NCBI GenBank assembly: GCA_964016885.1
Contig: OZ024745.1
Coordinates: forward strand, 73,780,001 to 73,844,000
Direction of reading: 5' to 3'
Origin: Eledone cirrhosa
Lineage: Eukaryota
Length of the DNA: 64,000 nt
The notes under the pieces were generated by a model. It did not search any database, was not told where the DNA came from, and was given only the letters and a program-made list of their open reading frames with translations. This document shows positions 1 through 64,000 of the stretch, piece after piece. Position 1 is the first letter of the stretch. Each line of letters starts with the position of its first letter. The position numbers and the translations under genes are program-made.

Positions 1-324
1 GCGTCTTTGTAGGCAATGTGGATCGACTAATGTTGAAAAGGTGTTCTTTCTAAAAGGTTCTGTCTACATCTCCCCTTCTCTTGTATAATTTTATCGAAAA
101 AAAAAAAATTAAACTGCTTTTAAAGGATGTTGAAAAGAGGAACAAATTACAATAATTATCTTTAGAATTGCCGATAGTTACCGAGAATCTTCCTCGTGTC
201 CTCAGTGTACAGAATTTTGTTTCATCTTTTAAAAAAGAATCTTTTTGACGACGATGCGTGAGAGATTGATCAACATTTTGATATTTTGGTTAAAGGTCAA
301 CTATTTATTTAATATAGAATCATT

Positions 325-945
325 TTTTCAGGGTTAAATGTCATATATTTATCGAATATAACACGAAAACGTTTCGCTGCTCTATGTACTGGCTTTCGAA
401 AATAATACCGTCAGATTTTTGTTTGTTTGTCGTTTTATTATTGAAGTATTATTTAAAAAATCATAACATTTATATGCAGATAATAATTGTATATTGAGTG
501 AAATTTGAATTTGTTTTTACATACCTAACCGTATAATACTTTATAGATGAGGGGTTGTCTCAAAAGTGATGAGAATTGTGACTTTTCCAAGGTCATTTAT
601 TACGCAGATGCAGGGTTTTTTTATTATTGCCATTTAACCGCCATTTTTTCTGAATTAACTGTCATATATTTATCTAGTATAACGCAAAAACACTTCGCTC
701 CTCTACACACTGGCTTTTGAATACCATCATTTTTTTTTTCTGTTGAAGGAAAGTATTACTTCAAAATTTATAAGATAATAATTATATATCTACTGAAATT
801 TGAATTTTGTTCAAAATTTACAATTTGTTTTTGCGTACCTAACTGTATGATACTTTATAGATGAAGGGTTGTTTGAAAAGTGAGAAAGTATAACCTTTCT
901 AATGTCATTTGCTATGCAGATGCAGGCGTTGCCATTATTGTTATT
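325..945. repeat. Diverged tandem duplication of a ~320-bp unit
   Basis: GTCATATATTTATC..TATAAC at ~340 and ~661; TACTTTATAGATGA.GGGTTGT..AAAAGTGA at ~537 and ~851; GCAGATGCAGG at ~604 and ~917. A short third copy of the first motif lies at ~23094-23126. Confidence 0.75.
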
Positions 946-3042
946 TAAACCCCAGGCCATCCTTGATTGAACAGATTTATTATCTAAAGCGTTGAAGCTT
1001 TGACTGTGCAGTCTTCTTTTTAGACAGAGTTTACCTAACATTTCATTGTCTAATATGTATTTTTTCATTATCCGATTAGTTTGTTGGTCTAGGAGAGATA
1101 CAAAGTTAATATATGACTAGAATAACAAAGGTGGGCAGGATTAGGTGACCTTAAAAATTCACAAAATTGAAGCGGAAGAGTGAGTGTCAAATGCAGTTGG
1201 GTTATAAAGCTAGTGTGCATTGGCAGTATGGGAGACAACTGAAGGAAGGAAGCTATCGTGGAGTATGTTGTAAATAATAAAACGAGCTAGGTGTTCGATG
1301 TACGTCTATCTACAACCAATCCTGAAACATAGGGCTGGATCGATACAAGGAATTGTCGTCAGAGTGAAGCTGTGAAGCTTATGCACCCATGGATTACTGA
1401 AGCATATTTTGACAGCAATGGAAGCATAATCAAACTACACCTGAGATCAAACAATGCACGAGAGTAAGCAAAGGAAATCCAAATCCCATGCTTTACATTA
1501 CTGCTAATGACTGGAAGGTGCAGGGGTCTCCGAGGGAAGCGATTGTGTTTCGAAACCATATTAAAATAATGAAGCAAAAATCTTCACTCATCGCATATTT
1601 TGACCTGAAAAAGTCTTTACTATGGACATAACGACCTCTTGTAAAGACAATATGGAGTGAATATATTAAAGAATGTGATTAAAATAGGAAGAACTCAAAG
1701 AGACGTGAGAGGCTTGAGAACGTGTAAGTGGAATGTCACCAGTTCGTAACTAGATCCATGGTGTCCTAACTGGTTGGACGTTGCAGAAATAGCAGATCGT
1801 TGATTTCCAAAATGAAGAGGGAGGCATGGATATGGCAGAGGCAGAGATATGAGAGATAAAGACCAAACACGAAAGTAAAAAATATATCTATAGCAAACAT
1901 TAGTATACAGTATTCGTTGGTTACAACAATATCTGTTTTTCTCCAGCCAAGGACGGCTGGAGAAAAACATCATGTTACGATATGAAGGAAAAGGGTCTGC
2001 ATATTATATGCTTAGCACCATTAGAAGGATGAATATTGTCGAACATTGCCGAGATATTTGTGATCACCAGTTGACAGCCGAATGAATGTCTTGTGATGCA
2101 CGCTGCATGTTATGTAGAGTGGGGACATTTTCGATAGGTAATATGAAAGAAGCTGCCCAATTTAGTCTAGCATCTGCCATATAGTGAACCTTACGAGCAG
2201 TTGCTAAATATTTACCTACATTCTTTGCTACTATTTCATCAGCCATCAAAGAAACCCGAGCCAATAAAATTGCAAATATGTGGTCTCTCAATCGGTTAGA
2301 AAAAGCAGCTAAATCTTCCTTAAAACTACAACCTACTTTCTAAAATAATGGATAGCACATTAGAAAATGCAATTCATGATACGTAAAAATATGGAACGGT
2401 TACGGCTGGAAGATTGTTAGGCTTATATAGTGCTAACCTGGAGCTAAACAAAATCCATAAAGGAAGGTTATTGCTAATATTCTGATTTTCTTTGTGTTTT
2501 TATCAAACTTCAACAATATTTTAAGGTCAGCAATATAAATATATTATGTTAAATATATATATACCTTTGTATTAAATATTCTTTTTCATCGTTTTTTTTC
2601 AATGTGAATTACTTTTTATAACAACGTTTGGAAGATGAATTCATCATCTTTAATACCAAATTAATTTAGCATAATCAAAATGTGTGCATAGTATGTACTT
2701 AACTGCTTAACCTTGATATACTTAAATCCACAATTCTTTTTTGCCTCCTCACAACTTCTGTAAAGTTAGATATATAGATTGTACAGTTAAAAATTAAAAA
2801 TATCCACTTTTAAAAATGTTTTAAAAGGAAAGCATTTGATAAAGAAATATAGAATTTGAAAATAGAGTGTTAACTTGCGATATATCCATCATAGAAATAT
2901 AGATTTAGAAAATACTATATATTTGAATTAATAGCTATGACAGGCACTTACAAATGATAAAATATCTGAGAAAATACAAAATCAAATGTTTCATGCAAAA
3001 AACAATTTCAGATAAATACCATTTACATTATTATTATCATTA

Positions 3043-3185
3043 TCAAATCCCGCCGAGGTTAACTTTGCCTTTCATCCTTACAGGGTCGATAAAATAAAGT
3101 ACCAGTAATACACTGGTTAATTGCTAGCCTTGTGCCAAAATTAGAAACAATTAGTATTATCATTATTATAATTATTATAATTATT
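3043..3185 (+). mobile_element. 5'-truncated tRNA-derived SINE (family 1) with (ATT)n tail
   Basis: TCAAATCCCGCCGAGGTTAACTTTGCCTTTCATCC..GGTCGATAAAATAAAGTACCAGT..CCTTGTGCCAAAATTAGAAACAATT matches the fuller copies at 11533, 21716, 28225 and 63287. ATT repeats lie on both sides. Confidence 0.85.
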
Positions 3186-3208
3186 ATTGTTGTTGTTGTT
3201 GTTGTTGC

Positions 3209-3260
<52 letters not shown>

Positions 3261-3266
3261 GCTGTT
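3186..3266. repeat. (GTT)n microsatellite grading from the (ATT)n SINE tail
   Basis: Read directly from the sequence. Confidence 0.95.
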
Positions 3267-3489
3267 TGAATCTTTCTTCGAATTTTGATCCTTTCCCCCA
3301 AATCATGTCGAATGTCAACCTGACACCTGAGACAAAATTTGATAATTCACATATTTTACAACCAATTGCCATATAAATGAGTCTAAAAGGGCACAAACAA
3401 CAGTAAATGTCTTTGCAAGGTTTTTAAATTGATAATGCCCGTTTCAGGAGATGGACAATGCCAGTCAGCACTATTTTCTATATCTCTTG

Positions 3490-3802
3490 TAACGACATTG
3501 AGGTGCCACACTTTTTCAATTTCAATGAGCAGATCTTTATATTTTCTTAGCTTGTCAAATTCTTTTGCTGCGATATTGTGATAACACCAGATGCTCATAG
3601 AAATCAATAAACAGACCGTGCTATGTTGGTCTTTTACATTGATATCTGCTCTATTAGCTTTCCGGTCAGTATGTACAGGAAACTCCCAAAAAATCGTTAC
3701 TTTTAGTTACAGTGTCAGGGTGATGATTGTACCATTTGTCAGCAGTTTTGATTTTATAATGCCGACATATTAACCAGTGTAGATATTGGCCAACTGTCAT
3801 GT
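3490..3802 (-). pseudogene. Degenerate C-terminal (RLE endonuclease) fragment of an R4/Dong-type retrotransposon
   Basis: Minus strand reads ..QYLHWLICRHYKIKTADKWYNHHP..TDRKANRADI..KEFDKLRKYKDLLIEIEKVW, homologous to 36777-37877. It is also similar at DNA level to 29880-30000. Confidence 0.85.
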
Positions 3803-3828
3803 TTATTATTATTATTTTTATTATTATA

Positions 3829-4502
3829 GGCACTAACAGCCCTCGGCCAGTCGGGCGCTGTGTTCGGTGGAAACTCTACCTTGGCGTTCTATAGAGGGTT
3901 AGTGGAGATAAAGAGCGACAACGTCCTTGAAAATCAACTAGCCAATTTCTTCTGGAGACCTTTCGGACCAGGGCCCATGGACAACTTCCAGAAATTCCTG
4001 TCCTGGAAGTGCTACCGAGGAGCTGTGCCAGTTCGAGATAAACTCTACAGGCATGGAAGTGCCATCAATCGGTCCTGTCAGGTGCACGCAGGGCGACGAA
4101 ACCGTTTTGCACGCACTCGTCGAGTGTCCGAGTATTGCTGCCCTGTGAGTTTATGTCGAGCACCTGCTTTCCCGTGTAGGACCGATCCGACTATCAACTG
4201 AGTCCATAGCGAAGATCACCCCCACCGTCCTCCTTTAGAGGGGATAGACAGGCAGTTTTTATCTGCCTGGTAGCCATGGCGAAAGCGGTCGTGTGGTGGA
4301 CGCGTTTGAAAGGGTTGAAGACAGCCATCTTCCTCTTTGGCAAAGCCCTGATAAACGTTTTCAGATTTCACTTGTTTTAAATATTTATTTTCTTAGTCAC
4401 TTTTATAAATTTTATTTTACACAAAGAAAAATCCTCACTGCATTCGTCCTGTATCGCCTTTAATGTTTTCTTAATGTGAGCCCTGTGTGGTTAATAAAAA
4501 AA
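3829..4502 (+). mobile_element. 5'-truncated degenerate Tx1-type element (ORF2 C-terminus plus 3'UTR)
   Basis: GGNSTLAFYRGLVE..GPGPMDNFQK..CYRGAVPVRDKLYRHG aligns to the ORF2 of the array copies. It ends GCCCTGTGTGGTTAATAAAA followed by (ATT)n and is preceded by ATT repeats (3803-3827). Confidence 0.9.
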
Positions 4503-6226
4503 TTATTATTATTATTATTATTACTATTGTTGTTGTTGTTGATGTTATTGTTATTATTATTATTATTATGTTTATCTTGAGACAATTGTCAGATAATAGA
4601 TTTTTTAACACAATGGGGTCTGTTCACAACCGTTCGTTTGCTATTAGGACAGCTTTATAATATGGACATTTCCTTCAAAATTCATAAAAGATAGAACATT
4701 TATGATGAAATACTCCGAAATCTAAAACTACTCTACCCGAAAACTACAGCCTCCTCTCCTCTTAGATTAGCAATTTACATTTTTAGTACGTTCTGATACG
4801 AATTATTTGTTTGGACTAAAACGCAACATGGAAATAATATGCAATTGAATTTCAATTAGATGGTAAAATATGCTCGGTGGATTGTGCAGCGATAGATATT
4901 TTTAGAAGCAATGGAAATATTCATAGAATGAGAATGAATTAATCACGGTAGATTGTTAGTTAAAACTCCATTAATAACATAACACTAATATAATAAAAGT
5001 GAATTTACAGAATGTATCGTATTTAGTTTATAACGCCTCTTTAAAAGTTTTTAATGTTCGGCCCTCTGTTAAGTACAAATTAAATACCACCAAAATACTA
5101 ATTTGTGTCATTTGTAGAAGAAAAAAGGCTTGTTCAAGATAAGAAATGAATTACTATAACAATAATATAATAACATTAAGCAATCTCTTAAATACAATAA
5201 TCAGCAAAACAGGAAACTTTAATTCGATATCTCATTTCAATATAATAAAAAATATAGTAACATGACAACATAGCCTGTTTCGGAGATGAACAAGCAAGAC
5301 AAATCAGAAAACCGCAAACAAATTTATACAAAATAGAAAGATGTAATACAATATTACGCAAAAAAACTAAACTAAATTACATGCAGATAACACGATACAA
5401 ACCAGAAACAAACAGATCAAATAATATGAATAATAAAATAAACTAATACAAGAGTTGATACGATACCAGTACATGAAAGAAAACATTTAGACCAAAATTC
5501 TTTTGAATCATAAAACGAGAACTTAATGAATCTTGTTAATGAAGAAACTCAAGGAGCGATTCGATGAAGCACAATTCCAAAGATATAGTATTTGTATAGC
5601 AGCCATTTTATCGACACACTGCCAAAACAATAATTTAAATAACAGAGAGTAAAAAAGAGAACGAAGAGAAAATTCAACCATTAACAATGTATCGCATTAA
5701 AGATAGAAGGTATACAAATGAGATAAGAATGCAACAAAACATATTATTAAAATATAAATGAAATTTGATATTGAAATAAGGAAAATCAACTGAAATATAT
5801 AGAATAAATAATAGAGAGAATATTACACTGAAGAATATAAAAGGAATGTAAAAACAGAGAAGAAAGATTCAATGGAAAATCAAACCAAAGAAAATCCTAA
5901 CCAATTAGAAGATGCGAGAACAGATTGGAGATGTTTGTAAAGAAATTTAAAGATCTCTTGGGATAACTTTGTATAACAGAACTTCAGTTTATTGGTAAAT
6001 TATTGAGTGAAACTACACCGCAACTACTTTCAATATTAGACTAGTGATTTCCCTGCACTTACATTATTTATGACTTTTAGAGAAGCATGAGTATCACACA
6101 TTCTCATTTGTCATCTATAAATATAAGGCCTTGAAAGAAATCAATGAAATAGATCAATGATTGTCTAGTTGGTTTCAAAACAGCAATCTATCGGTTTTAT
6201 TTCTATATGTATGTTTATAATACAAA

Positions 6227-6342
<116 letters not shown>

Positions 6343-7519
6343 TATATTGATTTTTCCCTTGGTAGTTAGCCCAGATTATATATGTCGATGATGCTCTATC
6401 AAATTTAGTATGACAAGCTGTGTATTCGGAAATGGATATTTTGCAGTAGATATTCATGCACACATACAAATATGAATATATAAATTTGAAACCTTAGTCT
6501 AAAATACATCAGAGGAAAAAAGAACTTACAGCCACAACTGAAAAAGCTAAAATACAAATCAACAAACTTATTCATGCAAAATATCGAATAGACTGTTTAC
6601 AAGAAATATAACAACAACACGTTCAACATGAAGAAACGTTATCTCCCTCCTCACTGTCACGGAATCACATTAAAATATAAGCAAAATTTCAGGAAACATT
6701 GTTGCTATCTGAACACTGAATATCAACTATTCTAAATTATACTCAAACTAGACTATGTAGACCTTTTTACAGTGGGGCTAATCTTATATCATACATAAAA
6801 ACTTGCATTCACTATATAGATATTCCAAATGACATTTGAAAATTAAGAATGCTACAATAGAAATGCATTCTTTCTGAATAAAAAGAAATCAACACATTAA
6901 CGAATATTAACTAGCTACGTCATTAGCTACGTCACTAGCTACGTCAAGCGTTCCACCATGTTACATTGACAGATACAACACTTTAACAATCTCATAAATG
7001 CCATCATCGGAAAGGCTTCAATGCACTCAGCACTACTTTAAAATAGTACAGATAAGAATTGAGTTGATGTAATATTATTGCATCTAGAAGCCTTTTACAT
7101 CCTTATCGATCCACACATATCTTTTCGAAACCTAATTACCACAACTACCTAGCAAATACTTCCTCAACCTTTCTTGGGCCAGGTACTCACTATCCCCACT
7201 ACACACATACAACATCAACAAGAAAAGCAGGAAAAAATTCTCATACTGCAAAAGAGCGCAATAGGACGAGTTCCACCAATAACAAGACTAGAATAACAAG
7301 ACTAGAATCCAACAACAGCACCACCACCACAAACATAGACAAACGCGCTTCTTAAACCCTTTCTTCCATGTAATACTTATTTCCTAGTCTCATATGTTTA
7401 ATGAATTTATATAATTACTTTTCAATTATTGGTTACGCACAGCATTATTCCAATGAGGAAATGTCGTACGATTAACGGGATGATTTTCAATTAGGTGAAC
7501 TGATACATAATATAGTTAA

Positions 7520-7858
7520 ATAGGTTTATTTACAATAGTTTATAACTTTGTCTATTAATCCGTATGGTGAGCAAATGGGGTCCCACGTGCTGGCCTCCCC
7601 ACAGCCCCGGCGGACAAGATGGAGAAGGCATTTCCCCGGAGAATGCTAAGGGAGGTGCGCTGGAAGAGCCATTCCAACTCGAGAGGCTCACACCTGCGGC
7701 TGGCTAGCTCAGCGCCTATGGTGGTGAATAGGGAGGTAGCCCCAGGGCCAAGGACACCAGAAGTCTGCACTGCCAAGGGCTCGACCGCGAACCTGTTGAA
7801 GAGCGACCGGTACTTGGAGAGTTTGGCCTCCTCAGCCCGACGTGCAGCAGACGTTGTT
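7520..7858 (-). mobile_element. 3' fragment of a CRE-clade (RLE) non-LTR retrotransposon
   Basis: GC-rich island. Minus strand reads SAARRAEEAKLSKYRSLFNRFAVEPLAVQTSGVLGPGA..IGAELA..WLFQRTSLSILRGNAFSIL. This fits the K-x2-KY..P-x-A-x-(E/Q)T-x-G..QR-x-S-x3-RGNA C-terminus of CRE-type ORFs. The stop is at 7555. Confidence 0.75.
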
Positions 7859-8152
7859 TGTAAATAACTCTCCTCAGGTCATACTTGCATTTTACAAATC
7901 AATGTTATTAAACAAAAGCAGAATTTAAGCCAGTGACACTTTCAGAGTATTTCCTTCTAGACTCATAGTATGCCCCTCCTGGATTGGTTCTGTACGTAGA
8001 ATTGCATCATGCATAAGGGAGCAGGTTTCCAAACATTTCTTAACTGTCTTATACATTCTTTCTTTTCGATTAGCATGACTTTCGAATATTTCCCCAACTC
8101 TTGCTTAATACCTATTTTCTTTTCTCTTTCTCCTCTTTCATTTCTCAGATTC

Positions 8153-8156
<4 letters not shown>

Positions 8157-8213
<57 letters not shown>

Positions 8214-8232
8214 TACATACACACACACACTC
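8157..8232. repeat. (CT)n(CA)n microsatellite
   Basis: Read directly from the sequence. Confidence 0.95.
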
Positions 8233-11183
8233 GCTCTCCCTCAGCCTCTCTCTTTCTAATTTTATTTGTATCATTTCACAATTTCTCCATTATCGAGACT
8301 TTTAACCGTTTCTTCTTTTTATAATTTGTTTCAACTGTCATGTTTTACTATTCTACCTTCTCTTCCTCTTATCACAATCACCAGATTTATTAAATCGTTA
8401 TTTACATTCCATCTTGATCTTAAACATTCTTTTTTTTTAGCTTCTATTTCTTTACATTTTCTTTTTACTCGCCCTTTGATCAATTCCTTCCTGTTAAGAA
8501 TTTTCACAATCAAGAAAGAATTATATCACAGTAAAGTGACAGATTAAATCAACCATTGACACCTCCCAATGTCAAATTAATCTTAAGTGCTATTCTCACC
8601 TACATTCTCTTCCATCATGCCACCTCTCCTAATTATGCATTAATTTATAGTTACTTGCTGCTCACCCAGTTATTTATTTATTATACCCGAGAGGATCAAT
8701 ATAAATGGTATTGATCAGTAACTGAGAAGCGTAGAAAATGAATCGTTAGAAAAAAATAGCCAGTATTTTCTAAAGGAGACGATACTGAAAATTTACTGCA
8801 ACCAGTAACACCTAGTTGCCAGGACAACATGGCATCCGTCATTGCAAGACATTCGACCAGAGTTTATAATAGAACCGATTCATATTATTATTAAGATGTT
8901 ATTTAAAAAATATTTTCTTTTTCAAATTTTGTACTAAAATATTTGAGAATATAGCCGTATTGATATAATGCTGGTTTACCGACTGAAAATATGATGCGTG
9001 TGTATGTAGAAAGTATATTTGACTTTCATTGAACTAGATGTAGTTACTATATGAATATAGTTGTATGTCGTAAATTGTTAACTCATGTAATGTAAAAGTT
9101 AGTTTTAACGACTAAACTCAAATCTTCGCATGGTTCTGAAGATGGCAACGACAAAACGAATCAGTATATTTTAATAATCATATTGGAGATGGATCTTTCA
9201 ATGGTGTTATTCCTACACATTAACACAATAGATGGATTCCTTAGAAAATATATATATAATGTTGAAGTAGATAGATAAAAGTATGAATTTGGATCCTTCG
9301 AAAACTGTTTTAATCTTTACCTGTACTTCTGTTAATTTCTGATGTAATATACATTTTAAAGATTTTTGGAAGAACATTTTTACGATTTCGCTACAGTAGA
9401 CGAAGTATTTTATATTCTTACAGAAATCTAATGACTATCGAAGAAGCCATTTCTTTCCAAGATTAATCCTAAGTCCTAGAAATACTAGTTCAAAATACTT
9501 AGTTCAAAACAAAAATTCAGAATATTAAGAGAATTTTGAATGAAAACGTAAAAATGTTGACAATAGATTATTACCTTCTTTGAAAAGACTAATTGCAAAG
9601 GCTTAGCAGTAAATTATATAACGATAATTGTAGTAAGATGTATTATTCAGAAAATATTATTTAAAGGTCTTATGAACATGGTCATATATATTATATATAT
9701 AAAGCTCTCCGGTAATATAGATATTTTTCAAAACGCAATTATCATACTGAGAACCACAAATTAAGATTACAGTATTGTGTCTTGATTCAAGATTCAGAGA
9801 TGAAAGTGGAAGATTAAAAATAGCTTCAAATTTTCAACAACGATAAGTAGCAACAATAGTATCTTAAGATCGTTGTACAGACAATTTTGAAATAAACTAA
9901 ACAATAGAAGAAAATGATAACTACTTAACTTCATTTTATTCTCTAATTCTACAGTGTGACGGAATTATTTAAATGTTAATTGTTCTTCTCTGTCAGTCAG
10001 ATACAATATGTAGGCAGGAACATCATAGTAATGAAAAGAATTATGATAATAACTACTGAGATACCAATTGTACATTCTAGTACAGAATATATGATTAAAG
10101 CAAAACAGTGAATTCATTGTCGTTTTAAATTTGTATCACAGTACTAATAAACGGTTATGAAAAATATGAAGCGTATGAAGAAAGCTCCTTGGATGAATTG
10201 AAACATACTCTAAGACACTTTCCACGATTTAGAGGTCAAATATATTCAGATTGAAGAGAAGGATACAACCGTGTGCACAGTAAACCATACTTATAATACA
10301 TAAAGGACAGTGGTGTAGAATATTCAGATTTTTATGCTAAATACTTTCTTTGAATATGAAATCACTCTTTCCAAATAACAAATGCACTAAATGGATATAT
10401 ATTCTTGTGTCAAATCTTAATTGAAATCTATTAACATTTGTAAAGCTTGCTCTAAAAGCTGATACAGGCTCTGATCATAACATGGACTATAAAGACTGAT
10501 CTATAATCGATATGATGTAGTAACAAGATTCTATAAGAATATCTAATAAAATATCTGCCCTAAAAAGGATTTAAATACACGTCTTGAGAAAATGTCGTTT
10601 GAAGTTGTTTATGAAAGTGTTGAAAACTTCCTGATGAACACAAGAGAGATGGGGAGTGAAATGGGGGAGAGAGAGAGGACTGGAGGAGGTGAACGAGAAT
10701 GAGAAATTGGGGGTGGAGAGATTGGCGTATAATTTTAAATGAAATTAAAGAAACAAGAATGAAGATAATAGCATGGAAACATGAATGTGCAAAAAGCAAT
10801 TCCAATATATAATCAGTCTGTGAAGCAGATGGAGCAGTAAACTGATTATAAAAAGTATAGGGAGCCGGCAGCATAATTGGTAAATGTTTAAGTATTCTAT
10901 CCAGAAAATGTTAGATTAAAACTATCGTAGAAGCAATTTACATCTGTTCGTTGGCCCTATGGGCATTATATGTTAAACTAAACGTTAGATTAATTATAGA
11001 TTTATTTATGTCGTCGTAGCTGTGTAAATGCAATACGAAATAAAAAATTTAAAATATTGATAGGATAAAACAAATCATGCAAGTTATCAAAATACCTTAG
11101 CATGAAATAAAATGTGTAAATATACTATAGGTGAAATTCAGCCATATATTTATCAGAATATGGGAACACACAACCACACACAA

Positions 11184-11214
<31 letters not shown>

Positions 11215-11267
11215 CATACTACAAGGACGATTTGTTATGCATTCAATAACTTTACGTTACACTCCCT

Positions 11268-11269
<2 letters not shown>

Positions 11270-11333
<64 letters not shown>

Positions 11334-11370
11334 CGTTTCTGAATTTGGCAACATGACCCTCCCAAAGTAT

Positions 11371-11412
<42 letters not shown>
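11270..11412. repeat. Two (TA)n tracts
   Basis: Tracts at ~11270-11331 and ~11375-11412. Confidence 0.95.
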
Positions 11413-11414
<2 letters not shown>

Positions 11415-11532
11415 TTAGGGTAAATATTGATGCAATTCAATTCAAGCACTCAACGTACTTATTCCACATAGGAGTGACGGAGTAATTATCGAATAAGGAA
11501 AAACGAAGTAGTTTCAGATGTTCAAGTCTTTT

Positions 11533-11728
11533 AATAATAATTGTTTCTACATTTGGCACAAGACCAGCAAATACCCAGTACATTACTGGTACTTTATTTT
11601 ATCGACTGCGTAAGGATGAAAGGCAAAGTTTACCTCGGCGGGATTTGAACTCAGAATGGCAAGGGTCGTAACTCTATGCATCAAAGCATGGCGTCCAACC
11701 CTCTACCGATACTGCCAATTCACCGCCC
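11533..11728 (-). mobile_element. Near full-length tRNA-derived SINE (family 1)
   Basis: Reverse complement shows a head GGGCGGTGAATTGGCAGTATCGGTAG (A-box-like), GAGTTCAAATCC (B box), the central CCTTTCATCC..GTCGATAAAATAAAGTACCAG, and a tail GGTCTTGTGCCAAATGTAGAAACAATTATTATTA. Confidence 0.85.
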
Positions 11729-12292
11729 ATATGCTTTTTTACTCACCTCCATCCAAATTTTTTTTATTTCTAATTGTTAATTCTTTAATTTTTTATTTTT
11801 TTAATTTATAATTTCTGATATTTGATTTATGATTTTCGATTTTAAATTTTAATTTTTATTTCCAACTCTCACTCATAACTTCCAATGTAAAACCATGATA
11901 CCTAGAATTAAGTATATTTTCTATTAGGGGTTGATGGTCAATTGTACTGTCCATGCTTGGTGAGAGGTAGTATTGGGACCTGTAAATACTAACACTCTCC
12001 CATCCCCTCTGGCTTTCGGCTGACTGCCACTGACTGGACGGGTAGCAGTAAACTATGGTACAGGCCTAAATGGGTCATTGTTTGGCTGAGAGGGGGAACT
12101 GACTAAGCGAATTTCGTTGAAATCCGTGGTAGCTAATGGTCAAATTCCTTCGGACATGCGCCTGCGCAGAGCGGTGGGGGTGAATTGGTACTCACAGGGA
12201 AATGGATAAAGAACCCAAAAGCACACACTTCGTCCGTTCCCATCTCGATTCAATTTGGATTGCCTCGGAAACATAACCTTATTATGTAACAA

Positions 12293-12366
12293 GCTGTCTG
12301 ACGATGTCGCGACACTGGCACGCAGAACAGTGTGGCCACTGTCGTCATTGAAATATATATCACAGC
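12293..12366 (+). ncRNA. Type I hammerhead-ribozyme-like motif (probably degenerate)
   Basis: GCTGT-CTGACGA-T-[imperfect long stem II]-GAAA-TATATA-TC-ACAGC. Stem I is GCTGT/ACAGC, both core boxes are intact, and stem III is minimal and palindromic. Confidence 0.5.
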
Positions 12367-12517
12367 ATTATTATTAAAAGACTTGAACATCTGAAACAAC
12401 TTCGCTTTTCCTTATTCGATATTCTATATATATATATATAAATAGCTTAGAGTTTAGACTCAGAGAGGTCATTTACAATCATTTCAGCTCTAGGAATCGC
12501 TTCATCAAATATTAATT

Positions 12518-12564
<47 letters not shown>

Positions 12565-12739
12565 CAATAATATTAAATAAATGGAAACTATATTTATAAA
12601 ACCATATTTATTTTATTATATATATTTCAAGGGTACCAAAACACTTTGGTACGCTTTCTTCAGATAAAATACAAAGTTTGTTTTATAAATAGAGACATAC
12701 CCAGGAAGAAAATCATACCTTATCAGTTGGATATTCACT

Positions 12740-12867
<128 letters not shown>

Positions 12868-13072
12868 CTTTCAAATTGTGATAAAGTTTCAGAACGGCAT
12901 AACTGAAGAAAAGGATGTATGTATTTGAAATTCAACAGCCCCCCCCCTACATCCCCTTATATTCTATTTGCCTAATGCCCATCTTTAACGTTTACTACAT
13001 GTGTTTTTCAACAACCCTTGGAGGTTAATCAACCTTATTATATTTAGAAGAGAGCTAGATTAGGAATAAAAA

Positions 13073-13390
13073 TTGGGGTATATATATCATTTGGAGTTTC
13101 TTTTTTCTACAGCAACCAATTCAAATAATCAAGTCTATATGAGTCAATACAACCAAATAAGAATGACAATAATTCTATTAGATAAGTCTTCCCCCTCTAT
13201 AAACCTCCCTAGAATTCGGTCTAATCTGGACCCCATTCAACACATCCTACTATCATGTAAAGCTATTTCTTTCTCGAATTATATTTCTGCTGCCAAAACT
13301 TCTTGTTTTGAGTGCTTGTATCATCCCCTTTTTCTCACCATCCACCTCACCTATCTAAATATTATCAACATTGACTTACAATTATTCTAA
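13073..13390 (+). pseudogene. Possible decayed GIY-YIG endonuclease fragment (Penelope-like)
   Basis: GYIYHLEF..NNQVYMSQ..IQHILLSCKAISFSN..LNIIN loosely follows the GIY..YIG..H..F-x-N..LN pattern. The match is weak. Confidence 0.25.
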
Positions 13391-14394
13391 CTAAAAGTTT
13401 CCCAACTCTACCTTCATCTGCTGTCTCTACCGATCCTCCTTCAGCCACTACCAGCATTCTGAATACTCTATCTCACTTTCTGCATTGAAGAGTTCTATCT
13501 CACCTCATTTCTTTCTGAAGTCACCGTCTATGGAACTTCATGGAACTTCAAGGTATACAACACCCAATAGTTCTCTCACAATGACATTACTATCACAAAA
13601 ACGAATCGTCAGTACTAGTTAATAACCACACGTAACCGTTTCTCTCACAAATTCACCAACACATCAAATACACTTGATCCCTTTATCAGCACCTACACCT
13701 CACTAACCAACTTTTAACCATGTATTAATATTGTTGTATACTATCCTGTTTAGGCCACCATTTAGGTTTGCATAGTGTCGTGTTCCCACGCTTGTCAATT
13801 CTATTGAATGAGTAGGGACGTTTTCACTACCTATACGTTACGTACGTAACTTGTGGTAACACTACACCCACATAAATGTTTCTCCGAAGGCATCTGTCCT
13901 ACATTGGGCAGTTTACTAGAATTCCGAAGTTATAGTCCCTGTTGAATGTATAGCTTGATTCCAAATGTTGTCTATTGGAAGAGCTAAACTTCCGGTCCAT
14001 ATACAATACACTGATCAAAAAAGTAGATAAATATACTTGAAAGAATTATTTGTTTTATAGTTTCTTTAATGGGCATAATGGATTGGCCAAAACTGAAATG
14101 ACTGGTAGACCATTAATATACTGATCTACCTATCCTCACCACTGCAACTTCCACTCCTCTATATCTAGCTATCTAGCGCCAGTAGGATGTAGCATATATT
14201 TGCTGTATCCCGAATGAAAAACATCACTTCATTAGCGGGCATATTAAAAGCCCAAAGCAAAAACATTGTTTACATTTTCAGCACCTGTGTGACGACAATG
14301 CATTACATAACTATTATATAAAAACATTTTAATCCCTTTAAAATGTACATAACCTGGGTGATGCCAGGCAATATTTCTCTTTCTCTCTCCCTCC

Positions 14395-14428
<34 letters not shown>

Positions 14429-15187
14429 GCATATGTGTGTGTGTGTGTGTGTGTGTGTTTGTGTGTATGGGATAGAGAGGATAGAGAGAGAGATAGAGAG
14501 AAAGATTTTCTAATATAGGAACCGAAATGAAATCCACGAGATCTGTTCGTCTTGTTGTAGTGGGGGTATAGTTCGACTTTGAAATTCATGCTTGCTAGCA
14601 TGGTAATAGGAACACCTCTGATCATAAAATATGGATTACTTGCTATATTCCCCTTAATTTTACTTTCCTTATAAAAAATGAAATAAAAATTACGGTTTCT
14701 TGTTGTAATCTAATTAGTATGGTGATGACATTATGTTTCATGTTTATAATTTAAAAAGGTTTTCTGTTACCATTTTTCCTTATTTGTATTTTTCTCTTCG
14801 CTTCAAACGTGTTACTTTATTTTGATTTAATTTTATGATTTGTAAGAACATTTTGTTTCATTTAAATCTTATTATTTGATGTCATTTTATATCATTAAAT
14901 AATTCAAAGTGTCTATTTTAAGTTCGGCAATTACACTAAATGAATTTATAATTTGTATCATCCAATAAAGGAAAATGATTTTACTTCATGGCGGAGGATA
15001 GTAGCTTTGGCATTATAAAAATGAACCAGACATTCAATTAACTAACAAACATAGAGAAAAGGTGATAGTCCCAAGACAAAAGTAGATGGTTTGCAAATTC
15101 CTCTTCTGGTCACGAAAAGCCAGTCCTAACTTCAACATTAAATAGTTTAATGACAAGAGCAAAAGAAATATAAGTATGTATACGTAT

Positions 15188-15820
15188 ATAATTCGGGCTG
15201 TTTGTTTGCAAACAAACCGAGCATTATAATAAATGTTCGGTAAACCCATACGTACATATGTATATGTGTGCATGTATGTATGTATATACATACTACTGTA
15301 CGTCTGTATACATATATGTATGTACGTATACATACTTATATTTAAGTATCAGCCGTGAGAAATGAAATTTCATTTTTTCCATTTATCGTTTTCGGTACGC
15401 CCGGCCGACTAACTCACTCGATATGCAAATTAGGCTGCTCAGCCGTTAATATGCATAAGGGAAGTATATACGTTCAAACGTTCAATCAACTGACAGGAAG
15501 GTATATGGTGCTGATGACAGCTAATAAGCTAGAAACTAGTTCATCGTTCCTTTTCAATGTTGCACAAAAGGGCAAAGATGGTTGCCGAACACTGTACGGC
15601 TAATAATTCGGGCTGTTTGTTTACAAACAAACCAAGCATTATAATAAATGTTCGGTAAACCCATACGTATATATATATATATATATGTGCATGTATATAT
15701 GTATGTACGTATACATACTTATATTTACGTCTGTATACATATATGTATGTACGTATACATACTTATATTTAAGTATCAGTCGTACTACGAGTGAGAAATG
15801 AAATTTCATTTTTTCCATTT
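15188..15820 (+). mobile_element. ~1.5 head-to-tail units (period 415 bp) of a Helentron/DINE-like non-autonomous element
   Basis: 15188-15383 is repeated at 15603-15820. The unit has an imperfect inverted pair ATGTTCGGTAAACCCAT (15233) / ATGGTTGCCGAACAC (15578), an internal (TATG)-type microsatellite, and the palindrome GTTTGTTTGCAAACAAAC. Confidence 0.5.
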
Positions 15821-16879
15821 AGCAAAAGAAACATCCTGACATAACAATGATAGAGTCCAGAATTTCTATTAGGGCTTCTGCGAGAAAGTTCGTCTGAAAA
15901 ATTTGAAAAAACATTGCCGAGAGGAATACATTTTTTAAACTGTTAGATGATCTGTTCTTTGATATGAAAGTGCTCTTACAGATTATTTCTTGGAAGAAAT
16001 CTTTAAAATGTATCTTCCGTTGATACAACAGCTTATCCAACCCAAGAGAGTAATATACCCATTTGATAACGATTCAATTGCTTTGTTAGATTCGTCAAGA
16101 TGTATCAGCATACTGAGAGTTTGGTTTCAGACGAAGAGTTTCTAACACTGGTTTCTATTGAAAATGTATATCTAAAGATTAAATCAAACCTAAATTCAAG
16201 AACTATTAAAACTGAACAACAGTTGATAAAGGCTGCTACAGCATACTGAAGGTGTTTACTGAAAATATGATGAAACAATTGTAAAATAATTCATTATTAA
16301 ATAAATATAAATATGAACTTTTGAAAAAATGCATTGTAATAAACAACATTTTCAACAATATCTTGACTGTTGCTTATCTGAGTTGGTGTAAGTCATGTGA
16401 CTAACACTTGAAATTTAAATATAACTATTACTCATCAAAATTTCATATTAAAGTGTTACTATTTTACTATATAGAGTCCGAAGCGTTAAGACTTTGATCA
16501 TACTATATCAAACGTGTATCTATCAACATTGTCCTGTATTGTTTTCGTTCTCGTGTTGTTTCTCTGTATTTTCTTTGTTGGGGTATATTTAGATTATATT
16601 ACTCCTGTTTGTTTAATAGACATAGACATAGACATAAAGTCATAACACCAGTATTTTGTTGGTTCTTCCTTGAGATGAAGTGAAAAAGGTTAACCACAAT
16701 GTTAATCCATTTACGAAAGGCATCCGTGATTTAGGCTGTATTTTACTGCATTTTGTTGTTGTCGCCATTAATATTTAGCTAAATAAAACTAGGAAAAATA
16801 CAGAAAAGAAGTAAAAAATATTTTAGGCATTTCAGTTGTGACCACCTTACCATTTTCATATATCATTCTCTAAGCTATA

Positions 16880-17007
16880 CCCTTCATTTAGTTACGTTGT
16901 GAGGTCGATCAAATAAAGTACCAGCAAAATAATTGGGTTGAAACGATCGATTTTCCCCTTCCCACAAATTGCTGGCCTTGCATCTTAATTATTATAGAAA
17001 TCATTAG
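16880..17007 (+). mobile_element. Degenerate SINE family 1, 3' part
   Basis: GAGGTCGATCAAATAAAGTACCAG..CAAATTGCTGGCCTTG..GAAATCATTAG. Confidence 0.65.
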
Positions 17008-17664
17008 TAAACACAGTAGAGTGTAATTTGAAGTGGAATGGACTGCTATTTCTATTTCTATCAGATTGAGAGACAGTATTCTCTATCTTTATTTTTTTGA
17101 TATTGTTTTTATATTGTTTTTATTTAACTATCCTTTCTGTGATTTTTAGAGTAAAACAACCTCTTTCGAAAACGACTTGTTACAAACAGACAAAAACAGA
17201 AAGGTTCTTGGGGAATGCACGCTCTCAGTAAAGTGGTTCGAGTACAGCATTCATTTGTCAGCTGTGTGACAATGATTGTTTCTCTCAATGGAATTTTTAG
17301 CCATAACAGATGTAGTTCCATTAACGCAACTTACAAAATTGAAGGATAGCACGAAATATACATACATACATGCATGCATACATATATACCTACATACATA
17401 CATACATACAATCATGCATACACACACACACACACACACACACATACACACACACACACACACACATGCGTTCGTGTATATATTGTTGCTATGAACATGA
17501 ACATTCCTTCTCTGACCAGCAGATCTCCCATTTCGTGCTAGCGTTAACAATTCGGTTAGTTGAGAAGACCAAGTAAGCTAACAAATCTTATTTTGGTTAA
17601 TTGGATGGTTCTAAATAACAGAAGCAGTGGGGTGTTAGATTGAAAGTCACCACCTAGCGAAGAA

Positions 17665-17856
17665 TGGTTTTTAATTTAGGCACAAGTATAGTAATTTGTG
17701 GGTATGTTGATTAAATCAACCTCAGTACTTGACTGTTACTTTATTTTTTTCGACTCCGGAAGGATGAAAGGTAAAGTTGGCCTCAGTCGGATTTGAACAA
17801 AATGTCACAAAGCATTTTATGCGACACACTAATAATTTTGCCAATCCATCACCCTT
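17665..17856 (-). mobile_element. Degenerate SINE family 1
   Basis: Plus strand GGCACAAG..TCGACTCCGGAAGGATGAAAGGTAAAGTTGGCCTCAGTCGGATTTGAAC..TGCCAATCCATCACCC is the reverse complement of the family pattern. Confidence 0.75.
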
Positions 17857-19280
17857 CGTCTAGCAAAGAATGCGAACAAGAAAATTGAAATTTTACTCAA
17901 TGTAGTCTACATTAAAGTGTTCTAATGGCGTGGGATAATCGGAATCTCGTTGCCGACACTGGTGAAGTACATAATGTAGAATGCAGGGAGTGCAATTTCA
18001 GCTTATAGTTTCATTCTTTCGCTAAACTTTGAATCTCATTCTAAGACATCACCAGTGTTTGGAAACTTAGACACTTCCAAACTAAAATAAAAATAAAATA
18101 AATAAATGAATAAATAAATAAATAAAAATATTATCCAGTCTTGTACAATCTCTCTGCTTCACTAGCAAGCACTTGTTTGCACAAAGCGGTAGATTTTTCT
18201 CCTTATAAGTCACACAAGGCCTGAAGCCACTTGTGTAAGGGACAAAGAAGAGGAAGAAATTAAGACGAAAGGAATGAAGTTATTTATATTTTAAAGATTT
18301 TAGGTTATAAGGAGGAAAATAATGAGATGGAAGAGAGTTCCAATGTCTGGCAATTAGACGAAAAAACGGAAGCACCGTAGAAAGACTTCCTTATTCGTGG
18401 AACCACAACAGCATCAGGATGAAGACGTTGTGAGTTAGGCAAAATGGTGGTGCTTATATTTTATCAACATTTTATGTATGATGTATTTATCTATATATGT
18501 ACAACGTATATCACGCATGTGCATCAAATCTGCATAAAATACTATCTATGGACCTTACATAGAAAGTATTGAATATACTATTTCTCTGCTAGTTTCGATC
18601 TCCGTTAGCAATTATTAAATGTCACTGCTATATGCTTTTGAAAAAGGCATAGACGTTATATCACATCATAAATAGCTTCAAGTAGTAAAATATGAATGCG
18701 TATCAACGAAAATTTATCAGATTAATTTAAGGAGTTACTCATCATAGAATAAGCTGGGGAAAAAAAAGAAATCAGAGCTGTTAAGAATTGTAAGATTGCA
18801 TCGATACAAAGTAAAAACACAATAACATTTACAACAATTATTGCTTCTGTAGCACATTGGATAGTAAGGACAAAGCTAGATCTTTATTTTTCATATTATA
18901 TATCTGATGCAATTCAACCCGGTATAATATGTTACTATTCAAATCTTACACACTGAAAGATTTTGTACTTAACAATGGACACTAAAACTCATCAACTATC
19001 AATTACATAATATTAATTTCTTATATTTTTGTATGAATTATATATTATCACTACTTACAGCGGTATCTATTTTACAGCTAGGTAGACATCATATATAATG
19101 TTTTATTCATAGAACGCAGTACTGCCGGCAGATACGGAAACGTCGACTCTTTGAATCTGATTTATAATTATTAGTATGTATGTATGCATGTATGTTTGTA
19201 CGTATATATCTATGTATGTATGTATGCATGTATGTATGCATGTATGTATGCATGTATGTTTGTATGTATATATATATATT

Positions 19281-19881
19281 TCAGGTCACCAGTTGGTGTT
19301 ACTGGTAACATGAATCTCAGTACAACCTGTCTCATGGTCGGGTCGTTGGCGACTAAACTGGCAACCCACCAAGGTTTCTTGGTGAGGAGGGTGACTTTGG
19401 ACATCTTGCAGGACTAAAAACAAAACCTGTCAAAGGGCAAAGGAGCTCTTAAGAGTCAATGGCCATCCAAAATCACCGGGAGAGATGACCCCTTAGCCTT
19501 TGTCAAGGCAGAATTCTAGGAGAAGGAAAACTCTGATATAACACCTGCAACCCTGATGGTATCCAATGATGTTGACTTGTTATTCTTTTTGGTAAATATC
19601 ATCTTGGTTAAGAGAGTGGGACTGGCTTTGTGCAGTGCCTTTGCTCACTATAAAAGCTTCACGGCACAGGCATTGCTTTAGAGATCTCTCTGCACTTGTC
19701 GTCACATGCTACCATGGGCCCAGCACTATGTGTCAATAATTGTCACAGGTGTAGTGTTTGTACCAGAATTTTCAAGTCACTGGCTGGACTAAAAAGTCAC
19801 ACTTGTTCAGCGCATCGATAAGGGTTCTCCTACATGGATATAAAGTAGTGGCCGTACTCGAAAACGAGTTGGCAGCCACCA

Positions 19882-19883
<2 letters not shown>
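19281..19883 (+). mobile_element. Internally deleted RTE-derived element (5'UTR-like part joined to the ORF C-terminus)
   Basis: Carries CTAGGAGAAGGAAAACTCTGA (19516-19536), an RTE 5'UTR-type motif as recalled. It encodes a C2H2 finger CSVCTRIFKSLAGLKSHTCSAHR* (19750-19821), then has the hairpin CTCG-AAAA-CGAG and a (CCA)n end. It is embedded in TA repeats. Confidence 0.6.
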
Positions 19884-19929
<46 letters not shown>

Positions 19930-19935
19930 GTGTAA

Positions 19936-20002
19936 GAGGTCAAATTTGCCTTTCAGCCATTTAATTCGATAAAAACGTACCAGTTAAGTACTGGGGTCAA
20001 TT
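19936..20002 (+). mobile_element. SINE family 1 central fragment
   Basis: GAGGTCAAATTTGCCTTTCAGCC..TCGATAAAAACGTACCAGTTAAGTACTGGGGTC. Confidence 0.6.
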
Positions 20003-20198
20003 CTTCCTCTATATTTATTTCCCACCTCTGTTCTCACTCTCTATCATTCTCTGGACGAAATTTGCTGTATTTAGACCTGGAGAAGTAGTGAGATCCACCA
20101 GGTTTAAAGAAATGCCCAAGAAACGCTGTATTTTGATACGGCAAACCTACAATTCCCTCGAGAGTTACGGGGCCATGCATACATACATGTATATATAT

Positions 20199-20756
20199 AT
20201 ACAAGTTATATATTAATATATATGATAAACACAAAACGTGTTTGTATTGTAACAGATAAAGTTAGCTAGCATGAAATAAACTAATTAAAGTGAATACAAT
20301 TTGTCTGTCTCGATATAAGTCAATAAAGACAAGCTTATATTGGCAAAAGCCGTGATTCCTGGACAAATTTAAATTTCAAAATCCAAACCCGCTCCGTAGA
20401 TGAATTTGAACTTCGAAACCCAAATATGTTTCGCAACGATGGTACATGAATTGAAAAATAAATTTTTCAACGATGGTACATGAATTGAAAAATTTATTTT
20501 TCAATTCATGTACCATCGTTGCGAAACATATTTGGGTTTCGAAGTTCAAATTCATCTACGGAGCGGGTTTGGATTTTGAAATTTAAATTTGTCCAGGAAT
20601 CACGGCTTTTGCCAATATAAGCTTGTCTTTATTGACTTATATCGAGACAGACAAATTGTATTCACTTTAATTAGTTTATTTCATGCTAGCTAACTTTGTC
20701 TGTTACAATACAAACACGTTTTGTGTTTATCATATATATTAATATATAACTTGTAT
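20199..20756. repeat. Long near-perfect palindrome: 272-bp arms with a 14-bp spacer
   Basis: 20199-20470 is the reverse complement of 20485-20756. One mismatch was seen by eye. Confidence 0.95.
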
Positions 20757-21295
20757 TTCACTGCTCAGAAATGCCTCTTTCTTTGAGCTGTTTAATTGTA
20801 AACGACTATGAGTTTAATCTCTAAATATAATATAGTATTGTATATATATATATGTATGTTCTTCTGGTTTTATAATTTTATTAATTTTTACCAAAAGATA
20901 GAGAGAGAGACAGAGTCGGTTTATAAAGTAGACACCCGACTCTTTCATTGGAATTTAGACAATATCAACTAGGTATATATGTATGCATGTCTGCATGCGT
21001 GCGTGTCTGTGCAGGCATGGATGTTATTGCATGTGTGTGTATGTTTTGAGTTATATGTGTGCATGTGAATATGTTTTGTATCTGTACATGTGTACATGCA
21101 GTTATTGTATGTATGTGTGTATGTATTTATTTATTTAATTATGCATGCATGTATACATGCATGTATGTGTGGACCTTTAGTTTATGGTGCAATCGTAGGA
21201 GCAACGTTAGTGGCATACGGCGTTTCTTAGGCATTTTAAACCGGAGGAAGCCTATCCCTCTCCAGATCTAAACACAGCCGATTTCTTCCAGTGAA

Positions 21296-21457
<162 letters not shown>

Positions 21458-21489
21458 GGAGAGAGGAAGTGAGAAAGAGATATAGAGAA

Positions 21490-21655
21490 ATAATTGACTC
21501 CACTACTTGACTGGTACATTTTTATCGACCTCGAAAGGATGAAAGCAAAAATTGACCTCGGCGGGATTTTAAATCAGAGTGCAGAGAGCCGGAACAAATA
21601 TTGCAAAGCATTAAATATAACTGACTTTCTAACCACTCTGGCAATTCGCTGCCTA
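21490..21655 (-). mobile_element. SINE family 1 copy
   Basis: Plus strand CTGGTACATTTTTATCGACCTCGAAAGGATGAAAGC..GACCTCGGCGGGATTT..TGGCAATTCGCTGCC. Confidence 0.8.
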
Positions 21656-21715
21656 TTATTTTCCGCCTATTAATCACTGATAGTATTATAATGTGTTTAT
21701 ATAGCGTCAAATGTG

Positions 21716-21910
21716 AAGGCGGTGGATTGGCAGTATCGGTAGCGCGTCGGAAAACATGGTTTGCCGCATCCCTTTACGTTCTGAGTTCAAATCCCGCCGA
21801 GGTTAGCTTTGCTTATCATCCAACGGGGTCAATAAATAAAGTACCAGTCACGTGCTGGGGTCATAGTCGAATTTTCCCCTGCCCCAAAATTTTTTGGTCT
21901 TATGCCCTTA
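21716..21910 (+). mobile_element. SINE family 1 copy with tRNA-like A and B boxes
   Basis: GGCGGTGGATTGGCAGTATCGGTAG..CTGAGTTCAAATCCCGCCGAGG..AAAGTACCAGT. Confidence 0.85.
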
Positions 21911-22689
21911 TATTGTCAAATTTTAAAGCAATGGAGTAGATAGTATTCTGTTTCGTCTCCTTTTTTTTTTCACACGTTCAAGTCTCACCGGGATTGACTT
22001 TACCTTTATTGTCTCAGAGGTGCATAGAATAAATACTGACAGTTGTTGTTCAGCCTCAGGCCGATTATCACGAGCAGACCTTTGATCAAATTCATTGCTT
22101 CCCTAACCATTTCAATTTATTTTACACAGTGTTTTTTTAATCATATTATTCAATGCATCCCAAGGTCGATAAATAAAGTACCAGTACTAGTACTGGCGTC
22201 GATTCTTCCTCCGTATCTCATTCTCACTTTCTTTCCATCGCTCTCTCTTTCTCTTGAAGAGGAATGAGCCCCGACAAATTTATATGCCTAAGATACGCTG
22301 TATACTTTTACAACGCACCGTAGAGATGATATTCCATCCATTAATGAGTTAAAGGCCCATGTCATATCACTTAGGTTACCCGACCTGGATGTCTAGTTAC
22401 TAAATTATTATCGTATATTATATGATACATTAATACAGATGTTTTTCTTCCCAAAAGAACATCCTTGAAATTGTGAACAAGTAAATCAAATCTATTTACA
22501 GTAATTTAAATGGCTTAGTAGCTGGAGGACGAAACGTCCCCCATGATCCTTTTTGGAGTTTCCTTGACAAGACAATATTATCCTCATGCCAAACACTTGG
22601 TCTATATGTTTACAATGGAATGTATTTTGCTAAAGGCATCTTCGGAATAAATCAGGCAACAGGTTGAGCCAAATTCCGAACAAGAACGA

Positions 22690-22845
22690 TTCCTTCGACG
22701 GGTTTTTACATAGTTTTCGTCAACCAAATTTCACTCTAAAATATTTTATTGACCTGAGACTATTGATAAAGACACTAGCCCAATGAACTATGCTGTGAGA
22801 TTTTTCCCGAAACTATGAAGTGAATCACTTAACCATGCAGCCATA
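22690..22845 (-). mobile_element. Degenerate copy of a second tRNA-derived SINE family
   Basis: ACCAAATTTCACTC..GACCTGAGACTATTGATAAAGACACTAGCCCAA..CTTAACCATGCAGCCAT reads as an antisense tRNA head plus a CTTGGGCAAGTGTCTT-type core, recalled from octopus SINEs. Confidence 0.5.
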
Positions 22846-24373
22846 TATGTAACCATTTGAGTGTTTCGAAGGGAGGTTGTGGATATTTTTCTTTTTGAAG
22901 GAAATGGAAAACACGAATAAATGGTATTTGTCAACTTTACAATTGATAGAATTAGCTAGAATATTTCTCAATCCAGAATTATTATATTTAGTCAATGCTT
23001 TGAATTTTTCATGAAGCTATGTATGAATGATTGATGAACTAATCGGTGTGTTGGTCAAGGGTCATGTATTTATCAAATTTAACACCTTTTGTCAGTTAAA
23101 TGTCATATATTTATCTAATATAACACCTTTAAGTCTTTTGGTTTCTATAGAAATGGGAAACATTTGTGTTAGTAAGAGAGGTGCATTCAATAATAATAAT
23201 TCCTAATTTTATTATTTCGGATTTTGGAATATTTGTATCTGAGACGAGAATTGTTCAGCGTATTTGCGTTAGTATATAACTGTTCTCAACTCAGATCCAT
23301 ACAGGGTTAATTACGTTTTCCATCTCTGAGATTTGTGTTATAAAATAAGTAGAAAGGGTGAAAAGCGGTCAATTTAATCAACTGTAGCCTCAACCGCTAC
23401 AAAAATTCTCAATTCGTTTAATCAAATGGAATCGATTTTTGAAACAAAATGTTGATATAATTTTGTGTGTCATATTGTTAGAAACTTAGTTTGATGAGAG
23501 TCAGCGTAGCTGTGTTCATGGATACTAAAGCTGTCAATGTAAGAAATGTAACAAATAAATGCCAAATAATACATAGTCATCTTAATTTTACTACATTTAT
23601 CTCAATGAATCCATATCCGTTTCTTGACATAACGTACAGTGATTTTGCGATTGCATTTCAGAAACATTACCCCATTTGAAATCACCAAGCTAGTATTAAA
23701 CAAAGTACTCACCTATAATAGTACTGACTTTCTCGAAATATATCATAACAACGGACTCTATTACTGTTACTATCGAATAATGAACTTTCTCGAAACTCGA
23801 TAAACTTCTCTGCATATGGAGCGAAAACAAAAATGTACACAGAATATAAGAAGCGAATTAAGACCACGAAGAAAATTGAGACTAGTAGATAAATAATTTA
23901 CAATTGCCATCTGTCAATTAAAAAAGCAACTGACTACATATTTCCTCTCTGAGTGTTCCAAAACAATACATAGTAAAAAGACAACAAAACACATGATATA
24001 CAACAATCATTGATAATACGTAGAATACACACATACCTAGAAATCCTACACATGTACACTATTCTAACGCTAAGCTAATACTATAATAACAAACGGATTT
24101 CTTTGGAAATGGTTTTAAATCGAATAAACAAAAAGTGAAAATAAAACTCATACAACTGCTTTCATTATAGCTAAATCCTTCTGTTAATGTTCAAAATTCA
24201 ACGAAAACCTTGAAAGATGGTATTCTTGAAAAGGATCTACAAACTTTAAATATTCGTCTGGAGTAAAGAGGGCATCATTGTAACTGACTAATGTATGTAA
24301 TGGCAACTTGTATTCTGTCATTCTGGAACTGAAGAGACTTCCTAACATAATATCAGGCCAGGTTAGCTGGGTT

Positions 24374-24407
<34 letters not shown>

Positions 24408-24509
24408 ATTCAGCTAACATTCGAAGCTATATAGTTACATGTGTGACAATAGAACACCTAGGTTGAATTTAAAACCAAGATTTGAATGTATTGATGGTAT
24501 TTAAAGGGA

Positions 24510-24592
<83 letters not shown>
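24510..24592. repeat. (AGT)n microsatellite
   Basis: Read directly from the sequence. Confidence 0.95.
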
Positions 24593-26298
24593 AACATTTC
24601 TTGTAAGCAGATATGAGTTAAACATTCATGGCATGATTTGTGGATAGTGTTGAGAACATGTAAGTATGTATGTGTGAAAAAGTGTATGTGTGTGAGTGTG
24701 TGTATGTGTGTGATTTTAAATTTCACATACTGATGATTTTCAATCAATCGAAGAAATAAAACAATCGTTTTATAAAACATAAAATCTTTTGAATATGCAC
24801 GTTCACAATAGAGAATATGCTTTTCTCTAGTTAGAACGTGTTATGTTATTGTCTGCTGGCCAGGCGCTATTTCTTTTGATATATGGTGAGAAGATTTACG
24901 AATAAATGATGTACATTAACGAAAGACATCGCGTGTATTACGCAACTATTCGGTTTTCAGTCGGCAAGTGAGTTGAAACATTACAACACATACCTAGCTA
25001 AGATTGCCTCCAAAAACTAATCTTTGTCTTCAAAGATATACCATACTAAGAGATGTCATCTCTGCCCAGTAAAAAAAAAAAAAAAAGGATCTTGCATGAT
25101 TTGTTGTGATTTCAATGCTCAATAGAATGATCAGCATTCCGATTACACTCAAGACATGCCTTCTCATACTATAGAAATGTTCATATAATAAAAGTCATAA
25201 CGACACTTTTGTATTTTAACTGAATTTCTTGAGGAATACAGTAGCAAACATATGTAGAATATCCGAGCTAGTTGAAGTGTTTATGATAAATTGCGTACAA
25301 GCATTTTGTCCCGAATCCCTGGATAGAGAAACTACGAGATGTGACAATCGATTGACGAATGGAAAATGTTTATACAATAGTGTTAAGATGAAATATAGTG
25401 CTCCAAATAGGGATGACCATAGTAAAATTAATATTAGATGAAAACAGAGAAACCGTTTTAATGAGTATGATTATAGAATATTCCAATCAAACAAACAATT
25501 CAAAGGAAACATGGTTACTAGTCAGGTAAGACGTAACATTCAGTGACGAAAGAAATGTTATGTAGAATAAAGTAAAAATAGCTTCTGTAATACTTTTAAG
25601 TCTGTTCCATACCATTGGGATTTTGCTTCTCATTCATCTCACATGGTTTCGATGTTTCATTGAGGGTTATGCAGGACTATCAGATTTTATATTTTCTTTT
25701 AGAAGTGAACCATACTTGAAGGACGAATGAGGATCAGGCATAAGAATCTGTGGTGAAGATTTGGGACAAAATATGAACATTCGATTATTTTAATTTAAGC
25801 GATTTATATAATATCAACAACAGAGTGTAATAGTAGTAAAACGTGACATCTCTAATGTGTAAATTCCTATTGAATCTTTGGTACATTTTAGATGTAATTA
25901 TCCTCTTCCCTTTCGAAGAAGGTAAATTCCTCCTCCGACCCCGGACAGCTTTTAGATGTTGTGCTGAATCACAAAATGGATTCATGAATCATGTCTCATA
26001 AAAAAGTTTCTTAGTCCGAACTCGGATATGATAGCTACTCCAAACCTAACGTTTTCCTTACATATGACGCATGATCTCGCAACTAGTTCCCCATAGAGAA
26101 GGCTTACAGAATAACAATTGCTGTAGTACAGGAACTAATGTTTCATGTGTGTGTAATCCAAACGTTTATCCGTTTTTCGACTTCGTATGTAGGTTCTGGC
26201 ACTTACTCTTTATTTTAATTACAACTTTTTATCTTTAAATGTAAATCTCATAATATGTTCCTATAATTCGGTTCCTTCATTTTGTAGCTGCTCTTATA

Positions 26299-26507
26299 TA
26301 GGGTGGACCAAAAGTCACTTCCTATTAAAAAAATTCATAATTTTGTTATTATTGAAATATTATATATATTTTTTCTTTCAGATTAAAGTTGAATAAAAAC
26401 AAGATCCAATTGTGGAAAAATACACTCTCCAAGAAGAATTAGTTTTGAGTTAATTTGTAATGTTTTATTAATAAAAATGGGTAAGCAGTGACTTTTGGCC
26501 TACCCTT
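26299..26507. mobile_element. Tc1/mariner-type MITE
   Basis: Imperfect ~21-bp TIRs TAGGGTGGACCAAAAGTCACT / AGTGACTTTTGGCCTACCCTT, TA on both flanks, and an AT-rich non-coding interior. Confidence 0.75.
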
Positions 26508-26699
26508 TATAATGTTAACTGAAACTGTTTTAGATGTAGATATTAATGTTACTTGCAAGTCTTCAGCCTATCTTAGAAATCGATAATATTGATATATTAT
26601 ATCTTTCTTTTCTTTGATTTTAAAAAGATTTCAAAGAATTCTACACTGAACAAATCATTGCTTCTCTGTATCTGACTAACAAATTAGAATCCAAATTAT

Positions 26700-26935
26700 T
26701 TGAATCGAATGACCATAACTCCAGTATTACGGACTTGTGGTTAGAATGTCTAAAGAAAGACTCACTGGACAGATTTTACGGGTAAAGCCAATCGGTAGCA
26801 GACCCAGAAGTTGACCACGAGCAAGATGGTTAGATATCAGCCGTGAGTTCTATTGGTTTACCTTTGAGATCGAGCCGGCTAATCTGGAGTGGTCTGCGTT
26901 TGAGAGGACCCTTTGGAAGGCGTGTCTGAGGAAAT
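26700..26935 (+). pseudogene. 3' remnant of an RTE-clade (Rex3/Expander-like) ORF
   Basis: Reads YYGLVVRMSKERLTGQILRVKPIGSRPRS*PRARWLDISRE..LW. This matches the RTE C-terminus pattern WFGHxxRM..R..GxRPRGRPRxRW..W. Confidence 0.65.
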
Positions 26936-28224
26936 CTTGATAATGTGACCTATTGTTTATGAAAATACTCTATACAAAAGACGTTTGTCACTTTTATTGT
27001 TGAAGTTATAGATATTCCTTTCAATAAGTATAGTGGTGATAGACTATTCCAGTATGAAAAATATTGTTGCTGTTGTTGCACAATTGAAGACCGGAGTAGT
27101 GCACCCGGCTCAAAGTTCTTATTTTATTACAGACAGAGCCTTATAAATCGCGAAAATATTGGCTATGTGAAGGCTTGTTATAATTGTTCATCACGGTTTA
27201 CTTACGAGTTACTAATTTTGCTGCTGCTTTAAATTTAGATTTTAGTTGTTCAACGTATCATCTAATTTCTTGTGCAATTGCTATTGCAGCTGATACGACT
27301 GATTTGTAACATTTCGCCGATCATAGTAATGAAAAGCACTTAAGAGTTCTTCTTATGGATTGATGAAGTAGTAGGCTATATTAGTCCCTTTATGTGCCAA
27401 AAGTAGAAACAATTAATGACTGTCTTCTTATATTGCTCTTTGTCACCCATTCAAACTCTACCATCTTAGCTTCAAGGAATATTCACTCATTGAGTGTCAA
27501 ATTTTAACGTAATATATGGTGTTAGTTTCGCAGATGTCTTGTATTACCATCTTTGAAATTTAGATTCATGCTCCATTCCAATACTACAGTTTTATTCTGT
27601 TCTATGCCTACACATTTATTAGCGACCGAACGAACTGTGGGTCGTTTCTTCATTTTAGTTCTAATGAAGATCACCATATTGACGTCAAATTAATGCATTC
27701 CTAGTATATTAATAAGCCAACCACGTGGTACCGAATCAAAAGTTTTCTTGCATTATATCCAGATAGATGACATGTTCTTTTGCTTTTGTTTTGGTATCAT
27801 CCAATCCAGTATCATCTTCTTAACAAAGAGCTGGTCAATTATCTTGTAGGTCTTGGGAGTACACTCTTTCTATGCACAGATAATTGAATATAAATGTACG
27901 TTTATGTTCAATTATCCTATTGTCTGAAATTTGTTTATTAAGATAACAGTTTGTAAGTTTATAATTAAGATATTTTACAAACAAAAGTTATATAATGATG
28001 GAAATATTAAAACAAGAATATAAACAAAGTGAAGTAATAAAATAGGTGGGGCAAAGTAAAGATGGACAGATCTGGCTGTAGAGAAAAGTAAAGGAGATGA
28101 CTATAAATGTGATAAATGAGAAGAAAATGAAGGAAAGAGCAAGGATTATAAAGAAGAGATAATATTTTGGAGTGTTGTTTATAAATTACTGGCATACTTG
28201 GAATCATTATTATCCTAAAAGAAA

Positions 28225-28412
28225 TGGGTATTGGATTGGCAGTATCGGTAGAGGGTCGGATGCTATGCTTTGAAGTACAGAGTTACGCCCCTTTATGATC
28301 TGAGTTCAAATCCCGCCAAGGTTAACTTTGCCTTTCATCCTTACGGGGTCGATAAAATAAAGTACCAGTAATGCACTGGATAATTGCTGGCCTTGTGTCA
28401 AAAGTATAAACA
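28225..28412 (+). mobile_element. Full-length SINE family 1 with a 19-bp target-site duplication
   Basis: Flanks are ATTATTATCCTAAAAGAAA (28206-28224) and ATTATTATCTTAAAAGAAA (28413-28431). A and B boxes, core and tail are all present. Confidence 0.9.
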
Positions 28413-29499
28413 ATTATTATCTTAAAAGAAAGGAGCTATCACAACACATTTTAAAGAGGGTGTTAAACATTTAAATATCTTCAACAACAAAATATTTCTA
28501 GTTTCCGAAGCTGTCTTAAACAAGTGTCAGATCAGATATTGTAACGTTATATAGTTTTATAACCAGCTATTGTTTTTTTGTCAGATTTAGTATAGTTTTC
28601 AAAAATAGCATTCTAAAATGTATTTATTGGTTCTTTAACGGCTATCTAATCTATCCCTATATTGTTATCACGTATTGCTCTAGAGAATTCTTTTCAAAGG
28701 TGTAGTTTTCCATGAAGCATTTCTAAACATTCAGGTGTTTGGAGATGCGTTTGTTCATTGTTCATATTATTTCATCATGTGTTGGCATATATTTTTGTTA
28801 AAATTTATTTGAATGGTTATCTACTGCCATCTGAGTTATTTTACTTGCTTCGATTACGTAAATTATTTATCTTACACTTTAATTTAGCCCTCCGGTTATC
28901 TATTCTATCTTGGTAACATATCTTTTGTAACAATACATTATTCATCTAAACCTGCAGAGTAAATTATTGCGATTATCCAAGCATATTTGGAAAGTGTCTA
29001 ACTGAGTAATGGAATTGGGTATGACGATGTAATTTGTGATCACCCTTTGTATATTGCCGATAGCGTCCAGTAATCTATTTTAGTATTTAAGGGATTGCTT
29101 TCTCCTCTCCCAGCAACAGTAATAACAATAGCAGCAGGAGCTGCAGTAGCAATGAAACATGTCTTTTTAAACGGGAAACAAACTGGCTTAAAAACCCCAA
29201 AAAGGTCGTCCGAAAAATACGAAAAAGTCCCTGAAGCACTTTGAGAACATAACTAAGAGAAAGATAGTGTACCATTACGTGGAAGATAAGGAATGATGAG
29301 TTGAAATGACAACATATTTCTATCTCAAGAATCATATGGAGCGATGTTGGAATTGCCACAGACAATATGGAGCAGTGGAGATTAAATTCCTCTAAGAAGC
29401 CAAAGTACAGACGTGTTCCACTGTTCTTTGCAGGATTTGAGAATTTAGTACATGAGCTGGTGAGTGGCTAATCTCTAGGTATCGAGTGTATTGTGATAA

Positions 29500-29554
29500 T
29501 TAAATTTCTGGCCTTGTGCCTAAATCAGAAACCATCATTATTATTATTATTATT
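29500..29554 (+). mobile_element. SINE-type 3' tail plus (ATT)n at the left edge of the array
   Basis: TTCTGGCCTTGTGCCTAAATCAGAAACCATC followed by (ATT)n. Confidence 0.7.
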
Positions 29555-30357
29555 GTTCTTTGAGTCTCAGTCATTGATGTTATTTAACTGGAAAGTTTGT
29601 TGAAATGAATATCAAGCCGCTACCTACAGCCTCAGATATTCAGGACGTATCGGAGGTTCTTACTGTTCCCAGCAAGCATGCCTTTTGAAGTGTTCCAAAA
29701 AGCGGGGCTGCACTAATCTTCTTTAATCATCCTTGGAAACTCTTTGAGATAGTACCTACTGCGCCTATGACAATCGGGACGACCTAAACATACCTTGTTA
29801 TGTTGATCTTTTACAATGATGTCAGGTCTATTTGCTTTTATGGTCTTGTCAGTATGTAAGTATGTACAGAAAAGTCCCAGTGAATTGTTACTTTTTCTCC
29901 TTCAGTTACAGCCTCAGGGTGATGATTGTACCACTTGTCTTCAGTTTTGATTTGATAATGCCGACATATTACCCAGTGTAGATATTGGCCAACTCTGTCA
30001 TGTCTATATTTGTATTATACTGGTACTAAAACTTTACATCCAGAGACTAAGTGATCTACTGTTTCAACATCAGTATTGCAGAATCGGCACTTTGGGTTTA
30101 TACCGTTTCTCATCACACTGGCCTGGTAATTAGGAGTCAATAAGATTTGATCTTGGGCAGATAAGATGAAGCCTTTACTATCCGCCTTTAGCCCTGAACT
30201 ACGTAGCCACTGATGGGTGTGCTTTTGGTCAACATCAGCTTGTTTGCTACGGGCCACATATTTGCCATGCAGAGGTTTCTGCTCCCAATTTGATGCTAAT
30301 TGTCCTTGCCCTTTTGCTTTTGCCAGTGATTTTATGTGCCTAGCAGAATCAGTTGCA
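29555..30357 (-). mobile_element. 5'-truncated degenerate R4/Dong-type element
   Basis: WEQKPLHGKY..HQWLRSSGLK..GFILSAQDQ..CRFCNTDVETVDHLVSGC and a terminal LQKACLLGT. It is flanked by ATT tracts. Confidence 0.9.
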
Positions 30358-30387
30358 ATTATTATTATTATTATTGTTATTGTTATT

Positions 30388-30513
30388 CCTTGAATCTCAG
30401 TCATTGATGTTGGTTAACTGGAAAGTCCGTTGGATTGAATATCAAGCCACTACCTGCAGCCTCAGATATTCAGGACGTATCGGAGGGTTCTTGCCGTTCC
30501 AAGCAAGCATGCC

Positions 30514-30516
<3 letters not shown>
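30388..30516 (-). mobile_element. ~130-bp extreme 3' fragment of the same R4/Dong-type family
   Basis: KACLLGTARTLRYVLNI* plus a 3'UTR similar to 29557-29686. It is flanked by ATT tracts. Confidence 0.85.
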
Positions 30517-30550
<34 letters not shown>

Positions 30551-30764
30551 GAATGCCATGGTTGACGGAGGCTCGGCTCTGTAAGGTATAGTAATTTTTA
30601 ACCGTTAAAACAATTGTAAATTGTTTAAAACTTGAACCAAATTGTTGATAAAGACACCCTCCTCCTCGTGAGAGGGGTCTTTCTGTCCGTTATTTGGCCC
30701 TTCGGGGTTAAATAACCAGTTATTGGGGTTTTGTACCCAATATTCATTTTAAACAAAAAACAAC

Positions 30765-32861
30765 ATGGCTACGAAAAAGAAATTTCATACGTCACTCCCA
30801 CTCATTCCGTCTTCTTCTTCCTCAATCATCACTACAGCAGAGAGAAGATTGTCTCTCTCCCTCCCTTCTTTAAATGTGTCTCTCTCCCTCCCTTCTCTTT
30901 CGCAAGTGACGAAAGAAAAGAAAAGTCTCGTGCAAAGCGTGCAAGGTTTCTCCACGACGACGACGACAGCGACGAAACAGGTGTGCGGGAAATACGAAAA
31001 CCCAGTTCATTCGTCTGACGTCAGGAATAATAGCAGTAGCAGCCGTAATAACAACAGCAACAGTGACAATGAAAACAACAGTAGCAGCCGCAACAGCATC
31101 ACCAGCAGCATAAACAACAACAGCATTAGCAGCAGCAACACCAACAACAACCACAGCAACAGCGGCGGAGGCAGTAGTCGTAGTACCTGCAGCAACAACA
31201 AAAGTACCAGCAGCTCTGACGACAACAACAACAGCAGAGAAAAACCAATCTCATTTGCAGGTATTGCGAAAAACTTGGAAACAATCCTCATAACAAATGA
31301 GGAATTAGAGGAAGCGAAGAAGATGGTGACAAAGAACGGACACCGAGCAATCTGCAAGGCAGCGAAAAATTTTTTCGAAACCCAAGAGCACTGTACGGTC
31401 ACGTACCGTACAGTAAGTACAAAATCCCGTAGGGTGGAAAGAGCCACAGAGGCCCAAATACAAAAAGCCTTGGGGTCTGTGTGGCAGAGGAAAACGCACA
31501 TCACCCGAGGCAAAAAATACGCCACCGTAGACGTACTTTTTGCCACACCCCAGGAGGCAAAGGCCCAATCAGTAGTGACCCTAAGGAGCGAGGAAATGGT
31601 GTTGGTGCCCTCCTACTGCGGGCAAAAAATTGTGAGGGTCAAACTGACCCACGTCCCCCCCGGAATGACCCCTTCTTGGCTGGCCGCGTCTGTCCTCGTC
31701 GGAATCGAGGACAAAACAACTGTACTGCAAGTACAGAAAAAAGTAAGAGAAGATTGGGTCGGCTCCTCCATTGAGATGCTAATCCAAACCAACCAGGAGT
31801 GCATCGAAGCTATCCCGGATGTGATAGACTTCGATAACGGCACTCAACTGCCCATAAGTGTTGAGGGCAAACGCCCGAAATGCTTTCGCTGTGGATCGAA
31901 GACTCACCTCAGGGCCTTCTGCAACGAGAAGACCCTGAGAAAGGAGAAAACCCCCCTCCTTCCGAATCCGGCTCCACGGCTACCAGCAACAGGACAAGCG
32001 GCAACCAGGAACGATAGGTCCGTGGCACCCATACCCACTCCACGGAAATCAAAGACAGAAGCAGCAGTGGAAATATTAACAACAACAACAGCAATACCAA
32101 ATGCAGCTGCAACAGAGACTCCAGTGCAAACATCACCAACAACAACAAGTGAAAGAGTGGAGCTGGTACCCCTCCCCGACCTTACAGAATCAGACATGGA
32201 GTGTGAGGTGGGAGAGGGATGGCAAAAGGTCGCAAGAAGGCACAAACGCAGAAGCAGCGCATCGTCGCCTTTGAAAAGGGAGGAAAGAAATGAGAAAAGG
32301 GTAAAGTCTACTGCAAAGAGACCCACAGCAGCAACACCACCAACACCATCACCACCCACACCAGCACCACCATCACCACCGGCGACAACCCCACCGCCAA
32401 CAACACCTTCAACACCACCACCACAAGCACCAACATCGCAAACACAACAACAAAACACACACACCCAGCAACAACGACAAGAAAATAGCAGAACCACACC
32501 CCACCCCCAGAAAAACAAATGCACGGCAATAAACACACACAACAAGAAACTAATGACTTACATAATTGAACACACAGACATTTCACAACAGGACTACATA
32601 ATACCAGCACCAATCAAAACGCCAACTAACATAAGACTGCTAAAAATAGCACAGAAACAATACACAAACATTAAAACGAAATTCCCCAACGCAGTTGGTG
32701 ATTTCAGGGACCTAGGAGGAACCATCAATCGAAGAGTATATTCAGACATTCTCTTAGAAGAGCCGACGACCAGCCGAAGGGACGATTCAACGGTCCCTTC
32801 ACCAGACGATCAAGTGAAAAGGGATGTAAAAACCATCCCTCCTCTACCAAAAGTACGGTAA
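30765..32861 (+). CDS. ORF1 nucleic-acid-binding protein (698 aa)
   Basis: Asn/Ser-rich N-terminus, globular centre, CCHC knuckle CFRCGSKTHLRAFC, basic WQKVARRHKRR segment, Pro/Thr-rich linker and a conserved C-terminal block. Confidence 0.9.
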   Translation: MATKKKFHTSLPLIPSSSSSIITTAERRLSLSLPSLNVSLSLPSLSQVTKEKKSLVQSVQGFSTTTTTATKQVCGKYENPVHSSDVRNNSSSSRNNNSNSDNENNSSSRNSITSSINNNSISSSNTNNNHSNSGGGSSRSTCSNNKSTSSSDDNNNSREKPISFAGIAKNLETILITNEELEEAKKMVTKNGHRAICKAAKNFFETQEHCTVTYRTVSTKSRRVERATEAQIQKALGSVWQRKTHITRGKKYATVDVLFATPQEAKAQSVVTLRSEEMVLVPSYCGQKIVRVKLTHVPPGMTPSWLAASVLVGIEDKTTVLQVQKKVREDWVGSSIEMLIQTNQECIEAIPDVIDFDNGTQLPISVEGKRPKCFRCGSKTHLRAFCNEKTLRKEKTPLLPNPAPRLPATGQAATRNDRSVAPIPTPRKSKTEAAVEILTTTTAIPNAAATETPVQTSPTTTSERVELVPLPDLTESDMECEVGEGWQKVARRHKRRSSASSPLKREERNEKRVKSTAKRPTAATPPTPSPPTPAPPSPPATTPPPTTPSTPPPQAPTSQTQQQNTHTQQQRQENSRTTPHPQKNKCTAINTHNKKLMTYIIEHTDISQQDYIIPAPIKTPTNIRLLKIAQKQYTNIKTKFPNAVGDFRDLGGTINRRVYSDILLEEPTTSRRDDSTVPSPDDQVKRDVKTIPPLPKVR

Positions 32862-32896
32862 GTGGTCTTTCCCATCTTTTCCACTCTATTTTAAAC

Positions 32897-35800
32897 ATGA
32901 CCTCACTCAGAATAGGCAGCATAAATGCGCGTGGCTTGGGGTCGTCATGGAAGCAGGGTCACCTGCTCAACGACCTCAGGTCACTAAACATAGATGTAGT
33001 GGCCATCAGCGAGACCAGAATCTCCGAAGCACGGGCCTTCGCACCGATCTTCGGCGGCTACGATGTGTACGCATCTCCCAGCCGTCCTGGATCGGGTGGA
33101 GGAGTTGCTGTGCTTTTTCGGAGAGGTTTGGATCTCGCCATACGGGCCATCTTCCTGGACCCAGAGGGTAAGCTGGTGGTGCTGAACGTGACCAGCGGAG
33201 ACGGGCAAGCTTTCAGGCTAGTGGCCGTCTATGCCCCGACAGGAGCAGGGCGGCCTGATTTCTTCCGGCGTCTGGAGACCTTTCTTGGAACGTCCCGCTC
33301 TTTAGTGTTAGTGGGCGACTGGAATGGGATCTTAGATGCGCGCTGGGACTGTGTGGGATTAGCGGATAGGGGTGGAGGGTGCAAGAGCCTCACCAACCTG
33401 CTCAGGCGTTTTGAACTGTCTGACAGGTACCGATTGGATTTCCCGAATGTGCCAATGTGGACTTGGACAAACCGCATAGGGTCATCCAGATCATATCTAG
33501 ATAGAGTATTTTGTAGGGAAATAGATAGGTCTAGCATAGGCTGTCCACAATTCAAGATAGTCAGCTACACGGACCACAAATTCGTGACCTGTGTGCTTGA
33601 CTTAGATAGGCTTCATAGACGAGGACCCGGCTACTGGAAGCTAAACGCGTCCTTACCAGCGCGCAAGGCCTACAGAGACCGGATTAGCGAACTAGTTAAG
33701 CGGGCGTTGACGGGGGCCATCGTCAACAACAAGTGGTGGTTTGCTCTGAAAAGAGCGATTAGAATAGAATCGATTAGGTTTAGTAAGGCTTTAGCAATAG
33801 AGAAAAATAGAGCAGAGGGAGAACTAGTTACAAAATTAGACGAGGCGCTTAGCAAAGGCATTGCGACCGACGTGCTTGCGGCGAAATTGGCCCTTGACCA
33901 ATTCTTCAATGCAAAGCACGAAGGCTGCGTTGTCAGAGCTAGGGTGCGTGCTCTCAGACACGAGGGGACGAAAGCCGTTCAATGGGCCCGAGTGGCGGAG
34001 GCGCGTCGTGGCAACAAAGCCACGATCCGGTCTTTGGTGGACCACGACGGGCGCATGCTACTCGATCCCGGGCAAATGTGTGAAGCTTTTCAGCGACACT
34101 TCGCTCAGCTGTTCGGGGGCAGCGGGGGGCCGGGTAGAGGGATGGACTTTAGTGTCTACCTCGACGGACTGCCGCGGCTCTCGGCCACTGAGGCGAAGTG
34201 TTGCGAAAAGCCGATAACAGCCGCTGAAGTACGGGAGGCAATGACTGGCTGCACAAGGGGTAAATCGCCTGGTTTGGATGGTCTGCCCTATGAACTTTAC
34301 GTACAGATGCCAGACTTGTTCGGAGGCCTCTTGGCGGACGTCTACTGCAACTGGCAACAGAACGGGAGAATTCCCAGTTCTGTGAGCCGAGGAGCGGTGG
34401 CACTGCTGAGAAAGGATCCGAACAAGGGGGATAACATAGAAAATTTCCGGCCCATAACTCTGCTAAACACAGAGTTTAAGATTTTGGCCAAGGTGCTAGC
34501 AAAGAGGTTGGCGCTTGTCGTTGGTGGTCTGGTGGGAGAGGCGCAGACATGCGCCATTCCCGACAGATCCATCCACGACAACCTCCACCTCATGCGATAC
34601 ATCGTAGAGAGGGTAGCTAGGGAACCTGGCACGGGTGGGTCCTTGATCAATTTAGATCAGTCGAAAGCTTTCGATAGGGTCGACCATCGTTACCTAGCGG
34701 CAGTCCTGAGGGCGGCTGGCTTTGGGCCCGTCTTCAGAGGCTGGATCGCTGCCATGCACAGCGACATCTGCTCTGTGGTGAGAGTGAACGGTCACCTGTC
34801 GGAACCGTTCAACATCATGCGCTCGGTCCGCCAAGGATGTCCCCTCTCGTCCCTCTTGTACGTATTGACTCTCGAGCCATTACTGCACAAACTGGAGACG
34901 TTGAGGGGAGTCCCGCGCGAACTAGGATGCGGAAGATCCGTGTCAGCATATGCGGACGATGTCACCGTAGTGGTGTCGAACGCCAAACACATCGAGGCGA
35001 TCGGCACTACACTAAGAGAATACGAAGCGGTGACAGGAGCAATGATCAACCAGGAAAAGTCAGTGGGCCTGCAGCTCGGCACCTGGAGAGGCAGGTCCAT
35101 GCCGTCCAACAGCGTCGTCGGGCGCTGGACGGACGGACCGGTTAAATTGCTAGGGGTCTGGTTCGGTCCGGACCTCCAGACGGACAAAAACTGGGACGAG
35201 GTGACGAGCAGGGTGGCTTCTCTCACCCAGAAATGGGCGGAGAGGAAGCTATCCCTGAAAGGTCGAGCGGAGGTGGCTAACGCGTACATCGCGTCTGTCA
35301 TCTGCTACCGCCTAACCGTCGTACCTTGTCCTAAGCCTCGCCTGACTGCGCTGGAGCGTTTGCTCTTTCGCTTTTTGTGGAAGGGACGTGCTCCGATGGT
35401 CAGGCGGTCCATCTGTTGTCAACACCCGCTACGTGGAGGGCTGGGGATGCCGTGGCTGATGATGCGCAGGCACGCGCTCAGGCTACGACATCTCCACCTC
35501 TTCCTCGACGGTGATCAGGTGTGGTCGCCGTTTGCTAGACGCGTTTTTCCCCAGCTCGTTTCCTTGACGGAGCTGCAGTCCTGGGTCAAGCGAAGACCGA
35601 GAGGGAGCGCCTGGAGACTGGAATGTCTTCAGGCGCTCACAGCCCTCGACCAATCGGGCAATGTGATCGGTGGAAACTCCACCTCGGCGTTCTATAGAGG
35701 ATTAGTGGAGGGGAAGAGCGACGACGTACTTGGGGAAACTCTAGGCGTCGACGAAAATCAACTAGCCAATCTCTTCGGAAGAACTTTCGGGCCAGGGCCT

Positions 35801-36316
35801 ATGGACAACTTCCAGAAATCTCTGGCCTGGCAGTGCTACCGAGGAGCCTTGCCAGTTCGGGATAAACTCTACAGGCATGGAGGTGCCGTCAGCCGGGCAT
35901 GTCCGAGATGCGCGCAGGGCGACGAAACCGTCCTGCACGCACTCGTCGAGTGTCCGAAAATTGCTGACTTGTGGGTTTATGTCGAACACCTGCTGTCGCG
36001 TTTAGGACGGATCCAGCTATCATCTGAGTCTATCGTGAGGATTGCCCCGCCCTCCTCCTTTAGCCGGGAAGGGCAGGCAGTTTTTATCTGTCTGGTGGCC
36101 ATGGCGAAAGAGATAGTATGGTGGACACGTTTGAAAGGGCTGAAGACGAGCACTTACCTCTTCGGTGATGCTCTGATTGACTTTTTCAAATTTCATTTGA
36201 AAAGGAAAATCAGAGTAGAGAAGGAAGTGCTCTCTTCCCAGCATTTTGTTGAAAGATGGGTGAGAGAAGCAAGAATGGCCCGAGTGAATGGGCCGACTCT
36301 GAGTATATATCTGTAA
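32897..36316 (+). CDS. ORF2: APE endonuclease, reverse transcriptase and C-terminal zinc finger (1139 aa)
   Basis: EN motifs INARGL, SETR, VYAP, GDWN, YLDR, TDH; the GPGYWKLN motif; RT motifs KSPGLDGLP, FRPITLLN, DQSKAFDRVDH, RQGCPLS, YADD; finger CPRCAQGDETVLHALVEC. Confidence 0.97.
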   Translation: MTSLRIGSINARGLGSSWKQGHLLNDLRSLNIDVVAISETRISEARAFAPIFGGYDVYASPSRPGSGGGVAVLFRRGLDLAIRAIFLDPEGKLVVLNVTSGDGQAFRLVAVYAPTGAGRPDFFRRLETFLGTSRSLVLVGDWNGILDARWDCVGLADRGGGCKSLTNLLRRFELSDRYRLDFPNVPMWTWTNRIGSSRSYLDRVFCREIDRSSIGCPQFKIVSYTDHKFVTCVLDLDRLHRRGPGYWKLNASLPARKAYRDRISELVKRALTGAIVNNKWWFALKRAIRIESIRFSKALAIEKNRAEGELVTKLDEALSKGIATDVLAAKLALDQFFNAKHEGCVVRARVRALRHEGTKAVQWARVAEARRGNKATIRSLVDHDGRMLLDPGQMCEAFQRHFAQLFGGSGGPGRGMDFSVYLDGLPRLSATEAKCCEKPITAAEVREAMTGCTRGKSPGLDGLPYELYVQMPDLFGGLLADVYCNWQQNGRIPSSVSRGAVALLRKDPNKGDNIENFRPITLLNTEFKILAKVLAKRLALVVGGLVGEAQTCAIPDRSIHDNLHLMRYIVERVAREPGTGGSLINLDQSKAFDRVDHRYLAAVLRAAGFGPVFRGWIAAMHSDICSVVRVNGHLSEPFNIMRSVRQGCPLSSLLYVLTLEPLLHKLETLRGVPRELGCGRSVSAYADDVTVVVSNAKHIEAIGTTLREYEAVTGAMINQEKSVGLQLGTWRGRSMPSNSVVGRWTDGPVKLLGVWFGPDLQTDKNWDEVTSRVASLTQKWAERKLSLKGRAEVANAYIASVICYRLTVVPCPKPRLTALERLLFRFLWKGRAPMVRRSICCQHPLRGGLGMPWLMMRRHALRLRHLHLFLDGDQVWSPFARRVFPQLVSLTELQSWVKRRPRGSAWRLECLQALTALDQSGNVIGGNSTSAFYRGLVEGKSDDVLGETLGVDENQLANLFGRTFGPGPMDNFQKSLAWQCYRGALPVRDKLYRHGGAVSRACPRCAQGDETVLHALVECPKIADLWVYVEHLLSRLGRIQLSSESIVRIAPPSSFSREGQAVFICLVAMAKEIVWWTRLKGLKTSTYLFGDALIDFFKFHLKRKIRVEKEVLSSQHFVERWVREARMARVNGPTLSIYL

Positions 36317-36578
36317 ACTAAAGGTGGAAAACTGGGAGAGGGCACTTGCCTTGGTGGTCAGGGTCATTGTGGCTTTTTACTGGGCTTTCTCCACAAATGT
36401 CCCTCCGAAGTCTCCCCCCTATTGGGGAATTTTTCATTGTTATTTTCATTGTTATTTTTGTTACATCCTCTGTTTTTGTTTTTTTTTACACGCAGAAATG
36501 CCCATTTGTACCGTCCTGCATTGTCCTGCACTGTCCTTAATGTCTACTTTATGTAAACCCTTGTGGTTAATAAAGAAA

Positions 36579-36580
<2 letters not shown>

Positions 36581-36632
<52 letters not shown>
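36581..36632. repeat. (ATT)n spacer shared as the tail of Tx1 copy 1 (+) and of the Dong-type element (-)
   Basis: Read directly. Equivalent spacers occur at 30516-30550, 39667-39707, 45385-45408, 51291-51317, 57199-57225 and 63252-63286. Confidence 0.95.
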
Positions 36633-36633
<1 letters not shown>

Positions 36634-39600
36634 AGTTGCATTTATCTTGCTTTATGTTCATACGAGTTATCACCAAGTCACAACCAGTGACCTCAAGAGA
36701 CAACAAGGTCCGCCATGTTCAAGAAAGAACATACATATTCACACATGCATCTTTAGTGTTTAGACTTGTGATGTACTTATATTGACAGAATCTTCCTTAG
36801 TATATGGGCAGTTCCCATTAGTACTATCTTTTGTATTTCTCCTATACGCGGGTTTCCTGTGATTTGCGATATGTAATCATTAGACCCCTTAGGTATCATT
36901 CCCAGAGCGCCTACAACCACTGGTATTGTTTTAGTTCTCAATTTCCACATTTTTCCAATTTCTATCTCCAGGTCCTTATACTTGCTCAATTTTTCAAATG
37001 TTTTTATAGATACATTCTTGTCTATTGGAACAGACATATCAATTAGCAGGCATACCCTCTTTTGAAAGTCTTTCAATATTATATCAGGTCTGTTTGCATC
37101 TATTTTTCTGTCTGTTTGGATGCTAAAGTTCCACAAGATTGAGATGTGATCTTTTTCAAGTATGGGAGGTGGTTGATGCTTCCGCCAATTCTTTTGATGG
37201 GGCAGGTCAAAATGCTTACACATTATCCAATGTATGTATTGTGCAGCTCTGTCATGCCTGTTTAGGTATTCGGTTGGAGCTATAGGACTGCACATTGAAA
37301 TTATATGGTCAATGGTCTCTGGTTGTTTTTTGCATACACGGCATAATGGGCTGCACCCATTTTTTATTATGTTGGCTTGGTAATTTTTTGTTGGCAGACA
37401 CTGATCTTGTGCCGATATAATCAGTCCTTCAGTCTCCGATTTCAGTCCAGAGGATGCCAACCACTGATGGGTTAAAGTTTTGTCAACATCAGGATTGTTA
37501 GCTCGCTCTGGGTATTTTCCATACAGAGGCTTTTCTTGCCATTTCTTAGCCAGTTTCTGTAGCAGTTCTTTCTTTGCAGTTACTTTTACCTGCTTTGCTT
37601 TTTCTGTGTTTTCCATTTCAGCAGTAACTGGGACTTCTGAAATTTGTAGTCCATTACTGTATCTTTGTGCATCTTTTGTAATGGAATATGATCTTTTGAT
37701 GCTTTGGTGTTTCAAAAGGAGTTTGATCATCCAATCATGTGATTCCCTTAGATATGTAGATAATCCAATTGTTGCAGTTTTCAACGCAATGTCTAACTGG
37801 ATTAACCCACGTCCTCCTTCTTTCCTAGGGAGATATATTCTATCTATATCTGCCTTAGGGTGATGCATTCTGTGCATGGTTAAGAATTTTCAAATTTTTG
37901 TATCGAGCCTACGGATCTCTGTGCTTGACCAGTTGATGACATTGTAACTGTAGGTTACTACTGGTATGGCAAGCGTGTTTATGGCATCGATCCTATTCCT
38001 TGCATTCAATTCCGTTCTTAAGATTGCTCTTACTCTGCGGTAACATTCCTTCCTTATCCTTTCCCTCATTGTCGAGTGCTTGATTCCGTCTCCTTCACAA
38101 ACACCTAGATATTTGTAAGTTTTTTCTTGATCAAGTTCTCTTATCACGTTCCCCCGATCAAGATTAATGTCTGAACTCTTCAGCAGCTTTCCTCTGGTGA
38201 ACGTTGCTTTGGCGCATTTATCTAGTCCAAACTCCATTTTAATGTCATCACTGAACTGCTTCACAGTGGATAATAGCCCTTGCAATTGTTCATCATTTTT
38301 TGCAAATAGTTTCAGGTCATCCATGTAGAACAGGTGATTAATGGTTTTGTCATAGACTTTATATCCATGTTTTGTTTCATTGAACATTTTACTTAATGGT
38401 ATAAGTGCGATGCAGAATAAAAGCGGTGATAAAGAGTCACCCTGAAAAATTCCACAATTAATATTAACTTCTCCAGCTTCCAGTGATTTTGTTTCACTAT
38501 TCAAAAGGAGTGTCGTTTTCCATGTCTTCATACTGAATGACAAAAACCTCCTGACAACGGGGGATATTTTGAAAATCTCTAAACATTTTTCAATCCAACT
38601 GTGTGGCAAACTATCGAATGCTTTTTTATAATCTATCCAAGCAATCGATAGATTTTTGTGTCTATTATGACAATCTTCCAGTATCATTTTGTTAACCCGA
38701 AGCTGATCCTTACAGCCATATGAGCCTCGTTTACACCCTTTCTGCTCAATGGGAAATAGGTCATTTGTTATCAGGTGGTCATATGTGTATTCAGTTAGGA
38801 CTGATGTTAAAATTTTATACATTGTGGTGAAGCAAGTTATCGGTCTGTAATTTTTGGGATTGTTTGTCTCATCATTCTTCGGAAGCAGGAATGTAATGCC
38901 GTTAACTAGCCATGAAGGTATCTTTTCTGGCTCCTTAACTATTTCATTGTAAAGTTGAGCTAACAGTTCATGAGACTCTGTGAAGGCATTTATCCAAAAG
39001 TTTTGTATTTTGTCTTTTCCTGGAGATTTCCATTTGCTGGTTTTTCTTAGAGCCAAGCGCAACTGTTCAACTGTTATATTTTCCCATGTTTGCTCCTCAA
39101 GGTGAGCTGTATCTTTCATTTGTCTGTCTATCCATGGGGCATGTATGTTATGAACTTTTTCTTCGGCCCAGATCTTTTCCCAGAATTCTTGCACTTCCTC
39201 CTTGGGTGGTATTGATTTAGCAGTTATTGTTGACTTACCAATTTTTCTATAGAAGTTTCTTTGGTTGTTTTTGAACATATTATTGTCCTTATAGAATCTA
39301 GATCGTTTTTCAAAGCGCCTTATACGAGCAGCTTTGGCCGACACTTTTTGCTTGATTATTTCTATCAGCATGTCTATGTCACATGTTGATTTTATACTGT
39401 ACTCTTTTTTCAATTTTCTAAGTTTAGTTTGTTTAACATGTTCACCTACTTTATAGTTTGTTAAAATTTCTATGTCAGATCGGAGAAGGTTTATTTGGCG
39501 ATTGATGTTCTCTTGCCATGTAGATTTCTTGTGGGAATTCCTTTGTTTTTTCATCTTCACTCCACATAAGTGAGTGGTGACTTTAGCCGATGCATAATAG

Positions 39601-39666
39601 AGATGATTTAAATCAGTAATGTTTAGTTTGTTTGTGATGATAATGGTTTTGAGAATTATGTTAGTC
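36633..39666 (-). mobile_element. R4/Dong-clade RLE non-LTR retrotransposon, 5'-truncated
   Basis: A single RT-CCHC-RLE reading frame stays open into the upstream (AAT)n. A ~144-nt 3'UTR is followed by (TAA)n on the coding strand. Confidence 0.92.
36777..39666 (-). pseudogene. RT plus restriction-like endonuclease ORF with one in-frame stop (37890-37892)
   Basis: Motifs NYRPITC, IDYKKAFDS, GIFQGDSLSPLLF, FYMDDLK, CRVCKKQPETIDHIISMC, RHD and NRPDIILKD..IDMSVP..KLSKYKDL. ORFs 37890-39560 and 36777-37877 are in the same frame (DTKI*KFLTMH). Confidence 0.92.
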
Positions 39667-39707
<41 letters not shown>

Positions 39708-39916
39708 GGTGACCTACGTAGTAAATCGTATCATCGTGAGCTCCGCAAAGGTTTGTTATTTCCGTTTGTTAAAAACTGCCATTTATGGAAAAAGTTTATT
39801 GTTAACTATATATAAGCGCACATACACAGTTTTCCGAAAAGGACACCCAAAAAGATTGGGGCCTTGTGCCCAAAATTTAAACTTTTATGATTATCAAAAA
39901 ATTTCTTTGAAAAAAA

Positions 39917-41812
39917 ATGGCTAATTCACCTCTGCACCAAGCAGCTGAGAGCCTTCCTCACAAATTAACACCTCACACCGACACCACCATTGTACTATAC
40001 CAACACTAAAAAAAATATAAGCAGTAGCAATATTTTAAATTTGTCTCAGGCAGACATTCATTTCCCGCCATTACCAATGACTGCAGGTGTTAAAGCCGCC
40101 ACCACCACCATCACCACCGCGACAACCACCACCCCCACCACAACCGCGACAACAGAAACAAAAGAAAAAAATAAATGAACTCGTGATGTCGAAATGTTTA
40201 CAACCAAAATGGACTCATCCAGACCGAACACCAACTGACGTCACCACCATCACAACTGAAACTAAAATTAATAATAACAAAAATAACGATAACAACAACA
40301 GCAACAATGACATTAAAAAAAACACCCTGAGTTTTGCCAGAGTAGCAAAACAGTGCGAAGCATTTTCGGTAACTCAGGAGGAATTAGAAATTGCTAAAAA
40401 AATGGTAAAGAAAGATGGGTACAGGGTCAGCCCCCCCCCATAATAAAATGGAGCATCGGCGCCTATGAACCGTGTCGTATCGAACAATTAATTTAAAATT
40501 TCGCCGAGTGGAACGGGCATCCGAGTCCCAAATCCAAAAAGCTTTGGGACATGTGTGGGCAAGAAAAACCCACATCAGACGTGGGCAAAAGTATGGAACC
40601 GTGGACGTGTTCTTTGAAACACCAGAATAGGCTAGAGAACACTCCATGGCACCATTAAGAAGTGACGACTTATCACTCGTCCCAAGCTATTGTGGCCAGA
40701 GACTCGTAAAGATCAGGGTGACCCACGTTCCACCGGCCATCGAAATTCCCTGGCTAATAGCGGCCGTCCTCGCCGGCATTGAAGCCAAAAGAAAAGCAGG
40801 AGAACTGGTCCGGATCTGGGATGGAGCTCCTGATCCAAGCGGACCACAAAAGCATTGAGGAGATCCCAGAGGTAATAGACCTCACTGACGGTAGCCACCT
40901 CACCGTAATTGTCGAGGGCAGAAGGCCTAGGTGTGTCGTTTGTGGTGAAGGAACCCACCTAAGGGCTTTCTGCCCTCAGGCTAAAAGTTTGAGGCCACCT
41001 CTCCTACCCACCGCAGTGACTCAACCATCAACACCGCAAGTAGCAGAGATGGCAGCAACAACTGTAGCAGCAACAACAGAAGCAACTATAACAGCAACAA
41101 CCCCAGCAACAGTAGCAAAACCAACACCACCACCACCAACAAAACCAACACCACCACCACCCAATACTTCAGAACTATCACCAGCGGCTACACCATCCAC
41201 CACGCCACAACCAAAACTAACGCCTGTGGAGGATTTTCCACTCCCCGCCCTATCACAACTGGAGACAGATTGTGACGACGAGAAGTGGGAAACGGTATCA
41301 GGAAAAAAAAAAGAAATCAAAAAAGAAAAAATTCTCTTCCTTCCCCCTCCAAAAACAAAATACAGAGGGAAACAAATAAATTAAGAAACAAAAAAGTTAG
41401 GACAGATATGCCACCATCCACAACAGCATCATCAACCCCATCACCCCAAACACCAACACCATCACCATCATTAACCCCAACACCACCATCACCTACACTA
41501 CAAAAGACACCAAAATGCGAAACAGAAACAAACCCACAACAAACGCAAACAAAACAAAACAACCAAAACGATACACACTACACAGCATTAAATTTGAACA
41601 ACAACCAATTATTACACTACATCCAACACAACACCAGCATCACAGAAAAAGACTACACAACAACCTAAAAATTCACACCACCTCCACACATACAAATCAC
41701 TCGCATCACACAGAAAACGTACATGACACTAAAACAAAAATTCCCCAAAGACATCGGAGACTTCCGACAGGCACTCTCCAGGAGGATTTATAAGGACATC
41801 CTTCCCGAGGAG
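39917..41812 (+). pseudogene. Disrupted B-type ORF1
   Basis: AAAATGGCT start; fragments LSFARVAK..EELEIAKKMVKK, LVPSYCGQRLVKIRVTHVPP, EGRRPRCVVCGEGTHLRAFC and KQKFPKDIGDFR; several stops and frameshifts. Confidence 0.85.
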
Positions 41813-44800
41813 GCCATCAGCGAAACCAGAATCTCGAAGCACGGGCCTTCGTACCGATCTTCGGCGGCTACGATGTGTACGCATCTCTCAGCCGTCCGGG
41901 ATCGGGGGGAGGAGTTGCTGTGCTTTTTCGGAGAGGTTTGGATCTTTCCATACGGGCCATCTTCCTGGACCCAGAAGGTAAGTTGGTGGTGCTGGACGTG
42001 ACCAGCGGAGAAGGGCAAGCTTTCAGGTTAGTGGCCGTCTATGCCCCGACAGGAGCAGGGCGGCCTGATTTCTTCCGGCGTCTGGAGACCTTTCTTGGAA
42101 CGTCCCGCTCTTTAGTGTTAGTGGGCGACTGGAACGGGATCTTAGATGCACGCTGGGATGGTGTGGGATTAGTGGATAGAGAAGGCGGGTGCAAGAGTCT
42201 CACCAACCTGCTCAGGCGTTTTGAACTGTCTGACAGGTACCGAATGGATTTCCCGAATGTACCAATGTGGACTTGGACAAATCGCATAGGGTCATCCAGA
42301 TCATATCTAGATAGAGTATTTTGTAGAGAAATAGATGGGTCTAGAATAGGCTGTCCACAATTCAAGATAGTCAGCTACACGGACCACAAATTCGTGATCT
42401 GTGTGCTTGACTTAGATAGGCTTCATAGACGAGGACCCGGCTACTGGAAGCTAAACGCGTCCTTACCTGCGCGCAAGGCCTACAGGGACCGGATTAGCGA
42501 ACTAGTTAAGCGGGCGTTGACGGGGCCATCGTCAACAACAAGTGGTGGTTTGCTCTGAAAAGAGCAATTAGAATAGAGTCCATTAGGTTTAGTAAGTCGT
42601 TAGCAATAGAGAAAAATAGAGCAGAGGGAGAATTAGTTAGAAAATTAACACGAGGCGCTTAGCAAAGGCATCGCGACCGACGTACTTGCGGCGAAATTGG
42701 CCCTTGACCAATTCTTCAATGCAAAGCACGAAGGCTGCGTTGTCAGAGCTAGGGTGCGTGCTCTCAGACACGAGGGGACGAATGCTGTTCAATGGGCCCA
42801 AGTGGTGGAGGCGCGTCGTGGCAATAAAGCCACGATCCGGTCTTTGGTGGACCACGACGGGCGCATGCTACTTGATCCCGGACAAATGTGTGACGCTTTC
42901 CAGCGACACTTCGCTCAACTGTTCAGGGGCGGTGGCGGGCCGGGTAGAGGGATAGACTTTAGTGTCTACCTCGACGGACTGCCGCGGCTTTCGGCCACTG
43001 AGGCGGAGTGTTGCGAAAAGCCGATAACAACCGCTGAAGTACGGGAGGCAATGACTGGCTGCACAAGGGGTAAATCGCCTGGTTTGGATGGTCTGCCCTA
43101 TGAACTTTACGTACAAATGCCATACTTGTTCGGAGGCCTCTTGGCGGACGTCTACTGCAACTGGCAACAGAACGGGAGAATTCCCAGCTCTGTGAGCCGA
43201 GGAGCGGTGGCGCTGCTGAGAAAGGATCCGAACAAGGGTGATAACATAGATAATTTTAGGCCCATAATTCTGCTAAACAGAGTTCAAGATGTTGGCCAAG
43301 GTGCTAGCAAAGAGGTTGGCGCTTGTCATTGGTGGTCTGGTGGGAGAGGCACAGACATGCGCCATTCCCGACAGATCCATCCACGACAACCTCCACCTCA
43401 TGCGATACATCGTAGAGAGGGTAGCTAGGGAACCTGGCACGGGTGGGTCCTTGATCAATTTAGATCAGTCGAAAGCTTTCGATAGGGTCGACCATCGTTA
43501 CCTAGCGGCAGTCCTGAGGGCGGCTGGCTTTGGGCCCGTCTTCAGAGGCTGGATCGCTGCCATGCACAGCGACATCTGCTCGGTGGTGAGAGTGAACGGT
43601 CACCTTTCGGAACCGTTCAACATCATGCGATCAGTCCGCCAAGGATGTCCCTCTCGTCCCTCTTGTACGTATTGACTCTCGAGCCATTACTGCACAAACT
43701 GGAGACGTTGAGGGGGGTCCCGCGCGAACTAGGATGCGGAAGATCCGTGTCAGCATATGCGGACGATGTCACCGTAGTGGTGTCGAACGCCAAACACATC
43801 GAGGTGATCGGCACTACACTAAGAGAATACAAAGCTGTGACAGGAGCAATGATCAACCAGGAAAAGTCAGTGGGCCTGCAGCTCGGCACCTGGAGAGGCA
43901 GGTCCATGCCGTCCAACAGCGTCGTCGGGCGCTGGACGGACGGACCGGTTAAATTGCTAAGGGTCTGGTTCGGTCCGGACCTCCAGACGGACAAAAACTG
44001 GGACGAGGTGACGAGCAGGGTGGCTTCTCTCACCCAGAAATGGGCCGAGAGGAAGCTATCCCTGAAAGGTCGAGTGGAGGTGGCTAACGCGTACATTGCG
44101 TCCGTCATCTGCTACCGCCTGACCGTCGTACCTTGTCCTAAGCCCCGCCTGACTGCGCTGGAGCGTTTGCTCTTTCGCTTTTTGTGGAAGGGACGCGCTC
44201 CGATGGTCAGGCGGTCCATCTGCTGTCAACACCCGCTACGTGGAGGGCTGGGTATGTCGTGGCTGATGATGCGCAGACACGCGCTCAGGCTACGACATCT
44301 CCACCTCTTCCTCGACGGTGATCAGGTGTGGTCGCCGTTTGCTAGACACGTCTTTCCACAGCTCGTCTCCTTGACGGAGCTGCAGTCCTGGGTCAAGCGA
44401 AGACCGAGTGGGAGCGCTTGTAGACTGGAATGTCTTCAGGCGCTCACAGCCCTCGACCAATCGGGCAATGTGATCGGTGGAAACTCCACCTTGGCGTTCT
44501 ATAGAGGATTAGTGGAGGGGAAGAGCGATGACGTACTTGGAGAAACTCTAGGCATCGACGAAAATCAACTAGCCCAATCTCTTCGGATGAACTTTCGGGC
44601 CGGGGCCTATGGACAACTTCCAGAAATCCCTGGCCTGGCAGTGCTACCGAGGAGCTTTGCCGTTTCGGGATAAACTCTACAAGCTTGGAGGTGACGTCAG
44701 CCGGGCATGTCCGAGATGCGCGCAGGGCGACCAAACCGTCCTTCACGCACTCGTCCAGTGTCGGAGCATTGCTGACTTGTGGGTTTATGTCGAACACCTG

Positions 44801-45132
44801 CTGTCACGTGTAGGACGGATCCAGCTATCAGCTGAGTCCATCGTGAGGATTGCCCCGCCCTCTTTCTTTAACCGGGAAGGGAAGTCAGTTTTTATCTGTC
44901 TGGTGGCCATGGCGAAAGAGATAGTATGGTGGACACGTTTGAAAGGGCTGAAGATGAACACTTACCTCTTCGGTGATGCCCTGATTAACTTTTTCAAATT
45001 TCATTTGAAAAGGAAAATCAGGGTAGAGAGGGATGTGCTCTCTTCCCAGCATTTTGTTGAAAGATGGGTGAGAGATGGGTGAGAAGCAAGTATGGCCTGA
45101 GTGAATGGGCCTACTCTGAGTATGTGTCTGTA
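41813..45132 (+). pseudogene. Disrupted ORF2 lacking its first ~35 codons
   Basis: Begins at AISETRIS. Collinear fragments 41875-42558, 42697-43428, 43289-43675, 43645-44673 and 44609-45082 are separated by frameshifts. Confidence 0.92.
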
Positions 45133-45612
45133 AATTAAAGGTGGAAAACTGGGAGAGGGCACTTGACCTGGTGGTCAGGGTCACTGTGGCCTTTTAATGG
45201 GCTTTTTCCACAAATGTCCCTCGGAAGTGTTCCCCCTATTGGGGAAATTTTCATTGTTATTTTTTGTTATATCATTTTTTGGGGTTTTTTTACACGCAGA
45301 AATGCCCGTTTGTACCGTCCTGTATTGTCCTGTACTTTCCTTAATGTCTACTTTATGTAAACCCTTGTGGTTAATAAAGAAAGCATTATTATTATTATTA
45401 TTATTATTGGTCTAAGCGGACGTATTTTGCTCGCTCCCAGTAAGTAGCTTTATCTGCCTGTTAAAATTATTTGTTGTTAAATATTTCTTGTTGTGTAAGG
45501 AATATAATCACTTTGACTTTGCCCTGTGAAGGGGACAGTATAATATTTGGGCCTTTTGCCCCAAATATTTGAATTATTTTTACATGTTAAAACATTTACG
45601 GAGAGAAAAAAC

Positions 45613-47574
45613 ATGGCTGAGCCACGCCCCCCAGCGATATGTCTGCTGTCGTGCGACAACGACGTGGAAGTTGAGAGGAGCGCTACAGCGAAATTAACAC
45701 AAATTGATAACACAAACACCACCACAAACAAGGTAAACAAAGACACCAATGATACCAATGAGAACTCTAATTTTGAAAAAAATGACAGTAACAGCGACAA
45801 CGAAAATACAGATAACAAAAAAAAAAATAACAAATACAACAACAATATCAACACCACTAACATGAAAACAAATAGCGACAACACCAACAGCAACAATACC
45901 AACTGCACCGAGAACAACGGTGGCAACAAAGACAACAATGATAAGAGCGACAGTGCTAACAACAACACCAACAAGAACAACGACAACGACCACAACATCC
46001 CCAACGAAAACAAGAACACATTCGCTGCGGCAGCAGCAAAAAAGAGGCCATGCTTCAACATGGACATCTCAAACAAAGATGGAAAGTTGGCCCAGGCATG
46101 GAAGCTCATCAAGCAAGAGCAAACCTGGGCCAACTTAACTGTCCCGGTAGAAGCTATTGAGGCAGTGGAGTGCAGAACGGTGCATTATAGATGCATCTCA
46201 GCACAAACCAAAAGGGCAGCTTTAATCCAACAAGAAGATGTCGAAGTCGCGCTGAGGTGCATCAGAGAAAACACCGAATACATAGAGAGGGGCAGACAGT
46301 ACGGCACCATTTCGGTGTTGTTCAAGTCAGAATCCCTCGCTATGAAACACGCTATGACTCCTTGCAAAACCAGCAAGGTCATAATTTACTCCTCCCACAT
46401 GGGAAAAAGAACGGCCCGTCTCCGCATTCCCAGAATCCCACCAGGACTTGACATGTGGTGGCTTCTGTGATGTGTGATTGTGGAGGGGGCGGATACAGTC
46501 CCTATAGAAGTGACCAGAACGGCCAGAGAGGATTGGTCCGGGGTTGACCTGGAGATCCTTCTCCAGATCAGGCCCGAGAATATGAAGACAATCCCGGACC
46601 ACATCCGCCTTCAGAATGGGACGGTCATTCACATTATGACCGAAGGCAAAAGGCCGCAGTGTTTTGTTTGTGGGGAAAAAACCCATTTGCGAGCCTTCTG
46701 CCCTCAACTGCTGAAAGAGGCAAGGGGTAGAAAGGCTCCACTGCTGCCGACGTCGAGGCGAGGACCACAACCAACACCAGCACCGGCAAAACCACCAACA
46801 ACAACACCAATAGAAAGACCACCACCAACATTGACCACCGAGGGGGGAAACGAGGAAAGCTGTCAAATTCCCCCTCCCTCCCCAAATACACACACCAATA
46901 AAACCATAAACATACATACATACATACTTACAGACACAGACCCCTCATCTACCAGTAGTGAAGATGAGGGAAAACCAAAATACAAAAAAGGCAACACAAA
47001 AAGAAAAAAAAACTCAACAAAGCACAAAATCACGCACAATAAAAAACGCAGACACCACCCACGCAAACATCTCTCCAATAACACCAACATCAACACCATC
47101 ACCAGAATGCCCCAAACGCAAACAACCTAAACAGACGCAAGAACAAATATACACACAAACATCTGAAACCACAGACACCGCACTCACAACAAACACAGAT
47201 ACAACCGAAACAACACCACCAAAACCATCACCACCACAGCCACGCAAACAAATAAAATCACACCAACAAAACATACAAAACTTCGTACTCGTTAGGAGGG
47301 CCAACAAGGAACTGATGGTCCTTGTAGCATGAAGTGAAAATATACAAAAAGAGGCGGAAATTTTAAATCAAGCACATTTCGCGTGCCGGAAGATTTGGTT
47401 CTGGTGCGAATGTCGCTCGACATATTCAAAGAAATACGAGACAGCTTTCCTCGGGACGTGGGAACCCCGAACGTAAAACCCACTTCAAGACATTTAAAGG
47501 GGTTCCCAAAAGAAACCCCACTAACTATGGAGGTCGAACAACCCGACCTTCACAAGAGCCCGGAAGGTAAGTAA
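45613..47574 (+). pseudogene. Disrupted C-type ORF1
   Basis: MAEPRPP start, Asn-rich segment, NTFAAAAAK, EGKRPQCFVCGEKTHLRAFC, IRDSFPRDVG. There is a stop at 46468-46470 and further breaks. Confidence 0.85.
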
Positions 47575-47605
47575 ACCTTCCTCTCTCTCTGTTTAACCTG
47601 CCAAC

Positions 47606-50600
47606 ATGGCCGTATTAAGAGTAGGATGTTTAAATGTTCGAGGCCTGGGATCGTCCTGGAAGCAGGGTCACCTGATCAACGAACTCAGGTCTATAGAAAT
47701 GGATGTAATTGCAGTCAGCGAGACCAGGATTTCTGACATGCGCGCACTAGACCCCATTTTCGACGACTATCAGATCTTTGCATCTGTTAGCCGGCCGGGA
47801 ATGGGAGGCGAGGTGGCAGTGTTGTTTAGGAAAGGCCTGGATCTCGAGGTAAGGTCGATCTTCCGGGACCCGGACGGGAAGTTGGTGGTCCTGGACGTGA
47901 ACAATAATGAAGGTGGTGCCTTTAGACTGGTGGCCGTCTATGCTCCTACTTGGGCAGGACGGCCGGACTTCTTTAGACGCCTGGAAGCCTTTCTGGGTAC
48001 ATCTCGCCAATTTACTGTTAGCGGGGGACTGGAACGGCTTCTTAGACGCACGCTGGGACTGTGTGGGAGTATCCGATAGGAGCGGGTGGTGCAAAAGCCT
48101 CAAGAACCTGAGCAGCCAGTTCCCTCTGTCTGACAGGTACCGACTAGATTTCCCTACTGCGCCAGTGTGGATGTGGGCTAACCGCATCGGGTCATCTAGA
48201 TCGTATATAGACAGGATATTCATTAGGAAAATAGACAGAAATAGTGTAAGCTGTCCACGTTTTGAAACGGTCACCTATTCAGATCACAAGTTTGTGATCT
48301 GTATGGTCGACCTAGATAAGACGCGTAGGTTAGGACCTGGTTACTGGAAGCTAAACATGTCATTTCCGGCACGCAAGGCTTACAGGGACCAGGTCAACAA
48401 TTTAGTTAAGAAAAAGTTGACAAGGGGAATCGTCAACAATAGATGGTGGGGGGCTCTCAAAAGAGATATTTGAGTAATGTCGATAGAATTTAGCAAAAAG
48501 TAGCATTAGAGAAAAATAGAAAGGAGGGGGAGTTGGTAGATAAGTTAGACGAGGCTATTGGTAGTGGCATTGCAACTGATGTGCTAGCGGCGAGAATGGC
48601 ATTAGACCATTTCTTCAATGCGAAACACGAAGGTTGCATTGTCAGAGCTAAGGCGCGTGCTCTGAGAAACGAGGGAACCAAAGCTGTTCGATGGGCCCGC
48701 GTGACAGAGGCGCAGCGTGGTAATAAAACCACGATTTTGTCTTTGACGGACCGAGACGGGCACGAGCTGAGCGATACCAAGAGGATGTGTGAGGCCTTTC
48801 GCCAACATTTTGCTTGGTTGTTCGGGGGAAGTGGCGGGTCAGAGATGGTGGCGGACTTCAGTCCCTACCTCGATGGCTTGCCGCAACTCTCGACGGCTGA
48901 CGCTGGGCGCTGCGGAAGGCCAATTACTTCAGCCGAGATTCAGGATGCCCTTGTCGGCTGCATGAGGCGCAAGTCACCCAGTTTGGATGGTCTTCCCTAC
49001 GAGCTTTACGTAAATATGCCAGACTTGTTCTCTAATCTCCTCGAAGCCCTCTACTGCAACTGGCAGCAAAACGGGAGTATTCCCAGTTCTGTGAGCCGGG
49101 GCGTAGTGACGCTGATAAGGAAAGACGAGAACAAGAGGGACACATTAGACAATTTCAGGCCCATAACTCTGCTCAACACAGAGTTTAAGATTTTGGCCAG
49201 GGTGTTAGCGAAGAGGTTGGCGCTTGTCGTCGTGGATTTGTATGGGAAGGCGCAAACTTGCGCAATCCCAACCAGGTCCATACACGACAACCTCCACCTA
49301 ATGCGATACACCATAGAGAGGGTAGGGTGTAAACCTGGCTTCGGTGGAGCTCTGATCAATTTAGATCAATCGAAAGCATTCGATAGGGTCGACCATCGGT
49401 ACCTGGAGGCTGTCCTCAAGGCGGCTGGCTTCGGCCCCGTCTTCAGAAGCTGGATCGCTGCAATGCACAGCGGCACCTGCTCGATGGTCAAAATTAATGG
49501 CCACCTCTCGGAACCGTTTCAGGTCTCCCGATCGGTCCGTCAAGGGTGCCCTCTCTCCTCCCTTCTGTACATATTGACTCTCGAGCCTTTACTGCGGAGG
49601 CTGGAGCTGTTGCAGGGCATCCCGCTCGAACCGGGAGGCGGAAAGGCTGTGTCGGCTTATGCGGACGACATCACCGTGATGGTGTCGGACACCTCAGAAA
49701 TCGAGGTGGTCGGCAACTTATTGGAGGAATATGAAAGGTTGACGAGAGCAAAACTTAACCCGGAAAAGTCAGTGGGCTTGCAACTCGGCACCTGGAGAGG
49801 CAAGTCCATGCCATCCAACAGCGTCGTTAGGCGCTGGGCGGACGAACCGATAAAGTTGCTAGGGGTTTGGTTCGGGCCAGACCTCCAAGTGGGTAAGAAT
49901 TGGGACGAGGTGACGGGCAGGGTAGTCAGTCTCACCCAGAAATGGGCTGGGATGAAGCTATCACTGAAAGGTCGGGCGGAGGTGGCGAACGCGTACATCG
50001 CGTCCGTCGTCTACTACCGTCTGACTGTCGTCCCTTGCCTCCGTTCGCGCCTCGCCATCTTGGAGCGGCTCCTCTTCAAATTCTTGTGGAGGGGTCAGGT
50101 TCCGCTGGTGAGGCGGTCCATCTGCTGCCAGCACCCTCTAGGTGGAGGGCTGGGCATGCCGTGGCTAATGATGCGCAGGCACGCGCTGAGGCTGCGGCAT
50201 CTCCAGATATTCTGCCTAAACGGTGAACAGGTGTGGTCGCCGTTTGTCAGACGGGCCTTTCCGCAGCTCGTTTCCTTCACTGAGTTGCAGTCCTGGGTCA
50301 AGAAGAGACCGAGACTGGGTGACTGGCATCTGGAATGTTGCCAGGCACTCACTGCCCTCTACCAGGCGGGCAATGCGATCAGTGGAACTTCCACTCTCGA
50401 GTTCTATAGAGGATTAGTGGGGGGCAATTGCGACGACGCACTCTGAGAGGTTCTGGGAGTCAACGAAGTCGAACTAACCAGTCTGTACCGGAGGACTTTC
50501 GAGCCGGGGACGATGGATAATTTCCAAAAATCCCTCGCTTGGCAATGCTACCGTGGGGCACTGCCGGTTCGAGATAAACTCTACAGGCACGGAAGTGCTG

Positions 50601-51028
50601 TCAGACGGACCTGCCCGAGATGCGCGCAGAGCGACGAAACCGTTCTGCACGTACTCGTCCAGTGTCCGTGCATTACTAACTTGTGGAGTTATGTTGATCA
50701 GCTGTTGTCGCGTGTAGAACGGATCCGGCTATCGGCCCAGTCCATAGTGAAGATCGACCCGCCACCTTCTTTTGGCCAGGAAGGGCAGGCAATTTTCCTC
50801 TGTGTGGTGGCAGTAGCGAAAGAGGTTGTATGGTGGACGAGGTTGAAAGGACTGAAAACAGACACTTTTCTCTTCGGCCAATCCCTCATCAACTTTTTTA
50901 AGTTTCACTTGGAAAGGAAGGTGAGGGTGGGGAGAGAAGTGCTGTCCCCCAGTACATTTACTGAAAGGTGGGTGAATGTGGCGAGAATGGCCCGTGTGAG
51001 TGGGCCTACTCTGGTCATGCGGCTATAG
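47606..51028 (+). pseudogene. Disrupted C-type ORF2 (APE-RT-zf)
   Basis: MAVLRVGCLNVRGLG..YADD..CPRCAQSDETVLH. There is a frameshift near 48010 and stops at ~48471 and ~50444. Confidence 0.92.
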
Positions 51029-51530
51029 GTAGGTAAATTTGAAGAAGAGAGGGGTCCCTTCCAGGGTGCTCTCAAAGCGTCAGGTCGTTCAGGACTGGTG
51101 GGGTACCTGAGCGAACCCTAGGTGGTCATCCCCACTATTGGGCAATTTTTTCTTGTAATTTTCTTGTCACTTTATTGTTACTTTGTTATTGTTATTCATA
51201 TTGTTTACTCGATTTTTATGTAAAACCCCACTGTCCCAGTCTATTGTATTGTCCCCTATATGTCGGCCCTTGTGGCCAATAAATGAAATCATTATTATTA
51301 TTATTATTATTATTATTGAATGCTATGGTTGACGGAGGCTCGGCTCTGTAAGGTATTGTAAATTTTGAACGCTTTAACAATTGTAAATTGTTTAAAACTT
51401 AGACCAACTTGTAGACAAAAACACCCTCCTCCTCGTGACAGGGGTCTTTCTGCCCGTTATTTGGCCCTTCGGGGTTAAATAATTGCTTATTGGGGGTTTG
51501 TACCCAATATTTATTTTAAACAAAAAAAAC

Positions 51531-53639
51531 ATGGCTACGAAAAAGAATTTGCATAGGTCACTCCCACTCATTCCGTCTTCTTCTTCCTCAATCGTCACTA
51601 CAGCAGAGAGAAGATTGTCTCTCTCCCTCCCTTCTTTAAATGTGTCTCTCTCCCTCCCTACTCTTTCGCAAGTGACGAAAGAAAAGAAAAGTCTCGTGCA
51701 AAGCATGCAAGGTTTCTCCACGACGACGACGACAGCGACGAAACAGGTGTGCGGGAAATACGAAAACCCAGTTCATTCGTCTGACGTCAGGAATAATAGC
51801 AGTAGCAGCCGTAATAACAACAGCAACAGTGACAATGAAAACAACAGTAGCAGCCGCAACAGCATCACCAGCAGCATAAACAACAACAGCATTAGCAGCA
51901 GCAACACCAACAACAACCACAGCAACAGCGGCGAAGGCAGTAGTCGTAGTACCTGCAGCAACAACAAAAGTAACAGCAGCTCTGACGACAACAACAACAA
52001 CAGCAGCAAAGAAAAACCAATCTCATTTGCAGGTATTGCGAAAAACTTGGAAACAATCCTCATAACAAATGAGGAATTAGAGGAAGCGAAGAAGATGGTG
52101 ACAAAGAATGGACACCGAGCAATCTGCAAGGCAGCGGAAAATTTTTTCGAAACCCAACAGTACTGTACGGTCACGCACCGTACAGTAAGTACAAAATCCC
52201 GTAGGGTGGAAAGAGCCACAGAGGCCCAAATACAAAAAGCCTTGGGGTCTGTGTGGCAGCGGAAAACGCACATCACCCGAGGCAAAAAATATGCCACCGT
52301 AGACGTACTTTTTGCCACACTCCAGGAGGCAAAGGCCCAATCCGTAGTGACCCTAAAGAGCGAGGAAATGGTGTTGGTGCCCTCCTACTGCGGGCAAAAA
52401 ATTGTGAGGGTCAAACTGACCCACGTCCCCCCCCCCGGAATGGCCCCTTCTTGGCTGGCCGCGTCTGTCCTCGTCGGAATCGAGGACAAAACAACTGTAC
52501 TGCAAGTATAGAAAAAAGTAAGAGAAGATTGGGTCGGCACCTCCATTGAGATGCTAATCCAAACCAACCAGGAGTGCATCGAAGCTATCCCGGATGTGAT
52601 AGACTTCGATAACGGCACTCAACTGCCCATAAGTGTTGAGGGCAAACGCCCGAAATGCTTTCGCTGTGGATCGAAGACTCACCTCAGTGCCTTCTGCAAC
52701 GAGAAGACCCTGAGAAAGGAGAAAAACCCCCTCCTTCCGAATCCGGCTCCACGGCTACCAGCAACAGGACAAGCGGCAACCAGGAACGATAGGTCCGTGG
52801 CACCCATACTCACGCCACGGAAATCAAAATCAGCAGCAGCAGTGGAAATATTAACAACAACAACAGCAATACCAAATGCAGCTGCAACAGAGACTCCAGT
52901 GCAAACATCACTAACAACAAGAAGTGAAAGAGTGGAGCTGGTACCCCTCCCCGACCTCACAGAATCAGACATGGAGTGTGAGGTGGGAGAGGGATGGCAA
53001 AAGGTCGTAAGAAGACACAAACGCTGAAGCAGCGCATCGTCGCCTTTGAAAAGGGAGGAAAGAAATGAGAAAAGGGTAAAGTCTATTGCAAAGAGACCCA
53101 CAGCAGCAACACCACCAACACCATCACCACCCACACTAGCACCACCATCACCACCGGCGACAACCCCACCGCCAACAACACCTTCAACACCACCACCACC
53201 ACAAGCACCAACATCGCAAACACAACAACAAAACACACACACCCAGCAACAACGACAAGAAAATAGCAGAACCACACCCCACCCCCAGAAAAACAAATGC
53301 ACGGCAATAAATACACACAACAAGAAACTAATGACTTACATAATTGAACACACAGACATTTCACAACAGGACTACATAATACCAGCACCAATCAAAACGC
53401 CAACTAACATAAGACTGCTAAAAATAGCACAGAAACAATACACAAACATTAAAACGAAATTCCCCAACGCAGTTGGTGATTTCAGGGACCTAGGAGGAAC
53501 CATCAATCGAAGAGTATACTCAGACATTCTCTTAGAAGAGCCGACGACCAGCCGAAGGGACGATTCAACGGTCCCTTCACCAGACGATCAAGTGAAAAGG
53601 GATGTAAAAACCATCCCTCCTCTACCAAAAGTACGGTAA
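51531..53639 (+). pseudogene. ORF1 with two nonsense mutations
   Basis: Stops at 52509-52511 (CAG>TAG) and 53025-53027 (AGA>TGA) relative to copy 1. Confidence 0.9.
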
Positions 53640-53674
53640 GTGGTCTTTCCCATCTTTTCCACTCTATTTTAAAC

Positions 53675-56600
53675 ATGACCTCACTCAGAATAGGCAGCAT
53701 AAATGCGCGTGGCTTGGGGTCGTCATGGAAGCAGGGTCACCTGCTCAACGACCTCAGGTCACTAAACATAGATGTAGTGGCCATCAGCGAGACCAGAATC
53801 TCCGAAGCACGGGCCTTCGCACCGATCTTCGGCGGCTACGATGTGTACGCATCTCCCAGCCGTTCTGGATCCGGTGGAGGAGTTGCTGTGCTTTTTCAGA
53901 GAGGTTTGGATCTCGCCATACGGGCCATCTTCCTGGACCCAGAGGGTAAGCTGGTGGTGCTGGACGTGACCAGCGGAGACGGGCAAGCTTTCAGGCTAGT
54001 GGCCGTCTATGCCCCGACAGGAGCAGGGCGGCCTGATTTCTTCCGGCGTCTGGAGACCTTTCTTGGAACGTCCCGCTCTTTAGTGTTAGTGGGCGACTGG
54101 AACGGGATCTTAGATGCACGCTGGGACTGTGTGGGATTAGCGGATAGGGGTGGAGGGTGCAAGAGCCTCACCAACCTGCTCAGGCGTTTTGAACTGTCTG
54201 ACAGGTACCGATTGGATTTCCCGAATGTGCCAATGTGGACTTGGACAAACCGCATAGGGTCATCCAGATCATATCTAGATAGAGTATTTTGTAGGGAAAT
54301 AGATAGGTCTAGCATAGGCTGTCCACAATTCAAGATAGTCAGCTACACGGACCACAAATTCGTGATCTGTGTGCTTGACTTAGATAGGCTTCATAGACGA
54401 GGACCCGGCTACTGGAAGCTAAACGCGTCCTTACCAGCGCGCAAGGCCTACAGAGACCGGATTAGCGAACTAGTTAAGCGGGCGTTGACGGGGGCCATCG
54501 TCAACAACAAGTGGTGGTTTGCTCTGAAAAGAGCGATTAGAATAGAATCGATTAGGTTTAGTAAGGCTTTAGCAATAGAGAAAAATAGAGCAGAGGGAGA
54601 ACTAGTTAGAAAATTAGACGAGGCGCTTAGCAAAGGCATTGCGACCGACGTGCTTGCGGCGAAATTGGCCCTTGACCAATTCTTCAATGCAAAGCACGAA
54701 GGCTGCGTTGTCAGAGCAAGGGTGCGTGCTCTCAGACACGAGGGGACGAAAGCCGTTCAATGGGCCCGAGTGGCGGAGGCGCGTCGTGGCAACAAAGCCA
54801 CGATCCGGTCTTTGGTGGACCACGACGGGCGCATGCTACTCGATCCCGGGAAAATGTGTGAAGCTTTTCAGCGACACTTCGCTCAGCTGTTCGGGGGAAG
54901 CGGTGGGCCGAGTAGAGGGATGGACTTTAGTGTCTACCTCGACGGACTGCCGCGGCTCTCGGCCACTGAGGCGAAGTGTTGCGAAAAGCCGATAACAGCC
55001 GCTGAAGTAAGGGAGGCAATGACTGGCTGCACAAGGGGTAAATCGCCTGGTTTGGATGGTCTGCCCTATGAACTTTACGTACAGATGCCAGACTTGTTCG
55101 GAGGCCTCTTGGCGGACGTCTACTGCAACTGGCAACAGAACGGGAGAATTCCCAGTTCTGTGAGCCGAGGAGCGGTGGCACTGCTGAGAAAGGATCCGAA
55201 CAAGGGGGATAACATAGAAAATTTCCGGCCCATAACTCTGCTAAACACAGAGTTTAAGATTTTGGCCAAGGTGCTAGCAAAGAGGTTGGCGCTTGTCGTT
55301 GGTGGTCTGGTGGGAGAGGCGCAGACATGCGCCATTCCCGACAGATCCATCCACGACAACCTCCACCTCATGCGATACATCGTAGAGAGGGTAGCTAGGG
55401 AACCTGGCACGGGTGGGTCCTTGATCAATTTAGATCAGTCGAAAGCTTTCGATAGGGTCGACCATCGTTACCTAGCGGCAGTCCTGAGGGCGGCTGGCTT
55501 TGGGCCCGTCTTCAGAGGCTGGATCGCTGCCATGCACAGCGACATCTGCTCTGTGGTGAGAGTGAGCGGTCACCTGTCGGAACCGTTCAACATCATGCGC
55601 TCGGTCCGCCAAGGATGTCCCCTCTCGTCCCTCCTGTACGTATTGACTCTCGAGCCATTACTGCACAAACTGGAGACGTTGAGGGGGATCCCGCGCGAAC
55701 TAGGATGCGGAAGATCCGTGTCAGCATATGCGGACGATGTCACCGTAGTGGTGTCGAACGCCAAACACATCGAGGCGATCGGCACTACACGGACCTCCAG
55801 ACGGACAAAAACTGGGACGAGGTGACGAGCAGGGTGGCTTCTCTCACCCAGAAATGGGCGGAGAGGAAGCTATCCCTGAAAGGTCGAGCGGAGGTGGCTA
55901 ACGCGTACATCGCGTCTGTCATCTGCTACCGCCTGACCGTCGTACCTTGTCCTAAGCCTCGCCTGACTGCGCTGGAGCGTTTGCTCTTTCGCTTTTTGTG
56001 GAAGGGACGTGCTCCGATGGTCAGGCGGTCCATCTGTTGTCAACACCCGCTACGTGGAGGGCTGGGCATGCCGTGGCTGATGATGCGCAGGCACGCGCTC
56101 AGGCTACGACATCTCCACCTCTTCCTCGACGGTGATCAGGTGTGGTCGCCGTTTGCTAGACGCGTTTTTCCCCAGCTCGTTTCCTTGACGGAGCTGCAGT
56201 CCTGGGTCAAGCGAAGACCGAGAGGGAGCGCCTGGAGACTGGAATGTCTTCAGGCGCTCACAGCCCTCGACCAATCGGGCAATGTGATCGGTGGAAACTC
56301 CACCTCGGCGTTCTATAGAGGATTAGTGGAGGGGAAGAGCGATGACGTACTTGGGGAAACTCTAGGCGTCGACGAAAATCAACTAGCCAATCTCTTCGGA
56401 AAAACTTTCGGGCCGGGGCCTATGGACAAATTCCAGAAATCTCTGGCCTGGCAGTGCTACCGAGGAGCCTTGCCAGTTCGGGATTAACTCTACAGGCATG
56501 GAGGTGCCGTCAGCCGGGCATGTCCGAGATGCGCGCAGGGCGACGAAACCGTCCTGCACGCACTCGTCCAGTGTCCGAAAATTGCTGACTTGTGGGTTTA

Positions 56601-56937
56601 TGTCGAACACCTGCTGTCGCGTTTAGGACGGATCCGGCTATCATCTGAGTCCATCGTGAGGATTGCCCCGCCCTCCTCCTTTAGCCGGGAAGGGCAGGCA
56701 GTTTTTATCTGTCTGGTGGCCATGGCGAAAGAGATAGTATGGTGGACACGTTTGAAAGGGCTGAAGACGAGCACTTACCTCTTCGGTGATGCTCTGATTG
56801 ACTTTTTCAAATTTCATTTGAAAAGGAAAATCAGAGTAGAGAGGGAAGTGCTCTCTTCCCAGCATTTTGTTGAAAGATGGGTGAGAGAAGCAAGAATGGC
56901 CCGAGTGAATGGGCCTACTCTGAGTATATATCTGTAA
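53675..56937 (+). pseudogene. ORF2 with a 157-bp deletion and a nonsense mutation
   Basis: The junction GGCACTACAC|GGACCTCCAG at 55790/55791 skips copy-1 bases 35013-35169 (3420 vs 3263 bp). There is a stop at 56485-56487. Confidence 0.92.
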
Positions 56938-57439
56938 ATTAAAGGTGGAAAACTGGGAGAGGGCACTTGCCTTGGTGGTCAGGGTCATTGTGGCTTTTTA
57001 CTGGGCTTTCTCCACAAATGTCCCTCCGAAGTCTCCCCCCTATTGGGGAATTTTTCATTGTTATTTTCATTGTTATTTTTGTTACATCCTCTGTTTTTGT
57101 TTTTTACACGCAGAAATGCCCATTTGTACCGTCCTGCATTGTCCTGCACTGTCCTTAATGTCTACTTTATGTAAACCCTTGTGGTTAATAAAGAAATCAT
57201 TATTATTATTATTATTATTATTATTGAATGCCATGGTTGACGGAGGCTCGGCTCTGTAAGGTATAGTAATTTTTAACCGTTAAAACAATTGTAAATTGTT
57301 TAAAACTTGAACCAAATTGTTGATAAAGACACCCTCCTCCTCGTGAGAGGGGTCTTTCTGTCCGTTATTTGGCCCTTCGGGGTTAAATAACCAGTTATTG
57401 GGGTTTTGTACCCAAAATTTCATTTTAAACAAAAAAAAC

Positions 57440-59533
57440 ATGGCTACCAAAAAGAAATTTCATACGTCACTCCCACTCATTCCGTCTTCTTCTTCCTCAA
57501 TCATCACTACAGCAGAGAGAAGATTGTCTCTCTCCCTCCCTTCTTTAAATGTGTCTCTCTCCCTCCCTTCTCTTTCGCAAGCGACGAAAGAAAAGAAAAG
57601 TCTCGTGCAAAGCGTGCAAGGTTTCTCCACGACGACGACGACAGCGACGAAACAGGTGTGCGGGAAATACGAAAACCCAGTTCATTCGTCTGACGTCAGG
57701 AATAATAGCAGTAGCAGCCGTAATAACAACAGCAACAGTGACAATGAAAACAACAGTAGCAGCCGCAACAGCATCACCAGCAGCATAAACAACAACAGCA
57801 TTAGCAGCAGCAACACCAACAACAACCACAGCAACAGCGGCGGAGGCAGTAGTCGTAGTACCTGCAGCAACAAAAGTACCAGCAGCTCTGACGACAACAA
57901 CAACAGCAGAGAAAAACCAATCTCATTTGCAGGTATTGCGAAAAACTTGGAAACAATCCTCATAACAAATGAGGAATTAGAGGAAGCGAAGAAGATGGTG
58001 ACAAAGAACGGACACCGAGCAATCTGCAAGGCAGCGAAAAATTTTTTCGAAACCCAAGAGCACTGTACGGTCACGTACCGTACAGTAAGTACAAAATCCC
58101 GTAGGGTGGAAAGAGCCACAGAGGCCCAAATACAAAAAGCCTTGGGGTCTGTGTGGCAGAGGAAAACGCACATCACCCGAGGCAAAAAATACGCCACCGT
58201 AGACGTACTTTTTGCCACACCCCAGGAGGCAAAGGCCCAATCAGTAGTGACCCTAAGGAGCGAGGAAATGGTGTTGGTGCCCTCCTACTGCGGGCAAAAA
58301 ATTGTGAGGGTCAAACTGACCCACGTCCCCCCCGGAATGACCCCTTCTTGGCTGGCCGCGTCTGTCCTCGTCGGAATCGAGGACAAAACAACTGTACTGC
58401 AAGTACAGAAAAAAGTAAGAGAAGATTGGTTCGGCTCCTCCATTGAGATGCTAATCCAAACCAACCAGGAGTGCATCGAAGCTATCCCGGATGTGATAGA
58501 CTTCGATAACGGCACTCAACTGCCCATAAGTGTTGAGGGCAAACGCCCGAAATGCTTTCGCTGTGGATCGAAGACTCACCTCAGGGCCTTCTGCAACGAG
58601 AAGACCCTGAGAAAGGAGAAAACCCCCCTCCTTCCGAATCCGGCTCCACGGCTACCAGCAACAGGACAAGCGGCAACCAGGAACGATAGGTCCGTGGCAC
58701 CCATACCCACTCCACGGAAATCAAAGACAGCAGCAGCAGTGGAAATATTAACAACAACAACAGCAATACCAAATGCAGCTGCAACAGAGACTCCAGTGCA
58801 AACATCACCAACAACAACAAGTGAAAGAGTGGAGCTGGTACCCCTCCCCGACCTCACAGAATCAGACATGGAGTGTGAGGTGGGAGAGGGATTGCAAAAG
58901 GCCGCAAGAAGGCACAAACGCAGACGCAGCGCATCGTCGCCTTTGAAAAGGGAGGAAAGAAATGAGAAAAGGGTAAAGTCTACTGCAAAGAGACCCACAG
59001 CAGCAACAACACCAACACCATCACCACCCACACTAGCGCCACCATCACCACCGGCGACAACCCCACCGCCAACAACACCTTCAACACCACCACCACAAGC
59101 ACCAACATCGCAAACACAACAACAAAACACACACACCCAGCAACAACGACAAGAAAATAGCAGAACCACACCCCACCCCCAGAAAAACAAATGCACGGCA
59201 ATAAATACACACAACAAGAAACTAATGACTTACATAATTGAACACACAGACATTTCACAACAGGACTACATAATACCAGCACCAATCAAAACGCCAACTA
59301 ACATAAGACTGCTAAAAATAGCACAGAAACAATACACAAATATTAAAACGAAATTCCCCAACGCAGTTGGTGATTTCAGGGACCTAGGAGGAACCATCAA
59401 TCGAAGAGTATACTCAGACATTCTCTTAGAAGAGCCGACGACCAGCCGAAGGGACGATTCAACGGTCCCTTCACCAGACGATCAAGTGAAAAGGGATGTA
59501 AAAACCATCCCTCCTCTACGAAAAGTACGGTAA
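57440..59533 (+). CDS. ORF1 protein (697 aa from MATKKK)
   Basis: Uninterrupted homolog of 30765-32861. Confidence 0.9.
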   Translation: MATKKKFHTSLPLIPSSSSSIITTAERRLSLSLPSLNVSLSLPSLSQATKEKKSLVQSVQGFSTTTTTATKQVCGKYENPVHSSDVRNNSSSSRNNNSNSDNENNSSSRNSITSSINNNSISSSNTNNNHSNSGGGSSRSTCSNKSTSSSDDNNNSREKPISFAGIAKNLETILITNEELEEAKKMVTKNGHRAICKAAKNFFETQEHCTVTYRTVSTKSRRVERATEAQIQKALGSVWQRKTHITRGKKYATVDVLFATPQEAKAQSVVTLRSEEMVLVPSYCGQKIVRVKLTHVPPGMTPSWLAASVLVGIEDKTTVLQVQKKVREDWFGSSIEMLIQTNQECIEAIPDVIDFDNGTQLPISVEGKRPKCFRCGSKTHLRAFCNEKTLRKEKTPLLPNPAPRLPATGQAATRNDRSVAPIPTPRKSKTAAAVEILTTTTAIPNAAATETPVQTSPTTTSERVELVPLPDLTESDMECEVGEGLQKAARRHKRRRSASSPLKREERNEKRVKSTAKRPTAATTPTPSPPTLAPPSPPATTPPPTTPSTPPPQAPTSQTQQQNTHTQQQRQENSRTTPHPQKNKCTAINTHNKKLMTYIIEHTDISQQDYIIPAPIKTPTNIRLLKIAQKQYTNIKTKFPNAVGDFRDLGGTINRRVYSDILLEEPTTSRRDDSTVPSPDDQVKRDVKTIPPLRKVR

Positions 59534-59568
59534 GTGGTCTTTCCCATCTTTTCCACTCTATTTTAAAC

Positions 59569-62500
59569 ATGACCTCACTCAGAATAGGCAGCATAAATGC
59601 GCGTGGCTTGGGGTCGTCATGGAAGCAGGGTCACCTGCTCAACGACCTCAGGTCACTAAACATAGATGTAGTGGCCATCAGCGAGACCAGAATCTCCGAA
59701 GCACGGGCCTTCGCACCGATCTTCGGCGGCTTCGATGTGTACGCATCTCCCAGCCGTCCTGGATCCGGTGGAGGAGTTGCTGTGCTTTTTCGGAGAGGTT
59801 TGGATCTCGCCATACGGGCCATTTTCCTGGACCCAGAGGGTAAGCTGGTGGTGCTGGACGTGACCAGCGGAGACGGGCAAGCTTTCAGGCTAGTGGCCGT
59901 CTATGCCCCGACAGGAGCAGGGCGGCCTGATTTCTTCCGGCGTCTGGAGACCTTTCTTGGAACGTCCCGCTCTTTAGTGTTAGTGGGCGACTGGAACGGG
60001 ATCTTAGATGCACGCTGGGACTGTGTGGGATTAGCGGATAGGGGTGGAGGGTGCAAGAGCCTCACCAACCTGCTCAGGCGTTTTGAACTGTCTGACAGGT
60101 ACCGATTGGATTTCCCGAATGTGCCAATGTGGACTTGGACAAACCGCATAGGGTCATCCAGATCATATCTAGATAGAGTATTTTGTAGGGAAATAGATAG
60201 GTCTAGCATAGGCTGTCCACAATTCAAGATAGTCAGCTACACGGACCACAAATTCGTGATCTGTGTGCTTGACTTAGATAGGCTTCATAGACGAGGACCC
60301 GGCTACTGGAAGCTAAACGCGTCCTTACCAGCGCGCAAGGCCTACAGAGACCGGATTAGCGAACTAGTTAAGCGGGCGTTGACGGGGGCCATCGTCAACA
60401 ACAAGTGGTGGTTTGCTCTGAAAAGAGCGATTAGAATAGAATCGATTAGGTTTAGTAAGGCTTTAGCAATAGAGAAAAATAGAGCAGAGGGAGAACTAGT
60501 TAGAAAATTAGACGAGGCGCTTAGCAAAGGCATTGCGACCGACGTGCTTGCGGCGAAATTGGCCCTTGACCAATTCTTCAATGCAAAGCACGAAGGCTGC
60601 GTTGTCAGAGCAAGGGTGCGTGCTCTCAGACACGAGGGGACGAAAGCCGTTCAATGGGCCCGAGTGGCGGAGGCGCGTCGTGGCAACAAAGCCACGATCC
60701 GGTCTTTGGTGGACCACGACGGGCGCATGCTACTCGATCCCGGGCAAATGTGTGAAGCTTTTCAGCGACACTTCGCTCAGCTGTTCGGGGGCAGCGGTGG
60801 GCCGGGTAGAGGGATGGACTTTAGTGTCTACCTCGACGGACTGCCGCGGCTCTCGGCCACTGAGGCGAAGTGTTGCGAAAAGCCGATAACAGCCGCTGAA
60901 GTAAGGGAGGCAATGACTGGCTGCACAAGGGGTAAATCGCCTGGTTTGGATGGTCTGCCCTATGAACTTTACGTACAGATGCCAGACTTGTTCGGAGGCC
61001 TCTTGGCGGACGTCTACTGCAACTGGCAACAGAACGGGAGAATTCCCAGTTCTGTGAGCCGAGGAGCGGTGGCACTGCTGAGAAAGGATCCGAACAAGGG
61101 GGATAACATAGAAAATTTCCGGCCCATAACTCTGCTAAACACAGAGTTTAAGATTTTGGCCAAGGTGCTAGCAAAGAGGTTGGCGCTTGTCGTTGGTGGT
61201 CTGGTGGGAGAGGCGCAGACATGCGCCATTCCCGACAGATCCATCCACGACAACCTCCACCTCATGCGATACATCGTAGAGAGGGTAGCTAGGGAACCTG
61301 GCACGGGTGGGTCCTTGATCAATTTAGATCAGTCGAAAGCTTTCGATAGGGTCGACCATCGTTACCTAGCGGCAGTCCTGAGGGCGGCTGGCTTTGGGCC
61401 CGTCTTCAGAGGCTGGATCGCTGCCATGCACAGCGACATCTGCTCTGTGGTGAGAGTGAACGGTTACCTGTCGGAACCGTTCAACATCATGCGCTCGGTC
61501 CGCCAAGGATGTCCCCTCTCGTCCCTCTTGTACGTATTGACTCTCGAGCCATTACTGCACAAACTGGAGACGTTGAGGGGAGTCCCGCGCGAACTAGGAT
61601 GCGGAAGATCCGTGTCAGCATATGCGGACGATGTCACCGTAGTGGTGTCGAACGCCAAACACATCGAGGCGATCGGCACTACACTAAGAGAATACGAAGC
61701 GGTGACAGGAGCAATGATCAACCAGGAAAAGTCAGTGGGCCTGCAGCTCGGCACCTGGAGAGGCAGGTCCATGCCGTCCAACAGCGTCGTCGGGCGCTGG
61801 ACGGACGGACCGGTTAAATTGCTAAGGGTCTGGTTCGGTCCGGACCTCCAGACGGACAAAAACTGGGACGAGGTGACGAGCAGGGTGGCTTCTCTCACCC
61901 AGAAATGGGCGGAGAGGAAGCTATCCCTGAAAGGTCGAGCGGAGGTGGCTAACGCGTACATCGCGTCTGTCATCTGCTACCGCCTAACCGTCGTACCTTG
62001 TCCTAAGCCTCGCCTGACTGCGCTGGAGCGTTTGCTCTTTCGCTTTTTGTGGAAGGGACGTGCTCCGATGGTCAGGCGGTCCATCTGTTGTCAACACCCG
62101 CTACGTGGAGGGCTGGGCATGCCGTGGCTGATGATGCGCAGGCACGCGCTCAGGCTACGACATCTCCACCTCTTCCTCGACGGTGATCAGGTGTGGTCGC
62201 CGTTTGCTAGACGCGTTTTTCCCCAGCTCGTTTCCTTGACGGAGCTGCAGTCCTGGGTCAAGCGAAGACCGAGAGGGAGCGCCTGGAGACTGGAATGTCT
62301 TCAGGCGCTCACAGCCCTCGACCAATCGGGCAATGTGATCGGTGGAAACTCCACCTCGGCGTTCTATAGAGGATTAGTGGAGGGGAAGAGCGACGACGTA
62401 CTTGGGGAAACTCTAGGCGTCGACGAAAATCAACTAGCCAATCTCTTCGGAAGAACTTTCGGGCCAGGGCCTATGGACAACTTCCAGAAATCTCTGGCCT

Positions 62501-62988
62501 GGCAGTGCTACCGAGGAGCCTTGCCAGTTCGGGATAAACTCTACAGGCATGGAGGTGCCGTCAGCCGGGCATGTCCGAGATGCGCGCAGGGCGACGAAAC
62601 CGTCCTGCACGCACTCGTCCAGTGTTCGAAAATTGCTGACTTGTGGGTTTATGTCGAACACCTGCTGTCGCGTTTAGGACGGATCCAGCTATCATCTGAG
62701 TCTATCGTGAGGATTGCCCCGCCCTCCTCCTTTAGCCGGGAAGGGCAGGCAGTTTTTATCTGTCTGGTGGCCATGGCGAAAGAGATAGTATGGTGGACAC
62801 GTTTGAAAGGGCTGAAGACGAGCACTTACCTCTTCGGTGATGCTCTGATTGACTTTTTCAAATTTCATTTGAAAAGGAAAATCAGAGTAGAGAGGGAAGT
62901 GCTCTCTTCCCAGCATTTTGTTGAAAGATGGGTGAGAGAAGCAAGAATGGCCCGAGTGAATGGGCCGACTCTGAGTATATATCTGTAA
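59569..62988 (+). CDS. ORF2 APE-RT-zf (1139 aa)
   Basis: Uninterrupted; about 9 amino-acid differences from copy 1, counted by eye. Confidence 0.97.
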   Translation: MTSLRIGSINARGLGSSWKQGHLLNDLRSLNIDVVAISETRISEARAFAPIFGGFDVYASPSRPGSGGGVAVLFRRGLDLAIRAIFLDPEGKLVVLDVTSGDGQAFRLVAVYAPTGAGRPDFFRRLETFLGTSRSLVLVGDWNGILDARWDCVGLADRGGGCKSLTNLLRRFELSDRYRLDFPNVPMWTWTNRIGSSRSYLDRVFCREIDRSSIGCPQFKIVSYTDHKFVICVLDLDRLHRRGPGYWKLNASLPARKAYRDRISELVKRALTGAIVNNKWWFALKRAIRIESIRFSKALAIEKNRAEGELVRKLDEALSKGIATDVLAAKLALDQFFNAKHEGCVVRARVRALRHEGTKAVQWARVAEARRGNKATIRSLVDHDGRMLLDPGQMCEAFQRHFAQLFGGSGGPGRGMDFSVYLDGLPRLSATEAKCCEKPITAAEVREAMTGCTRGKSPGLDGLPYELYVQMPDLFGGLLADVYCNWQQNGRIPSSVSRGAVALLRKDPNKGDNIENFRPITLLNTEFKILAKVLAKRLALVVGGLVGEAQTCAIPDRSIHDNLHLMRYIVERVAREPGTGGSLINLDQSKAFDRVDHRYLAAVLRAAGFGPVFRGWIAAMHSDICSVVRVNGYLSEPFNIMRSVRQGCPLSSLLYVLTLEPLLHKLETLRGVPRELGCGRSVSAYADDVTVVVSNAKHIEAIGTTLREYEAVTGAMINQEKSVGLQLGTWRGRSMPSNSVVGRWTDGPVKLLRVWFGPDLQTDKNWDEVTSRVASLTQKWAERKLSLKGRAEVANAYIASVICYRLTVVPCPKPRLTALERLLFRFLWKGRAPMVRRSICCQHPLRGGLGMPWLMMRRHALRLRHLHLFLDGDQVWSPFARRVFPQLVSLTELQSWVKRRPRGSAWRLECLQALTALDQSGNVIGGNSTSAFYRGLVEGKSDDVLGETLGVDENQLANLFGRTFGPGPMDNFQKSLAWQCYRGALPVRDKLYRHGGAVSRACPRCAQGDETVLHALVQCSKIADLWVYVEHLLSRLGRIQLSSESIVRIAPPSSFSREGQAVFICLVAMAKEIVWWTRLKGLKTSTYLFGDALIDFFKFHLKRKIRVEREVLSSQHFVERWVREARMARVNGPTLSIYL

Positions 62989-63249
62989 ACTAAAGGTGGA
63001 AAACTGGGAGAGGGCACTTGCCTTGGTGGTCAGGGTCATTGTGGCTTTTTACTGGGCTTTCTCCACAAATGTCCCTCCGAAGTCTCCCCCCTATTGGGGA
63101 ATTTTTCATTGTTATTTTCATTGTTATTTTTGTTACATCCTCTGTTTTTGTTTTTTTTACACGCAGAAATGCCCATTTGTACCGTCCTGCATTGTCCTGC
63201 ACTGTCCTTAATGTCTACTTTATGTAAACCCTTGTGGTTAATAAAGAAA

Positions 63250-63286
<37 letters not shown>

Positions 63287-63476
63287 GTGTTTTAGGGTGT
63301 ATTGGCAGTATCGGTAGAGGGTCGGACGCCATTCTTTACGGCATATAGTTACGGTTCTTTATATTCTGAATTCAAATCCCGCCGACGTTAACTTTGCCTT
63401 TTATCCTTTCGGAGTCGATAAAATAAAGTACCAGTAATGCACTGGGATAATTACTGGCCTTGTAGAAACAATTATT
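63287..63476 (+). mobile_element. SINE family 1 directly after the last (ATT)n
   Basis: TTGGCAGTATCGGTAGAGGGTCGG..TTCAAATCCCGCCG..AAAGTACCAGTAATGCACTGG..GGCCTTGTAGAAACAATTATT. Confidence 0.88.
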
Positions 63477-63555
63477 TTTATGTGTTTTTGTTCTCATACT
63501 GTCCCCAATGTGGTGGAACCATGTGGCCAATAAAAAAAAAATCATTATTATTATT
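63477..63555 (+). mobile_element. ~70-bp extreme 3' remnant of another Tx1-type element
   Basis: CTGTCCCC..CCATGTGGCCAATAAAAAAAAAAATC followed by (ATT)n resembles the subfamily C terminus. Confidence 0.6.
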
Positions 63556-64000
63556 GATTTTGTTATTTTTGTTGTGATTGTGGTGTCGTTCATGTTGTTG
63601 ATGATGATGATATAAATAATATCAATAATTTTGTTATTATTATTATGTTTGATTAAAAAGTTAATCAAGTTATTTTTTCAATTGCTACAATAAGAATGAG
63701 TGAAATTATTTGCATTTATATTAGTCATACGAATAATATTCCTATCAGGTATAAAAGATGATTCATTTTAAAATCAGTCTGTAGATGGCGCTAGTGGACT
63801 TAACAGTTAAGTAATTACAAAGTTGATTAAATATTAATATTAGTCTGGTGCTTACGTAATCATTCTTGCTTTCGATGAAAGTTGATTCCATTATGTATTT
63901 TACTTCTATGTAATATGGTAAGCAAGCATCACAAGACATTCTGTATCTTTAATGATTTAAATCTGCAGTAGAACTGCGTTGCTAAGGTAAAAAGGAAAAT

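What the first reader, a model, noticed from the sequence alone, without database searches (positions are those of the whole stretch)
29500..63555. 34-kb retrotransposon array built inside an (ATT)n microsatellite
Seen: essentially no unique DNA across ~34 kb. Five Tx1-type elements, three Dong-type pieces, SINE ends and a Tx1 stub are each separated only by short (ATT)n tracts (mostly 24-52 bp). The 5' ends of full-length elements abut ATT directly (ATT|GAATG, ATT|GGTGA, ATT|GGTCT), so the repeat is a target and not just a tail. Known: some Tx1-clade families are microsatellite-specific (Kibi on (TC)n, Koshi on (TTC)n). Inference: this is an (ATT)n-specific APE family whose insertions regenerate their own target, giving a self-extending landing pad. 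The copies differ in subfamily and degree of decay, which argues for serial insertion rather than tandem duplication.
Basis: partly seen in the sequence, partly recalled or inferred. Interest (0 to 1): 0.85.

Follow-up and report, generated by a model that had tools for sequence, protein, structure and literature searches.

The report
ATT-repeat-targeting LINE family stacks arrays
A 34-kb stretch is a pile of jumping genes separated only by short ATT repeats, and the main family sits directly behind an ATT repeat at 96% of its roughly 2,500 full-length copies in this genome, so it very likely aims at that repeat and likely builds such piles by landing again and again beside earlier arrivals.

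Summary
Observation confirmed. 29.5-63.6 kb holds five same-strand L1/Tx1-type LINEs of three families, three opposite-strand Dong-type pieces, two SINE parts and a stub, separated by ten ATT runs. Genome-wide, 2,373 of 2,459 family-A heads have (ATT)3 in phase directly upstream; B 30 of 30 and C 29 of 30 sampled. Only 10 of 26 5'-truncated copies do (background 0.3%). The window's three A copies share no rare variants, which supports serial insertion here; some other arrays show local duplication. The array is not special: four other 4-6-copy arrays were checked. In 16 of 22 copies followed by (CTT)n, exactly one ATT is left at the 3' end, so long 3' runs may be mostly target, not tail. Microsatellite-specific Tx1 families, Dong on (TAA)n and tandem arrays by double insertion are published. 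I found no report of an ATT target for this group, but Repbase could not be searched. Tx1-clade membership, endonuclease specificity and long-read support are untested. The scan already noted this family at five or more other loci of this genome. Verdict: new member of a known kind, with odd junction rules worth testing.

The parts
29480..29536 (+). 3' end of a SINE-like repeat (left anchor; start approximate)
   Evidence: tail motif shared with SINE ends upstream of ATT runs elsewhere
29537..29554 (.). (ATT)6 run
29555..30353 (-). 5'-truncated, decayed Dong-type (R4, RLE) fragment, second family
   Evidence: tblastn 36% to the Dong ORF at 36780-39605, E 5e-46
30358..30375 (.). (ATT)6 run
30376..30517 (-). 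142-bp 3' piece of the second Dong-type family
   Evidence: 88% to 29534-29686; translation matches ORF C-terminus
30518..30550 (.). (ATT)11 run
30551..36580 (+). Full-length element A1, intact ORF1 (30765-32861, CCHC knuckle) and ORF2 (32897-36316, APE-RT-zf-RVT)
36581..36631 (.). (ATT)17 run, tail-to-tail junction of A1 and Dong
36632..39668 (-). 5'-truncated Dong-type element, one in-frame stop; RT, CCHC finger, restriction-like endonuclease motif
39669..39707 (.). (ATT)13 run
39708..45384 (+). Full-length element B: own 5' half, ORF2 region 94.7% to A, frameshifted
45385..45408 (.). (ATT)8 run
45409..51290 (+). Full-length element C: 75% DNA identity to A over ORF2, broken ORFs
51291..51317 (.). 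(ATT)9 run
51318..57198 (+). Element A2, about 157-bp internal deletion near 55790, broken ORFs
57199..57225 (.). (ATT)9 run
57226..63251 (+). Full-length element A3, both ORFs open (ORF2 59569-62988)
63252..63284 (.). (ATT)11 run
63295..63470 (+). SINE-like repeat (boundaries approximate)
   Evidence: 80-86% matches elsewhere in the window and in many loci
63480..63555 (+). Short Tx-type 3' stub and (ATT)4 (right anchor; start approximate)

Best explanation
The array is a stack of independently inserted retrotransposons from a young, likely still active L1/Tx1-group LINE lineage that sits in phase in (ATT)n runs throughout this genome and likely targets them, together with Dong-type elements lying in the same runs on the opposite strand. 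Shown: element anatomy, flank counts, polarity, and no special kinship of the window's copies. Inferred: ORF2's APE endonuclease nicks the (AAT)n strand, the RNA 3' end primes reverse transcription there, and the 5' end is joined within an ATT run of about five or more units. Each insertion leaves a usable run on both sides, so a locus with k elements offers about k+1 targets and grows further. Most long ATT runs in this genome border earlier insertions, so new copies tend to land beside old ones. Occasional local duplication or conversion adds to some arrays, though not detectably to this one.
For: Heads with (ATT)3 in phase upstream: 2,373 of 2,459; 30 of 30 A loci with >=5 units; B 30 of 30 and C 29 of 30 with >=3. 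Truncated copies 10 of 26 against 0.3% background. Upstream of the run lie unrelated neighbours (Tx tails 39, SINE tails 6, another repeat's tails 2, CTT runs 5, other 38, of 90), so the run pre-exists. Polarity over 323 distinct runs in fetched loci: all 327 Tx sides on +, 99 of 100 Dong sides on -. Window A copies differ by 0.56-1.57%, share 0 rare variants, and their nearest kin are at other loci. 13 of 43 full-length A copies keep both ORFs; closest pairs differ by 0.15%. Catalytic APE residues and the YADD motif align with human L1 ORF2p. 338 tail-gap-head junctions genome-wide, control 3. Precedent for endonuclease-set specificity: Tx1L-EN nicks almost only its target (PMC1950540, passages). 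Precedent for tandems by double insertion: PMC5932611 (passages).
Against: 16 of 26 truncated copies lack (ATT)3 at the 5' junction; 7 of these abut the inside of a Dong-type piece (my reading of the flanks). In 16 of 22 copies followed by (CTT)n only one ATT remains downstream, and in 17 of the 18 with a head no CTT is duplicated upstream, which a fixed staggered cut does not predict. Some neighbours in other arrays are each other's closest kin (0.15-0.17%, 6-9 shared rare variants). Runs are not used evenly: tails of another abundant repeat are 7 of 30 census runs but precede 2 of 90 heads. Head samples were the best-matching or first-listed copies, not random ones. No reads, no empty allele, no enzyme assay.
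Confidence: 0.7

Rival explanations
1. Targeting is set largely by RNA-DNA pairing, not by a strict endonuclease. A relaxed L1-like enzyme nicks T/A steps; the transcript starts in the donor's upstream ATT run, so full-length cDNA ends in (AAT)n and anneals to an ATT run near the nick to form the 5' junction.
For: Full-length 96.5% versus truncated 10 of 26. 18 of 18 head-bearing copies followed by CTT still have >=5 ATT upstream (L271 read). One copy reads (CTT)31(ATT)13-element-(ATT)2(CTT)10(ATT)4 (L287). Two of four large arrays repeat the DNA between two runs around an unrelated copy (813 bp identical; a 38-bp stub). The EN hairpin has the length of L1's in the alignment, not the longer Tx1L tip described in PMC1950540. 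R2 precedent for co-transcribed target sequence: PMC4494074 section 20 passage.
Against: Truncated copies are still enriched over 100-fold at ATT. Upstream neighbours are typical pre-existing ATT sites. Truncated junctions without ATT may be later deletions, since internal deletions are common in the family. 0 of 40 dispersed copies show a run-to-run duplication. Transcript starts were not observed.
Confidence: 0.3
2. The array arose mainly by tandem duplication or unequal exchange after one or two insertions.
For: Seen for some neighbours elsewhere: R3_2/R3_3 0.17% with 9 shared rare variants, R4_2/R4_3 0.15% with 6, L031/L032 with 5.
Against: In this window: three families (75-95% alike), two Dong families, and A copies with 0 shared rare variants and distances no smaller than to other loci.
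Confidence: 0.05
3. The array is an assembly artefact: separate loci joined or expanded at near-identical 6-kb copies.
For: Three copies are 98-99% alike over 6 kb. No read support was obtained; the left flank occurs once in the assembly, so no second allele was available.
Against: Copies carry private differences and a private deletion; the same junction types recur hundreds of times; collapse, not expansion, is the usual error (general knowledge).
Confidence: 0.05

Closest known systems
Kibi (TC)n, Koshi (TTC)n and crocodilian (TTCC)n/(TTTC)n Tx1 families (PMC4494074: passages and section 15; PMC3812793: passages)
   Same: APE-encoding, microsatellite-preferring LINEs; this family far exceeds that paper's >20% flank criterion for target specificity.
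   Different: Repeat unit is ATT; host is probably a cephalopod rather than fish or crocodilian; about 5,100 exact full-length heads over three families; relationship to Kibi/Koshi not tested.
Dong (R4 clade; Bombyx Dong, DongAg, DongBg), TAA-repeat-specific (PMC3812793 passage)
   Same: The minus-strand pieces match in target, RT, CCHC finger and restriction-like endonuclease motif.
   Different: Here Dong shares its target with an unrelated APE family in opposite orientation.
R1 tandem arrays and TE dimers by double insertion in Drosophila (PMC5932611 passages)
   Same: Head-to-tail LINE arrays separated by target DNA, seeded by repeated insertion and sometimes expanded by unequal exchange.
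   Different: Target is a dispersed microsatellite (about 59,000 runs of >=6 units, estimated), arrays are mixed-family and numerous, and spacers vary in length instead of a fixed 33-nt duplication.
TRAS and SART in insect (TTAGG)n telomeric repeats (recalled; no call read on them)
   Same: Two families inserting in opposite orientations into one short repeat, forming retroelement arrays.
   Different: Those are both R1-clade and telomeric; here an APE and an RLE clade share an interstitial repeat.
Tx1L of Xenopus (PMC1950540 passages)
   Same: Sequence-specific insertion by an APE-type LINE.
   Different: Tx1L targets a DNA transposon; its EN hairpin tip is longer than the one aligned here.

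Membership tests
L1 group non-LTR retrotransposon (L1 + Tx1 clades) | ORF2 with N-terminal APE endonuclease, RT and C-terminal cysteine finger | tested here: met
   PF03372, PF00078, PF13966; best solved relative human L1 ORF2p E 4e-53 against R2 E 2e-21
L1 group non-LTR retrotransposon (L1 + Tx1 clades) | Separate upstream ORF1 with nucleic-acid-binding domain | tested here: met
   698-aa ORF1 with CX2CX4HX4C knuckle in the sequence; feature hits 0.91-0.93 to CCHC and ZCCHC3-like clusters; no Pfam hit at threshold
Tx1 clade | RT phylogeny groups with Tx1L, Keno, Kibi, Koshi | not testable with these tools
   No named Tx1 reference was returned; supplements of PMC4494074 unreadable. Nearest relatives at 39-43% identity are unnamed.
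Microsatellite-specific LINE (criterion of PMC4494074) | One repeat type in more than 20% of flanks | tested here: met
   2,373 of 2,459 heads; 10 of 26 truncated junctions
Microsatellite-specific LINE (criterion of PMC4494074) | Specificity encoded by the endonuclease | not testable with these tools
   Needs a nicking assay; single-sequence fold was unusable (pLDDT 35)
Kibi / Koshi | Target (TC)n or (TTC)n | tested here: not met
   Only 22 sites with an A-type tail followed within 12 bases by (CTT)4, against 3,704 exact tails (slightly different tail motif)
Dong (R4 clade) | RT followed by CCHC finger and PD..D/E.K restriction-like endonuclease | tested here: met
   (motif read from the translation; motif definition from PMC4640811 passage and recall)
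Dong (R4 clade) | Insertion in (TAA)n | tested here: met
   26 truncated 5' junctions and 73 3' ends abut ATT runs on the minus strand, 1 opposite (loci chosen around Tx copies)
Dong (R4 clade) | RT phylogeny within R4 | not tested
   No named R4 references on hand; label rests on anatomy and target

The most novel reading that the evidence does not exclude
An APE LINE whose 5' end is homed by its own RNA: read-through from the donor's ATT run gives a cDNA ending in (AAT)n that anneals to whichever ATT run is nearby, so the element integrates full-length and in phase, sometimes duplicating or dropping the DNA between two runs. Together with an RLE family working the opposite strand, this would make thousands of dispersed, self-extending, telomere-like retroelement arrays and most of the genome's long ATT microsatellites.
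Probability: 0.3. Interest if true: 0.68.

Novelty: new member of a known kind. Interest (0 to 1): 0.45.

Why it matters
It gives a young, high-copy, largely full-length LINE with open ORFs and a trivially simple target, so the long-open question of how APE elements recognise microsatellites (called 'not well understood' in PMC3812793) can be tested with one enzyme and short oligos. It offers a concrete cause for TE hotspots in octopus-type genomes, which PMC13282606 maps without naming a target. It also warns that ATT microsatellite markers and assemblies in such genomes are unstable at these sites. The single 34-kb locus is not itself special.

Tried and rejected
DNA search with the 3' end returned nothing because its words are too common; patterns were used instead. 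Protein searches gave no named Tx1 relatives, so no clade tree was built. Metagenome scan for relatives with flanks found none. Single-sequence fold of the EN domain failed and was not used. No Rfam match in 29-64 kb. No second allele of the left flank. Sequencing-run look-up gave no answer, so reads were not examined. Block duplication as the origin of the repeated 813-bp Dong piece at C1:55.4 Mb was rejected: the flanking A copies are neither twins nor a chimera. A fixed 15-18 bp target duplication, first suggested by the 5-6-unit minimum upstream, was not supported by the CTT class. SINE-tail/Tx-tail kinship is weak: 6 of 500 shuffles reached the score for C, 44-93 of 500 for the other four tails. 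One truncated candidate (L116) was left out of the 26 because another insertion hides its junction. Head-behind-Tx-tail enrichment over the census is not significant (39 of 90 vs 8 of 30, p=0.13). Literature searches for an ATT/AAT-specific Tx1 family found none; Kojima & Fujiwara 2004 and Repbase were not available.

Full report
1. What is there. The window lies at G000:C5:73,780,001-73,844,000 in a 3.0-Gb assembly. The host was not determined; one hit is a short fragment in an Octopus sinensis protein, and Dong-R4 and L1-Tx1 are listed as recently active in O. vulgaris (PMC13282606, first third of the text and passages). Between 29537 and 63555 are ten perfect ATT runs of 12-51 bp, 282 of 34,019 bases. 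They separate five + strand LINEs, three - strand Dong-type pieces, SINE-like ends and a stub. A1 and A3 keep both ORFs open; A2, B and C are broken. ORF2 is APE + RT + zf-RVT and aligns best to human L1 ORF2p with the catalytic residues kept. ORF1 has a CCHC knuckle. B shares ORF2 with A at 94.7% but has a different 5' half; C is 75% alike. The long Dong piece has RT, a CCHC finger and a PD..D..K motif with one stop.

2. Is ATT a target? Exact patterns give whole-genome counts: 2,459 A heads, of which 2,373 (96.5%) have (ATT)3 in phase directly upstream; reversed controls 0. All 30 fetched A heads have 5-17 units (these were best-scoring, hence young, copies). B has 2,386 heads and C 301; 30 of 30 and 29 of 30 first-listed copies have at least 3 units. 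What lies beyond the run varies: of 90 heads, 39 follow a Tx tail, 6 a SINE tail, 2 another repeat's tail, 5 a CTT run and 38 something else. So the run belongs to the site.

3. A limit. Of the first 100 exact tails on C1, 52 had no exact A head upstream. Nine had junctions inside the loci already held; 40 of the other 43 were fetched. Many were full-length with a B or diverged head. Of 26 real 5' truncations (one more, L116, left out as unreadable), 10 have (ATT)3 at the junction against 0.3% at random positions. Seven abut the inside of a Dong-type piece. The enrichment is large but far below 96.5%. Later deletions could explain it, since internal deletions are common; so could a 5' join that needs ATT carried on the RNA.

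4. Polarity. Over 323 distinct ATT runs in the fetched loci, all 327 Tx sides are on the ATT strand and 99 of 100 Dong sides on the other. The sample is built around Tx copies and Tx tails are ATT by construction; the informative parts are 162 Tx 5' sides and 26 Dong 5' junctions.

5. How did the array grow? The three A copies differ by 0.56-1.57%, share no rare variant, and each has its nearest relative at another locus. With three Tx and two Dong families present, serial insertion is the simplest account here. Elsewhere it is mixed: among four other arrays of 4-6 A copies most neighbours are unrelated, but two pairs differ by 0.15-0.17% with 6-9 shared rare variants. These four were picked because they were large. 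At least 338 tail-to-head A junctions exist. Runs of six or more units number 44,308 where the preceding base is not T; 164 of 219 runs in my loci start that way, giving about 59,000, of which about 9% have an exact Tx head behind them. In the first 30 such runs, 18 follow a recognisable repeat tail. Arrays are thus a genome-wide habit and this one is not exceptional.

6. Junction rules that do not fit a simple model. Full-length copies have a median of 10 units upstream and 15 downstream (n=40). But 22 sites have an A-type tail followed within 12 bases by (CTT)4; all were fetched. Sixteen keep exactly one ATT; all 18 with a head have 5-25 ATT upstream; only one has CTT upstream as well (misread L271, corrected). 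Empty (ATT)4(CTT)4 joints are rare, 41 genome-wide, and 1 of 20 examined follows a Tx tail. So in these copies the element added at most one unit of tail and duplicated no CTT. Either such boundaries are very strong hot spots, or the two ends are joined independently, the 5' end always in ATT. Two of the four large arrays also repeat the DNA between two runs around unrelated copies. These points favour, without proving, a 5' join by pairing.

7. Mechanism. Most likely (0.7): target-primed reverse transcription at a nick in the (AAT)n strand made by the element's APE domain, 5' joining inside an ATT run, a usable run left on each side, and growth by repeated landing. The nick, its specificity and the source of the added units are inferred. 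The pairing rival (0.3) is partly compatible with this and differs in what sets the specificity. Duplication and misassembly are unlikely for this window (0.05 each), though reads were not seen.

8. Known work. Kibi, Koshi and crocodilian Tx1 families target (TC)n, (TTC)n and (TTCC)n/(TTTC)n (PMC4494074, passages and section 15; its figure 3 and supplements, which list further targets, could not be seen). Dong targets TAA repeats (PMC3812793, passages). Tandem LINEs from double insertion, including R1 arrays, are described (PMC5932611, passages). Tx1L-EN is sequence-specific in vitro (PMC1950540, passages). PMC4640811 and PMC8967140 were read as passages and name no ATT-specific Tx1. TRAS/SART is recalled only. 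Six searches found no ATT-specific Tx1 family; the last was swamped by marker papers, and Kojima & Fujiwara 2004 and Repbase were out of reach, so absence from print is not established. Membership of the Tx1 clade proper was not testable; L1-group anatomy is met.

9. Earlier notes of this scan describe the same family and the opposite polarity at five or more other loci of this genome; I re-tested target, polarity and serial growth myself. Their SINE-partner idea got weak support only. The idea of RNA-carried target sequence appears in one of them for a GATA family.

10. Verdict. Real, well supported at genome scale, a new target for a known kind of element. Interest 0.45; 0.68 if the RNA-homed 5' join holds (probability 0.3).

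Noticed in passing
L231-L235 (G000:C1:55.415-55.465 Mb) and L245-L249 (C2:166.143-166.193 Mb): DNA between two ATT runs is repeated exactly around unrelated family-A copies: an 813-bp Dong piece (0 differences) and a 38-bp SINE-tail stub. Looks like a run-to-run target duplication or unequal exchange; 0 of 40 dispersed copies show it.
   Followed up: partly
L266-L287: 22 copies whose tail runs into (CTT)n; 16 keep exactly one ATT. Empty (ATT)4(CTT)4 joints number only 41 genome-wide against 1,859 for the reversed pattern. Several CTT runs look like the reverse tail of another, unidentified repeat.
   Followed up: partly
L062, L109, L127, L139, L267, L277; window about 41580-41605: Different SINE copies sit at the same spot inside family B's 5' half, with duplications of about 16-19 bp in three of four read in detail (5 bp in one); a hot spot with only ATTA at the junction.
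   Followed up: partly
window 39708-41810 vs 30551-32900: Family B has its own 5' UTR and ORF1 on an A-like ORF2 (94.7%), a 5' swap; 2,386 exact heads.
   Followed up: partly
window 3427-4567: A small older array: Dong-type piece (-), ATT-rich run, 5'-truncated Tx piece (3828-4501, 80% to A), (ATT)7.
   Followed up: partly
L256-L265: Another abundant ATT-tailed repeat (7,907 exact matches of a 27-mer); its tails are rarely used by the Tx families (2 of 90 heads). Not identified.
   Followed up: partly
L104, L108, L114, L117, L120, L125, L132: Truncated A copies fused directly to the inside of minus-strand Dong-type pieces without an ATT run; deletion at or after insertion.
   Followed up: partly
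window 1-29000: AT-rich DNA dense in (TA)n, (TG)n, (TC)n, (TTG)n and (AGT)n runs, no ORF of 150 aa or more; a weak Dong-like match at 27714-27869.
   Followed up: no

Follow-up and report, generated by a model that had tools for sequence, protein, structure and literature searches.

Tx1-like and R4/Dong-like LINEs with opposite polarity in one (ATT)n microsatellite of a likely octopod genome

The window analyzed here is a stretch of 64,000 nucleotides, and its positions 29537-63645 (34 kb) hold an array of nine LINE copies with ATT tracts between them. Six are Tx1-like elements with an APE, all on the plus strand, and three are R4/Dong-like elements with an RLE, all on the minus strand. A smaller cluster at 3150-4569, 25 kb from the main array, has the same orientation pattern with other sequence types. 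The array reaches 63645, well beyond position 39707, where the preliminary description of this DNA ended. The features are as follows.

3044..3154, + strand: left edge of cluster 1, a 5'-truncated SINE in a degenerate ATT run (17-bp TSD, 1 mismatch, starting with ATT)
3150..3266, no strand: degenerate (ATT)n then (TTG)n, 3' flank of R4c, (CAA)n on the R4c coding strand
3267..3802, - strand: R4/Dong-like 3' fragment, type c, 5'-truncated and frameshifted (tblastn with the RLE region; 78% nt identity to type a)
3803..3827, no strand: head-to-head ATT tract, R4 5' end facing Tx1 5' end
3828..4501, + strand: Tx1-like 3' fragment, type D (80% nt identity to Tx1A; common 3' end with AATAAA)
4502-4569: ATT/GTT tract 3' of Tx1 type D
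27543..27869, - strand: internal R4-like RT fragment, old and degraded, lacking an ATT tract (E 6e-13 to P0130)
29505..29554, + strand: left boundary of cluster 2, with a SINE/RTE-like 3' tail motif followed by the first ATT tract (29537-29554)
29555..30357, - strand: R4/Dong-like 3' fragment, type a, 803 bp, 5'-truncated
30358-30387 and 30516-30550: ATT tracts either side of the 128-bp Dong stub
30388..30515, - strand: second type-a Dong 3' stub, 128 bp (90% nt identity to the first type-a fragment)
30551..36580, + strand: Tx1-like LINE, type A, full-length, both frames open
36581..36632, no strand: tail-to-tail ATT tract, 17.3 units, common to Tx1A and Dong type b
36633..39666, - strand: R4/Dong-like LINE, type b, 3034 bp, 5'-truncated
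39667..39707, no strand: head-to-head ATT tract, 13.7 units
39708..45384, + strand: Tx1-like LINE, type B, full-length, frameshifted (own 5' UTR and ORF1; ORF2 92-98% nt identity to A)
45385-45408 and 51291-51317: ATT tracts flanking Tx1 type C
45409..51290, + strand: Tx1-like LINE, type C, full-length, interrupted (ORF2 73-82% nt identity to A)
51318..57198, + strand: Tx1 type A copy 2, 157-bp deletion in ORF2, followed by an ATT tract (57199-57225)
57226..63251, + strand: Tx1 type A copy 3, both frames open (99.3% nt identity to copy 1), followed by an ATT tract (63252-63284)
63285..63543, + strand: Tx1-like 3' stub, type E, 64-bp (3' end aligns with other Tx1 ends)
About 63294-63477: SINE inside the 5' junction of the type E stub (18-bp TSD, 1 mismatch)
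To about 63645: ATT and degenerate tract after the type E stub

Type A encodes ORF1 (30765-32861), with a CX2CX4HX4C zinc knuckle that is also seen in types B and C, and ORF2 (32897-36316), with the order APE-RT-CCHC. YADD and CX2CX8HX4C motifs are found in both open type-A copies, together with matches to PF00078 and PF13966. The N-terminal region matches PF03372 (E 2e-14), its best PDB matches are L1 endonucleases, and the catalytic motifs SIN, SET, AVYAP, GDWN, YLD and TDH are all there; the predicted identity as an APE rests on these Pfam and L1 endonuclease matches. The RT scores 330 bits to Xenopus Tx1 ORF2 (P0090) versus 184 bits to human L1 ORF2p. In a quick tree (48 rows, no L1 row), the octopod Tx1-like RTs form a clade with a support of 100; it arises, like the Xenopus Tx1 clade, from an unresolved fork of five branches (support 93). 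AATAAA is located just 5' of the tract in 7/7 Tx1 3' ends, and the genomic copies carry no poly(A) tail.

The Dong type b copy encodes an RT (YMDD), a CCHC, an RHD and PD..D..K endonuclease motifs, with a single in-frame stop, at codon 592 when translation is started at 39665. The motifs found (YMDD, CX2CX8HX4C, RHD, RPD, LID and KLSKY) are conserved in 27 aligned rows, and we take YMDD and RHD to be R4-type. The assignment to the RLE fold is a prediction that rests on a structure model (pLDDT 88.8) with seven fold matches at E<=0.001, all R2 proteins (TM 0.63-0.71). The RLE region alone retrieved nothing from the PDB by phmmer, although profile and fold searches did match, and no named Dong, R4, NeSL or HERO protein is among the matches listed or the Atlas names. 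All four tract-flanked Dong copies are 5'-truncated. The Myb family is absent from the 25 listed Pfam families of the 27 aligned relatives, and the window copies have no N terminus; the Myb/SANT-like N-terminal domain of the R4/Dong clade was itself detected by profile-profile search (PMC7998251). No ribozyme is found among 74 Rfam matches up to E 5, all Dong copies being 5'-truncated, and ARAGORN and the folding of five element ends (z -1.5 to 0.5) revealed no ribozyme and no unusual structure.

The seven Tx1-type pieces of the window are all on the plus strand and end in (ATT)n on their coding strand (7/7), as the preliminary description had stated. It had also placed the Dong-type pieces at 3490, 29555, 30388 and 36633 on the minus strand with (TAA)n on the coding strand. 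The strand is right for all four, and the repeat needs a correction for one: the piece at 3490 (3267-3802) has (TAA)n on its 5' side and about 26 units of (CAA)n, then degenerate TAA, on its 3' side. At 36581-36632, Tx1A and the 3-kb Dong copy do indeed share one tract as their 3' flank. A tblastn search with 120 Tx1 and 120 R4 relatives detected no Tx1-type piece on the minus strand and no R4-type piece on the plus strand, apart from cross-matches of the RT domain. The chance that each group is uniform and opposite to the other is 0.001 for copies (7+4), 0.008 for sequence types (5+3) and 0.5 for the two lineages. Because each lineage is already strand-polar, the opposite facing is one coin flip and thus shows no interplay; it probably follows from two distinct strand preferences and not from a partnership.

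All element 5' junctions of the two clusters adjoin a repeat tract (11/11, the junction of the type E stub being read from the TSD of the SINE that sits in it), against a background of 0.2% (of the 28,471 bases that lie outside the clusters, 59 fall within or adjoin an (ATT)3+ run, counting both strands). The seven Tx1 5' junctions within the window are all on the ATT repeat, and target specificity in the Tx1 clade is assigned when >20% of the flanks fall in a single type of sequence (PMC4494074). Four of the five R4-like pieces touch a tract, while the fifth (27543-27869) has none at either end; TAA repeats are found at the 5' junction in 4/5 and on the 3' side in 3/5, with one (CAA)n and one lacking any repeat. 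Targeting of the repeat by both groups is best supported by three head-to-head tracts (8.3, 11.7 and 13.7 units), in which a Dong 5' end faces a Tx1 5' end. They are as long as the tail-side tracts (8-11 units) and, flanked by 5' ends on both sides, cannot be element tails.

The phase of the junctions is regular. In all five full-length Tx1 copies, the 5' boundary is (ATT)n|G and the 3' boundary is C|(ATT)n. For the 3-kb Dong copy, the coding strand gives (TAA)n|element|(TAA)n. The junction phase is common to three Tx1 types despite their unrelated 5' UTRs; such an agreement amounts to only a 1-in-9 coincidence. Dong 5' junctions follow TAA in three of four cases and the remaining one is in another phase. 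For any of these elements, the phase is ambiguous if the true end includes repeat letters. Tracts between the tail of one Tx1 and the head of the next measure 24, 27, 27 and 33 bp, all divisible by three; lengths of 3n+2 are seen in the two young head-to-head tracts and of 3n+1 in the tail-to-tail tract. As expected, these residues fit two fixed phases.

The claim that lineages of APE and RLE type share one microsatellite with opposite polarity is supported, and we consider that the chain most likely arose by each lineage independently targeting this repeat, with a fixed priming strand of its own (probability about 0.7). Under the standard target-primed model, from which the nicked strands are deduced, the Tx1 APE would first nick the (AAT)n strand, at the T/A step if the junction phase mirrors the cut, and the Dong RLE would first nick the (TTA)n strand. 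The preliminary description had the two endonucleases nicking opposite strands, which is in need of refinement, since both must cut both strands; what would differ under target-primed reverse transcription is the priming strand. Given AATAAA before the tract and no genomic poly(A), the Tx1 RNA probably terminates with a few units of AUU, and pairing of these with the nicked (AAT)n strand would fix the polarity. Each insertion would leave repeat on both sides, so that local targets grow and later ATT users pile in; the chain at present contains ~100 ATT units in 10 tracts, where probably one tract stood. Simple target growth may not suffice for nine insertions in one tract. Against independent targeting, there are only two clusters, both in one window, the exceptions among the R4-like pieces given above (one 5' junction in another phase, one (CAA)n flank, one piece lacking a tract) do not fit, and the three type-A copies are 98-99% alike, which makes tandem duplication possible.

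A different reading is that Tx1 has no specificity for ATT: it would carry its own (ATT)n tail and insert beside its own copies, or be tandemly duplicated, and only Dong would target the repeat. Four of the seven Tx1 5' junctions do adjoin the 3' tract of an earlier Tx1, the type A copies have the high identity just given, and a microsatellite is known at the end of an octopus RTE (PMC9115989). However, three Tx1 5' ends (types A, B and D) adjoin tracts facing a Dong 5' end, where no tail is possible, and the neighbors B, C and A are different families, not made by tandem duplication. We thus regard a non-specific Tx1 as unlikely. Joining of repeats through common ATT runs during assembly is far less probable still. 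Every unit is joined by tracts of 24-52 bp, as such an artefact would have it, but the copies have private substitutions, deletions and stops, the junction phases are regular, the last stub contains a SINE with an 18-bp TSD, and old, degraded copies obey the same rule.

The two lineages might instead depend on or regulate each other through targets and antisense RNA, with opposite polarity being selected. Both lineages are present in 2/2 clusters, with one tail-to-tail and three head-to-head junctions, and a transcript from the Dong side would meet no canonical signal, as the minus strand of the 6-kb Tx1A lacks AATAAA. The chance expectation is about one or two AATAAA per 6 kb, so this absence is weak evidence. 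Opposite polarity has a probability of 0.5 at the lineage level, the Bombyx Dong has the same TAA polarity, which presumably predates the pairing, and the right half of the array comprises mostly Tx1-Tx1 junctions. Antisense read-through, as previously proposed, has the right geometry at the one tail-to-tail junction only and is otherwise unsupported, because all seven Tx1 ends carry AATAAA and the tract-flanked Dong copies (4/4) lack a 5' end. The proposal that the elements supply targets for each other is made plausible by tract multiplication, but this is not specific to the pair, as any insertion splits the tract. Altogether, a coupled pair appears improbable, and independent targeting is the reading that we retain.

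A SINE family also uses the ATT motif, based on TSD evidence, and the SINE at 3044..3154 matches copies at 11.5k, 28.2k and 63.3k. The interpretation of 63285-63543 as a SINE with a Tx1-derived tail was ruled out, as the TSD shows that the SINE inserted into a Tx1 stub. Seeding of both clusters by a SINE tail was ruled out for cluster 1, where the SINE TSD shows a pre-existing ATT run. More speculatively, and with little confidence, octopods may have a self-expanding ATT niche: RTE-type SINEs would seed and use ATT runs, into which Dong and a new radiation of (ATT)n-specific Tx1 elements would insert with opposite polarity and unrelated endonucleases. Target multiplication would then build convergent and divergent arrays of tens of kb with dual-strand RNA, which could be self-assembling small-RNA sources for the mutual silencing of two clades.

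A metagenome scan with the Tx1 alignment detected 55 distant loci, too far to count for or against; they have no match to the Dong C-terminal region and no ATT/TAA run of at least 5 units among the repeats listed (at most 8 per locus). Viral scans with the Tx1 and Dong alignments found nothing, and the Tx1 tail pattern occurs at three loci in viral contigs, with element proteins in 0/3. The prokaryote-genome scan retrieved one 518-bp contig, which ends before the end of the element.

It is likely that (ATT)n is a new landing site for Tx1-type elements. If true, this extends the list of Tx1 targets to (ATT)n and implies that APE and RLE converge on a single 3-bp repeat, which would allow a clean comparison to show whether insertion polarity is set by the endonuclease or by RNA-target pairing. 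In Octopus vulgaris, Dong-R4 (1129 insertions), which is abundant, and L1-Tx1 (421) are both among the recently active LINEs (PMC13282606). The annotation of this species includes unexplained TE hotspots, for which common targeting would be a testable cause. Low Dong activity was reported with MELT in Octopus bimaculoides (PMC9115989); short reads are poorly suited to calling insertions in repeat-flanked tracts, and this may be relevant to that result.

Dong elements are known from (TAA)n, their coding strand carrying the TAA units (PMC3812793, PMC7998251, PMC3774820). Dong of Bombyx mori, DongAg, DongBg and Darwinula Dong1/2 likewise combine an RT, a C-terminal CCHC and a restriction-like endonuclease, and three of the four 5' junctions here have the strand and phase of the primer used on the 5' junction of the Bombyx Dong (PMC3774820). 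We see no difference in kind from Dong/R4; the copies here are 5'-truncated and therefore lack the Myb-like domain and the 5' HDV-like ribozyme of R4/Dong elements (PMC3774820). Microsatellite-specific LINEs of the Tx1 clade include Kibi in (TC)n, Koshi in (TTC)n, and crocodilian families in (TTCC)n/(TTTC)n (PMC4494074). These likewise have two ORFs, a zinc-knuckle ORF1, an APE-RT-CCHC ORF2 and microsatellite insertion with fixed polarity. In contrast, the target here is (ATT)n, which is A/T-only and also used by an RLE element, the host is likely a mollusc, and in the quick tree the RT falls in its own clade with Argonauta and other relatives, apart from the Xenopus Tx1 clade. Among the papers listed by our literature searches, none describes a Tx1 specific for ATT or a common Tx1/Dong target. 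TRAS and SART belong to the R1 clade. This clade has an APE (PMC4640811). TRAS1 and SART1 of Bombyx mori insert in opposite directions into one telomeric simple repeat, the TRAS1 endonuclease nicks at a T/A step, and RNA resembling the repeat may pair with the nicked strand (PMC7265360); they were rightly proposed as the analogue. Both of those elements use an APE and a telomeric target, whereas the elements here have unrelated endonuclease folds and an interstitial (ATT)n target. The Tx1/Dong pair works like the TRAS/SART pair and is not a member of it.

Two clusters of alternating elements and (ATT)n tracts occupy much of the window. Tx1-like LINEs with an APE endonuclease (types Tx1A to Tx1D, with Tx1A2 and Tx1A3 as further type-A copies) lie on the + strand and R4/Dong-like LINEs with a restriction-like endonuclease (RLE; Dong a, a', b and c) on the - strand, where the tract reads (TAA)n.

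Elements and tracts of the window
3150-4569, cluster 1: SINE (+), ATT/GTT, Dong c (-), ATT, Tx1D fragment (+), ATT/GTT
29537-39707, cluster 2, left half: SINE/RTE-like tail, ATT, Dong a (-), ATT, Dong a' (-), ATT, Tx1A (+), ATT, Dong b (-), ATT
39708-63645, cluster 2, right half: Tx1B (+), ATT, Tx1C (+), ATT, Tx1A2 (+), ATT, Tx1A3 (+), ATT, Tx1 stub with SINE inside (+), ATT
27543-27869, - strand: degraded internal R4-like piece, no tract
3044-3154, 11540-11730, 28226-28412 and 63294-63477: tRNA-like SINE copies

The ten tracts of cluster 2 (29537-63645) total about 100 units. Both frames are open in Tx1A and Tx1A3, which are 99.3% alike and carry every APE, RT and zinc motif; the three copies of type A may not all stem from separate insertions. 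Dong b is 5'-truncated, with a single in-frame stop. GTT partly replaces ATT in the tracts of older junctions (3187-3266, 4527-4550, 30376-30387); between young copies, the tracts consist of ATT alone. At 27393-27869, a SINE-like tail (+) is followed within ~120 bp by the degraded R4-like RT fragment (-), in the relative orientation of the clusters and with no tract left. The window also contains a 558-bp near-perfect palindrome (20199-20756, 97.8% identical to its own reverse complement, with a central 34-bp tandem unit), possibly a MITE, and diverged direct duplications at 321-643/642-954 (72%) and 15188-15385/15603-15821 (86%).

Because a 3' tract could be a self-made tail, targeting was judged from 5' junctions alone, in these two clusters of one window. 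A tract adjoins all 11 5' junctions in the clusters (7 Tx1, 4 Dong); outside the clusters, 59 of 28,471 bases lie in or at ATT runs. Four of the seven Tx1 junctions adjoin the 3' tract of an earlier Tx1 and are weaker evidence. Three head-to-head tracts (3803-3827, 30516-30550 and 39667-39707) are flanked by two 5' ends and thus can only be target; with 8.3, 11.7 and 13.7 units, they equal the tail-side tracts in length. The junction phase is identical in all five full-length Tx1 copies (5' ATT/G, 3' C/ATT), and the Dong 5' junctions are preceded by TAA in three cases and by AAT in one. Strand and phase agree with Bombyx Dong, for which excerpts of PMC3774820 give a 5' junction primer with seven TAA units immediately upstream of the element. 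Dong on its repeat is already known. What is likely new is the use of (ATT)n by an APE lineage, here Tx1. Neither an ATT-specific Tx1 nor a target shared by Tx1 and Dong was found in the literature searched, partly as excerpts and outside Repbase and Dfam; the target lists of PMC4494074 may include a family on ATT or TAA.

The SINE family is a third ATT user and may prime at ATT motifs in Tx1 polarity: three of four examined copies have target-site duplications of 17-19 bp that begin with ATT, in that polarity. ARAGORN detected no tRNA gene. The 3' flank of one SINE is an arm of an inverted ~60-bp pair (~11480-11545, -, and 12365-12430, +) that opens with a short ATT run.

The Tx1A ORF2 has the Pfam domains APE, RT and zf-RVT, its N terminus best matches L1 endonuclease structures, and it scores 330 bits against Xenopus Tx1 ORF2 versus 184 against human L1 ORF2p. 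Among named proteins, the Tx1-like ORF2 comes closest to one from Argonauta hians (69% identity across 59% of the query), which makes an octopod the likely host. In a rapid 48-row RT tree, with L1 left out, this protein forms a clade with Tx1A, Tx1C and P0001 (support 100). The sister group of this octopod clade consists of 12 unnamed proteins, and Xenopus Tx1 falls in a separate clade; the fork that joins them has no resolved order. Tx1B (39708-45384) is 92-98% identical to Tx1A (30551-36580) in ORF2 and 3' UTR and only ~56-64% in 5' UTR and ORF1. A contig of sequencing run X5, under another organism label, fuses the end of a B-type ORF1 to the start of an A-type ORF2, so the ORF1-swapped form is present beyond this locus. 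A short TTGGG...CCCAA stem is common to three otherwise unrelated Tx1 5' UTRs (~30722-30740, 39855-39875 and 45548-45566), 25-45 bases upstream of ORF1.

The C-terminal region of Dong b has a confidently predicted fold (pLDDT 88.8) whose seven matches at E<=0.001 are all R2 proteins, and its CCHC, RHD and PD..D..K motifs are kept over 27 aligned rows. Together with the L1-like APE of Tx1A, this makes the two endonucleases unrelated folds. The Dong-like copies are tentatively placed in R4 over other RLE clades, by their TAA target and by Dong b motifs taken to be R4-type. In the portions of the sources consulted, Dong is listed among APE-type elements in PMC3812793 and given a restriction-like endonuclease in PMC7998251; the R2 matches are consistent with the latter.

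The unique flank at 28500-29525 is covered by a run X1 contig with 1 differing letter at depth 11.6. Summed depth over Tx1A and Dong bins is ~1e5 to 9e5, which is no copy number and shows only that both groups are highly repeated; along the Dong copy it rises from 152,000 near the 5' end to 429,000 near the 3' end, a gradient expected of 5'-truncated copies. Eleven runs (X1-X11) with 8 organism labels contain at least half of the sequence words found between Tx1A and Dong b inclusive. X5 contigs match Tx1A ORF1 and Dong b at ~99% identity and leave the unique flank uncovered.

The uniform, opposite polarity noted in the preliminary description, with Tx1 on + and tract-flanked Dong on -, holds (p=0.001 for 7+4 copies, 0.008 for 5+3 sequence types), and each lineage is therefore polar. 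Its reading as a sign of interplay does not follow, as two polar lineages are opposite with a chance of 0.5; Dong polarity, being the same as in Bombyx, was probably inherited rather than moulded by a Tx1 partner. That the two form an interdependent pair, supplying each other with targets and antisense RNA under selection for opposite polarity, is improbable. Both lineages do occur in both clusters, and the - strand of Tx1A has no AATAAA. However, there is just one tail-to-tail junction (36581-36632); an AATAAA at 36569 precedes it, and the next + strand signal (38416) lies within Dong b. The 5' end is absent in all four tract-flanked Dong copies, so none is transcribable by itself, as far as the window shows. 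A 5' ribozyme frees Bombyx Dong from its upstream co-transcript, according to excerpts of PMC3774820.

Independent use of one repeat could proceed by target-primed reverse transcription, in which the priming strand would be antisense to the element: Tx1 would use the (AAT)n strand, Dong the (TTA)n strand. If cuts set the junction phase, the Tx1 APE would cleave T/A steps. AATAAA lies <=10 bases from the tract in all seven Tx1 3' ends, and poly(A) is absent from the 3' ends of all five full-length copies. Cleavage usually falls ~10-30 bases past this signal, so Tx1 RNA would be cut inside the tract and end in AUU units that could base-pair with the nicked strand. In excerpts of PMC7265360, T/A-step cleavage is also a feature of the TRAS1 endonuclease, and SART1 is reported to initiate at internal repeat-like RNA, possibly annealing to the target. 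Repeat left on either side of each insertion would multiply local targets for all ATT users; such growth alone, without local preference, may be too weak for nine insertions in one tract.

Overall, the array is real and tidy and varies a known theme: Dong behaves as described elsewhere, the Tx1 target is likely new, and the geometry resembles that of TRAS and SART, here spanning the divide between APE and RLE elements.
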